NCBI GenBank assembly: GCA_047495785.1
Contig: JBLDXI010000029.1
Coordinates: 2,232,001-2,296,000 of the forward strand
Direction of reading: 5' to 3'
DNA: 64,000 nucleotides
From: Lepidodermella squamata
Taxonomy: Eukaryota; Animalia; Gastrotricha
Part shown: in pieces, positions 1-64,000 of the stretch
Position numbering within the stretch: the first letter of the stretch is position 1
Layout: every line of letters starts with the position of its first letter
Notes under the pieces: generated by a model
Told to the model about the DNA's origin: nothing
The model's input: the letters and a program-made list of their open reading frames with translations, nothing else
The model's database searches: none
Position numbers and translations under genes: made by a program

Positions 1-3000
1 TTTTGATTTCTTAAAGCATTGTAGGCCGGGTTTGCAGGGTCAAAGTACAACTCTAAAAATAGCGCGTGACGGTTAAAAATAGCACTATGTACTCTGTAAC
101 GTTCTATGTGTAGCCTTATTGTTCAAATTTTCGTCATTTTTTTAAACTATTTTAGAAATTCCACTATTAAAATAACCCAGCTTTCTCAAGCTACTTTTCA
201 ATAATCTGGAGAATCTGGAGAATTTGAAAAATTATTCTAACAACTAGCTGCATTATTTCAATAGCGTGAATCATGCTTTGGATTTTGACCTTACGAAACC
301 CCGCTAGGCCTAGGCTAGTCTCGTAGGCCAAGGCTAGGCCTATTCGCACCTGCCCAGTTGAGGTCTAGCCCTAGGCTAGGCCTGGTAAAAATGGCTCGAA
401 ATTGTTAGGCCTGCAATAGGCCTACTTATGTTTCTGTCGGCCTAGGTTAGGCCTAGGCATTGCATGAAGCCGATTGGTGTATTGTGTATTTATGACTTGT
501 GTATTTGTAATTATTAGTGTATTGTGTATTAATGTATTTGTGACATTGCGGCCTGCAATGAAAAAATAGCCTGGTCAATCTTGATATAATTTAAAACCAT
601 GCCATAGCCGATTTTTTTTCATTGTCAAACGTAAATTTGTGATGGCCATAGAGAATAGAACCTATTCTCTAACTCTATTCTCTATGGTGATGGCAATTTA
701 CGGTTCCTAATAATTCCATTGTGGAACCGCTGGTAAGTTGAACTTTGGCGCGCACGCTGATTGGTCAATTTATCGTTGCTAGTGACTCCGGAATTAAACA
801 ATTTAGTCGTGCGATCCACTAATAAATTATTTTATATTTATGCAAAAAATGACCTTGCCACACCCTCTGCACGGTTTCCATTGACCACGAGCGTAAACTC
901 CATATTAATGGTGGTAAATTGCTGCGGCAAAATACACTTGTTGCAAAAAATCTTATGGATCGCACGACCAACATGTTTCATCCGGGAGTCATAGCAACGA
1001 TCGATTGACCAATCAGCGTGCGCATTGGATTGGACTTTGAAGTGGTCACACAATGTCATTTAAATAATCTGTATCCGCTTAAAGAAATTGAACACCAAAA
1101 ACACGTTCAATTTTTCATTCAAATTCTTTAAAATAATTTCTGATCTTCTCTCGAATCGTCAAATATTTACCATTTTGAAAGCAGTAGTCTGCGTCGAATG
1201 GGCTGGGGCCGATCTGCGACGACGGCTGGCCTATGGTGTCAAGGCTGTGGTAGCAAATTTTGTCCAGAGTGGTGTAAACAATAACGGGCGAGGCGGGTTG
1301 CGTATTGTTGACATAACACTCCTTCACCGTGTTATTCCACGAGTAGCCGTCCGGGCACAGGCAGGTGGCGACTCCCTTGATGTTCGTACACATGAACTGA
1401 CAGTTTGCACTAGAGCAGTTCACTATATACACCAGAAAAATCAGCACTCACTGATCAAAAATTACGGCAAATATAACTCACGTTTTTGAGTAACAGCCGG
1501 AAACGGCTGGTAGCTGGAAAGCGCCCGAAATTCGCCATTCAAAGTGCGTGAATGACGCAGCTCTAGATTAGAACAGCACGAACCGTCAGCTTTAGGCACG
1601 ATCGAATATACAAAAATCGAAGAAACAGAATGCACGAGATCGACAACGGCCAAAAACATGAATCTGCTCTCGTACAGCTGAATGCTGCCAACTCGGCTGT
1701 TGAAAATAGTGTAGTTTTTGTGCGCTGTAATGTCGAATTTCGCAACAATTCTTCCGTGATAATCCAGCACAAATACACTGGTCGCAAAAGCTGCCCAGAC
1801 GCTGAAAATAATTCAAGAATTACAAATCCAGCTCAAAAATTAGAAAAAACTATTTACTGTTTCTTTTGGAAATCGACAGTCAACGCTCCAGGGAGCATCA
1901 AATCTGGGTTGATATCCGAATTGTCATTTGAAAAAACGGTGGGCGGGAAGTCGTAGATCTTTTTGCCCTCAGAGCCGTCCATTAAAGTTCTCCAAACGTG
2001 AATAGCACCAGCCACATCGTCACGACTTAGGAAAAACAAGTAGCCTTCGTTAGCATCGAGACTCAGCGAATATCCTTCGAGTTCGGATGAAGCGAAAGCT
2101 GTTTTGGAGATGCTGGTCGATGACAGTGAGAAAAAGCTCGAAATCGCAGCATCAGGAGAGCGATGCATCATCATGCTGTGGTAGTCGGTCAGAGGGACAA
2201 TTCTCAGCCATTTGAAAATCGGATCGAACCAAATCGCATTGCCGCCGACCCAATCGTAAGCAATTGACTTCACCCCAATCGAAAGTCCAGCGTAATGCGC
2301 GACAGTGTTGAAAGTTCCATCCATCCTCGCGCTAGCGATTTGGCGGAATTGGGTCTCAGCGATCAAGAGGCGCTGTTGATCCCAATCGACAGCTAGACCG
2401 ACAATGCCACTTCGAATCGTGAAAAGCTGCTCGCGCTGCGGTCGGCGAATCCAAGCGGCCGGGTCGCCTTGAAATCGATGGAATAGCGTATTATTCGTAT
2501 TCAACATTACCGCGTAAATAATGCCAGGCGAATGTAAGGTCTCTTTAGCGCAAGACGTGGTGCCATTGGGATTCGTGACAGTTACGTAATAATCGCTACA
2601 GGAGCAAGTCGATTTGACTTTCTCGTCGCCTGGAACGCATATGTGGTTGCATTTCAGAGATCCACACAACGAGTTGGATGGTTCCGAATATTCGTATCGT
2701 TTGAAAGTGACAATTTTCGACGAGGAGTTCAGCTTGAAGAGTTGCACGTAATTCGGGTCAATGATAGTTACATTATTGACGTTGTAACTCAATTTAACAA
2801 TTGAGTTTGAAGTTTTGTTCGTGTAATAGATTACACCACGACTAGCAGTCATAGGTGCGCAGGGGATGGTTTTCGAGTTGATTGGATCATGGCCGTCGAT
2901 CTTCATGACCAAGAGAACACCATTAACACAGTAGTGCAGCATCTCGTCGTAATTATCGTACGCCAGCAACTCGGATCCTTTCGTGAATTGAGAGGGCAAG

Positions 3001-3701
3001 CTGAATTCGGAACGGAACGAAGAACCATCTAATTTCGCAGTAAAAATAGTAAAAGATCCGTTCTCGGCAATCAACCGGTTCTTCTCAGTATCGAGGAAGA
3101 AAGTGCCATCGAGTCCCTCAGCTTGTTGAAACAAAGACTTTATCCTCAGGTCCTCGTTTTCATAGCGAAGGCTTATTCCAAGAATGCTGTGGTACCCAGC
3201 ATCGTAAACAAAGGCCACGTCATAGCTTGGATACACTCTGATTGTAAGAGGCGTTGTTTCTGGTTAAATAAAGTACACGTATGTATTCAATAATCCAATC
3301 TCGTCATTCAATAAGCGTCGTACCTTCTCTCAATTGATGAGACCTGAACACTTTTTGAAGGTCCAATGGGCCTTGCCAGATACCTTTCGCCTTCGGACGG
3401 CTGCTTGAAAAATAGAAAACACTTGTGATAGGGTTGAACTCTACATCTTCGATGTTCTGTATAGTATTTGGCACTGGGATAGAAATCCAAGTTGGCTCGG
3501 ACGATTTGTTGAAGTAATGTAGTGTATATGAAGCGTTGGCGTCGTCGTCTTGCGTTAGATAGACAAAAAACTCTGAAAGAAAGAAATGTTTGACCACGTC
3601 GGATAGAAATTAATGAATACCTACTCACCGCTGGTTGATGCGCAATTACAGCATATAACCGATAGAAAAAATATAAATACCAAATAGGTACCCGCCACCA
3701 T
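1..3701 (-). CDS. LRP-like YWTD-propeller/EGF receptor, copy A (5' half; 3' part lies left of the window)
   Basis: ATG at 3701 gives signal peptide MVAGTYLVFIFFLSVICCNCAST, followed by a GT-AG intron. ORFs 3304-3597, 1854-3236, 1462-1770 and 1115-1447 carry LY/YWTD-type motifs (LAVDWDQQRL, IAYDWVGGNAIWFD) and EGF modules (CNHICVP..CSC, CQFMC..CLCPDGY). The last donor is near 1171; the intron to its left stays homologous to the copy B intron down to base 1. Confidence 0.85.
300..545. repeat. Degenerate (C/T)TAGGC-rich and GTGTATT-rich low-complexity tract
   Basis: Many TAGGC/CTAGGCC units at 303-460 and TGTGTATT units at 477-545. The tract is not present in the copy B intron. Confidence 0.55.
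647..686. mobile_element. 40-bp miniature TIR element with 8-bp TSD
   Basis: 13-bp TIR CATAGAGAATAGA...TCTATTCTCTATG, flanked by the direct repeat GTGATGGC at 639-646 and 687-694. Confidence 0.8.
717..1055. mobile_element. MITE with about 110-bp imperfect TIRs in the copy A intron
   Basis: The left end (CATTGTG..GCGCACGCTGATTGGTCAAT..TCGTGCGATCCA) is mirrored at the right end. It is absent from the homologous site in copy B (about 20945-20950). No clear TSD. Confidence 0.7.
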
Positions 3702-5187
3702 TCTAAAATGGAAATGTCAAGTATCAATGGTTCAATCATTTCGAAATAATGGCGATTAGAACAAAATTAGTCAACGATTTGCAGGGTGAAGCAGGAAGCA
3801 GTTACTATACTAGCATGCTAACAACTGAAAAGATTCACATGCTTTCATATGCGCCAGAACATATGTGGTTTGGTCTATCATAAGCTTCGCACATCTCGGG
3901 CTTCGGGCTTCGGGCGACGAGCGATGAGGTGAGCCTTGAGCATTGAGTCGGCTCTCGTGGACAACTAGCTGATGCAAAATGTTGAGCACAGCATTTTTTA
4001 TATGAGCCACAGTATTACGAAAGCATTCTGACGAGTGCAAGAAAGCCTGAGCGTAGGTTATAAATGGCAATGCACTACGCCAGGCAATGTTACACGAATC
4101 ATATCAGAGAAGCGAGCCAAAGCGGAGAACTTTTCCGTTGTTGAACATGACTTTGAAAGCTCTAATCGCTAAGCTTATGGGGTTAATAGCATTTAGACGT
4201 AGTTTCAAAATGACGGTGCTGTGGAAGAAAAAAGGGAAAAAATGCATCCTTCAAAAACCAACGACTCAGTATGTGCCAATTCGATATTTTGTTATCTCTC
4301 CACTCATATCCACTCGTTTTCGACTCTTTCGGATTCGTAAATCTCAGCCGGCTCCGTGGTAGACTCCGTGGTAGACTCCGTCTTACTCGTGCTTCGTGCT
4401 ATATCATAAAATGTGATATCGCTCCGAGTCCACTGGGACAATAATGCGGACGCACGTTCTGATCGATGAATTGCAATTTCCGAACAGAAACATCATTGTC
4501 GGCAATGCCAATCACGCAGAAGTTTCAATGACAGTGGAAAGATGTTTCGAGGCTTCGAGCTGCCGGTAAATATTCGCCTGCAGATTCAGAGTACGATCTT
4601 GGATCCTGGAGCTGCCAATGATGGAAACATTTTTTTGCCAAAGTGACTACTACTACATAATTTCAACCAAAAAAACAAGCGAAGCGAGGAAATGTTTAAG
4701 ACATTCCACTCAAACAAGCTCAAACACTTCTCGAAATTGACGAAACAGTCAGAAACAGTGGGATAAATGTTCATTTTCTTGTCCGCTCTGGCCGAGCTGC
4801 ATAGGGCTAGGGGGAATGGACTTGACCAGCCACCTGGTTTCGGCTTCCAACCCGTGTACTGCTTTCGAACGATTAATACCACATTTGCCTATGTTTTTGC
4901 GCTAATACCGCATGCGTGGAGAATAATGCCCAATGCTTGGGGTAGACACGCTCACCATACTCTCAGCCGATCAGCCGAAAACATTAGAAACGAAGGTTAT
5001 AGTGATGATTTCAGCTTTTCCACTCGACATGTACCTTGGAAAAATAAAGCTGATTCAGTGGCGCTTTCCGCCTAGAGTAGCAAAAAACAACGGCAATAGG
5101 AAACTTCATTCAAAACAAGAGAATGTTCTGTATCGCTTTCCTTTTACTTATCTGAGATGCTTGCTAAAAAAAGTTAAAGATAAACAT

Positions 5188-8100
5188 TTAAAGTCCACCG
5201 TCAGGTTCGTTGAAGATGTCAAGCCCGTTGTTATTATTGCCCACTCTTCTTGTAGGCGTGCTTCTTTGAAAACCGGATGATGACGCTTGGGTATTTGGCC
5301 TCGAATCCACATCGTCCAGGCCGAATACAGGATTTCGGAATGAAACAGAGCCCGGACTCAAGCCGCCAGCAAAAGCTTCATCTTCGTCCATGCGGAAGTA
5401 GGAGCTATCTGGGCCTTCTAATCGCTCGAATCCACGAGATCGGGGGCGCCTTAAAAACAAATGGCTTGTAATTTGATAAAGATTAATTAAGGTGGCCACC
5501 TCTTGAAGTAAATCACTAAGCCAACAACGATAGCAGCAACAACGCAGAATCCAATAATGCCGATAACAATCCCTGATGTGCTTCCGGAAGATTTTTCATC
5601 TACAATAACACACTTTATTAGAATTACATCACCAATAAAGACGTGACAGTACCTTTTTCCTTTGATGCAGCTGCCGTTTCATTTGCCGATGAGACTGGCT
5701 CGTCCGAAACCGTTTCAGATGTCGTAGTTTCGGCCTTGCTACTTCCGGCAGAAGTCGTCTTCTTTGGGGCTACGCCTCCGCCATCTTTATTGCTCGGAAG
5801 TTCGGTTCCGGCACCGCTTTCGTTGCTAGGTACTTTATAACCGATCATGGCGCTCAAACCGAAAAATCGAGCTTTGCCAATAGTGTTCACCTGCTCCTTT
5901 GTATCCAATCGGAATACACCGATTCCACCTCCTAGTGAATCCGCGGCTAACAGCAAACCGTCCGAAACGAAAATGCTTCGATACAACGCTGTCACCTTGC
6001 CACCCGAAGTCAAGAAAACCTTGGCAGGCGCTGTCAAGTTCTTCAGATTTTTCGACGCGATAACTCCGTTGCAGGAGATGAATAAAGTGTCACTAGCCTC
6101 CTCAACGAAGAGCGAAGCATACTGTTTGCCAACAGAAAATTGCTTTGGAACAGTGAATCCGCTGAAACTGGAGGCATTGCTACCATCGCGTTTCATTCGA
6201 AAGATGGTCAAAGTGGTATTAGATTCGATAACTTGAGCAGCAACATAAGTCCACCTGTAAAAAGTTGAAAAATTATCCTAATTCTTGCTGAGGAGCCGAC
6301 TAACTGTCGAGAGATGGTAATTCCCAAAAAGTTGACCGAATCATTTTGAGAAATCATTTTGGGACGCATATGCGAATCTAAGGAAACACTGAAAATCTTG
6401 CTCGATTGAACGATGGCGAAAAGGAGTCTGGAGTCATCATCGATAACTATTCCATTCACCGGGCTGTTAACTGGAAAAAAGGAGGAAAATTGCAAAAGCT
6501 ATGATAAATCAAAGAATTTGCTACCATTCCAAAACAATTCCTCGATGTGCATTCGAGTCCTCCTAGCTTCCGAGGTTTGCATTGCTGGATTGATGATGAA
6601 AATCGTTTTGCGAACAGAATCAAAATAATACACATTTCCCTCTTGGGCGTCGAATGCTACTGCTGTGGGCACGGCCTTAATTCGAGAAATGATTAGCAAA
6701 GAAACTGATGGCTCCAGTTTATATCATACCAAGTGATGAAGTTTGAGAGAACTGAGATTCGACTCAATGAACGAGGATGAAAGGATGTCACTTGTCATCA
6801 CCGAAGAATTGGGCATTGGTACCGCAAATATCGCGCGATTCGCTTCATTAACCGCGAATAGAGCGCCTGTTCGATACAAATCTATCGAACGAGGCTTGCA
6901 GCTGAATCCATCGGACATTAGACCCATTCCAAAACTGCAGATGCATTTGGCAGCTAGACAGAAGTGTTCACATTCATCGATGGGGCCATCGCCGCAAGAA
7001 TCAATTTCCGTTTCTAAAACAAAAATTCTATTAATTTAATTGAGAAATTCTTAAAATGTCTCACCATTCAAGCCGTAAAAAGCAGCAGCTTCCAGGGTAG
7101 GACTTACTACAGAGAATGTCATTACAGAAGCATTTCTAGTCGCGTCAGATAAATGATAATCAATGTCGAAAAGGCCGGTAGAAGACAGTGTTGAAGTTAG
7201 GCCAAGATCGTGACTCGAATAGAGGTTGCCATTCTTATCGACGAAGAATGCGTATTGTTGATGAATGGCAAACCTCACGATACTCTTCAACTGTTTGTTC
7301 AAACTGTATGTGTCGATTTTCGGCTTAGTAGGACAAGAGCTATTGGCAATAGGGAACGATCTTGGGACGGAATCGAGTTTGAGCACGCCCAATTCAGGCG
7401 CTCCTTCAATCGGCCTCAAAAATATCAACGTGTTGTTAGCGTAAGAAACGTGCATCTGAGAAATGGGGTCTTCAAATTCAGCAATTTCGCATTTGTTCTG
7501 CGCCGCTAGGTCGGTTTGATAAAGCAAGGTTTTCCCTCGCGATTGCGAAAATTCAGCCCAGTACAAAAGCCTAGGAGATGTTACAATGCTCGATAATAGA
7601 ACAGATGATTATGATTGTTACCTTTTTCGTACATCAACAGTCAGAGCCGTAATTCTGGCACCTTGCAGCAGTATTCTCGGAATGCCCGGATTTTGGTAGA
7701 TGACAAATAATGTCGCTGATGCAGCGTCCGCAACATAAGCGGCATAGGCATAGAAATCATATGCAATCGCTACGACGTCAGTCTCTCGAGGCAGCATTGT
7801 TGCGGTCGCGAAATATTTGACATTATTTGAATAATAGCGGAACATCGGATCAAACCGGAAAGAATTGTATGACATGTTATTTTCGGCGACGTTTTTTACA
7901 AAGCCAGAAATCGTGTTGTCTCGATCATCGGGCGCGATCGCAAGAAATTGCCCGCCTGCAAAGGACACGGTAAGATGTTGAGTGCCTAAAGACTAATATT
8001 TCAAGTTATACCGGTGGGATAGCATAATTCTGGAACTTTCAGCTCAGATGGAGCATTGATGGAAGAATCGATGCGCCGGAAGCATATGATATTCTCCTTC

Positions 8101-10408
8101 GCAAATGCAAAAACTGGTAGACCAGGTCCCTCTTCGTTAACTAATGAATGCTGTTTCAACAAAATCCTGCTAGCATGTTAGAATCGTTACCTATGCATTC
8201 ACTGACTCCGGAAAGCTTGTAACCATCTGGACAATCGCATTTAGCTTCCTTATCATCATTTATGCAAATATGGGAGCAATTCTTGCTGTAACAATCAACT
8301 GTGAAACATCGAAAATCGTAATGCCTAAAGCAAATTTGTTCGAAACAAAGGATACCTTTAGAAACAGGCGAAGCTTGATGAACGAAAAGGCCTCGAAATT
8401 CTCCATTAATTGGTCTCTCGTGAATTTTGGTTACACCTTCAAAATCTTGGTCAATTTGATACAATGCCAGGACGTTCGATGAGGAATTGCTGTTAACCAA
8501 AGCAATCGCTGCGTAGGAAGACTAACAAAGAAATTAAAGAAAGAAGGTCTCATTTTCAAGGGCTTACGTTCAAGATTTGAATTGCAGCAACACGACTGCT
8601 TTCCAGCTCAAAGCCATTTATGTTTATCTCTTTCTCCAAAAGAAGTTTCCCCTGGTAATCCATGGCTACAATTCGGTTGACAAATGCGATCCAGATGACT
8701 TTCTTCCAGGGATCTACTGTCAAAGCTCCCGGCAAAGGATGGCTAGGATTGTTGTCGTCAACATTCTCGTCAAAATACGATGTGTTGAAAGATTTCTCCA
8801 TCTTCAGCGGCGCAGAGCCATCCATCTTAGTTTTGATTACGTAAACCACAGACTCGGAATCGTCAAGGTCGAGGAAGAACAAGAAACCAGCAGCGGGATC
8901 AACCGCGAGGGAGTAGCCCTCAAGATCGCCCATAACTTGAACAGTTTTATACGCATGCTCGTGATTCCTGTCATGTAACGGGACAATCCTCAGCCAATGA
9001 AAAGCCGGGTCATACCACATGATGTTCTCGCCAACATAATCATAAGCAATGGACTTGATTGCAGGTGAAATCGAGTTGTATTTAGTCAGACTAACGCGAC
9101 CGCCTTCCGGGGAGAACGAGAATAATTGGCGAAGTCTGTTCTCCACGGCGAACGTTCGATTTCCGTTGAAGTCTGACGTCATAGCCAAAACGCGGGAGTT
9201 GACTTTCAACGCCCGTTCTCGAATAGGCCGCCTTGTCCACTGCATCGGGTCTCCGGTGAGCCAAATCATGCTGGTTTCCGTCTCCGTAACTGCAGATTCC
9301 AGCAAGGCGAAACCTGGCAGCCGAATTTGATCCGGGATGCATCTGTCATCGACGAGAGTGTTGAAATCCGAGCAGATGCAAGTTGGCTTCCCGGCCCGGC
9401 CGTCAGGTACGCATAGATGGTGGCATCTTCCAGGCAAGCAAACTGCCTTCGCTGTCTCGTTGAAGTCATAACGCTTGAAAGAAATGATTTTCGTTTTCGA
9501 TGTCCAATCTGTCGGAAGTTTGATGCTTCCGGTCAACGTTAAATTTAGTTGGTCTCCGGTTATGTTGTAGTCAAACTTAACAATCACACTTTGATTGAAG
9601 TAGAGAATCTCGCTGTTCTCAGCAATCATCTCAGAACAAGGAAGGTCACTTGAAACGACCTTAGAATCGTTACCCAATGTCAAACCAGCGACGAAATTGC
9701 TCCGGCATAGGAATACAATTGATTGGCTTTGATCATAGGCCAAAATTGCGGAAGTGTTATCAGGAATCCTCGCGGCTAGTTTCGGCTTCGATTCAGTTAA
9801 ACCAGATTGGTAAACTTTGGTCATGTTTTTGTTGAATGAGATTAACGTGTTTGAGATTTTGTCGAGGAAAAACGGTTTCGTCAGACTTTCAACCTCCTGG
9901 AAATAACCCTTCGAATTGATCTGCCGCATTTCGGATAAACTCAGCCCAATTATCGCTTCATAGCCGTCATCGAACACGAAAAACAGGTCGTAATCCGGTA
10001 AAATTCGAAGTTGGGTCGGTTTCGAGGCGGCTCGGGAAAATTTGTGGGAAGGCCCCAAGCCGAGGTCGAGCAGGTTCATACTTGCGTTCCAAACGCCTTT
10101 GGTATCTTGGGGTTGGCTGGTTTGAAAGTAGAATCGGCGATTTAGCGGATTGAAATCGACGTCATCGATGAATTTTAGCCGACTTGGAATCGATGGAGTG
10201 ATCCATGACGATTTGTCAATGTTTCCGCCCTCGACGTAATGAAGCGAATAAGCATCCTCATTTGCAGCCAATATCAGGATCAATTCTGATGAATAACAAA
10301 TAAGTTGACCCTGAATTCATATTTTACGGCGGACTTACCTGTAGCACATGAATTTTGAGCGAAATTGGCAAGAAAGACAATTAGAGCAGCTATCACATTG
10401 AATGACAT
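5188..10408 (-). CDS. LRP-like YWTD-propeller/EGF single-pass receptor, copy C (complete, compact introns)
   Basis: Signal peptide MSFNVIAALIVFLANFAQNSCAT from ATG 10408. Propeller/EGF ORFs at 8556-10283, 8156-8500, 7618-7968, 7051-7566, about 6200-7010 and 5624-6211. S/T-rich stalk, TM exon GIVIGIIGFCVVAAIVVGLVIYF (about 5501-5600), and a tail containing FRNPVF that ends at 5188. Confidence 0.85.
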
Positions 10409-11631
10409 AATTTTCTCGGATCTAAAAATTAAGCCTTTGAAACAAATGACTGAATTTAATTTTGTATATTAAAAAGTCTTATATGTAACTAAATCCATGA
10501 TTCAACTCGGTTTAGCTTAATATACTCTTCATGGGTGACGCATTGTTTGCTAAGAAACTGTGACTACTCAATTTATAGCTGGCGAGAGAGAAAGATGCAA
10601 ATTTAACTGCGGGAAGCCGGCTCGCACGTGCATATTGGTGTCAAGTATGACAAGTTCTAACACACATGCTGGCCTGAAATTCAAAACCACGAATATTATA
10701 TAAGTGTATTACTCATGTTGTCTAGTTTTGTATACAATTTTTTTATATACGTAGAGCAAGAGTAAACGGCGTGTATTACGTGACTATTTAGAAATGAAAA
10801 CAGCATTCATGTTTATTGCATTTAGCCTGGCGTTATTTATTACCTACCTCCTACCTAGCATAAGCTTTTCATACAAGCATACAAGCTTATATATTTGAGA
10901 AAAAACGCGGAGTGCACAACATTGTGAGCGAAAAAAAACGTATCAAAAATTAATTGCACTGCGAAAAGTTATTTTAGGAAATAATGTCAAACGCGAGTTA
11001 CCTCAAAAAATAATTTGACCGCGAATGATTCACTTCGGGGATGTTTTGTCAATTAATTAATGTGTCTACATTTTATTCCTAATTTTCGCTATCCGCTATG
11101 CTACTCGCGTAATTTTGCACCAATTATTCCGTAGGGATTCCACGTGCGATATGAATATGAAGTAAAGGGATCGAGATAATTGGTGAAAAAGCAAAAAACG
11201 AATTGACTTAAATTGAAAATTAAATCAATTTATTAAAATTAAATCGTTAGCTTCAATTTATTTAAAAGATGTTATATATAATTTTTGGATTTTTTTAAAT
11301 TTTAACATCATAATGCAAAATGTTGACAACACTGATTGAATTTAAGCAGTTATTGTGCTGAAAGCTGAATTCCCCAATGTTTACTTGTCACCCCTTGAAT
11401 TCACCTGAAAAAAATCTAAATTGGTCCTCCTTTGACTGTTAACAAATGCGAGGCAATAAAAGTGTCATAAACTAATAAAAACTATTATCATTTGATAATA
11501 TTACATAATTATAGAGCCTGAGAAAAAAGCGATAAGAACGGTGTACGTGTATGACTTTAAACTGATACAGATGCTGGCTCGGAATATTATTTACGTGCGC
11601 CGTCACCGTATCGATAAATTGGATACGCATC

Positions 11632-13168
11632 ATGGCCGATGTGCGTTTCGGTCTGCTAATTTTTGCTGCCTGTTCAATAATGATTTCAGCGGCCACGTCG
11701 AACAACATGTGTTCGGAAGATTTTGTTATCGGAACCTGTATCTGCAAATTACCCGCAAATGAGGACAGGACTGAGGTCACGCTTGATTTGACAGATTTGG
11801 TGGCGAAAACCGAGGAATATGCGTATGCATGAATTGCGATTGAATTTCGAAATTAGTTTTAAAATATTAATGTAGGCTTGTTGGTAATGATACCCTCAAT
11901 GTTTGGAAGTACTATTTCGCGTTTTGCAACAAACTAAATCTGCCTCAATATCCGAAGTGCCATAAATCCGCTAGTGTTTGCCAGGTTTATCGGCAGTCGG
12001 GTTACGCTGTTGGCCGACCTGAAACTACGCAATTCGAATGGCATGGCAGGCCAGGAGCGGCGAACGGTGAAATGACGCCCGCTCTAGTCACTAATAATGG
12101 AGTCAACGAGTAAGAAAATATATTATCTCGAGATCCTATCATGATAACAGCAAGATTATAATTTTACAGGAAGACAATAGCCTATCTAATTTGTGAGCCA
12201 GATGGCTTGGATCTGAGAAAGGTATCAATTGATGCTGAGCCGTGGTATGCTGATCAGGATTCCGACGGATTCCGATTAACGGTAATTTTCGGGAACCAAA
12301 ATGAAAAATGCTGGGATATTCAAAATTTCTCCTTAATGAATATTACGATTTTAAAATGAACTGGACCGAAAAAATCTTTGCGATTATAGGGACATGGTGC
12401 TAGGGACCTATGGGTCGATCTAGCGTCCGCGATTTCACCCAAACTTTCTTGAAAGTTAAATGCATAGCTTACTTCCGCTTCTCAGTATTTTGCTTTCAGA
12501 ATATCTTTTAGCAGAACCAAAGTCACGGTGAGCGGAACCTAATTTGCTGTAGCGAAACCGATGTGCATCTTGCGGAACCTAATTCAAAATGTGCCAAACG
12601 TTAATTTTCAAATAATTATAAGAACTCGGGGCTAATGATTTCTAAAGTGAACGCTACGTCTTGCACAGAAATTTACGTCGAATTCGAGAATAATTTATTC
12701 AGAATTACGAAGGTCCATAATAACATCTTTGGAAGCTCTCAAAAGTGGCCAATAGATACCGTAATTGATCCAATAGTAGCCCATCCACTTATAATCGCCC
12801 ATCCCCAGCCCAGGGTTGTGGGGTTAATTCAGTTCGAAAACATCAAAAATGAACGATTCACCTACAATTATTTTTTGAAATTTTCAAAATTTCCAGGTTG
12901 AAAATTTACTAGCCCGGGCTGCTATTGGAACATACGGTATTCCAAAAGTTGATCCGCTACAGCAAATTAGGTTCCGCTCGCCGTAAATTTGGTTCCTATA
13001 ACAGGAGGACCATTTTACTAGTCATTTCTCATGTTTCCTTTTTTTCAGCTCATCAACTTGAGAAGTCCTCGATTCTGCGAAATAGCCAACCGAGTCAGCT
13101 CGAGTGGTCAAATGCCTACCTCTTCTATTTACGCTCTGGTTTTTTCTATCCTCACGGTTATGCTCTGA
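11632..13168 (+). CDS. Secreted, probably GPI-anchored single MRH (mannose-6-phosphate-receptor homology)-like domain protein, 218 aa
   Basis: Exons 11632-11822, 11876-12109, 12170-12281 and 13049-13168 splice in frame at GT-AG sites (657 nt). Features: signal peptide, LDLTDL, YYFAFCNKL, ASVCQ, KTIAYLIC, LRSPRFC (MRH-like pattern), then SSSG plus a hydrophobic C-terminus (IYALVFSILTVML*). Confidence 0.7.
12510..13000. mobile_element. MITE in intron 3 of the MRH-like gene
   Basis: GAGCGGAACCTAATTTGCTGTAGCG near 12530 is inverted at about 12955-12980. Ends are approximate. Confidence 0.6.
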
Positions 13169-14064
13169 ACATTTATTTTATATTGCGGCCACCGAACAAA
13201 TTTGTCAACAAGCTTGCGAAACAAAAGAACAATAATTACTCCATGAAATTTGAGTTTTATTTAAATTTCAAAAAAAAACAACTTAAAACGTTGAAATATT
13301 CAATGTGATCGGCGATATCATAATAATATTATTAATAATAATCGTCGCGGTTAACGACTAAAAGGTTCACCACGCGAGAGCTCACGATCTTCGAGAACAG
13401 GATAGAGAGTAGGCGGTTGCTAGCCGCGCGAGAAAAAAAAACGAAAGAGATAAAGCGAAAGATCAACTAAAAGATCATTTTTTCATAAATTCAGATTGCT
13501 AAACACGCCTCGAGAGAGAAAATTTCACGCGGTCTTTTGTTGGATTTTGCAAACAAACGTAACTTTTTTAAAGTGGCGAAAAACGATGCCCACAATTATT
13601 AGTAAAGATGAAAACCCCAAACAGCAATTATCATGCTTTAAATTCATGTGTTAAATTATTTTTGTATCATGCTTTGAGCGAGATGAGAGAAGAAAAGATC
13701 GACAGAAAAAAACTCAAGCGCGAAAAACCACTAGAACAATGAGCTGTGACGACAGCAGATCAAACGGAAATGATTCATAGCAAAAAAGCGGTGTGCATCA
13801 ACAAAATTCACAGGATGTTTGATTATTTTTGCATTTTTTTCTGATATCAAGGTGCGTTGAGTTTTACATGATTGTTTTTGCTTATAATACCATAAAAATT
13901 TAAAAGCCGGAAAAAGTGCGTCGCAATTTTGAATCAACATTATAATAGTAGGGTGGATAAATTACATTCAGACTAAGCATCACAACGGAGACTGAAAAAA
14001 TTTCTTCCGACTAAAAAAAGGTTATTTTTTCGATTTTTTTCAATATGATTGACTTTGTATATAA

Positions 14065-17000
14065 CTAGAAGATGACAACTTGGCCGTCGCGTTGGCCGGG
14101 TTGAGACTGGGATTGCGGATGCGCAGGGCCGCCGGCTGGTTGCTGCAGCCGGGGGTCGATCACCGTTACATTGTCGATGTCTTCCATGCCGAACATCGGA
14201 TTTCGGAAGGCCACTGTACCAGCCGGAACGCCGCTTGCCACCGCGGCCGAACCGGTGATCAAATTACCAGCGCCTGGCGGGTCGTCCAATCGCCGGAAAC
14301 CTCGAGCGTTCGGTCGCCTGGATAAAAAAATAAAAAAATTAGAAAAAATCGAAAAAATCACAGAGTAGTTAATATAACCAGCTGGTTAGAGGAAAGAGCT
14401 ATTTTCGGAATAATTACTTGATTAAAATTCGAAAAATCCAACAAAATCCAGATATTAAAAAATCCACCTTAATTTTTTGATTTTTTGGGTAAATATTTTT
14501 TCCAAATATAGCTCTATCCTGCTTTAGTTATAATATAAAATGCAATAATCGTGGTGAAAAGGTAGAACAATGCGTTGATTTTTTCAAGTTAAAATCAAGT
14601 CAAACGATGCTATGCCAAAAACACGTGTTAAAATGTAAAACAATGCATTAGGTTGTTTGTTATAAAGCAGCAGCTCAAAAAATCGGTGAGTTAAATATGA
14701 ATAAACGAAAGCAAACCGCACCTGAAAACCCTTGAACAAGACAGGTAGAAAAATAACCAAAAAATTACAGACATTCACGCGCATACAAAGGGTAATTGAT
14801 TTCCTATGATTTTCGCATTCTCGGCAATTACAGAAGCTAATTTTACGGCATGCAAACTCGACAACAAGCATAGGTATTATATCATCGATTAAATACCCAA
14901 ATATGTGTCTAATTTGAGGGTTCTGCATCAAGTTACTGCTTTGCCAGTAATTGAACAAGGATCTGTATATAGTAGGTGCATCAAAGTCCGTTATCCAGTG
15001 CATGTAAAACCGCAAATATCAAAGCCATTCGTTATAAAATTTGCTCAAAATTGCAAATTCAAGCTGCATTTTTTTATAATTCGTAGAACGTACCTTCTGA
15101 AGTAGACAAACAGGCCAACAGCTGTTCCGACTAGCATTACTACCACTACAACAATGGCCACGATAATTCCGGCCGAAGTTGTGGACGTGTTCGAAGTCGC
15201 TAAAAAATTGTTTCAAAAATCAGGAAAATTCTAGAAAAAATTGAAATTTCTTACAGGCATCAGCTTCACTTTCCGCCTTCCTATCCATAACTGCTGGGGT
15301 ACTTTGGGTGAAAGGGAAAGTTCGAACATCCGATGTCGTGAATTTGGACGAGCCTAAAAAATCAAATTAGTTAGCAAAATGGCTTTTAAATAACAGATAT
15401 AAGCGAAAATATTAATAAAGCAAAACTGGAGTCACTAAAACGCACTCGAAGAAATTATTTCTTCAAACGTGGTTGTTGAAAAACCGTTGTTTTCATCTGT
15501 GGCTGTAGTTGCTATATTTTTTCGATCAAATCGAATCATTTCATGCGAATAAAAACCGGCTAATCTCAATACCTGAAGTTGGTTTGGTGGGTTTCGTAGT
15601 TTTCGTGGCCTTGGTCGTTTGACCCGGCTTCGTCGGGACAGTCGACGGTTTCGGGCTGGTCGGATTCAACTGGCAATAGTTTTCGATCGGCTGAGACCAG
15701 AACGCCGTCAAATTGTTGGTCGACAAACATTTCAACGCGAACGTTTTTCCCTTGAATCCAGACTGCATTTCAGGGCCGTTCGAACACGTGAAATTACACG
15801 AGGCATTGATGCGCAGCGTGCAGGCTTCGTCAAATGAACCGTAAATAGCCGCTGGTTTCGGGCAAGCGACAACTGAAAATTAAAACATTTAGTAAAAAAA
15901 ACAATTTTTCCTTAAATTATCTACCATCTTTGCAGTTCACGCCGTCAACAGGATCTGGCGAGCCAAACGGGCATTTGCAGGCCACCTTAGCATTAGGCAT
16001 CGGTATGCAAATATGGCTGCAGAATTTGTTGTGGTCGGTATAATGGCATGGGGTAGTAAAATTGCCCTTATCATCGTGTTCGCGGCTGAAAACGGCCAGG
16101 CCGTTGAGACCGGTGAAAAACGACCCGCCAATGACGCCCTTCTTTTGTTTGGTTTTCAAATCGAAAACGTGGACACCGCGATGTTGCCAATCAGTCGCCA
16201 GCAGGTAGTTGCCATACACCTGAACGCCGTAGATGAACGACGGGTCTTTATCGCTTCCCTCAGTTGCGAACAGCTGCGGGCCGTTTTCGATGTTTTTCAA
16301 CTCGACATACATAATCGAGCGATTTTGGCCGGTTGAGAAGTAGAGACGGTCGGTTTCGTAGTCGATCGATAGTTCGTAGATCCAGGGCACGGTTTTCGTC
16401 TTGTCCTGGCCGGTTGCTGAGAAATAAACGACTTTGGTGCAGTTTTGGCCGTTCGGGAAGCAACGCATGATAGCGGACCAGGTGCTGGGCTGGGCATTCG
16501 AGCCACTAGCAGTCGCTGGGGTAGTCACGTTTCGAGTAGCAAAGTAGATGTGCCTTGAATAGAAAAAATGTCAAAAATGAATACACAATTCAGCAATTAA
16601 TGATCACGCAAATATTTGAAAATTACTGGCAATGCGGATACATTTTCAACTATTCATAGTAAAACGATGGAAACCGGGATTTATATCACATAAAAGTATC
16701 GCTCTAAAATTCTTCCTATCAGCTTTGTTTTGAAATTAAAATCAAGGTGGCGTAAATCTATGTTGAGAAAATCTGGTTTTGGGACCCCGTTATTTATTTT
16801 TAAAGGTCAAATATTATTCTGGATTTTTCAATGAATTCTTGAATCGACGTTCCTACGCTTACACCCCTCTAAAATTTAAATCCAACAACTAAAATGTAGA
16901 TGCCCTGCTATTACGCATTGTTGGATTTACCTGGAAATTTTCGGTGAAAAACGCAAAATTAAGGACAGAATAAACACGTCGCCAAGAATTTAAATAACGG

Positions 17001-20000
17001 GTCTTTTCTTCTCTTTGCTTCAAAATGAAACCCACATTTCCAATTATGAATCTCAAACACGCGGTTGTATAAGCAACTGAGCGTCTAAAATTTGTTGCTG
17101 ATAATTCAACGTTTTTAGATTTCAAAAAATCCGGTAAACATATCAAAATACGCAGTAAAATTACAAATTACCTAGCCCAAGTCTGGTTCATATTTCAGAA
17201 ATACTAACACCGATTGTAAAAATGTGAGAAACTTGGTTTGTGGTATTTTGTCCGACACTTTCCATCGTTAGGGAGAATACTTTCAAATGTTTGTACAATT
17301 TACAATTGATCATTGCCAAGAACATTCGTTAATTTCAGATTTTGAATTCAAATATTCAAATCATTATCATTTACATTCGATCCGGCCTCCGGTCCATGAC
17401 AACGCCGTAGAAACTGGTGTATGGATCCGCTTGATACAGGATAGTCGTGTAATTTTTACTTTCCATGTCAAAAGCGGCGACATAGTGACCCTCGCGGTGA
17501 GTGTAGAACAGCAAGCGCGATTCGTGGTCGACAAACAGACCGTACACCTTGTTGCCTGTAGCCAGGAAAATTTCAAAAATATAATTAGAAACGATAAAAC
17601 AAATATGCAGCGCTAATAATTATTGGAGGTCAGTCGCTACTATTGTTATTAAGGTGGCTGCTAATTATCGATCACCGTCGACCGCCCACGTCCGGTAAAG
17701 CACTCAGCCGCCCGTTGTTAAGCAGCGCTAATAAAAGCAGCTCGAGGCCATCGATGTCTCTCATTTGACAACAACAGGAAGATTGAATTCAAATGAAATA
17801 CAACAAAATGAGAGGAAGTATGACATTTCACATCTAGGGTATACTAATTAAAAGGCACGACACTTACAGCAAGCTAAAGCGTTTGCAACGCAAATTAAGC
17901 TGAATTTGATTGAAAATTAAAAGGCGGCTCTAAAACTAGAAGCCTCAACTTTCAATCAACTCGCAGAGTACAACGTTTAGAAATGAGAAAATAATCAGGA
18001 TTCTGATTTCAACACGTCGTTGATTGCCAATAAGTAATTAAAGATAATTGAGATTACGCCAAAATTAGTTTTCAACCAAAAAATTCAGAACGCAGTCCGA
18101 AGGCAATATATAATTTTGTTTATTTTCGAGATATAGCGATTAGAACCCAATTTTTTGTTAATTTCGAAATTTTAAAATAAAAATCGATAAGATGAAGTAC
18201 ATAAAAATTATAAAAAAAATGTTATTCCTATCTATGAATTTTTTATTTTATTTTCAATAATTCTCATCAATTCTGTCCTTCCAAATAATTTCCTTTTAAT
18301 TTTCATATCAATGATTAGGCCACTTCGGACTGCAACAAAGACTTAATCTTAAATTTTCTCATCGAAATTCAAACTTGAAAGTATGAAAGAAGGCGCACGA
18401 AAAGCAATTCATAGGTTACTTCATAGCTCTCAACGCTTTTTGATATATCAATTCCGTTGCCTTTCGAAAAAACCTGACCTGTCAACGTCATGCGGGTTGC
18501 GGCTATAGACAACAATGCATACATACATTATACGTGAATGAACAAGGCATGTCGTTGTTATTAATTGATTATTCAACAATAGCAATGTTACGATAACCCG
18601 TGTATTGTAACGTTTTCACCCCGCGCGTGATTTGCATTAAGGCCGCGCATCACTCACCTAGATGAACCACCGTCTCCTCCATGTGACCCTGGTCAGGATC
18701 GCGCGCCATTTGCGTCTGCGGGTTCACGCGGATTATCGAGCCGCGTTCATGATCGCCGAAATATATATCCGACGTGAGGGCGTCGAACGCGACCGAGTAC
18801 GGCCGCGCCTTAGCGTGGATGAACAGCGCGGACAGGTTGTTTTGAACCGTGAATGAAAATTCGCCCTTCGCCGACTGCTGCACGGTTTTCAGCGGCAGCA
18901 TGAATATTTTGTGGTGGTAGTCGTCGACACTGATAATAGCGCCCTCGTTTAGTAGATCGATGGGCCGCGGGGCACAGTGCCGCTGGTCCGGCATCAGCAC
19001 CATGCCGTCCGTGCACGCGCAGTGCGACGTGCTGGCATTGCTGTTCCACGAGGCGAGGCACAAATGCTCGCAGCGGCCGTGCTCCAAATCGGCGCAAATG
19101 TCCTGGTACGCTGTAAATTTGAAACGAGAATTAAAAATTGAACTGATTCGGTGCGGCTCGTTTAATCAAATATGATCGTGACTCGAACGATTTCAACATC
19201 AAAAATTGATGAAATATCGCTGATATAGCTGAGTTCAGCTTAACGACTCAATATCCAAATTGAACGAACGCTAAATCCAATCCACAAAAATTGAATTGTA
19301 CGAAAGTAAAGAAATCTCTTAGTTTTAATAATTTCAATAAATTTTGAAAGCGAGTTTAAAATTTAAAATTAATTTAATCAGAAAATGTATCAAACGTGAG
19401 AAAAATTATAGAATTTTTATGGATGAAAAAGCTTTCGATGAAGCGAAAAGAAAAAATTAGGTAATTTCGGCTATAATTTAAAAATAATTTTCAATTCCAA
19501 GTGATCACTTTCTGAAACTTCGCTACAATTTCAGCAAGCAGTTTACAATCAGAGCATCAAGAATTTCGGCCCATATTTGAATAAATCTTGCAGTTTAATA
19601 GCAAAATCGATATGAATAATCGAATTAAGATTTTTGAAAATACTAACCAAGATTAGAAGGATTCGTGTTGCTGATAGCTTGCGTGTCAGTGCTCGCATTT
19701 TGAAACAAATACGGGTTAACCACAGCTAGCGATTTGATCGGTCCACGCATGCCCGACGACGGTAGGGTAACTTTCCGCAACTGAATCTCCTGGTCGACAG
19801 CCGCGCCCATCGAGTTCGACGTGTACAGTTTCAAATCCGAATTCGACCAGGACGAAAACATCAGAATACGCTGGTAGACTGCAAATTGGGAGATATTTGC
19901 AATGGCGAATTGCGAATACGCTATCGTCGGTTGTTGGCATGACGAAAACGGCGGTAGACTGCGTAGATTGTACCAACCAAGTCTATTCGCCGGCTGCTCC

Positions 20001-23000
20001 AGGAACAACAGGGTCGTATTTGCGTAGGACACCTGCATTTGGGCAACATTGCCTTGAACAGTTCCCAGGACACACTCGCCAGTTGCGTCGAGATTCAACT
20101 GACTGATCGTGCTCAAATTTGTCGCGTTCGAATAAGTGGCCCAGTACAATTTTCGTCGCATGGCATCAACAACCAGGCTTGTGATGTTAACGTCCTCCTT
20201 AATCAAAGCCGGGAAATAGTAGTTATCCCTCAGAACCACCAAGCTGCGAGAAGATTGATCAGCGATGTAGAGATTTCGGCCGAGCCAATCGAAGGCCAAG
20301 GCAACAACTGAATTTCCAGAGTAGAAAACTTCCCACTCATCTGGGGCGCCGTCAGTCATCATTCCTAGCGTGGGAATCGATATCCAGTCGAAAACGCGAC
20401 TAGCCTGGCGTAACCTCAGGTTGTAAATCGCCGCTGGCATGTGATTCTGCTGGACGGCGTAAATTCGATAGGCAAAGTGGTCTGGTTCCATGATACTGTA
20501 CTGCTTTTTGCCTGATAAAAATACAGAAAATCCACCTTAATATTTGAAATTTTTTAAATAATAGCAGTAGAGAAAGGACGTTACAAAAACAAAACAAAAA
20601 AAGAAACTTTTTTAGTCGCAAAATTTAAAATTAAACTGTTAGGTATTAAATACTAGAAAATAAATCGACTTTACTTATTGTGAAATTAGCAAGGCGGATG
20701 CGATTTTGATTTCTTAAAAAATTAACCTAGTTAATCCTGATTTATAACCATGCCATAACCGATTTATTTTTATTATCAAGCGTAAATTTGTGATCAGCCA
20801 GCTGATTTCAAAGCGAACCAACCTTTTGTCGAGGGCCTGTTACCACTAACTACAAAATTAAGCGTAAAATAGTTGAAAGCATCGTCTAATAATGAATTAA
20901 ATATTCCATCTTACTGTAAAATGGAAATATACGGTTCTTAAGAATTCCTTTAAAATATCTGTATCCGCTTAAAAAAATTCAACACCAAAAACTTTACACT
21001 TGAAAGCACGTGTACAACAAATCGCAGTGAGAGTATATTTGTATAAAAGCAAAGCGGTGATTTTTGCGTGTTCTATTTTTGCCAACTTACCACTGAAATA
21101 CTCCGGTTCTAATGTGCAGAGAAAACATCATAACAATATTGATTTACACCGTTCAAATTTTCATTTTTTCAATAATTCCTGATTTTCTCTCGAATCGTCA
21201 AATATTTACCATTTTGAAAGCAGTAGTCTGCGTCGAAAAGGCTAGGGCCGATCTGTGACGACGGCTGGCCTATGGTGTCAAGGCTGCGGTAGCAAATTTT
21301 GTCCAGAGTGTTGTAAACAATCACGGGCGAGGCGGGTTGCGTATTGTTGACATAACACTCCTTCACCGTGCTATTCCACGAGTAGCCGTCCGGGCACAGG
21401 CAGGTGGCGACTCCCTTGATGTTCGTACACATGAACTGACAGTTTGCACTAGAGCAGTTCACTATATACACCAGAAAAATCAACACTCACTGACACAAAA
21501 TTACGGCAAATAAAACTCACGTTTCTCAGTAACAGCCGGAAACGGCTGGTAGCTGGAGAGCGCCCGAAATTCGCCATTCAAAGCGCGTGAATGACGCAGC
21601 TCTAGATTAGAACAGCACGAACCGTCGGTTTTAGGCACGATCGAATAGACAAAAATCGAGGAGACAGAATGGACGAGATCGACAACGGCCAAAAACATGA
21701 ATCTGCTCTCGTACAGCTGAATGCTGCCAACTCGGCTGTTGAAAATCGTGTAGTTTTTGTACGTCGTTATGTCGAATTTCGCAACAATTTTTCCGTGATA
21801 ATCCAACACAAACACACTGGTCGCAAACGCTGCCCAGACGCTGAAAAAATTCAAGAATTAGAAATCCAGCTTAAACATTAGAAAAAACTATTCACTGTTT
21901 CTTCTGGAAATCGACGGTCAATGCTCCAGGAAGCATCATATCTGGGTTGATATCCGAATTGTCATTCGAAAAAACGGTCGGCGGGAAGTCGTAGATCTTT
22001 TTGCCCTCAGAGCCGTCCATCAAAGTTCGCCAAACGTGGATAGTACCAGCCACATCGTCACGATCCAGGAAAAACAAGTAGCCCTCGTTAGCATCGAGGC
22101 TAAGCGAATAGCCTTCGAGCTCGGACGAAGCGAGGGCTGTTTTGTAGATGCTGGTCGATGACAGTGAGAAAAAGCTCGAAATCGCAGCATCAGGAGAGCG
22201 ATGCATCATCATGTTGTGGTAGTCGGTCAGAGGGACAATTCTCAGCCATTTGAAAATCGGATCGAACCAAATCGCATTGCCGCCGACCCAATCGTATGCA
22301 ATTGACTTCACCCCAATCGAAAGTCCAGCGTAATGCGCGACTGTGTTGAAAGTTCCATCCATCCTCGCGCTAGCGATTTGGCGGAATTGGGTCTCAGCGA
22401 TCAAGAGGCGTTGCTGATCCCAATCGACAGCTAGACCGACAATGCCACTTCTAATGGTGAAGAGCTGCTCGCGCTGCGGTCGGCGAATCCAAGCCGCTGG
22501 GTCGCCTTCAAGTCGATAGAATAGCGTATTATTCGTGTTCAACATTACCGCGTAAATAATGCCAGGCGAATGTAAGGTCTCTTTAGCGCAAGACGTGGTG
22601 CCATTGGGATTCGTGACAGTTACGTAATAATCGCTACAGGAGCAAGTCGATTTGACTTTCTCGTCGCCTGGAACGCATATGTGGTTGCATTTCAGAGATC
22701 CACACAACGAGTTGGATGGTTCCGAATATTCGTATCGTTTGAAAGTGACAATTTTCGACGAGGAGTTCAGCTTGAAGAGTTGCACGTAATTCGGGTCAAT
22801 GATAGTTACATTATTGACGTTGTAACTCAATTTGACAATTGAGTTTGAAGTTGTGTTCGTGTAATAGATCACACCACGACTAGCAGTCATAGGTGTGCAT
22901 GGGATGGTTTTCGAGTTGATTGGATCATGGCCGTCGATCTTCATGCCCAAAAGAACACCATTAACACAGTAGTGCAACATCTCGTCGTAATTGTCGTACG

Positions 23001-23731
23001 CCAGCAACTTGGATCCTTTCGTGAATTGAGAGGGCAAGCTGAATTCGGAACGAAACGAAGAACCATTCAATTTTGCAGTAAAAATAGTAAAAGATCCGTT
23101 CTCGGCAATCAACCGGTTCTTCTCAGTATCGAGGAAGAAAGTGCCATCGAGTCCCTCAGCTTGTTGAAACAAAGACTTTATCCTCAGGTCCTCGTGTTCA
23201 TTGCGAAGGCTAATCCCAAGAATGCTGTGGTACCCAGCATCGTAAACAAAGGCCACGTCATAGCTTGGGTACGCTCTGATTGTCAGAGGTGTGGTTTCTG
23301 ATTAAATAAAATATGCTAATCTATCATGTCATTCAATAAGCGTCATACCTTCTCTCAATTGATGAGACTTGTACACTTTTTGAAGGTCCAATGGGCCTTT
23401 CCAGATACCTTTCGCCTTCGGACGGCTGCTTGAAAAATAGAATACGCTTGTGATAGGGTTGAACTCTACATCTTCGATGTTCTGTATAGTATTTGGCACT
23501 GGGATAGAAATCCAAGTCGGCTCGGACGATTTGTTGAAGTAATGTAGTGTATATGAAGCGTTGGCATCGTCGTCTTGCGTTAGATAGACAAAAAACTCTG
23601 AAAGAAAGAAATGTTTGACCACGTCGGATCAAAAACACTATATACTCACCGGTGGTTGATGCGCAGTTACAGCATATAACCGATATAAAAAATAACAATA
23701 TTGAATAGGTATGCGCCATACCCGCCACCAT
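14065..23731 (-). CDS. LRP-like YWTD-propeller/EGF receptor with a Sushi/CCP domain, copy B (complete, about 14 exons)
   Basis: The 5' half (21169-23731) is nearly identical to copy A. It continues in phase through exons at about 21091-21108, 19648-20511, 18659-19111, 17375-17556, 15924-16553, 15572-15872 (Sushi plus T/K/P stalk), 15255-15352, 15094-15199 (TM GIIVAIVVVVVMLVGTAVGLFVYF) and 14065-14317 (tail containing FRNPMF). Confidence 0.85.
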
Positions 23732-25013
23732 TCTAAAATGGAAATATAATGTATCAATGCACCAGTCATTTCGAAGGAGTGGCGATTAAAACCAAATGAG
23801 TCAAGCTCAACCTTGAATGATAGAGAAGCAAGGTGAAGCAGTTACTACACTAACACGCAGTCAACTGCAAAGATTAAACGCCCTTTGGCTTCCACAAAAG
23901 CCACTTGGCTTGGTCTATCATTAGTTTTGCACGCCTGGGGCCTCGAGCGATGAGGTGAACCTTTTTGGCGTTAAGACTCTCGGGGACAACCTCCTGATGT
24001 AAAATTTAGAGCCCAACATCACCTATATGAGATGCAGCCTTGCAATTGCATTCTGATATAGCGTCAAGTATAAGAAAACCTGAACATAGATTAAATATGG
24101 TAATGCAAACAACTCAAATTGTAAATTGTAGCCGGATCATATCAGAGATGCGTGGCTAAGCGGGGGACCAGCTGAACAACCAGCACAGGGGATCAAGGAA
24201 TTTAAGTATGTGAAAGTGAACACTAAGGTAGAATGCAGATGCAAATACGAGGATCGAGGATGAGTTATGAATTATGAACTGAGCCAACAGCCAACAGCAT
24301 AAAGTGCGCTAGGCACGAAGGCCTCCCTCGAATCCAAAACCACAGACTTACAACACCAGCCAAAAATCGCTCGGCTTTTCCCTACCTCGATTTTTGAAAT
24401 TCAAATTGTTTACTATTAGTCGCGTGAATAAATTGAGAGAAAATAGTGAAATAGATACTTGCTATGTTAATAATCAACACAATGTCAAAAATTATGGCGG
24501 GAAAAATTCAAATTCCGCAATCGCGTGGAGCTGATGCGCGCTGATCCGAACTCTCAGTCGACGCCGCGGTAGTTCGATTGGCTACCAATCGACGCGTAAC
24601 GCTGTCGTCCAGAAATGCCTGCACTCTCAAGCACCTGCCGTCCTCGAAAACGTTGTACGTAGTCAACAAATCCTCGTCCGACCACAAGACCAGTCTTGGC
24701 AGCACTGATGGCATATGACTTTGAAATGCCAATCATCAAGCTCATCGCATCGGCCTCCGATTTCGAGCAATTGAAATGATCTATTGTTTATTGCCATCTA
24801 TCAGATCCTCAGAGACCAACTGCTGAAAGTTTGCTAAAATCGGTATACGACAGCAAATTCATTGAAATATTTGAAAAAGAGGTAAGTCACCATTTAATCC
24901 TATTTGCATTTATCAGATGAGAGGCCGCCTTAGTGCGCAGTCAACGTACTAATACAACATTCATACGCATGCATGCTTACATGCTTATTGACAATAATGC
25001 TTATTTGGACAAT

Positions 25014-26000
25014 CAGGGACGGCGCCAGTGTCAATTGGCCTAGGGGGCAAGCGAGGGGCAAAGTTTTAGGCAAGCCTTTTAACCAAAAAATCAAACAATA
25101 ACAAAAAGCCAGAAGTCACGGGCTTTTTTGTCATAAGTTAAGGTTCTAAGCGCGGGGTTACTTTTGTGAAAGCGCCTCACCACCTTGTCGAGGTTCATTT
25201 TTTTCGAGAGCTCGAGGTTCATTGCTAATACGGCTAAATTTGAGAGGCGCTGATCCAGCATTTTTGTTCTACTATAAGATTTGATGTTGTTCATTAAAGA
25301 GAAGCTACGTTCACAACTCGATGAGCTAATAGGTAAAGTGAGTGCAATTTTGATAGCATTATTCAGAAGAGGCAAAGAATCACGGAACGGCAGTAAAAAT
25401 TGAACGCTTGAGCAGGATATTTAGGTAACGAATCAAATTTTCTTTCTTCGGATAATTTCTTAAGCATTTTGTTCAGAGATTTTGCTTGTGAGACAACGCC
25501 GTTACAGTCATCACCGTTGTCAAGAATTACACCCTTGTAATGTTCAACTATAACTTTCAACAATGATTCATCGAGGAAAAAAGTCACTTAGTGGGTCACA
25601 GGCTCGCAAGGCCGATCAGATCTCGCGATTTTCTGAGGAAAATCTCTCGTCTAGTTCAGTTAGAACGGATGTTATCATGTCATTACATGTCATTACAAAC
25701 CGCGTGCTACATAGCCTCGACTTGAGTGTCATCGACATTCGAGACGCGCGTCTTGCTGGTCGTTGCCATTGGGACAATGACAGTTGTACTGATTTCTGAC
25801 GTCGAATGAACCGTCGCCGACGTCGATGAAAATTCTGACAGTATTTTTATTGTAGATTTCGAAACTTTTGGAGTAATTGAATCTCAAAGAGTCCAGTTGC
25901 TTTTTCATTTTAACAATTCCTACTTTTCGAGCATAATTCCGTGATTTAAATGTTACCCAGCGCCTTGTAGGAGCTATGTCGATTATCGAATTTGAGAAAT
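25014..26000 (-). mobile_element. Degenerate hAT-family transposon (C-terminal dimerisation domain)
   Basis: ORF 25091-25375 (ALTLPISSSSCERSFSLMNNIKSYSRTKMLDQRLSNLAVL) is the hAT dimerisation motif. It is frameshifted relative to ORF 25363-25587. A CAGGG-type terminus lies near 25014; the other end was not located. Confidence 0.8.
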
Positions 26001-27270
26001 TGACGATGTTGTATCAGCAGGCTGATTTTATGAAATTATATCAAGAGTCCTTGCTGAAGGGGGCGAGGAAGAATAGCTGTATGGAGGCTTTTTGGTTGCG
26101 ACGCCTCTTTCAGAAATGAGCTCATGAGACTTGACGAGACCACAGGCAGACACAGTAGGAGAAGTGGAGTATTGAATCCACAGGCAGTGGCAATTTCTTC
26201 TTGACCAATGCCACGAGACTGCGATATAATAGATGAAGGCAATTGCAATGAGGACGTGGAGCTGGTTGAATTCGTTACTTTTGGAGAGAACCGTTCAATA
26301 ACTTCTAGCGAGACGGGTAAGTGTGTAGATAGAACGTACATCATGTTATCGGTAACCGACTTGATCAACTCATTCAATGTGCAGCAGTCATCACGCAAAA
26401 GCTTCCTAACAGCTGTTGTCTCGTGATCATCCTGAAAAAGTTCGACCAACTTCACTTGAATTGCAAGATCAGCAGCTAATAAAGCTAATTGGAAGATCAA
26501 ATTTCTGACCTTCTCCGTTTGAGAAGTCGTTATCAACGTAAGATTGACCTTTGGTAAGAAGTGCGAGCCGCTGATAACGTGACTTCTGTTTTCTTCAGGG
26601 GTGGTTGAGCGTAAGGGCAATTTGCAGTCTTCGATATTGAGACCTCTTTAAAAAAAATCAGAACACACGAAGTAGCGCTTAAGATCCATATAGCATATAT
26701 TCTCATCTGTTTTGCCCAGGGTGGCAGTTATCTTCTTACGAGAATACGGGGTTCTACAAATGAGGAAGTGTTAGGAAAGCCTGAGGCCTGAGGCTCTAGC
26801 TTCCTTTGGCCATGAAATTACCAAGCTCTGGCATTATTTAAAAAATTCAAAGCCGATGAGAAATTTGACTAAAACCGGATTTCGTTCAATGCCAATGATA
26901 ACTTTCACGGCTATCAGCTGCAGTTATCTGAAGTAAGCAAATAAACTCAAATGGCTCATCCAAGTGAGTTAACGGGCAGAAACCTTCGGGTCGCTGAAAA
27001 TGCCCAATGGCTTGCAACCTCCTCAATTAAATGGGATCACCGGAATTTCGACTCCGATCTAGACGGTGATGTTTAAGCCAAGGCACAGGCTGATTTGACC
27101 GAGTTCGGTCATTTTGAAGCTCGGTAGCCAAATGCTGAGAAAATAATTCATCCTGTTCATTTCAAACAAGAGTCCAGTAGGTTGAGTCTAGAATCTTCCA
27201 GTGATTTCAATTAGTAATTAATTATAATTATTTCCACGAATAAAAAGACGTTTTAAAATTATTTGAAATT

Positions 27271-27717
27271 ATGGGAGAGTCTGGAAGCTAGGAACATGTT
27301 CCTAACAAATATGGCTGAAAATGGCTCAATGTTAGGAACAAATAAGGACTATGTCGAAATCTTAACGCATTTGCAAAATTCATATTAAAATTCGACGCTG
27401 AAAAAGATTTCATTGTGAAATGTATCCGTCGACCTTACATGCTCGCTCCGCTCGCATGGATATGCTAAAAAATGAATACATTTTACTCCGCAAAAAAACA
27501 AGTTCCAGGTTCATTGTTAACAAGTTCTTCTTTCTTGAAACAGTATTTTTAGCACTGAAGTAGCTAGATTAGCTAAAACTTTAATCTAAAGCAAGAAAAT
27601 CCTGAAAAAATGATATCATAAGATGGTTTGTTTGGATGGGATCTATTGTTCCTAACATTGCGCGATTTCCAGCCATATTTGTTAGGAACATGTTCCTAAC
27701 ATTTAGATTTTCCGAAT
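27271..27717. mobile_element. MITE with about 70-bp imperfect TIRs
   Basis: TAGGAACATGTTCCTAACAAATATGGCTG..AATGTTAGGAACA near 27289 is mirrored at about 27645-27700. Confidence 0.7.
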
Positions 27718-28987
27718 ATTATTTTCTCGAATCAGGATGTTACGTGCCAAGCTCTGTATGATTTTTTTGTCAACTTTTTAGATCCGATGGATTGCGCTAG
27801 AATCGCTGAAGATTGGAAATCGCTGTCCATGTCCTGTTCAGCACCAAACTACCTGAAACTGATGACGACAATGTTGAAGAAAAAATGTGGAAAATTGGAG
27901 ATCAGCCAATCCGGTTTGAGAAGCAACCTGAGCCGGAGGTGGCTTCGATGCGAATGATCAGCGTTTCAACCGTGTTACATCGCAAACAGTCTTGATGCCA
28001 GGTGAAGACTCGACAACTATTGTAAAAACAGTCGCCGACAAAACTGCTGTCAAAATTGCTTATGTATTATGTTATTCTCATGAGTGAACGTTCTGGAGTG
28101 AACTATGAAATAATAAAATTTTATGTTTATTTTTAACGGCCTTTTGGCGAAACTGTCTCAATTCAAGGATTGAAGAAGCAAAGCAAGCTGCTAGCTTCGC
28201 CGAATGAGCCTGAAGAAACTCCATCGGTTCAAGCGCAACAACCGCAAATGCTGATGGAGAAACCGGCGAGAGTTACGTTGACAGTTGTGAAAATGAACCA
28301 TTTCAGGTGACGAGCTTGTTTTTCGAGAGAATTATTTTCGAAAAAATGTCTGTTGCACGGAGAGCAACGCCAAGAGCATCCATTGAAATGTTTTCAAGAC
28401 TAAAAGTTTGCATTTTTCTTTCGACCACATCACTGGTTATGGAATTATAATTATTCTCGTTATATTTTTCTCATTTCGAACCTGAGTTTTAGATTTTTTT
28501 CGATAGAGATAAATTGTTGGTTATTGGCAGGCTCAAAGTGAATATACCTTGTGAGGTTGTATTGTGATTTTTCTAAAAAAAAAATCGTTCGCAGGCTCAA
28601 TTTTTCCGCCTGATTTTTTTCATTATTCCAACGAACCGCGATTTCCAAGTCCCTGTAACGTTTCATCAGTTAATCATTAAATTATTAAAAAATGGCAAAT
28701 TTGGCATATTTATCGCACGAGTGCAGAATCTGCAGACCTTCCCGGCAGCAAACCAAGTCCCCGCTTTCCCTATTAGGAAGCTACAAAATATCCCGAATAA
28801 TTTACAGAAAAACCCAAATTTCCCGGCGGCAACGCTGCCCGGATCTGCAGCTTCAACCCCTGATTTAGCGATAGTTACATGGTTTGTAAATTTGTCACCT
28901 TTCAGTTGTTGTTAAGAAAACTGGGATGTGATAGTCGAAACTTCAATTCGATAAACAAGTTATTTTTATTAAGCTGTTTTTAATTAA

Positions 28988-29463
28988 CAGTGAAAGTTGT
29001 CTAAACCGGACTAAGGTCGTGCCAGGCAAAATCGTCCGGTTTAGAGAAAGTCCGAATTATTTTAAACCGGACTGAGTCCGGTATAGGAAATACCACGTGA
29101 AATTCATGGAATTTTCAAGTTTTACAAGCTAAGTAATAGTTTTTGAGTACGGAATCGACAATTTTAATATAAATAATCAACATATTCAGCTATATTCGCA
29201 ATAATTTGGAAGTTATTTTTTTTCGATATTTTGAGGCTACTCTTGTCAGGCAGGGGCTGGCACTTTCTTCAAAATTATATAGAAAATTGGACTTTTTATT
29301 GCATAAACCGGACTTCGAGCCCCAAATCCGTCCGGTTTATACACCAGTCCGGTTTAGAGAGTCCGGTTTAGACAATAAAATTATAATGTAAAGTCCACAC
29401 TTTTGGATCGAGCCACCCGAAATCGTCCGGTTTAGACCGGTCCGGTTTAAACAACTTTCACTG
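28988..29463. mobile_element. Tc1/mariner-pogo type MITE
   Basis: TIR CAGTGAAAGTTGTCTAAACCGGAC...GTCCGGTTTAAACAACTTTCACTG followed by TA, with internal TCCGGTTTA repeats. Confidence 0.8.
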
Positions 29464-29542
29464 TAATTGGTTCTAATTGGTTCTAATGGATTTTGAATAA
29501 TTGAATAAACTTCAATTTTAACAAGGTTAGATATCTTATATA

Positions 29543-30510
29543 TGTCGTATCGCAATGAGCAATTTCCTCCAATTGACGATAGAGATATCTCTATTAGCAA
29601 TTGCTTAAAGGGGGCCTCCTTTGAGCAAATTAATAAATTGTCAATAAATTATTGCCGATTGAGATATCTCTTAGAGCAATAACACATAATGTCGACGTTT
29701 ATTAACGAAATATTAAAAAAAAATCATTCTATTCACATCTTCTTCATTTTCATTACTCCAACTCATCGATAGATGTCGAAAAACACATCAACTACTTGTT
29801 TTCGCAAAAATTAGTTTTTGAGCATAAACAGGAAGGACCACATTTCATAGGCTGCAGGACCTTGCCAACTTTCCAGTTACGACATGCACAACGTTTTGTT
29901 GTTGACTTGCACCCAGACTTGCAACGGCACCCTTCAGCTTCGTCCTCCTCATCGTCGTTATCCTTAACAGCGTCCTTAAAAAAGGCTACTACGGCGCTAT
30001 ATCCAGCGTGGCTATTCTCGGTGTGGTACTTCTTTGCACGTTCCAAGAAGGTGTCCATCACCAGGACATGCCAATTTTCGGCTTGTTTTTGTTCGGCTTC
30101 TCGGTACTTCAGTTTACCGCCAACAACGCAAAACAAATGCCTCAGGTTGTGCTTGCGATCGGCTGTAACACCATCAACCTTTCCACTTTCACTACAGGCT
30201 TTGATGAACAGCTCCTTCTCCGCTAAATCTTTGGGCAATAAAGCTTTAGGCATTATAATATGGGTCTCTGATTTAAACTACTTTGATAAATGTTTTCTAA
30301 ATTTTTTTGTATTAAAAACTTATAAATACCTAAACGCGTGTCTCCTAAACGGCACGTGTCGTAGTAAAATTATTGCTCAATGAGATATCTCTATGAACCA
30401 CTATTTATTGCCATAGAGATATCTCTTTAGGCTATGCAGCTATCTTGGGCAGATCGGGGTTAGAGATATCTCTATCGGCAATTGGAAGAATTGCTCATTG
30501 CGATACGACA
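29543..30510 (-). mobile_element. Internally deleted Ginger/TDD-like DNA transposon retaining a 153-aa ORF (29792-30253)
   Basis: About 50-bp TIR TGTCGTATCGCAATGAGCAAT...ATTGCTCATTGCGATACGACA with a 4-bp TATA TSD. The ORF has HxxxxHxG (start of an integrase Zn finger) joined to a CxCxxxCxxxxxxCxC tail, and no DDE core. Confidence 0.7.
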
Positions 30511-32059
30511 TATATCTTCCTGATAGATGTTTATTTAGCTGAATGACAATTTCTTATTCATTGCGCAACAGGCCGACGAAAGTTGACGTGTTTAATACGC
30601 TACGTTAAGCAGCAGCAGCTTCAAGGTGAAGAATATCGCTAATATAATTAAGCCATTTTATTATCACCACCATTCATCAACACGGCGAGAAGATAAGTAA
30701 GCGTGATATAGTAATTTGGCATCAATTTTATATCGTTTAGCTATATCGTCAATTGTCATCACCTGGCGCGCTCTCAAGCAGCCAGCAGCCAGCAACCACC
30801 ATTTGAACACCAGGGTGAATAAACGGAGCAGGTAAAATATTAAGTCTAATTTAATGCGATAATTTCTCGCACTCTGTCGCGCTTTCTTTCGCCTGTTCAT
30901 CGGGCCGTGTGAATAAATGGCGCGCGTTTCGAAGCAGCAGCAGCAGATGGCTCTCCTGTTAATGTTTTTAATAAAGGCAGGTAAGTTTAATACCTTTTTG
31001 CAGCTGGTATTAGCGGCTTCTTAATAAATAGCTGTATATTTTATCAACAATTGTCATCATTATGCTATTATCAAACATCGTAACCGGCGCATTATATGTG
31101 AAGAATCAAAATTTTAATAGAATAAAAACGACCCTCTGCTGCTGCTGGCGCTGTGAGAAGCGGATTTTGTGCCCGGTGCGCTATGAAATTTGAAACAAAA
31201 TGAACATTATCATCTATACCGATTATGTCACGCGCCGCCAATGCACTTTATATTGAGCGCGGCTCGGATTATTAACCCGGCCTTCAAGTTTCAACGCGGG
31301 GATTATAAGCGATAAATTATATTCTGTTATATACGAGATGACAAAAGGCCTTATGTTTTTAAAAGGTGAAAGTGAGCGCGCAAAAGGTGGATGGCCGGCG
31401 CGCTTGCAATAATTGAAATAATTAGACGGGATGACTTATTAATAAAAATATGAATAATATGACGCAAACTGCGATCGTTGTTATTATAAAGGTCGTGTCA
31501 AGAGATAAGACGAAAACACAGCGCATATTTCAATTAAATCAAATTAAATTACCTAAATGACAGCTAAACGCTCTTACTAAACTACTAATAATAATAGGGT
31601 AATTGCCGTTTTCGCAGCCGAGACAAAAGGGCAGCTGAACAACATCAACAGAAAGATAAGATGATGAGCAGAGAAGCAAAACCTATTTATAGTCGTTTAA
31701 TTATCCCTCATTATTTACAACACAATGACAGCAATAACTGCACCTGGATGATGACGCCGATATTATTTAGGCGGATTGCGAAACGCAATTTACGCAGCGT
31801 AATTTTAATAATAAAAATTATTATTTGCGTCAAATAAATTCTGCTACGTGCATTCGGATTTCTTTTTTAATTATATCAATTTTTCGGAATAATTGCGGGA
31901 AAAAAATAATGTCAGGGGAAGAAGGGCTAGGCGAAGCGTGTAAGATGTGCCGAGCTAGACAGGTGAGATAATAATATTATTAATAATAATAATCGTTTCT
32001 GCTGGTTTCGTCATAATATTATTATATTAAGCGCGCCTTCGGAGTGTGAAACACGTAAT

Positions 32060-32200
32060 AAATTACGCACGCACGCATGCACCCAGAATAGCGCGCGCTC
32101 TGATTGGTCGGTTTTTAGACACCTCATTTGCATACGCGCGCGCGCTCACACAAGCATCAGGTAGTCAAACGCGCAAATTATTTATAACTGACTGACTTAT
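32060..32200 (+). promoter_or_regulatory. Putative Nkx6 proximal promoter
   Basis: Reverse CCAAT (GATTGG, about 32102), octamer ATTTGCAT (about 32126) and TTTATAA (about 32181) lie just upstream of ATG 32236. These are motif matches only. Confidence 0.4.
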
Positions 32201-32235
32201 ATTCTAATAGAACTTTTAAACCGATCAACGTTTGC

Positions 32236-34363
<2,128 letters not shown>

Positions 34364-35311
34364 ATTGTCAAAAAAAAATCTTAATAATATCATGTCTCCG
34401 AGCCGCTTTCAAACAAAAAAATTGAAGGGAAATACACCGAACTTTTCTAGTCCTCTCCGCCTAATTTCGGAAAATCGTTGAATCATAAAAAATTATCCTT
34501 GCTTAAATTATGCAACTGTAAATAGTAATCCAGGAGTAGATTAGCGCATTTATTACCTTGTGTTACCTGCTCTAGGTAAATAATTATTGTAATTATAAAT
34601 TTATTATTTATTGTCTGCGCGCTTCGTTGGATGTCATTAAAGCTACTAGAGAGATCATTTTGTCGTTGATTATGTGCTCGCTGTGTTTTATGGTTATTAT
34701 CCCTCGCCGCGGCTGCCCGTCATAAAAAAAAACAACCGGCGTGTCGCGGTGCTCGGTCACGCGCCTATAATATACACAGCAATTAAGCGCAAAATGAAGG
34801 ATGATGATAATTTTTGTGCCGCGTCCCGAATTTGCGCTCTTAATCATCGCTGGTTTTCTGTCATGCTATTTTCCAAGCGACCTTTGATGTGAAGCTACCT
34901 GCCGCCGCCTGTTTTTCTTTTATTGCCCATTAGCGGCAATGCTCCGGCGGCTTCTTTTATTTTGAAGGTGTCAACGTTCGTCACTTCTTGTGTACTATCT
35001 AAGCCGCTTTTTTCTAGCAGTAGTAATATCGTTAATGTTCTGTTCAATATGCCCACCAAAATTCATTATGCAAACAGGTCGTTTTTTTCGGGTGTGTATG
35101 TATGTTGTACTTGATTATTGCAAATTTACGGTTTGTTAGAGCTCTGGAAAAACAAAATACGGAATCAAAAAACAACAATAAAGCAACGTGCTGATTTTTT
35201 TTCTAAAAAATTGTCTTTTTATTTCGGAAAAAATGAGATTACACAAGGCAGTAAAAGATCATGCGAAAATTGAGCATGCATAAAATTGCTGTCACAATTT
35301 TTGGCGGTGTT

Positions 35312-38300
35312 TCAGTGGCCACTCGGCGCCGCGTTCTCGTCGTCTTCAGGCCGGTTGACAGCTGGGATGAGGCCTTCTTTCAGCAAATCGCCCATCATCG
35401 TTCGAATGTAGTCGATAAACTGATCGTGCTAAAAATTAAAATTGTAATTTAATTAAAAATAAATCAATTACGGTAATTTTTCCCCATTTCTTCATCATTG
35501 GAAAACTTCTGAAATTTGTTTCAATGGATGAATTATTATTCAATTAATAATTTAAAAAAATTGTATAATTTTTAGTGATCCGCCTTAAAGTAGTCGACCG
35601 TCTAAAAAAATCTGAATCAAAGCGAGATGAGCTCAACGCATTCAATTCAATCTGAAGCTAAAAATTCGCGACTCCACCTTTATACAGAATCATCGAATAT
35701 CACTGTCTCTTCCCTCCGATAAGCAAAAAGCGAAAATATGAACAGGAGAAAGTTGATGAGTTCATACTCAAACGAATCGAGAACTAGATTTCACCATTTC
35801 ATTCTTCATCGCTTTTACATTTCGACCTCGATCATCATCATCTCGAACGGTTAAAAATCAATGCGACATTTGTCTGAGAGGCTTTGCTACGAAATCAACT
35901 CTCGATCGTCATAAAAAAGACTACTAAAAATTGGAAATCGCGTCTCGTGGTAATTGTGAGGTGGGCCTCCAAGAAAGTGTTCACAGCTGAATGCCGAGTG
36001 AAAACCTTCAAGGCTGTCGTTGGCGATTCCAGGTAGCGTTATTAATCCTGACTGCCGTCATTATTTTGTAATTACTTCGATTACCGAGGATAACGACCCA
36101 CCCTAGAGTTCGGGCCAATTCAAGAAAATGGAGACGCCGGAAATTTTCATCCGCATGAGCAGGGCCTCGGTAAGGAAATTATTCGTCTGTCTCCATCGAT
36201 GTTGCGCGATGAGTTGGCAAAGTACAAGGCCTTGGACACTGCCAGGGACAAGCGCATCAGCTCATTATGCTGAGAATGCTCGAAAAATAGCTTTGATGAA
36301 ATTTAACATCTCTTCTGATTCTCATCGAGGAGATGGCCATGCTTCGATTTTTCAAGTTTTTCACTTTGCTTGTTTCAGTTAATCCTGACTTCGCAATATT
36401 TCGTTTTTGAAAAGCGCAACGACGGCTTGGTACAACCGGAAAAAGCAGGTGAGTCGAGGGTGTGTCAAAAACTCCAAAGATGGCTACAATCCAAACGAAA
36501 CAAAGCTGAATACAACCGAATTAAAGAAAGAATCGCGGAAGGGATTCAACATTTTGAAGATGATGAATTTCATTTCTATCTTTGCTATTCGTCACCGCTG
36601 TTATGCTTTTCGCCGTTCGTCGCTAGCAAATGAACATGAATTCCATCGAAGCAAAACTACCTATGGAACTTTTTCCATGGAGTATTCAATCAATTCACTC
36701 GCATGATTCCCGTTCTCCATGTGACTTTGAGACTGAGCTTATAGCGGCTCTAAAAAAAGCTGAAAGGGCTTAACGGACAGTTCATCCATAGAATTGGTTG
36801 TCATTTTCACTTCAGTCAATCCCTAATAACATGGCTACGCGACCATGGGATTCTTGTTTGGAATATTTCTAGTCATAATTTGTCCATCTTAAAGACATCT
36901 GATTAGTTAATTTTCACTAGATGAATTATAGCAGTTTTCAACCATTACGCAAAATAGGGCAACTAAAAACCCGATCCAAGCCATGGGTAAAATGGTAAAA
37001 TTTATGTGAAAATAGTGTCCCATAAGTAACGCAAGCAGAGAAAATTGTCATCGAAAATTCACGGAAAAGGGTTCAGACATGAGAGACAAAGTCACATCTC
37101 ACATCAAAAAATCACCAGAGTAGAAATCAAGTATGTCACTTGTTAATGGGGTTAAAAAATTCCGGAGAAATTTGGTCCCACCGGGTAAAATACCGAAAAT
37201 TACCGCACCAGTTGCCATTTCCGTTTTTTCTTTGGTAAATTTTCAATTTCTTCGGTCAAATCGCGGATAAATGATAAAATTTTCTCTCGTTAGGTTTAAT
37301 TTTTTTAAATTAGTTATATTTCCTAAAAAAGTGGCCAAATTAAAAATACCTGAGCAACTTTTGGGACAACTTTGTAATTAACATTCTATTTTCGAATTTT
37401 TTGATAATTTATATTTTTATTAATTGATCGAGCTTACATTGTCAGCTAGCCGATCGCGTCTCTCGTGGCATCGAGCATCCAACTCGCTGGTAATCGAAAT
37501 GACATTCTGCCGCTGGCGTTCACGTTGCGACAAAATTTTCATCAACGCCTCGCCCTCTTCCAGGCGTCCTTTAATTTCACCCTCGTCCTCTGCCGCCTCC
37601 GGCACCTGGCTGCGCTGGCTCGACTGGCTGCACTTGTCTGGGCTCGAGGCGTGATTTCGCTGGCGGGCTCGTTGTTGCTGCTCCTGTTGCGTGACGGTCG
37701 CTGATAACTGCTTCAATTCGTCCAATTTCAACTTGTACTCGGATTGTAACGTCGAAACCATTTCCTCGATTTCATTCAGCTGAGAATAGAGCTCTCTGAA
37801 TAAAAATGAAAAATAATTTGAAATTTTCTATTCTATCAGAAATTTAACAAGAAATTTAACAAGAAATTTAACAAGAAATTTAACAAATGGCGAGGGTTCC
37901 ATGACTGAAGAGCATAGATATACAGGGCCAGGCTGAAGTTATTCTACAGACGCAACTCCTAAAACCATTATTGTCATCATTAGCAGATATATGACCAATT
38001 AATTTCTTGATCATTTTCATGACAAACTTTCGCGTATGATTTTCATGAAACTTGAAAGTTGCGAAGATTTGGTTCATTTTTGGTCACATTTCCATAAAAA
38101 AAAATAAAAAATGTCCAAAATCGCGTTGTCTAAAGCTCGTCGCTTTGCTCGCGTCCCACTTTATTCGAATGAAAACCGGCGGAAAATGCGGTGAAGAGCC
38201 CGGTTCATGGAAGTTGAAGAAATTCAACGAAAAACGGATGTTAATTTGCTGACATTTTATAGCTTGGACGCAAAATTTAAGCATCTTTTCCAACACTGAA

Positions 38301-41300
38301 AAACGAAAAAATGGAAACATTTTCTAGGGATCGCCGTCTGGAAAACCCAGTCTTGATTTTGGGGTCGCCAAGGGCTAGGTGTTTAGAGCCCTGGTTTAAT
38401 TGCACCGCCATTTGCTTAACAGCTTTCAGAAAAAATCCGAAAAAAGACATGTGCTCATCTTTTCTTTGATTTATCATCATATTATAGACCCATAGAGAAA
38501 AAAATGACCAGAGTAAGCACTCAAGCTAAAAAATTGATCTCCGATATTATAGAAGTGCGTTCTCAAAACGGATATCTCCGTTTTCTACCAAATTTTGCAT
38601 GCCTATAGAACGCGAGCTGCTCTTTCACGTGGTATAAGATTTGAGGTGGGCAATCGCTGCTCAGTCATGATCTCATCAAAATAAGTAAAACCATAGTGAA
38701 TACGAGGTTTTTGTATCGTAACAATGATTGGGTTGCCCACCTCAAATCGTATACCACGTGAAAGAGCAGCTCGCGTTCTATAGGCATGCAAAATTTGGTA
38801 GAAAACGGAGATATCCGTTTTGAGAAAGTCAACTTTGAATTAAAATGAAGATTTAGAAATTTTAGCTTGAGTGCTTACTCTGGTCATTTTTTTCTCTATG
38901 TATAGACCTTATTCATATGTTGTTAAATCGTAGGCTCTCAACTCATAGAACCATGGCGAGACTAGCAAAATTCCAACTCTGATTATGGCATAGAAATCAG
39001 ATTAACCGGAGGGAAAACTCAAGTCGGCTCTTCAGAAAAGTCTGCGACGTTTTTTTCAAGACAGAAACTGAAAACCTGGAAACTTTCGGGAAACTTACTC
39101 GAGATTTCGAGAGACGGTTAGATTTCGTTCGAATATCGAGTGACTCGCGATGACCTCCTCAGCCAAAAGTTGATAGACCTGGGTTAGCTCCATCAATTCA
39201 GCGTGACATTTCTTGACAGTTTCCAACTCAGTTTTGCTACAAATTCAATTTAAATTTCAAGGTTTTTCTTAATTTCGTCGAAACTGGCATGCCAACTCAC
39301 TATTCATTGAGCCTCTGTCGAAGAATGGTCGGTTCGTTGATGAAGGCAGTGACATCGGGGATGTAATAGTCGCGAAGTCGGTCGATTTCAGACTGTAGGC
39401 AGCCGGTTCGGCGCTGCAAATCTTCGATTTTGATCTCAATCGTGTGAACCGCGTCGTTTTTCTCGTCGCAACGCGAATTCAAATCTTCAAGCAATTCGTC
39501 CTCGGATTGAAGAACGCTAGCAACTCGATCAGCTTCACATCGCAACTTATTTGAAAAATAAAACAAATTGAATTATAATTTAAAACTCGAAATTAAATGA
39601 GCCTATCGAGGTGTGGGAAAATACATTCCTGAAATGTAAAAAAAATCGGAAAAGAGCTAAATTGCTCATGCGAAAAAACAAAAATTTTCAAGATTTTAAT
39701 TCACATTCTCAGGAAAAATGAAAAACTGCAACTTTTTAATCTCGGGTTTCAAATTCTCACTTCAAGTCGAATTCATCGACAACGTATCACGGGCGACCCG
39801 AAACACAAAACAGTGACTCGGCGACCTGGCCATCCTCCGCCGCCAACGCGAATCATCTTACGGAGGTGCTCCAAAAAGAACCATGGTAATCAAGGAAAAC
39901 ACGGCGGAAACTTCTCGCATGGACAACTCCGAGACAGCTCCGATTTTACGAAAACGATCACTGTTTACGACGCCGTAAATTGGATAAATGCGTCGTGGAA
40001 TTTGATCAGGTATGAAACATTCGTCAAGTGTTTTGCGAAAAGCGGCATGTTACCCGCTGGTCAGCTGCAATACGACGCTAATGACGAAATCCCGCTCTCA
40101 AGCCTTGTAGTTGGCCTCGATAAATTACCGACCGCGATTTATCAGTTCATTATCGAAGGTCAAAACGTCGAGAAGAAGAAGCCGCTCAAAGCGCCGCTTT
40201 CGACGTGCCTGAAGACTCTTCATGGATTATATGGGATTTTATCGATGCCGCAGTCGCTGCGAATTGCGCAACTGGCGAAGATGCTCTTGACGACTTCAAA
40301 GTCGAGTTCGATCGTTATGCGAAGGAGAAACCGAGCGATAGGAAGCAAGATCCCACGCGGTGGTGGAAATACAACGAGACCAGGTTCCATTTGCTCAGCA
40401 AAGTGGCCCGCAAATATCTGGGGGCCCCGAACGGATCCGTACCGAGCGAGAAGCTTTTCTCGGTGTCTGGTAACGTTATTACCGAGAAGAGAAGTCGCCT
40501 CGATCCTGAACAGGCTGAGAGGCTTATATTTCTCCATGATAACCTTCGAATTCTTAAAAAGATGACTTGAGTAATGATGAGTGATATGTGATATCGAGAC
40601 GAGAGACGTGAATTGATAATAAAAAGGTGACATTTTGCGATCAACAGCTCTGAAAAAATGTCGAATTTTCTCACTATTTGGTCCGAAACCCAAATAATTT
40701 GGGGTACCCAAATAATTTGGGGTACCCAAATATAGGTCTCAAAAGTCGAAAATACCCCAAATTCCCAAATACCCAAATATTTGTTATTTGTTATTTGCCC
40801 ACCTCTGCTGAAGAGACACCAGACGGCGTTCCTGTTTTTGAGCCGCCTACGGTCGACAGCGCTTTTCACTCATTCCGGAATTCAACTAGGCGATACTCCC
40901 GTTAATATCGAAAATCAAATTCACCAAAAGCGCGCAGCTTGCCTTAGGCAGCCTAGCATCACCAACTTTTTTAAACTTAGCACTTTATAATTATTCATTA
41001 AAATATATATTTTCAAACTATGAAACCTTTTGATAATGAAATAAACGCTTTGCAGTAGGCCAGGGACTATTTCCTAATATGAGTGTATTTTTTAAGGGCC
41101 GAGTTGGTGTGTAATTTAGGTACTATATTGGTGTGTAACTTAGAGCCATTTTAGGGATGAGTAAATGCAAAAATCGAAAATTTGCCCGCTTTAGTTCGTA
41201 AAATTTACAAACTTGCACACCTTAAAAAACGCTGATTTCCTATGCTTTTATGATTGATTTCCATCTTCCATCATTCCATCAAGACTTCATCTTTCATCGG

Positions 41301-41332
41301 TATAGACAATCGTTGATTCGATTATCGCGAAG

Positions 41333-41372
<40 letters not shown>

Positions 41373-41998
41373 CTTACTTTGTATATTTTCTCAGCATTTC
41401 GTTCGACTTCTTTACGTTTCCGGTCGATCTGGGCCTCCAATTCTTCAATTCGCAAATCAAACTGGCGAGCATGTTCTTCGGATTTCTTCGCATCCTGAAG
41501 GATATCAGAGAACGATTCAATGGTTGGATCACCCGGAATCGCCGCAATGAACAGGTCCAAATTGATAAAAGCTGATAACAGGCTTATCACACGCTCTTTG
41601 GCTAGAATTATAAAACTTTTTAATTTCAAACAATCCTAAAATTTCAACTAAAACCTACTCGGCCTGATAATGTCCAACGTTTCAAGGGGTGGTCTGAAAA
41701 AGGCGGCTTGGCCGATTTCTGACCAATAAGCAAGCAGCAATTTCTGGAAACAGCGCGTTCTATTCGCCGGCGGAGCAGCTTGACACCGATGGATAAAGTC
41801 CTTTTCGTCGAAATTAATCCACGGCACCTTCTTAAGGAGGACGTACAGCAATTCCTGCCACCAACGCGCCTCTGGATTTCGCAGGTCGTTTTGCGTAACT
41901 TCAACTTCTTGCTGGTATTTTTTCAGCAAATCCGCAAGTTCCTTCTCACTTTTGCGCGGATAAGTGACGTGTTTTTCGCGAACAAAAGACGTCGCCAT
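35312..41998 (-). CDS. NUF2: Divergent NUF2-like kinetochore protein, 473 aa
   Basis: Six exons (41659-41998, 41378-41601, 39301-39545, 39099-39236, 37438-37795, 35312-35428) splice in frame to 1422 nt. The N-terminus YPRKSEKEL..NDLRNPE..DIIRPTKERVISLLSAFINL resembles the Nuf2 CH domain (FPR..NDL.NP..DIL.P..KRT..FLS.IINF) and is followed by a long coiled coil. Confidence 0.65.
37013..37376. repeat. Dispersed Tc1-like MITE, copy 1
   Basis: Shares AAGTCACATCTCA, GAAATTTGGTCC.ACCGGGTAAAAT and GTGTCCCA...TGGGACA ends with 48433-48792. Confidence 0.65.
37838..37885. repeat. Tandem repeat (AGAAATTTAACA) x4
   Basis: Read directly from the sequence. Confidence 0.9.
38491..38900. mobile_element. 410-bp near-palindromic MITE with 8-bp TSD
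   Basis: Termini CATAGAGAAAAAAATGACCAGAGTAAGCACTCAAGCTAAA and its reverse complement; TSD TATAGACC at 38483-38490 and 38901-38908. An inner inverted arm of about 90 bp is almost perfect. Confidence 0.92.
39940..40990 (+). mobile_element. Pogo/Tigger transposase remnant interrupted by a hAT 3' fragment
   Basis: TITVYDAVNWINASWNLI..TFVKCFAKSG (Tigger DDE C-terminus), then the hAT dimerisation ORF 40205-40570 (DPTRWWK..LSKVARKYLGAPNGSVPSEKLFS), 18-bp subterminal repeats at 40688-40730, a terminus near 40806, and finally a Tigger-like tail QPSITNFFK. Confidence 0.75.
41334..41371. repeat. (ATT)n microsatellite
   Basis: About 12 ATT units just inside NUF2-like intron 2. Confidence 0.95.
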
Positions 41999-42103
41999 TG
42001 CTTGATAAATAAAACACTATAAACAGTCAACAATTTTTATTCAACTAAATCAAATCGTTCAGCAGTCCTTAAAAAATCGCGTATAATAAAATAATTTTTT
42101 CGG

Positions 42104-43105
42104 CTATTTTTTGTCGTGTTCAATCAAAATCTCGTTAACAAGGTCGTTGAATAGCTGCGCCTGATCGGCGTAGACGTGATGACCGGCCTGGGGTAGAACA
42201 TGCGTTTTCACTTGCGATTTCGGACAGGCTTCGGCGATCTTGTCGCCTGATTTCGAGTCCATCCAGCTGCGAGAGCCGTAGATGAGCGAAATCGGGACAG
42301 CCGGGTCCAATTTGCCGATTCGGCTGATAATCGGATTTCGAGGCCATGCCGCGTCAGATAGAGTGCGAAACGCCGTTTCGCCGCTGGCAGGGTGGCGGAT
42401 ATTACATTGATGAATGTAGTCATAAACGACCTCAGCCGCAGCTCGGGGAGACGAAAATCTCCGGCCTAAATCAGGCCTAACCCGCTTGATCAAACCAGCA
42501 CCCCACGGCCCGGCCGCTCTCAATCCAGACAACGGATCAAATTGCCGGATCAAGCTCATTAACGCCTTCACCCACATAGGCCGAGGTTTTGAATCAAAAT
42601 CTGGCGGTTTCGGCACCACGCCCCATGGTTCAACCAGTAGGAGATGTTTCACGTTTTGAGGGTAGCGAAGGGCATATGAGGCCGCTAGGTAACCACCCAA
42701 ACTATGCCCGAGCAAGTAGAAAGATTCAACCCCTAGCTTCAACCGCCATTCTTCAATCGAATCAACCCATTCAATTTCAGCAACACTCGGGTTAGGGCTA
42801 AAAACTGGCCGGCTACTTTTGCCAAAGCCTAGAATATCCATTGCGAAAAGAGGCCGATTTTTGGATAATGAATCAAGGTTCAAAACCCACAACGCTACAC
42901 CACCACCTAAACCATGGACCATCAAAAGTGGGGTAGATTTCGCGGCTTCGTTCATTCTGAGGGTCCAAATTTCGCGATCAGGTCTCACATTAACGTAGCC
43001 GGTCGAATAGCTGCCATTCAGACATGCAAGCAGTTGCTTTTCTGCCAGGTTCAACATCTCCATCGAGCTTTGATTCCATTTAAAATTTGTTGATGGAACC
43101 TTCAT
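42104..43105 (-). CDS. ABHD4: Alpha/beta hydrolase ABHD4/ABHD5 family (lyso-NAPE lipase-like), intronless
   Basis: PLLMVHGLGGG, DILGFGKSSRP, catalytic GHSLG (Ser present, so ABHD4-like), and HHVYAD (HxxxxD). Confidence 0.9.
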   Translation of the reverse strand: MKVPSTNFKWNQSSMEMLNLAEKQLLACLNGSYSTGYVNVRPDREIWTLRMNEAAKSTPLLMVHGLGGGVALWVLNLDSLSKNRPLFAMDILGFGKSSRPVFSPNPSVAEIEWVDSIEEWRLKLGVESFYLLGHSLGGYLAASYALRYPQNVKHLLLVEPWGVVPKPPDFDSKPRPMWVKALMSLIRQFDPLSGLRAAGPWGAGLIKRVRPDLGRRFSSPRAAAEVVYDYIHQCNIRHPASGETAFRTLSDAAWPRNPIISRIGKLDPAVPISLIYGSRSWMDSKSGDKIAEACPKSQVKTHVLPQAGHHVYADQAQLFNDLVNEILIEHDKK

Positions 43106-43226
43106 ATTTTTGGAAATAATTAATCTAGAACGAGTAAGATAGAAAATGAAATACCCTAGGTAATCGTGGTCGCCACTTCAACCATTTACTTGCTCTTGAA
43201 AGAAAGTTTTATTATTAGAGAGACTT

Positions 43227-44123
43227 TTATATTTCAGATCCGAACTTCATAACATACTTAGGATCGTGGCTCAGACGATCAACCATGTTTAGCTCGAATT
43301 CCTTGAGGAGAACATTGAATTTCATGATGTTCTCTGGCTCGGCTTTGATGTAATAGGTAGCGAAGTTATCAAAAATAAAGCAATATAGATTATGGAAGTC
43401 ATTCAGCGTGATTTCCTCGCTCTCTAGGTTGTACAGGTGAGTTTTCAGCGAATTGTTATCAAGACATCGCACAGCAAGGGCTGTGAGATTGATGCCAGCA
43501 ATCGCATACGGAAACCCATACTTCGGATGACAAGCTTGCGAATAAATACGTTTTGCGACGGCTTCATGCTTTTCAGTGATAAAAACCAACTGCCGAAGAC
43601 CGAGTATACCCATACCTCGAAAATCTGTGCACGGGTCGGTCCCTTGAAAACCGATTTCCTTCCATTGATTACCCGTCCTCACAAAATCATCACTGGGGAA
43701 TGCAAATGACCATAAAACTTTCAAGAGATCCAAATGCTTCTCTTCTTCGAAGGTTATGCTCTTCTCGGATTCAACCAAGTCACGGAGGTTGTTGTAAGAT
43801 ATTATTTTCTTCAGTAATGGTGTGATCTTCTCTGCTGAAAACGTCTCTGGTAATTTCTTGATTTCAGCGATTGTCTTGATATGCTCCTCATAGGAAGTAG
43901 ACACAGAATTGGCGATACCGTTGAGAGAGGGAAAACGAGACTTCTTGAGAGCATTTTCGAGTGCAATCACCCGTTGAGACTGAGACGAATCATTCAACTC
44001 GGCGGCTCTCTGTATTTCGCTTTTGCCAGTGATATTATGAAATAACCATTTCAAAGCTTTTGATACCCAAGCTGGCAGCCAAGCGCTAATAAAATGTAAA
44101 GCTTGAAGCAATATAACAATCAT
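43227..44123 (-). CDS. ELMOD2: ELMO-domain protein (ELMOD1/2 family Arl GAP), intronless CDS
   Basis: WKEIGFQGTDPCTDFRGMGILGL and YGFPYAIAGINLT are ELMOD signatures; 298 aa. Confidence 0.9.
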   Translation of the reverse strand: MIVILLQALHFISAWLPAWVSKALKWLFHNITGKSEIQRAAELNDSSQSQRVIALENALKKSRFPSLNGIANSVSTSYEEHIKTIAEIKKLPETFSAEKITPLLKKIISYNNLRDLVESEKSITFEEEKHLDLLKVLWSFAFPSDDFVRTGNQWKEIGFQGTDPCTDFRGMGILGLRQLVFITEKHEAVAKRIYSQACHPKYGFPYAIAGINLTALAVRCLDNNSLKTHLYNLESEEITLNDFHNLYCFIFDNFATYYIKAEPENIMKFNVLLKEFELNMVDRLSHDPKYVMKFGSEI

Positions 44124-44406
44124 TTCTCCAAGTCAACCTAGAAGTAAGAGATGATCATTTATCAAACAAGCATTAAAATATTCATTCCAACCTAATGAGC
44201 AAGTCTGTCAGTTCCTGAATCCAGATGTCACCGATGAGGAAAGCTTGGACCATACTTACCTACTTAATACTAAAAACCAAATTGCCGCGACAGAAATGAC
44301 TACCAAACTCTAAACCAGCTAAGTTAGGAATACTAGGCTACGAATTTGTCTAGCGCACAATTGCGATAACGGGTAGCACTATGCATCTAACACATTGAAG
44401 TTTAGC

Positions 44407-44431
44407 ATATATATATATATATATATATATA
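44407..44431. repeat. (AT)n microsatellite
   Basis: Read directly from the sequence. Confidence 0.9.
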
Positions 44432-45125
44432 CAAATACGTGAGCGAGATAGATGTGGAAACAGCTGCTAGTTGCTACCGTCGCATCAGCATCAATAATGA
44501 GCTGAATGGTGATTAACCTTGGCTAGTCATGAATCATACATCATAAAGGATATAAGATAGAAATTCAGTTTAGAACTAAAAGAGAGAACATTCAACGTTC
44601 ATTTCGGAACGTGCAGCTTAAACTAGGGTGAAAAAAACGAATCGGTAAAAACAAAAGATGGACGTGGCATCTGGGTCAGTGAGAAAGGTAGGTCAATAAA
44701 GAGAAAAAACTGGTCAGAAGGGTTTACAGGTTCAAAACGATTTTTGGCGGGCATTTGGTCAAGGTTACTGATTGGTTAAATATAAATATATTTTTCGTAG
44801 TAACCTACAAAATTAACAATAAATCAATAATTTAGAATGTAAATATAAGATTTTGTTTTGCAGCATCTAAGTAAAGCAGATTTGACTCGGATCATCGCTC
44901 GCGTGTTTGTTGTTTTTAATTTTATGGCAGTAAGCAAGAGACATCTATCTGGCATGATGCAGAACTAATAATAAGTGTCGATGCGCCCAAGCAGCATAGC
45001 AGTTTGGCAAGGTCGCAGTAGGAGGATAAAAGTGGACCCTTATGGTCCAAGCTCGAAAAATTTGGAGTCAGGCGTCGGAGTCAGAAATTGCCGAAGGAGT
45101 CAACGCCATGTAATTAACATTATTT

Positions 45126-45798
45126 CGTCGTCGGTGCGGCCAAAAGTAATATGTCAAAGAGTGATAATTTTGAGATAAATCGTAAAAACAGCTTTATTTT
45201 CGAAATTTTCAGTAAAATATGTCACCGAGTCAAACGAAGGGGTAGTTGATCACGGCGGATCGAATGGCGCCGGCCATTTCTACCGGTGATGCACCTTTTT
45301 TGCACCATTGAGACATTCGTTGGACATATTACTGTTTTGTACTTTTTTGTTATTTTGTTATGGGGTTTTAACATAGGTGGTTCGATTCCTCGTGCACACA
45401 TCCATTTTTTAAGCTATTTTATTTTTAAGCGTGAAGAAAGAGGATTATTTTTCACTTGGCATCAACGTCGCGCTGCTGTGGTTCGATCCCTCATGCGTGC
45501 ATATATTTTTACGGCGATTTTTACACTACCATTTTGCTCGCAATGGAATGATTTTTTGCTGGACACATTACTTTTGGTGCCCTGTTCGAACTCGTGCCAT
45601 GGACATATTACTGTTGATTCTGCCGACAAATTGACCTGGTAAAAAAGTCACGAAAGTGGACATATTACTTTTGATCCCTGGCGAATTTTGAGATGCCGTT
45701 TTCAGAATAATGACCGGCGTTAAATTCTGAGTTCGGAACTGAAAAAATCTCATTTTTGATTTTAGATGGACATATTACTTTTGGCCGCACCGACGACG
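45126..45798. mobile_element. 673-bp non-autonomous TIR element with 4-bp TSD (Sola1-like)
   Basis: 30-bp perfect TIR CGTCGTCGGTGCGGCCAAAAGTAATATGTC, TSD ATTT on both sides, and internal GGACATATTACT repeats. The superfamily is inferred only from the AWWT TSD. Confidence 0.8.
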
Positions 45799-47129
45799 AT
45801 TTCCCGGTATAAAAAGAGTCAAAAATTGCCGAAGGAGTCAGTGTCGAAGATGGACCTTTCGCTGAGTGTGATTTTAGCTGATAGTGATTTTAGCACTCGC
45901 GTGATACGCTCGCTCGCTTGATTATGTACTCTTGGTTTCAGTCGATTTTCCGATTACCAGACCACATTTCATTGAATATAACTAATATAGCGAGCGAAGC
46001 AAGCTTAGCTGGCGGTATTTTTACGATACTAGGACTCAAAATGGTCCAGGCGTTACTCAAATCTCGCTACACACCAGCACCCCATGGATTTACTTGAATC
46101 TTGAAAGAAAATGGCGGCCGATGAAAGAGCAATAACAATAATATTGCGGCCGGAGAGGGGTCGAATTGTACATGCGGCCGATGCCGAGGCTTCCCGGCCG
46201 ACACAAAGCCGGCGATGAACAAAGTTTGCGGAGCACTGAAGTGCAACAACCCGCGGCAATTTTACTCACTTGGTGACGATTGACAGCAATTTTAGAGTAT
46301 AAATTCGATTCTGATTGACTCGTGTTTACTCAAAAGTGCATGATGTGTATTTTTTCATCTCAAGCTTAATCGAATTCTGAAAAGCGGACTATTGGACTGG
46401 CTCTCCCATATCTCCGCATAAAAGCCCTCGTTCATGTCGACTCAAAGCATCAATAGTCAATAGCTACTTTAGCTATATTGCAATTTATAATTGCTACCCG
46501 TGACAGGATGAGAAATAGACACTTTTAGCGCTTTCCATGTTCTTTATTAGAAACAAATATTACCATAGAAAATCGGCGCTTCAGGTAATCATAACAGTAT
46601 ACATATTGCATTTCTATCATCGAAACAAATTTTCGGTAAGTTTGCTGGAAGAAACAAAGCAAATGGAAAATCTGCCATTAAATATTACTTTACATCATTC
46701 TCTCTTTAACATTTTTAGTAGGTCAGTCGAACGAGAAACGGGACAGAAAACGCCGCCATATTAGCCAGAGTAACAAATAATCATCGAAAAACTAGTTCTC
46801 TCAATCACGAGGGGTTTTCAATTAGAAATAAATCAATTGAAAGAATTCAGCAAAATAGATTTAATCATATCATCTTGATTTCACATCATAGGCACCTTCA
46901 CCATTATGCAGCAAGCGATTTCACTAAAATAGCGCTTTAGTATGCAAAATATCATACCAGACGAAATTAAAGCCTTAAGAATGATCATTACATTGAGCAA
47001 CACAGATGAGAAAAAATCTGCGCCGCGAGAGTAAATTTCAACTTTAGTTTCGCTTAGATAACCACCTTTATGGCTTGGATTGGCAGCAATAAGGGAAAAC
47101 AAAAAGATTGTAACAAAGAGACGCAAAAA

Positions 47130-50100
47130 TCACCAGAATGGACACCAGCCTACATAGCATTGGCACAGGTATTCGGTAGATGTGGCCTGCTCGATTAGCA
47201 GCTGGACCTGTTCAGGAACCTCCAGCTCGTTCGGTCCAAAATCGCGGCCGAACAGCTTTTCTTTCACGCGATTGATGATGGCCGACGAGCGGCGACCAGC
47301 CTCGGCCGGGGCAACCGGGACGTGATTCGCAGCAGCCTGCTGTTGCGAGGAGCTTTGCTCAGCCAACTGAGCACTGCCGTTCACTGCGTCCGACTGTGCA
47401 GGCTCTTCATTAGTTCCTGCGGCACCGGCTTCAGCAGGTGATGGAGCACCTTCTGAAAAATTAGTGAAATCATAAGAAATATTTGTCCAAAAGATTAAGG
47501 AGGACTTACCATGCATCTGTTCCATGAGACGAGGGTTGATAACCGGATCGTAAACGAACGCTTCCAAGACGCCCATGAGTGAATCTTTGTTCTGGCGCAA
47601 CAACCGCATAGTCCATTCGCAAGACGACCGGAACAAACCGTCAATGCCAGTCACCTCCATCGCATTGACCATCATGCGAGTGAGACGGAACGGGATTTTC
47701 TCGGGGAAACGCTCGCGCTTCTGCGCCATTTCAAAGCAATCACCGAAATCGATGTGAATAATTTTCCCGGTGATGCGGTTGAGTAGTAAATTTGAAGGAT
47801 GGCGATCGCCGAGGCCCAACACGTAACCGACCATCGACATGACAGCCAGGGATCTGATGTAATTTTGACGCCGTTGGAACCACACGTCGGAGCTCGGACT
47901 CTTGAACCACAGAATTTTGGCTAGATCATCGCCCTTAGTCCGGTCAAGTGCGTACTCGAACACGTCCATTTTATGGTAGATGGGCAACGTGTCGTAGGTC
48001 GAGCAGTTTTGGTTCATCAAACGATGTTCAAGGTTGAGAATTACGTTTCTCCTCTCTCGGTATTCTTTGATCAAAGCGTGGAGGGTGTCGCAAGACGGCA
48101 GCCAGCCGATGAGACCGGAGTTTGTGTTCAGAGGAATGACTGAGAAGCGTTGAATAGTTCCCGAGAACTTGTCGGTTGGCGCGGCTTGAAGCATGAGAAG
48201 GTTGACGAGGCCGAAGAACTGCATGACACGTTCGTCGAGACGAATGTCTTCGTGGCCTTTAAGGAGGAATACGTACTCCTTGCCATCGTCGCCGAATACT
48301 GATATCTTTCGAGGGCGCTGCTTCGAGGAAATCACCTGAATGATCACATAACATGAATTAACACTACTGTGAACTTTAAAACTGAGACCAAAAATTTAAA
48401 TTTAAATTTGAAATAAATCGACGGTCTTTTGACAACGTGTCCCATAACTCTAAAACGAGAGAAGAAGTCACATCTCATGGCCAGAAATTGGTTAGAAAAA
48501 TTTAAAATTTAAATTAAATTAAATTTAAATATAAATTCACGAGAATAGTATCAAGTTTGTCACTTTTTGTCCGGGGAAATTTGGTCCAACCGGGTAAAAT
48601 TCCAGAAATTTCCGAACCAGTTACCATCAGGGTGTTCCGGGTTTTCTCCGGTGAATTTTTCTATTTATTAGGTTAAATCGCAGATAAAAGATGGAATTTT
48701 CTCTCTGTCGGTTTAATTCAAAAAATTACTTTAATTTCCAACAAAAAGTTGCCAGATTAAAAAATAGTTGCGCAACTTCTGGGACACGCTGTAATTTTGT
48801 AAATTTCGACACGCAATTCGTCATTTTTCTGAAATTAAACGTCTTGCATCCTTAATTCGCGAATTCACCGAATAAATTTACATTTTACAAGAGAAAAACG
48901 GAGTATTTTTGACCAGTTTTGATTTAATTTGGCCGAAAAATTTAGTTCCGAAATTTTTCAAAATTTAACGATTTTAGCGAAAATGTCCCAGCGATAATCT
49001 TTCATGGTTGGGTTTCATATCAACAAATCAGGCGATTCAGATGAAAGCACAAATCTTTGTAAAATCAAAAAGTAAACTGACCTGGACAGTAGGTACAACA
49101 CGCGAAATTGTGACCAGCTTCTTATTCGGATCGTACGTACCAGGCACGCAGATACTCAAATCGCGGCAGTTGTACAGCTGCGGGGATGTAAACTGCAGTT
49201 CGATACTCGTCATCTGCTGCAGCTGGGGCGTCAATTTTCTGAACATATTCAGGAAAAAATGCCACGCCTGAACTATGCAATCATTGCCGGCCGCAGCCAT
49301 ATTTTGCTGCTGTTGCTGGCTTTGCGCATTCGCCTGCAAATTCTGCTGTTGCTGCTGAATCCGCTTATAACGATCAATGAAATCTTTCGCGCCTTTCAAC
49401 TCGCTGTCATACATCGCCAGGAAAGACTGCTCATGCGACGTTTCAGGCCGGCGTGAAATCTCAGCGTACAACTGATCGATAATTTCCAACATAGCCGTCG
49501 TGTTATGATCATTATAGAACGCTTTCGATGCCTCCTCGAGACCTTCATGCCAGCGTTCTTGCCACAAAATCGCAATTCGGACCAGTTCGTTACTTACCAT
49601 CAACGTTTCGTTGACTAGCTGCGGGTTCTTCTCGCAAACGGCTTGTAAAATCATTTTAGCGGCCTGAAGTCGCATGGCTGATTGCGTATTTAAGGTGGTC
49701 TGCGGCGCTTGAGCTGCGACTGATAAGCTGTAAACCAAGGCTTGAGGACGTAACTGGCCGACTGTTTTCAACAATTGCTGCACTGAATCGCGGACATCTG
49801 GGTTCCTAGCGTCGATTCTCGCGATTAGTTGCGGAATTAATTGAAGCCAGGCGTCGACTGGAACAGTGGGCAGGCAGTTTCGAACGCCGGCTAAAACAAG
49901 GTTCCAATCACCGTGTTCAAACCAGAGTGACATAAGCCGGACCAAATCGTGGATTGAATCTCGGGGCCGTAGAGTGACAGACCTCGCAAAACCTAAAAAA
50001 ATATTTTTACAATTTTAAATGAAAGGTTCGAGGCGTAGTTTAGTCTTGAAATATATTCTCATTAGTTTATCTTGAAATTCAATATTTGGGGAACCTGTCT

Positions 50101-53100
50101 GCCTGCCTCTATGCCAGTCAGACAACGGTCGCCGACGATTTTTCTGTACTCAACTATCAGCCATTTGTTATTCAGTCTGTGTCGGAAGCCAAAGATCCCG
50201 TCACTAATCAGACCGGAAGGCTTTCCTGAAAGATAACCCTGAGCCTATTATCGCATAACTATTTTCTCGTTTTAGGGCGGAGTTCGGCCAGAACGTTGCT
50301 GCTGCGGCTCCGAGCGCTGTGCTAGTCGTCGGAGGCCCGCCTGCCGAGACAGCTAATGCCTGTTGTGGACATTCCGGACATGAGGGTTACCCGCTTTATT
50401 TGCCTCGAAATCTTCGTTCCTCTTTTAAGCCCCGATTAGCCCCGAGACGCCTGAACGACTCGTTTCGTGGAATGAGCCGAAATGGTCGTGGAGCCAGATC
50501 AATTGTTAAAACTGACAAATCTTATTGTAAGGAAAACACCGGGCGGGTGAAGTTAATTTTGGGTTATTATCCACTTCAAATCACATAGTTAGTTGATCAT
50601 AGCAATAATGCATTGCGGAATCTTTGCCTGACCTAATTATGGACACACTACCGCGCGGCAGGTCGCCGATCCTGATGGATAATGAGTTACCGCGCCTTCG
50701 CCTGTTAAACCGGCTGTTGATGCGGCTGTCGCAGAATACGTGCCGAATGAAGTTAGCGGATCACTCGAACGCAAGTCGCTATTACTTTCAACGGATATTT
50801 TCGAATGGAAGAATGATTTCATTTGCATAAATCGAAGGTGTCGCATTTGCCGGGTTTCTTAAGGGCCATTCGCTCGACACCCGATTCAAATGTCAACGAC
50901 GCCTCTTCAACCATCTCTCCAGGCGAAAATGGTGGAAGGTGGAGTGGTGGCCGAGGACTATGAGAATATCAAGGATCCTTCTCTTTATTTTGACACGTTA
51001 GTTGTTGCAAATGGCAAGAATCGATTTATTATAGGCGGTGCAGGCCATACAAATTTTGTTACGTTCTAATTTTCGAATAAAACCGCCAAATTTTTTCAGG
51101 TAACGTTGCCATACCTCAGAACTATGTCCCTTGAGTGACATTCCGCTTATTAGTGATGATGTTACACTGGTTAAAAGGGACATCGGATTATGAAATCGGA
51201 TTTATAAATTAAATTTCATTTATAAATTAATTAATTTTTATAAATTTATCATTTATGTCTCTCAATTTAAAAAATTAAATTTTACTTATCCCAGACAAAA
51301 AAATTAATTAAAATTTCTCTGTATTCATCAAAATTAGGTTCTATGTTTTTAAGAGCCCATAGTGAGAAGAAATCTTAACCTTTAACAGCATCGACGCAGC
51401 AGCGCTCGGCAATCGTTTTATTAGGCCAAATAGCCGGCTGATTTTCGGCAATTTCCTCGCCAGCCGGGCGTTGGCTCCACAACGAGACAATATCGTAGTT
51501 CACCTGAGCCCATTCGTGCCAGGCTTTGTAAGCCTTCTCATCATGAATCGTCGAATTACGGTAGTATTCCAGCGCTTTCATCTTCGCCTCCTCGTCATTA
51601 GCTGCCGTTGAAATATGATTCTGCCACGTCGCAAGACGCCGGTAGCATTTACCCAGATAAACTTTTAAGGTGGACGTATTTTCAGAGTTCGCGGGTAATA
51701 AACTCAACCGGTTTTGATTCTCACTAACCAGCCGTTTCAGCCCGGAAAAGGCAACATCTTTCGACCCTTCATTCCATAATTGCTTAAGACAAGCGAGGGC
51801 TAGGGGTGGGCTATCAGGCGGGAAGTTGCCCTCGCAACTCGCGAGGGATGGCACGTCCAACAACCGGCATAAAATCCGATTCGCCAACTCCGGGTAACCG
51901 GCCCGGTTCGAAATCGTAGCCGCTTTCAACCAGTCCTGCTCCTGCTCCCTGACCGGCAAAATCAACCCGCGAACGGTTAGCAGATTCAAAAAGTCATCGA
52001 TTTGACGGCGGCAATTTTGAACCCGGACGTGCCAGTTCGATTTTGTAGTCGCTTTAAGGGTGGGGTTCATACCAACCGCGACAACCTCCTCCAGCTCACA
52101 CAGCGTCTGCGCCTCGATAACGTGGGGGTAAACACGTCGGTAACCTTCGCCGATCATTGTCGACAATTGACTAGTCAAAGCCTGTCTAGCCATTCCGATT
52201 TGAAGCAACGACTCTCGCCATGATGATTTCGTAACGGCAATAGCTGCTTTGAACATATGAGCGGCATGGGTGTCGTTGACTTGAAGGGCGCCGTATCTGG
52301 CTAAAACCTCCCACTCCCTCAGACCGAGCGCGGCTGAACACATCAATTCAGCAGCTACATCTTGCTGTTCTGGTAGGATGGCGGACCAGCTTTCTTGACC
52401 GACTTTAAGCACTGCCTCCCAATCACCCAGTTGTTTGAGACAGGTCATTCGCCGAACGGCTAGTTCTCCCATCAACTGAACATCCCCGGCCGCTTCTTCG
52501 TGCCGCTGTTCGTAGATTTCAAGAGCACCACGCCATTCGCCGAGTTTTTCGAACCAGGTCTCAGGGACCTTAGCCTGGGACGAGCTTTTCTTGAATTGGT
52601 GAATCACACCCTTCGCACTCTCCGCCGCGTCCATCTTAATGTGAACATCGACCAACGACGCCCATAATTCGTGAGGGATGGGGCTGTGGGCCTCTGTTAG
52701 TAACGAAAATTCGTCCTCGTAGTGACGTAGGGCCTTCGCAAAGGCTCGGCAGGTTACAGCCGCGTCGCCCGCTACGCAATTTTTAATCAAATTCCCACCA
52801 CTTCCGAACTCGGAGTGCTTAAATAGGTCGAATAAATCGAGAATTTGATGTAGAATCGACGCGTCTGTATTCGATTTCAGCGCTTTATGCAACGCGTTCA
52901 TCAACTCATCCTGCGCTGATTCGTTCAATTCCTCCCAGATTGATAGAAACGCGGAGTTGAACAGGGATGAAACTAAACGAGGGCAGTCTTGGAGGATACC
53001 AGGCGCGCATGTTCTCAGCGCGGTTGAGGAGGACTCCTTCAGCATAGCAACGCCCAATTCTTTAAGCCAGGTCTGCCAATCCTCAGTCGAGGCGCATCGA

Positions 53101-56100
53101 TCAGTTTGCCATTTCGACTTCAAATTAAGGAGGACGGGTTTCGCCTTGCGAAAATGTGCCATGGATTGATGGCCGATTGCGCCGGAACTTGCGGAGACAA
53201 TCGAACCACCCTGGTTGCCACTCATCGGGTTCGAAGAGGGCCTAGGTGCCTGCATAGCAGTTGGCCATAACCCGTGGAGTCGCTCCAAAATATTCTCGCC
53301 GTCGACTAAATCATTGAAACCGCCATCAGACATTCGCACGTATCTAGTAACGGCTAAATCATAGAGATGGCGGTCACTAGCCGCGAGAGGCTTAGCGGCC
53401 TTGAGCCGTTCGCTGACCATAGGCTCGAATGGGGCGAATTTCTTACCAGATTGGCAAACCAGCCTGACTAGCAGATTGATCAAATCCGGGTAGATTTCAT
53501 TAATCGCGGCCGAATCTGTCGAATTTAGGCACTTCAAAATAGCCCGAACAATAACTGCGAGATAATCAGTTAAATTAAGGTGGACGATTAATGATGACAG
53601 TGTTTCGCAGGCGATTTTTCTCTGCACTGTTTGCGAGTGTTCATTGCCTAGAATTGCGACAGCACCCGGGACTACCAGCGACTCGTAACCATGGAGACAA
53701 CGAGCGAGTTCTCTCAGGCAAACCAGCGGTGATAATTCTTCCATTTGAAACAAATGGGCACTAACGTGCTCTGCGACTAGAACGACATAGGGCGCGAAAT
53801 CAGGGCCGAGACTTGACGCCAGAGTTGCGACTAGGTCGAAAAGCGCTGGTTGTAACCTCGGGGTATACCAGTACGGCTTAACGGCTTGGAGCAGGGTGGT
53901 CAAATAAGGCCGGGCATACAGTCTAGCCTGGGCTAACATTTGCCCAATTCGCTGAATCAGCAGTTGTTTGAACTCGACATCCGAGTTATTAAGGCGGGCG
54001 ATCAAGCTTGGAATGACTTGTTCAAGGTAAGGAGCACCACTCGGGCCTAGGTACTCAAAAACCCGGCCTAACGTCTCAACCGCGCTTTTTTCATGTTTCG
54101 CCATGGATGGGTCATTCAGCGTCTGTAGCAACGCGGCCATAGCAACAGCCGGGTAGTAATCCTCCATTTGTTGGCTTGAAAACTGAATCAATAAATCAGC
54201 GGTTAGTAGGTCGCATTCGATGAAACTCGGCGTATCCGGCTGTTTTGAGGTGGATAGAGCCAAGGTATAGCCGGGTTCGAACGACGCGTCTACGTGCTGA
54301 ATTTCCTGCTGCAAGGCTGGGTCTAAAGCGCCGAGTAAGCCGAGTAGACGAACGGCGGTTAGCCTCATCTCTTTATTCGTCTCGGTCCTGATTAGATTCA
54401 ACAGAGCCTCGAGGAGGGTCGGGTGGCTACGGTGGATATTCGCGCTTTGAGGGACGTAAGTCATGAATTTACAAAACGCCCCCAACGCCGCTCGTCTCCT
54501 CGCACCGGCTGCCGTGGCTGGCAACAACAATTGGGTGACAAAAATGTCGATGAGCGCATCTGAATGAAGCGAGACCGCGTTTGGAGCTACCCTGGCTAGC
54601 GTCCCAATTGATTGAAGGGAAGTCACGATCAAACTAGCCGATTGTTGATCGTCTTGTAGCAAACGTAACAAAGTCGCTATTGCAGGTTGGGCGTAGGCCG
54701 TTGCGATATGGCTGCAGCATGATAACAACCAGGAAACAGCCTCAACAGCCGATTCCTTCTGCCTAGCCGAGCCTAAATGCTCTAGTTCAAGCAAATTGTG
54801 AAGCAATACTGAGCGTAATTTCGGTAGAATAGCACCGCAGTTCATGTTGCAAAGTCGGCCTAGTAAGGCAACAGCTTCATGTCTGACCAGAGGATCGTCG
54901 TCATTTAACGTCAGGAACAACATGTCCAGCAGTTCCTGTTGGGCGAGGAATGGGTCCATGCGTTCGGTTGAGCAAAGGGCTCGAAGGACGGTCAGGCGAA
55001 CAGTCGGGTCTGAGTCGACTAGACCGAGCCGAACCAAGTCTCGCAGTCGGGAAGTCACGAATCGTAAAGTTTCCTGGCCATATCGGTGGTATTGACGCAA
55101 ATAAGCCTCCAAGAGCTAAAATAAAAAGAGAAATTTCGAATTATTAAGGTGGATTCTTTTTCAATTATTTAAAAGTTGAAAGGCTGTGTTCGCCTATTCG
55201 TCCATTTCGCTTCGGATACTAATGGTACTCCGGTACTCCGGTACTCAATGGTTTCTTTTTCAGCTTATATGATTATTTAGAGTTTGATCTCAAAGGTTTA
55301 TTCTATACTACACGAAATACTTTTACGGTGGAAGGGGCTAGCGATAAAGCTTAAAGAGTTTTGAAAATGCGCCTTTTACGTCTCGTTTGAACGTGTGATG
55401 TCCATAGCCGAATTGTGAAACCTCAAAACTGAGTAAATTCAGCTTGGTAAATATTGCTTAGCTCAGCGACGGTTTCTCTGGGTGCTTACAGCTCGACGTT
55501 CCTGCTACTTATGAGGCTTTTTTGTCTGTCAATTTTTTAAAAATTAGTAATTATTGGCAATTAAATTCTATCTAATTGGCAGGTTGTGACGTCATCAAGT
55601 TCAAACGACAAAATCAACAAAGCTGGTGCGCCAGCTTAAAAATTGCCAATTACTTGCCACTTCAAGACTCAGTATTCAACTAAACAAATTGTGGGAATAA
55701 AGCATTAACTTCCAAGTTCTCAGCCAATTTTTTCCAATTGGATTGAATTGAATTGAGGATTTCACCACAACTTCAGGTCGATGCCCTAATAAAACCAATC
55801 GTTCAATTTTAGTTACCTTTCGGTTACCGAAAGAGTCAAACTAAGGGGATGCTAAGTCGAATATTATCAAAAATTTCTCATGTAGGAGGTAGAAAAAGTC
55901 TCTGATTAACATCATTACGGTATCATTTCCCATTTTTTTTCAAAAACTCGATCACGTTTTTACCTCAATATCAAGCTGCATCAGACGCATAACAACAGGA
56001 ACAGCATCGATACGAACTTCCTCCTTTTCGTGCTCCAAGCAAACGGCGACAACTCGACCCAACAAATCACGACTTGTCTCTTTATCAAATCGGAAGAGTT

Positions 56101-57843
56101 GAATCGCCTGAAGAGCTAGTTTCACCATCGAATATTCCGAACTAGCCGCACTTCCAGCTGTTGAAAATACCGACGCGAGAGACGGAGCGGATGAAACGCG
56201 ACGATCGCCTGCTTTAAGAGGTGAGCTTGCGACTTGAAGGGTCGCATTTACCAAAGTAACGATTCCGTCTTTGATTTTCCGTTCCAAATCCGGGCAGAAA
56301 CCGGCAATGGCACGGAAACAGATTGGCAGGCCTGGGGTCAAGCCGAGCGAGATGGCTTGGTCGATTAATCGAATCAGCTCATCGATAGCAGGTGTTCCGC
56401 AAACCTGAGCCAAGGCGCTCATACAGAGAAAAGCTCGCTCTGATGTTTGCGACTTTTGAATGGCTTGACTTATACAATCACTAATCAAGGCTCGGTGACG
56501 CACTAAAAAATCCAATCACGTGATTAAAATGTTAACTAATTACCAAAAACTTACAAATTTCTTGACCAACGGCAATAATAAGCATCGCCATCGCAGTTAA
56601 GGCGGCTGGTTTGACGGAAGGTTCGCCTTTCTTAGCCAAATTAGTCATGTGAACGACAGTACGTTCCAACTGGGGTTTGAAAGCCATCAGCGAAAAAGCG
56701 GCGAGGCGAGGCGAAATCTGTAGAATCGTCTTTTGAATGTTCGCAGGTTTCAAAACCATAGAGTTAGTGACGAATGTCTGAATAGTATTGAAGTTATCAG
56801 CAATTAGTTTTCGACAGGCTCGCGACTCAGGAAAAGCAGTAAGCTCTTTAGCAGTAATCCGGCCATCGTTTAAGCTTTCCGAGCCGACTACTTCTATGCT
56901 GTTCCCTGGAACTACATTTGATTCGCTGACTTGTGGAGCTGTAGGTGAAATTGAAAAATTGGCAGCAAAATGCTCGAGCTGACGCCACTGTAGATCAAAG
57001 TGGGAGTTGGCAAGTCGGAGCAGTTGTAGTAAAATAAGCAATTGCCCATGCGTTCGATCATCACGGGGTGATTCAGAGCTTTTGCCTGATCTGGCAAGTT
57101 CGTCGACGCAAGCTCGCCAGTAACTGTTAACTGACGATGGGTCGCGAGCTTCACGTTCAACGAGAACGCAAAGACCAGCGAACAGAGCTAATCCAGCGGC
57201 TTCGCGAACTTCAGGCTCCTTGTGGCGCAGGGGTATGAAGATTCCTTCGAAAAATACAGCTGCGTGTAAAAAGAAGTGATTTGGTGCACTTTGAGCCAGC
57301 TCTCGTAAAACATAAAGGGCGGCGAGCTGGTTGTAATTGGAATCTCGCATCCATTCAAGAGAACGAGTAATCTGGTCATTCACGAGATCGGTCGTAAACG
57401 CCAAGGCATGAACGCAGATGCGACATAGTGCGCATGCGACTGGTTCCAACACCGTAACTTGGCGCTGCTTCATCAAGTTACGCAGAAAATTCGCAAATCT
57501 ATTAAGCCGAGCTATTTTGTTCTTCGAGTCCAAAGCGACGATGCATTCTAAAACGTATAGCATAGTAAACTCGAGCCTCAATTTTCACATTTAAGCACAA
57601 ACCAATGGCAAGAATAACTCCTTTGATAGGACCTGCTTCCTGAGTTTCAAGAACCTTGCGAATCGGCTCGTTGAAGCCATCCAGAAAGGCATCAGCCTGC
57701 TCCGGCGCTAGTTCAAGGAAATCGAGTCCCAAATATTGCTTCAGCTCGAGATGAGCACGGCGACGTTTAATATCGTCGTTGGATTTGTCAGCAAGTTTAG
57801 CAACATATGAAGCTGCTAATTCGCTCATTTTAGGATCACTCAT
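47130..57843 (-). CDS. mTOR: Serine/threonine kinase TOR, about 2522 aa, 7 exons
   Basis: Exons 57603-57843, 56555-57547, 55964-56502, 51380-55115, 49082-49992, 47510-48335 and 47130-47452 total 7569 nt in frame. Domains: HEAT repeats, FAT (KAWHEWA), FRB (WHEGLEEAS), kinase (LLKGHEDIRLDER, GDRHPSN, IDFGD) and FATC (CQCYVGWCPFW*). Confidence 0.97.
48433..48792. repeat. Dispersed Tc1-like MITE, copy 2 (TOR intron)
   Basis: CAACGTGTCCCA...TGGGACACGCTG-TA ends; homologous to 37013-37376. Confidence 0.65.
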
Positions 57844-58098
57844 GATGATGGTTGGCGCTTAATTGCAGAGTACTTAAGCATGCTAACAACCAAAAACTTG
57901 GTTGCTTATTCTAAAACTGAAATAAAAATCACAATCAATTGGTTGATTGGTTGGTTGAAGCTGTTTCAATGCAAAACAGATGGTAGTTACAATTGGTCTG
58001 CCGAGTTAACTAGTTGAGAAATAGCTGATATTAGAAGCAGCAATTGTGTGCAAAGTAAAGTTTCACTAAGGAAGGAGAGAGCAGGTTTTCGTTTCCTC

Positions 58099-58138
58099 TT
58101 ATTGCCCAAGAAAACCGATTATTGCCCAAGAAAACCGA
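58099..58138. repeat. Perfect 20-bp tandem duplication
   Basis: TTATTGCCCAAGAAAACCGA x2. Confidence 0.9.
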
Positions 58139-59193
58139 GATGAAGTCATAGAACTGTATGAGTTCGGAGCATAATCTGACGCCTGACGCTCAAGACTGCA
58201 ACAACTTCTCGTTTATAAAGATATGCGACTTTTTATCAGAGCGGTTCTTTTGATAATTTTTACAACCGAGTAGCGTAGCAGCAGCTGGAGACAGAGGGGT
58301 TAAGGGTTAACTGTCTACTTTCCAGTTGCCCCAAATATCACACTTTTCATTCAACTGTGCTTAACCTCAATAACTCATGTTTTTCCTCTCTCTAACGCAA
58401 TTCGCTCCGATGGACGCTTGGGTGAGAGGTCGGGTTGCGCCGCTAGTCTAGTCATTAAGCTGAAAAGCAAAAGTTGGATAGCGGATAGCGTACTGCAAGA
58501 GGCAAGAGACTAGTAGAATTTCAAGCAACGCAGAACAGGCAACTTGAATTGAACACAACGAGAGTAAATGTGAGCATGTATCCAATTAGGTGCCATCTGC
58601 CATCTGGGATAGCCAGCAGCCAAGAGCCAAGAGCCGAGGTAACATCGACAGCCAAGTTCGGAACTCGTCGTGCACGTGACAGCGCGCCTGATGGGCTTAG
58701 AAGTTTTCGAAAATTTTATTTCAACGATGTTATTTTATGAAACATACCTGTGACAATAAATTATAATTATGAGGCATAAATTGAAACCGTTGTAAATGTT
58801 CTCAAATTTTTCTTCCAAAATCAGCGCACGTGACTGGTTGGCTGTTCTGGGGGATCGGTCATCATCGGTCGGCGGTTTTGTCGCGGAAGGCTTCGCGAAA
58901 GAGAGAAGTCGAGAAGCAGCAGAATACAGAATACTCGCCAGTAGATCCAAAACCAAAATTATTTACGTCTACTTGTTGAAGACCTGTTCTACCTGTTCAC
59001 CGCGAACGCTTTTCGCCCATAGCGCAGCGCGAAGTCCGCCGCCTCTGGATTCCTCCTGCGGCATTCTCTAGCCCTGCGGCCTTTTAGTAGTACCTACGCA
59101 ATACGCATGAGTCCAGCAATATTTCATTGAGATTTGTTCAATTGAATCGATGTTGAAAAGTGTTTTTAATCCCATAGCTATTTAATCAATTGA

Positions 59194-60349
<1,156 letters not shown>

Positions 60350-61485
60350 GAGTTTGGTTGAAATATCGCGCATAATTCGAACATTCCATAGTTGAAGATG
60401 TTGTGAGGCAACTCTAATTTTTCTTTTAGCGGTGAAAATAATTTATTCGAGTCGTTTTATCGGAGAAGCATTGCCAATGTTCTGTGGAGTTGGGTCTATC
60501 TTTTTACTGTGCCTTGGAACTAACAATTTCGGCAGTTCTTTCTGGTGAAAATGAGCTATATTTATTTCTTCGAATTTCCGTGCAATCGACACTGCTATAA
60601 CATGTGATGGGTTAAAAATAAAATTTCGAAGTAAAAAACGGTTGTTGTTTCACTGAAGAGGAAAATATTGATACAACTTAGTCCGAACCGGAGTTTCAAA
60701 ATTAAATCTGTTAGAATGAGAAACGTCAGGTAGTCAAGAAAAGCCATCAAGCGCGGTGGTTGGAATTCATTAAAATTGCTGTAAATTTTATCGCTTTTAG
60801 GCAGTTTGGAAATGAAAATACAAGAGAAATCAAGGTAAAATACATTTCCTAGCTGAAATTTCGGGAAGACCAGAATTTTTGTATTAGCCAGGTTTGAACA
60901 TTAGGAACATGGGGTTTTTGCATAAAATTCAGGCGTCTGAAGCATCCACAGGCATATACCTAAAGGTGAGGTATAAAATCGGGTAATTTTGGAATGTGTA
61001 AAAATGTTTAACTATATTTTTCTGGATTTTTCTAAAAAATCAAAATTCGATCCAAAATTTTATGGTGAATTATTGAAGCTCTCGAGGCCGTTTTATTGAA
61101 CATAGGTAAGCATCCAGGCAAAGCTAGGCGAAAACTTGGGGAAAAAACGCAGATAAAATAGATTTAGCAAAATCTCAAAATTTGCACCAAAATCAGGATT
61201 CCATTGTTTCAGATTTCATATGAGTGACAGCTGATTTTTACTTTGTCCGAAGTAACCGAAGTTACAATCAAGTTTTACTGGACAATTTTTCGACATGTGT
61301 GTTGATTCAAGATGGCAATTTTTCCATGTTTTTACAAACGGACGCGCCAGTCTCAAAGAACACAGATGGCGAATGACCTTTGACCGACCCTTTCACGGCT
61401 CAGGTTAGGAGAATAAATCTTATTAGTTTCAGTCCATTGTTGTTGTTTTGATTAATTGTTGTGGTTTTGAAGTTTTAACCGTGGC

Positions 61486-63169
61486 ATGACGGTGTGCTAC
61501 AACGCTGACGTAGCGACTGCCCGACCGTTCGGTTTTGTTCGACTGCTATTTCGCTGGCGCGGCTCGTTTTACAAACTTATTTTTCATCAATTCATTATTT
61601 ACGTCGTCCTATACACGACACTGAATCTTGTCTACGGGTTCGTGCTAAATGAGAGCCAGCGGGAGACTTTCGACCAGGTCGGGTTGAAACTGGGCCAAGG
61701 GTCGGCTATCGTCGTCGGCTCGATCGCGTTTTGCTTGAATTTTTTCATGCAACAAATCTACAAGCGGTACTGGGAGAATTTCCAGCAAGTTCCATGGCCA
61801 GATTCGCTGGCTTTTTACATCAATAGCTACGTGTCTGGGTCAGACAAACGAGGTCGGCTGCTTCGTCGGACAATGGTAAATGACGAATATTTCCGAAGCT
61901 GAGAATTGAAATAATAATTTTCTAGATTCGATACTCAGTAGCATCGATCGTCCTAGCTCTCATGTCGGTCAGCCAGCGAATTCGGAAGCTTTTCCCGAGT
62001 CTGCAATACCTGGTTGTAGCCGGGTTTCTGACCGAGAGTGAGACCAAGATCTTGGAAAATGCGACTGTGGCGAGGTACATGGTTCCGCTGGCTTGGTGCG
62101 CGGCTCTGGTGAAGCGTGCCCGAATCAAGGAGAACCGAATTGATGAAGACATCGGCTACAACGCGATCGTAGAACAGATCGACAAAATTCGATCAAAATG
62201 TGGAATGTGTGTGATTGAGATTTTTTTCTCGAATTTTAGCAATTTTTTATAGGCTCATCTACTACAATGCTAATCCTGTTCCACTAGCCTATATCCACGT
62301 CGTTGTTTTGGCTGTGTATTCGTTTTTTACCACGGTTTGTCCATCTTAAAGAATCGAAATTTCAAGCATTTTTTTATTGAATTAGGCGGCAATGGCTGGT
62401 AGCCACCGGTCTCAAACCGATGAAATTCACGATTCACTACTTCAAGGCGCATCTCTCGTTGAAATTCTATTGGTCAGGCTGTTGTCTGAGCTAATCACTC
62501 TGTTGCAGTTCGCAATCTGCGCCGGGATGTTGGCCGCAACTGAATCGCTAATTTGCCCGTTCGGCAACAACGACGGCGATTTTGAAACCGACGAAATCGT
62601 GAAGCGACACCTGAGCATCGCCTACCTCATCGTCGATGATATGCATTCGCTGATTCCGCAACTGTCTTCGTTGGACGACCCAAGCAGTGTTTCGAAGAGT
62701 ACTGAAACTTTGGATGATAATCGCAGCCGAACTTTCATCACGATGAAGTCGGTTTCTGTTGCTAGCCGCGATCCTAGTCGTCAAGCTTCAGTCATGGTGA
62801 GAACTCGTTTTTTTTATTTAATTTTTAAATTTTTTGATCTTTATTCAGCAAAATCATTCTCTCGATGACGAAGATGGCCTGGAATTGCTGTACCGTCTAT
62901 CTGGAATTGAGAACCTGGGTCGCAATGGCCGAATTCGGCAGCGTTTCCTGAGGTGGTTGCGGCGGATTCCTCTCCTTCGATCCATTTTCTCATTCCGCGC
63001 CCCTCGGGACAGCTACAACCCGACTCCGGAACCGACATTTGTGCCGCTGAACCAACAGACCCAGCGACCATCAGTGCATTCGACCTCGTACCCTAACTCA
63101 AACACACCTCCCTCGTCGAACACTCCACCAACTTTGTTGCGATTGCTTAGTTTCCGTCGCATTAATTAA
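61486..63169 (+). CDS. Bestrophin-family anion channel, paralogue 1 (about 6 exons)
   Basis: MTVCY..LLFRWRGSFYKL, VPWPD, RRTMIRY, LVVAGFLT, VPLAY..VVVLAVYSFF and PFGNNDGDFETD, with short GT-AG introns. Confidence 0.92.
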
Positions 63170-63448
63170 ACGCGACCTTAATTTTTTGTTTTGATTATAA
63201 ACAAATCGTGATTATTTCTGATGGACTGATTTTAAGCTAAACTCGACCGAATAAATTTGTTGCATTTTTTGAACCAGTTTCTCCCCGCTACCTAATAATT
63301 ACTTTCGAGTATAACATGGAAAACTGACGAAGTAGTAATTAGCTCCAACACGCGCACGTGAGACTACATCAGGGTGAACAAGAGCGGCAATATAACTGTC
63401 ATGTTAACATCTGAGATTTATATCTGCTACATGAAATAGTTCCAAAAC

Positions 63449-64000
63449 ATGACTATTGAGTACACTAATGCTACCCATACAGCCAGGGCTTATGGATTTC
63501 TGCGATTGCTATTCCTCTGGCGAGGGTCTGTTTACAAATTGATTGCATTTGAGCTGTTTCTATACGTCACGATCAACTTCGCAATACTTACAATATACAC
63601 ATTTGTGTTGAATGATGCGCAGAGGGAGATTTACAGTTTATTCAGCCTTAAAATCGCGAAACTACAGAGTTACCTCCTGACACCGGCTATTTTCTGCCTC
63701 GGCCTTTTCATGCAAATCTGTTACCGGCGCTTTTGGACCAATTTCCAGCAGATACCCTGGCCGAATGGCTTTGCGTTCTACGTTGCAAGCTATGTGGAAG
63801 GTCGCGACGAGAGGAGCAGGAGACTGAAGCGGACCCTTGTCAGATACGCAGTTGCATCCATCGTTTTGACCTTGACATGCGTATCGCGACGGATCTATGT
63901 TATCTTTCCCGAATTAGAGTTCATGGTAGCTGCAGGGTTCCTAACTGACGATGAAGCGGAGCTGCTGAAAGATGTGAAAACTTCGCACAGGTTAGTAACA
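63449..64000 (+). CDS. Bestrophin-family paralogue 2 (5' part; runs off the window and is absent from the ORF track)
   Basis: ATG 63449 opens MTIEY..LRLLFLWRGSVYKL..IPWPN..KRTLVRY..MVAAGFLT, open to a donor site at about 63990. Confidence 0.92.
   Translation, partial: MTIEYTNATHTARAYGFLRLLFLWRGSVYKLIAFELFLYVTINFAILTIYTFVLNDAQREIYSLFSLKIAKLQSYLLTPAIFCLGLFMQICYRRFWTNFQQIPWPNGFAFYVASYVEGRDERSRRLKRTLVRYAVASIVLTLTCVSRRIYVIFPELEFMVAAGFLTDDEAELLKDVKTSHRLVT

Follow-up and report, generated by a model that had tools for sequence, protein, structure and literature searches.

A tandem cluster of LDLa-less, four-propeller surface proteins in the gastrotrich Lepidodermella squamata, with predicted counterparts in a brachiopod and an annelid

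Four neighbouring paralogues (A, B, C and D), all on the minus strand and encoding LDL-receptor-like surface proteins, lie in and beside a 64,000-nucleotide stretch of the L. squamata genome (hereafter the window), and they are probably rapidly evolving members of a branch of the LDL-receptor superfamily that has neither a name nor LDLa repeats. In teaching, LDLa ligand-binding repeats are usually presented as the foundation of this superfamily; the present family belongs to it by its cassette of YWTD propellers and EGF modules. The architecture had originally been predicted to be unfamiliar and specific to this lineage, a claim that has to be given up, since the same plan is predicted in the brachiopod Lingula anatina (XP_013396320 and XP_013396319) and in the annelid Capitella teleta (CAPTEDRAFT_227414); the design is therefore real but not unique to Lepidodermella. 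The original prediction was to fall if a described receptor had the same architecture; a counterpart with the same plan does exist, but as a predicted protein only.

Gene models and protein plan

Curated GT-AG exon models were built for the four genes, and their features are as follows (window coordinates except for D).

Gene A: 1..3701, minus strand, 5' part in the window; 9 exons in total, 1471 aa
A exons in the window: 3701-3629, 3572-3324, 3259-1858, 1801-1482, 1422-1171, minus strand
Gene B: 5189..10408, minus strand, complete; 12 exons, 1539 aa
B exons 1-6: 10408-10339, 10285-8568, 8521-8191, 8140-8012, 7955-7622, 7570-7065, minus strand
B exons 7-12: 7013-6792, 6704-6525, 6470-6305, 6254-5653, 5599-5500, 5449-5189, minus strand
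B stalk: 5574-5830, minus strand
B transmembrane helix: 5508-5573, minus strand
B tail motif FRNPVF (regex): aa 1490-1495, 5323..5340, minus strand
Gene C: 14066..23731, minus strand, complete; 12 exons, 1696 aa, curated GT-AG model
C exons 1-6: 23731-23650, 23597-23349, 23297-21896, 21840-21521, 21461-21210, 20511-19648, minus strand
C exons 7-12: 19110-18658, 17555-17375, 16553-15925, 15872-15573, 15199-15094, 14317-14066, minus strand
C propeller 1, most degenerate of the four: aa 27-308, 22705..23653, minus strand
C EGF1, preceding propeller 2: 22588-22704, minus strand
C propeller 2, best conserved of the four: aa 348-686, 21457..22587, minus strand
C EGF2: 21355-21456, minus strand
C region from propeller 3 (aa 721-1061) through propeller 4 (aa 1103-1436): 16049..21354, minus strand
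C EGF3: 18974-19096, minus strand
C EGF4: 15932-16048, minus strand
C Sushi-like module with six Cys: aa 1481-1544, 15673..15864, minus strand
C stalk, S/T/P-rich (68% S+T+P), with an intron inside: 15171-15672, minus strand
C transmembrane helix, about 23 hydrophobic residues followed by basic residues, by sequence reading: aa 1588-1610, 15102..15170, minus strand
C tail motif FRNPMF (regex): aa 1650-1655, 14191..14208, minus strand; tail of 86 aa, exon 14317-14066
Gene D: G000:C29:2220949-2215293, minus strand, fourth paralogue, 11 kb upstream of the window; 12 exons, 1695 aa

The ATG of C is at position 23731, the end coordinate already given in the original prediction, and the junctions between exons 3 and 4 and between exons 4 and 5 were confirmed by colinearity with an uninterrupted metagenomic homologue, P0002. 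The stalk of C may include one or two further S/T-rich exons within 15560-15210. The introns of B are all GT-AG and measure 45-90 nt, and the B protein is 33% identical to that of C. A starts at 3701 and continues for about 5.8 kb beyond the start of the window, with four further exons upstream of the window, to window coordinate -5773. Four tandem copies were counted, and no other copy was found in the genome. The original prediction of a locally expanding family with three same-strand paralogues agrees with this count and with the minus-strand models of A, B and C; likewise, the 12-exon models of B and C are complete and contain what had been described for them, namely a signal peptide, about four degenerate propellers with EGF modules, a stalk, one transmembrane segment and a short tail. 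An embedded MRH-like gene, also proposed there, received no Pfam confirmation on its exon pieces. Two large protein searches yielded neither a protein encoded by the genes of this genome nor a copy derived from a transcript.

Both B and C begin with a signal peptide; then come four propeller-sized all-beta domains separated by Cys-rich EGF modules, a stalk rich in S/T/P, one hydrophobic helix and a tail of 86-89 aa. From the gene models, B, C and D at full length are predicted type I membrane glycoproteins, with four YWTD-type propeller/EGF units in the ectodomain, then a mucin-like stalk, a single helix and a short tail. In C and D the propeller/EGF cassette is followed, directly after EGF4, by a six-Cys variant of the Sushi module, which is absent from B and A. 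The colinear order of signal peptide, four YWTD-EGF units, Sushi module, stalk and transmembrane helix, free of LDLa repeats, was thus found in the cluster with two exceptions, B having neither EGF4 nor Sushi module and A having nothing past EGF4. The tails of B and C carry an NPxF motif; in D this motif is degenerate, YRNLQE standing at its position and NPxF not being found by regex.

A stop codon follows EGF4 directly in A, with no exons for a Sushi module, transmembrane helix or tail, and tblastn with the C-terminus of C detected nothing further; because it ends just after EGF4, A is a membrane-less form. Counting introns, A and C share 89-93% of their nucleotides up to window coordinate -5742, where the homology stops. 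A has diverged from C by a dS of 0.20 and is under purifying selection (dN/dS 0.11 against C), and we infer that selection maintains it as a copy of the C ectodomain without a membrane anchor. It would most likely be secreted, as a soluble binder or decoy for the ligand of C.

Propeller identity and the missing LDLa repeats

The propellers of the A-D family obtain no score at all with Pfam Ldl_recept_b, for which reason "degenerate" is an apt word for them, and Pfam FXa_inhibition and EGF_LRP2 match the EGF3 and EGF4 exons of C weakly, under curated cut-offs. Their kinship is seen by other means. The B counterpart of C propeller 2 matches LRP2 and LRP6 propellers in a PDB phmmer search (E about 1e-3), and with a model of B exon 2 the best 37 among the Foldseek matches listed are all LRP2, LRP6 or LRP4 chains (E 2e-15 to 4e-13). 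In per-domain HMM comparisons the best match of C propeller 2 is propeller 2 of the Lingula protein P0008 (55.7 bits), and C propellers 3 and 4 match YWTD propellers at 27-30 bits; Lingula is ahead for propeller 2 only, and by a narrow margin. Aromatic motifs at the YWTD positions are in register with the 16 YWTD motifs of Lingula in all four propellers, propeller 1 included. For the latter, hhalign against canonical YWTD propellers gives a probability of only 7%, and the AF2 model of its B counterpart is all-beta, of low confidence and with generic propeller matches only (pLDDT is low in the two AF2 models, at 55 and 52); we only infer that propeller 1 is a YWTD propeller. The Sushi-like module of C and D is not matched by Pfam Sushi. 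Scored with an HMM made from six-Cys Sushi modules of Lingula, Capitella and Sinanodonta, C reaches 20.0 bits and D 19.5 bits, with all six Cys and the Trp aligned.

A stretch of 56 kb, with its introns, was translated in all six frames and searched with an HMM made from this genome's own LDLa repeats; nothing scored better than E 0.2, while the positive-control locus reached up to 299 bits; no locus on contig C29 is among the 150 PF00057 matches scored genome-wide. In the same way, a search of the four proteins for PPP[ST]P found none in A, B, C or D. The absence of LDLa repeats and of PPPSP motifs, both originally predicted, was thus upheld. The classical core members LDLR, VLDLR, LRP1 and LRP2 were ruled out as a class for these genes by the lack of LDLa ligand-binding repeats in the 56 kb.

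Relatives in other animals and comparison with known receptors

Searched against 153 proteins, the full-length family HMM placed P0008, P0041 and P0046 on top (248, 244 and 234 bits), each aligning colinearly in a single stretch (about 164 bits) that covers EGF2, propeller 3, EGF3, propeller 4, EGF4 and the Sushi module. In this set the profile had its best matches, and its only colinear ones, in the Lingula and Capitella proteins; LRP6 was met in scattered, non-colinear pieces of 8-26 bits only. As in the cluster, these proteins have a signal peptide, four YWTD-EGF units, six-Cys Sushi modules, an S/T stalk, one transmembrane helix and an NPxF tail, and lack LDLa repeats. The NPAF of the Lingula tail aligns with the FRNPMF of C, and the Capitella tail has NPVY besides NPAF. 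They differ in having three or four Sushi modules, against one in C and D and none in B, and in their canonical propellers, which are recognised by Pfam while the gastrotrich ones are not; neither a tandem expansion nor a copy lacking the transmembrane helix is known for them, and identity with the gastrotrich proteins is only 20-24%. No paper on an LDLa-less four-propeller Sushi receptor type was found in the literature, and the Lingula proteins are automatically named "LRP1 isoform X2" (XP_013396320) and "LRP6 isoform X1" (XP_013396319).

In a maximum-likelihood tree of four-propeller cassettes, obtained by a quick search, unrooted and outgroup-free, with Lingula and Capitella as the two sampled partners, these and the gastrotrich sequences split from LRP4 and LRP6 with an SH-aLRT of 100. 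AU tests reject a union with LRP6 or the LRP5/6 clade (delta lnL 56.6, p 1.9e-5) as well as with LRP4 (p 8e-6). At 3.6 changes per column, the branch leading to the gastrotrich sequences is very long, and it is deviant in composition; the Lingula and Capitella branches are moderately long, and the grouping of the gastrotrich branch with them could be in part a long-branch attraction. P0169, from Dreissena, falls outside the cluster's group. Membership of LRP4 was rejected on the missing LDLa array and the AU test against the LRP4 clade.

LRP5, LRP6 and Arrow resemble the cluster in size and in their type I topology and likewise have four YWTD propeller-EGF units, and their ligands (Wnt, Dkk, sclerostin) are bound by propellers and not by LDLa repeats, the corresponding PDB entries being among the structure matches. 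Past EGF4 and before the membrane, where C and D have the Sushi-like module, they have three LDLa repeats, and in the tail five PPPSPxS motifs, all missing from the cluster. LRP4/MEGF7 likewise has four propeller-EGF units, one transmembrane helix, an NPxY-type tail and propeller-mediated binding (the agrin/LRP4/MuSK structure 8s9p is among the Foldseek matches), but also eight N-terminal LDLa repeats that the cluster lacks. YWTD propellers and EGF modules without LDLa are found in pro-EGF, nidogen and Cueball as in the cluster, with one or two propellers instead of four, no Sushi module and other flanking domains; Drosophila Cueball, an LDLa-less propeller/EGF protein, is a type I membrane protein, as is pro-EGF. 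Pro-EGF gave a weak match only, and the L. squamata nidogen has NIDO and G2F domains. Propeller/EGF proteins that have Sushi modules but no LDLa are found in bivalves, corals and a sea cucumber too. Predicted amphioxus, coral, bivalve and holothurian proteins (P0004-P0007, P0099, P0110, P0094, P0169 and P0162) have many Ldl_recept_b and EGF domains, no Ldl_recept_a and often Sushi, but differ from the cluster in number and order of propellers and in extra HYR, WAP or other domains, and are not colinear with it.

Four-propeller, LDLa-less, Sushi-bearing receptors figure in databases under automatic names alone, and these ("LRP1-like", "LRP6-like") are misleading. If the gastrotrich cluster is rightly assigned to this branch, it shows that the branch can diverge beyond Pfam recognition of its propellers, expand in tandem and yield a membrane-less copy kept under selection. 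Should the branch be old, it would bear on the origin of the LRP4 and LRP5/6 cassette. It would also provide a system where nothing but the propellers could bind ligands. As a practical warning, the names and functions of LRP1, LRP4 and LRP6 should not be transferred to such genes.

Competing explanations and a putative route of uptake

A wider hypothesis, which we hold tentatively and at slightly less than even chances, is that the cluster forms, with its Lingula and Capitella counterparts, an old third four-propeller lineage beside LRP4 and LRP5/6, in which Sushi modules replaced LDLa repeats, ligands are bound by propellers and uptake is mediated by FxNPxF, the gastrotrich having made of it a receptor/decoy system with B, C and D in the membrane and A secreted. 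An independent origin in gastrotrichs, from an LRP4/LRP6-like ancestor that lost its LDLa repeats, would make the likeness to Lingula and Capitella convergent or a long-branch artefact. The low identity to Lingula, the per-propeller scores that barely separate it from other LRPs, the long and compositionally deviant gastrotrich branch and a Sushi-like module missed by Pfam are all in line with such an origin, yet the colinear alignments from EGF2 to Sushi with Lingula and Capitella only, the same six-Cys Sushi variant at the same position, the shared NPxF tail and the rejection of both LRP6 and LRP4 as sister make it unlikely. Far less probable are divergent Arrow/LRP5/6 Wnt co-receptors that lost LDLa, an explanation already disfavoured: the four propeller-EGF units come in the LRP5/6 order and no clear LRP5/6 orthologue with C-terminal LDLa and PPPSP was identified in this genome, but none of the four tails has PPP[ST]P, the family HMM finds LRP6 in disconnected pieces and the AU test stands against that clade (p 2e-5, rounded).

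Decaying pseudogenes or an assembly artefact, be it an uncollapsed haplotype or a chimera, are hardly credible, even if A is truncated relative to C and the published L. squamata assembly was made by multiple displacement amplification, a source of chimeric reads (PMC11660948). A and C differ in 7-11% of their nucleotides with B located between them, and all four frames are open over 1471-1696 codons with GT-AG introns. The genes are functional and not decaying, given their intact open frames, the A/C dN/dS and the homologues in other organisms, with 61% identity to C, 41% to D and 33% to B. It is also rather improbable that these proteins act mainly in adhesion, in organising the matrix or as signalling co-receptors, in the manner of nidogen or the LRP4-agrin scaffold and with A as a secreted matrix component. 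LDLa-less propeller/EGF regions do serve as protein-protein scaffolds in nidogen, which this genome possesses, and in LRP4, A is under purifying selection despite lacking a membrane anchor, and D has no NPxF; against this, an LDLR-like FxNPxF is kept in B and C, NPxF or NPxY occurs in Lingula and Capitella, and a mucin stalk with a single transmembrane helix is the typical topology of a receptor.

For members of an LDLa-less receptor branch, ligand binding would fall to the propeller faces, perhaps with help from the Sushi module, because LDLa repeats are missing; LRP6, LRP4 and nidogen bind protein partners through their propellers. The family is probably endocytic, and this part of the original prediction gains support from the FxNPxF motif in the predicted tails of B and C, although a single NPxF motif is no proof of endocytosis. 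Nutrients, immune ligands and gamete partners, suggested in the original prediction, would be candidate ligand classes. The FxNPxY internalisation signal of LDLR tolerates Phe for Tyr, and binding by Dab-type PTB domains extends to NPx[YF] in its unphosphorylated form. The FRNPxF of B and C may recruit PTB-domain adaptors, and thereby lead to clathrin-mediated uptake; genes with the PID domain of such adaptors are present in this genome. D, with YRNLQE in place of the motif, may internalise differently from B and C.

A four-gene receptor cluster

The propeller/EGF receptor genes of this region form a minus-strand tandem array of four paralogues, three of which (A, B and C) lie in or reach into the window, while the fourth (D) lies 11 kb upstream of it, in a region studied out to 30 kb. 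GC content in 2-kb windows ranges from 37 to 51% (mostly about 42%), introns mostly measure 45-90 nt, and the neighboring genes encode mTOR, an ELMO-domain protein, an ABHD protein, GALE and bestrophin. Intron lengths of 45-90 nt and a gene content of invertebrate type show that the contig is not human. The mTOR/TOR kinase gene (47130-57581, minus strand), whose exons are very long (one open frame reaches 1245 aa), supplied the codon-usage training data. Gene models with GT-AG introns were obtained by a codon-usage-weighted dynamic programme and then curated by alignment of the paralogues, as follows (negative coordinates precede the window start):

23731 to 14066, minus strand: gene C, predicted, 12 exons, 1696 aa
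10408 to 5189, minus strand: gene B, predicted, 12 exons, 1539 aa
3701 to -5773, minus strand: gene A, predicted, 9 exons, 1471 aa
C29:2220949-2215293, minus strand: gene D, the fourth paralogue, predicted, 12 exons, 1695 aa

Two splice junctions in C and one in B are confirmed by colinearity with the uninterrupted metagenomic homologues P0002 and P0001, and one or two further exons are possible in the stalk of C (15560-15210). A word-index protein search returned no transcripts or annotation of the genome's own genes, only the metagenomic homologues P0002 and P0003. When the long exon of B was searched against the whole assembly (121 Mb, 151 contigs), the A, B, C and D loci were the only matches, which bears out the local expansion of the family proposed in the original prediction.

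Gene A is a duplicate of C, the two being 89-93% identical at the nucleotide level, introns included. The homology stops at window coordinate -5742, the frame of A ends immediately after the fourth EGF module (EGF4), and no exons for a Sushi module, membrane helix or tail were found past that point. Over 1470 codons the comparison with C gave a dS of 0.20, a dN of 0.023 and a dN/dS of 0.11, and A is therefore under purifying selection, most likely encoding a secreted ectodomain. Intron 8 of A holds about 1.2 kb (approximately -3362 to -4562) missing from the matching intron of C in blastn comparison, with several ORFs of 50-100 aa, which may be a transposon insertion.

Other genes are interspersed in the cluster. 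Between A and D (-6547 to -9586, minus strand), ORF translation revealed two unrelated genes, one of them bZIP-like in having both a basic region and a leucine zipper, and the other encoding a furin/subtilisin-like proprotein convertase. Between B and C lies a small plus-strand gene (11632-12901), whose first ORF opens with a signal-peptide-like stretch and continues in pieces that contain cysteines. It is presumably the gene previously described as MRH-like, an assignment for which Pfam gave no match at E<=1 on three ORF pieces.

Domain architecture and LDLR-type propellers

Pfam, PDB and large protein searches, as well as structure prediction, were run exon by exon, and the joined spliced proteins served for alignment, HMMs and the tree. 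B and C begin with a signal peptide, after which cysteine-rich EGF modules separate four domains, each 280-340 residues long; a stalk (68% S/T/P in C), a single hydrophobic helix and an 86-89-residue tail complete the protein. On the exons, Pfam matched the EGF modules to FXa_inhibition and EGF_LRP2, at sub-threshold scores only, and found no Ldl_recept_b or Sushi domain and nothing in the tails. EGF4 is directly followed in C (aa 1481-1544) and in D by a Sushi-like module with six cysteines, which scores 20.0 and 19.5 bits, respectively, against an HMM of the equivalent modules of Lingula, Capitella and Sinanodonta, to which all cysteines and the tryptophan align; B has neither EGF4 nor this module. 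The tails of B and C contain FRNPVF and FRNPMF, respectively, conforming to FxNPx[YF] like the internalisation signal of LDLR, and D has YRNLQE at the same place.

The propellers are assigned to the LDLR type on three grounds. Propeller 2 matched LRP2 and LRP6 in the PDB by phmmer (E about 1e-3). Two AF2 runs on 7-row alignments yielded models of low confidence, adequate for coarse fold matching only; for that of B exon 2 (pLDDT 55), the best 37 Foldseek matches listed were propeller pairs of LRP2, LRP6 and LRP4 (E 2e-15 to 4e-13), and WD40 proteins ranked below them. Lastly, wherever a YWTD motif is recognisable in the Lingula protein (16 positions, across the four propellers), A-D keep hydrophobic-aromatic residues in register. 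Propeller 1 is the weakest case, its model (pLDDT 52) matching WD40, PROPPIN, nidogen and LRP6 propellers alike and its alignment giving an uninformative hhalign probability of 7% against canonical YWTD propellers of the same genome.

The original prediction described receptors devoid of LDL class A repeats and of PPPSP motifs, and this observation is confirmed because neither feature could be detected. An LDLa HMM built from 15 repeats of the genome's own LRP1/2-like gene scores as much as 299 bits on the gene it came from. When all six reading frames of the 56-kb cluster were searched with it, introns as well as exons, no match had an E-value below 0.2; none of the 150 scored genome-wide PF00057 matches falls on the contig of the cluster (C29), and PPP[ST]P occurs in none of the four A-D proteins. 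Genome-wide, LDLa repeats are very numerous in short open frames, with 617 first-look candidates, dozens of them clustered on contig C32 (e.g. 3.12-3.38 Mb), where genes with LDLa repeats may thus form a large tandem family.

Relatives in other animals

When 1.84 billion representatives were searched exhaustively by HMMER with the 575-aa ORF of B, which holds the 572-aa exon 2, only 35 matches came back at E<=1e-3. The best three are ENA metagenome fragments, with identities of 61% to C, 41% to D and 33% to B; the paralogues thus predate the split from those organisms. A metagenome scan pointed to a single locus, which proved to be an ordinary LRP1/2-like C-terminus and not a relative. Next in rank in the HMMER search were amphioxus proteins, rich in Ldl_recept_b and EGF modules but devoid of Ldl_recept_a, followed by the Lingula anatina protein XP_013396320 (P0008, 1658 aa). 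In this protein a signal peptide precedes four propeller-EGF units that Pfam recognises; Sushi repeats, a stalk rich in threonine, a membrane helix and an NPAF tail come after them, and LDLa is absent. A search seeded with P0008 retrieved Capitella teleta CAPTEDRAFT_227414, of the same plan, whose tail has both NPVY and NPAF. Other LDLa-less propeller/EGF/Sushi proteins occur in bivalves, one holothurian and corals; all these animal proteins, including those of amphioxus, are uncharacterised and bear LRP1, LRP4 or LRP6-like names that were assigned automatically. Searches of the literature on combined YWTD and Sushi architectures and of LDLR-family surveys in Lophotrochozoa yielded nothing relevant, and no paper describing an LDLa-less Sushi-type receptor was found.

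Several comparisons bear on a link between the cluster and the Lingula and Capitella proteins. A-D are colinear with P0008 from signal peptide through tail, at 20-24% identity. Among 153 fetched proteins, a full-length family HMM ranked Lingula first, at 248 and 244 bits, followed by Capitella at 234 bits; each of them aligns colinearly over EGF2-P3-EGF3-P4-EGF4-Sushi as one block of about 164 bits, and Lingula aligns additionally over P1-EGF1-P2 (76 bits), whereas LRP6 proteins matched in scattered pieces of 8-26 bits only. Of the per-propeller HMMs, that of propeller 2 favours Lingula propeller 2 and the remaining ones are generic. In the reverse direction, the Lingula protein matched the cluster position for position (P2-P2, P4/EGF4-P4/EGF4); its other matches in the genome were nidogen, an LRP1/2-like gene and a gene with LDLa plus propellers on contig C19. 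A maximum-likelihood tree, obtained by a quick search under LG+C20 PMSF from a 21-row, 1232-column alignment of four-propeller cassettes, recovered LRP4 and LRP5/6 as clades and split A-D, Lingula and Capitella from them at SH-aLRT 100, in an unrooted tree with a very long and compositionally deviant gastrotrich stem; the Dreissena predicted protein P0169 fell outside this group. Grouping the cluster with LRP5/6 (delta lnL 56.6, p 1.9e-5) or with LRP4 (delta lnL 56.0, p 8e-6) was rejected by the AU test. With the same LDLa-less plan predicted in Lingula and Capitella, the lineage-specific novelty claimed for the family does not hold, and the earlier reading is partly supported, in its expansion and in a probable endocytic role.

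Putative function and other propeller genes

That endocytic role stands as probable in view of the FRNPVF and FRNPMF tails. We hypothesize that the propeller faces bind ligands, by analogy with the LRP6-Dkk/SOST, LRP4-agrin and nidogen-laminin complexes, the structures of which were all among the structural matches. B and C would be internalised through FxNPxF and PTB adaptors, and PID-domain adaptor genes are present in the genome. A may act as a soluble binder or decoy, and D as a non-internalising or differently routed variant.

The genome encodes further propeller proteins. An LDLR-family gene on C19 (L011, G000:C19:1191001-1201000, plus strand) opens with a signal peptide and, at the N-terminus, a single clear LDLa repeat, after which successive propeller exons correspond to propellers 1 to 4 of LRP6; no PPPSP motif occurs in these 10 kb, and a clear Arrow/LRP5/6 orthologue was not identified in the genome. 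The best Pfam Ldl_recept_b match of the genome is a typical nidogen gene on C13 (L010, G000:C13:1162501-1172500, minus strand), with NIDO, G2F-like and EGF domains and one canonical YWTD propeller.
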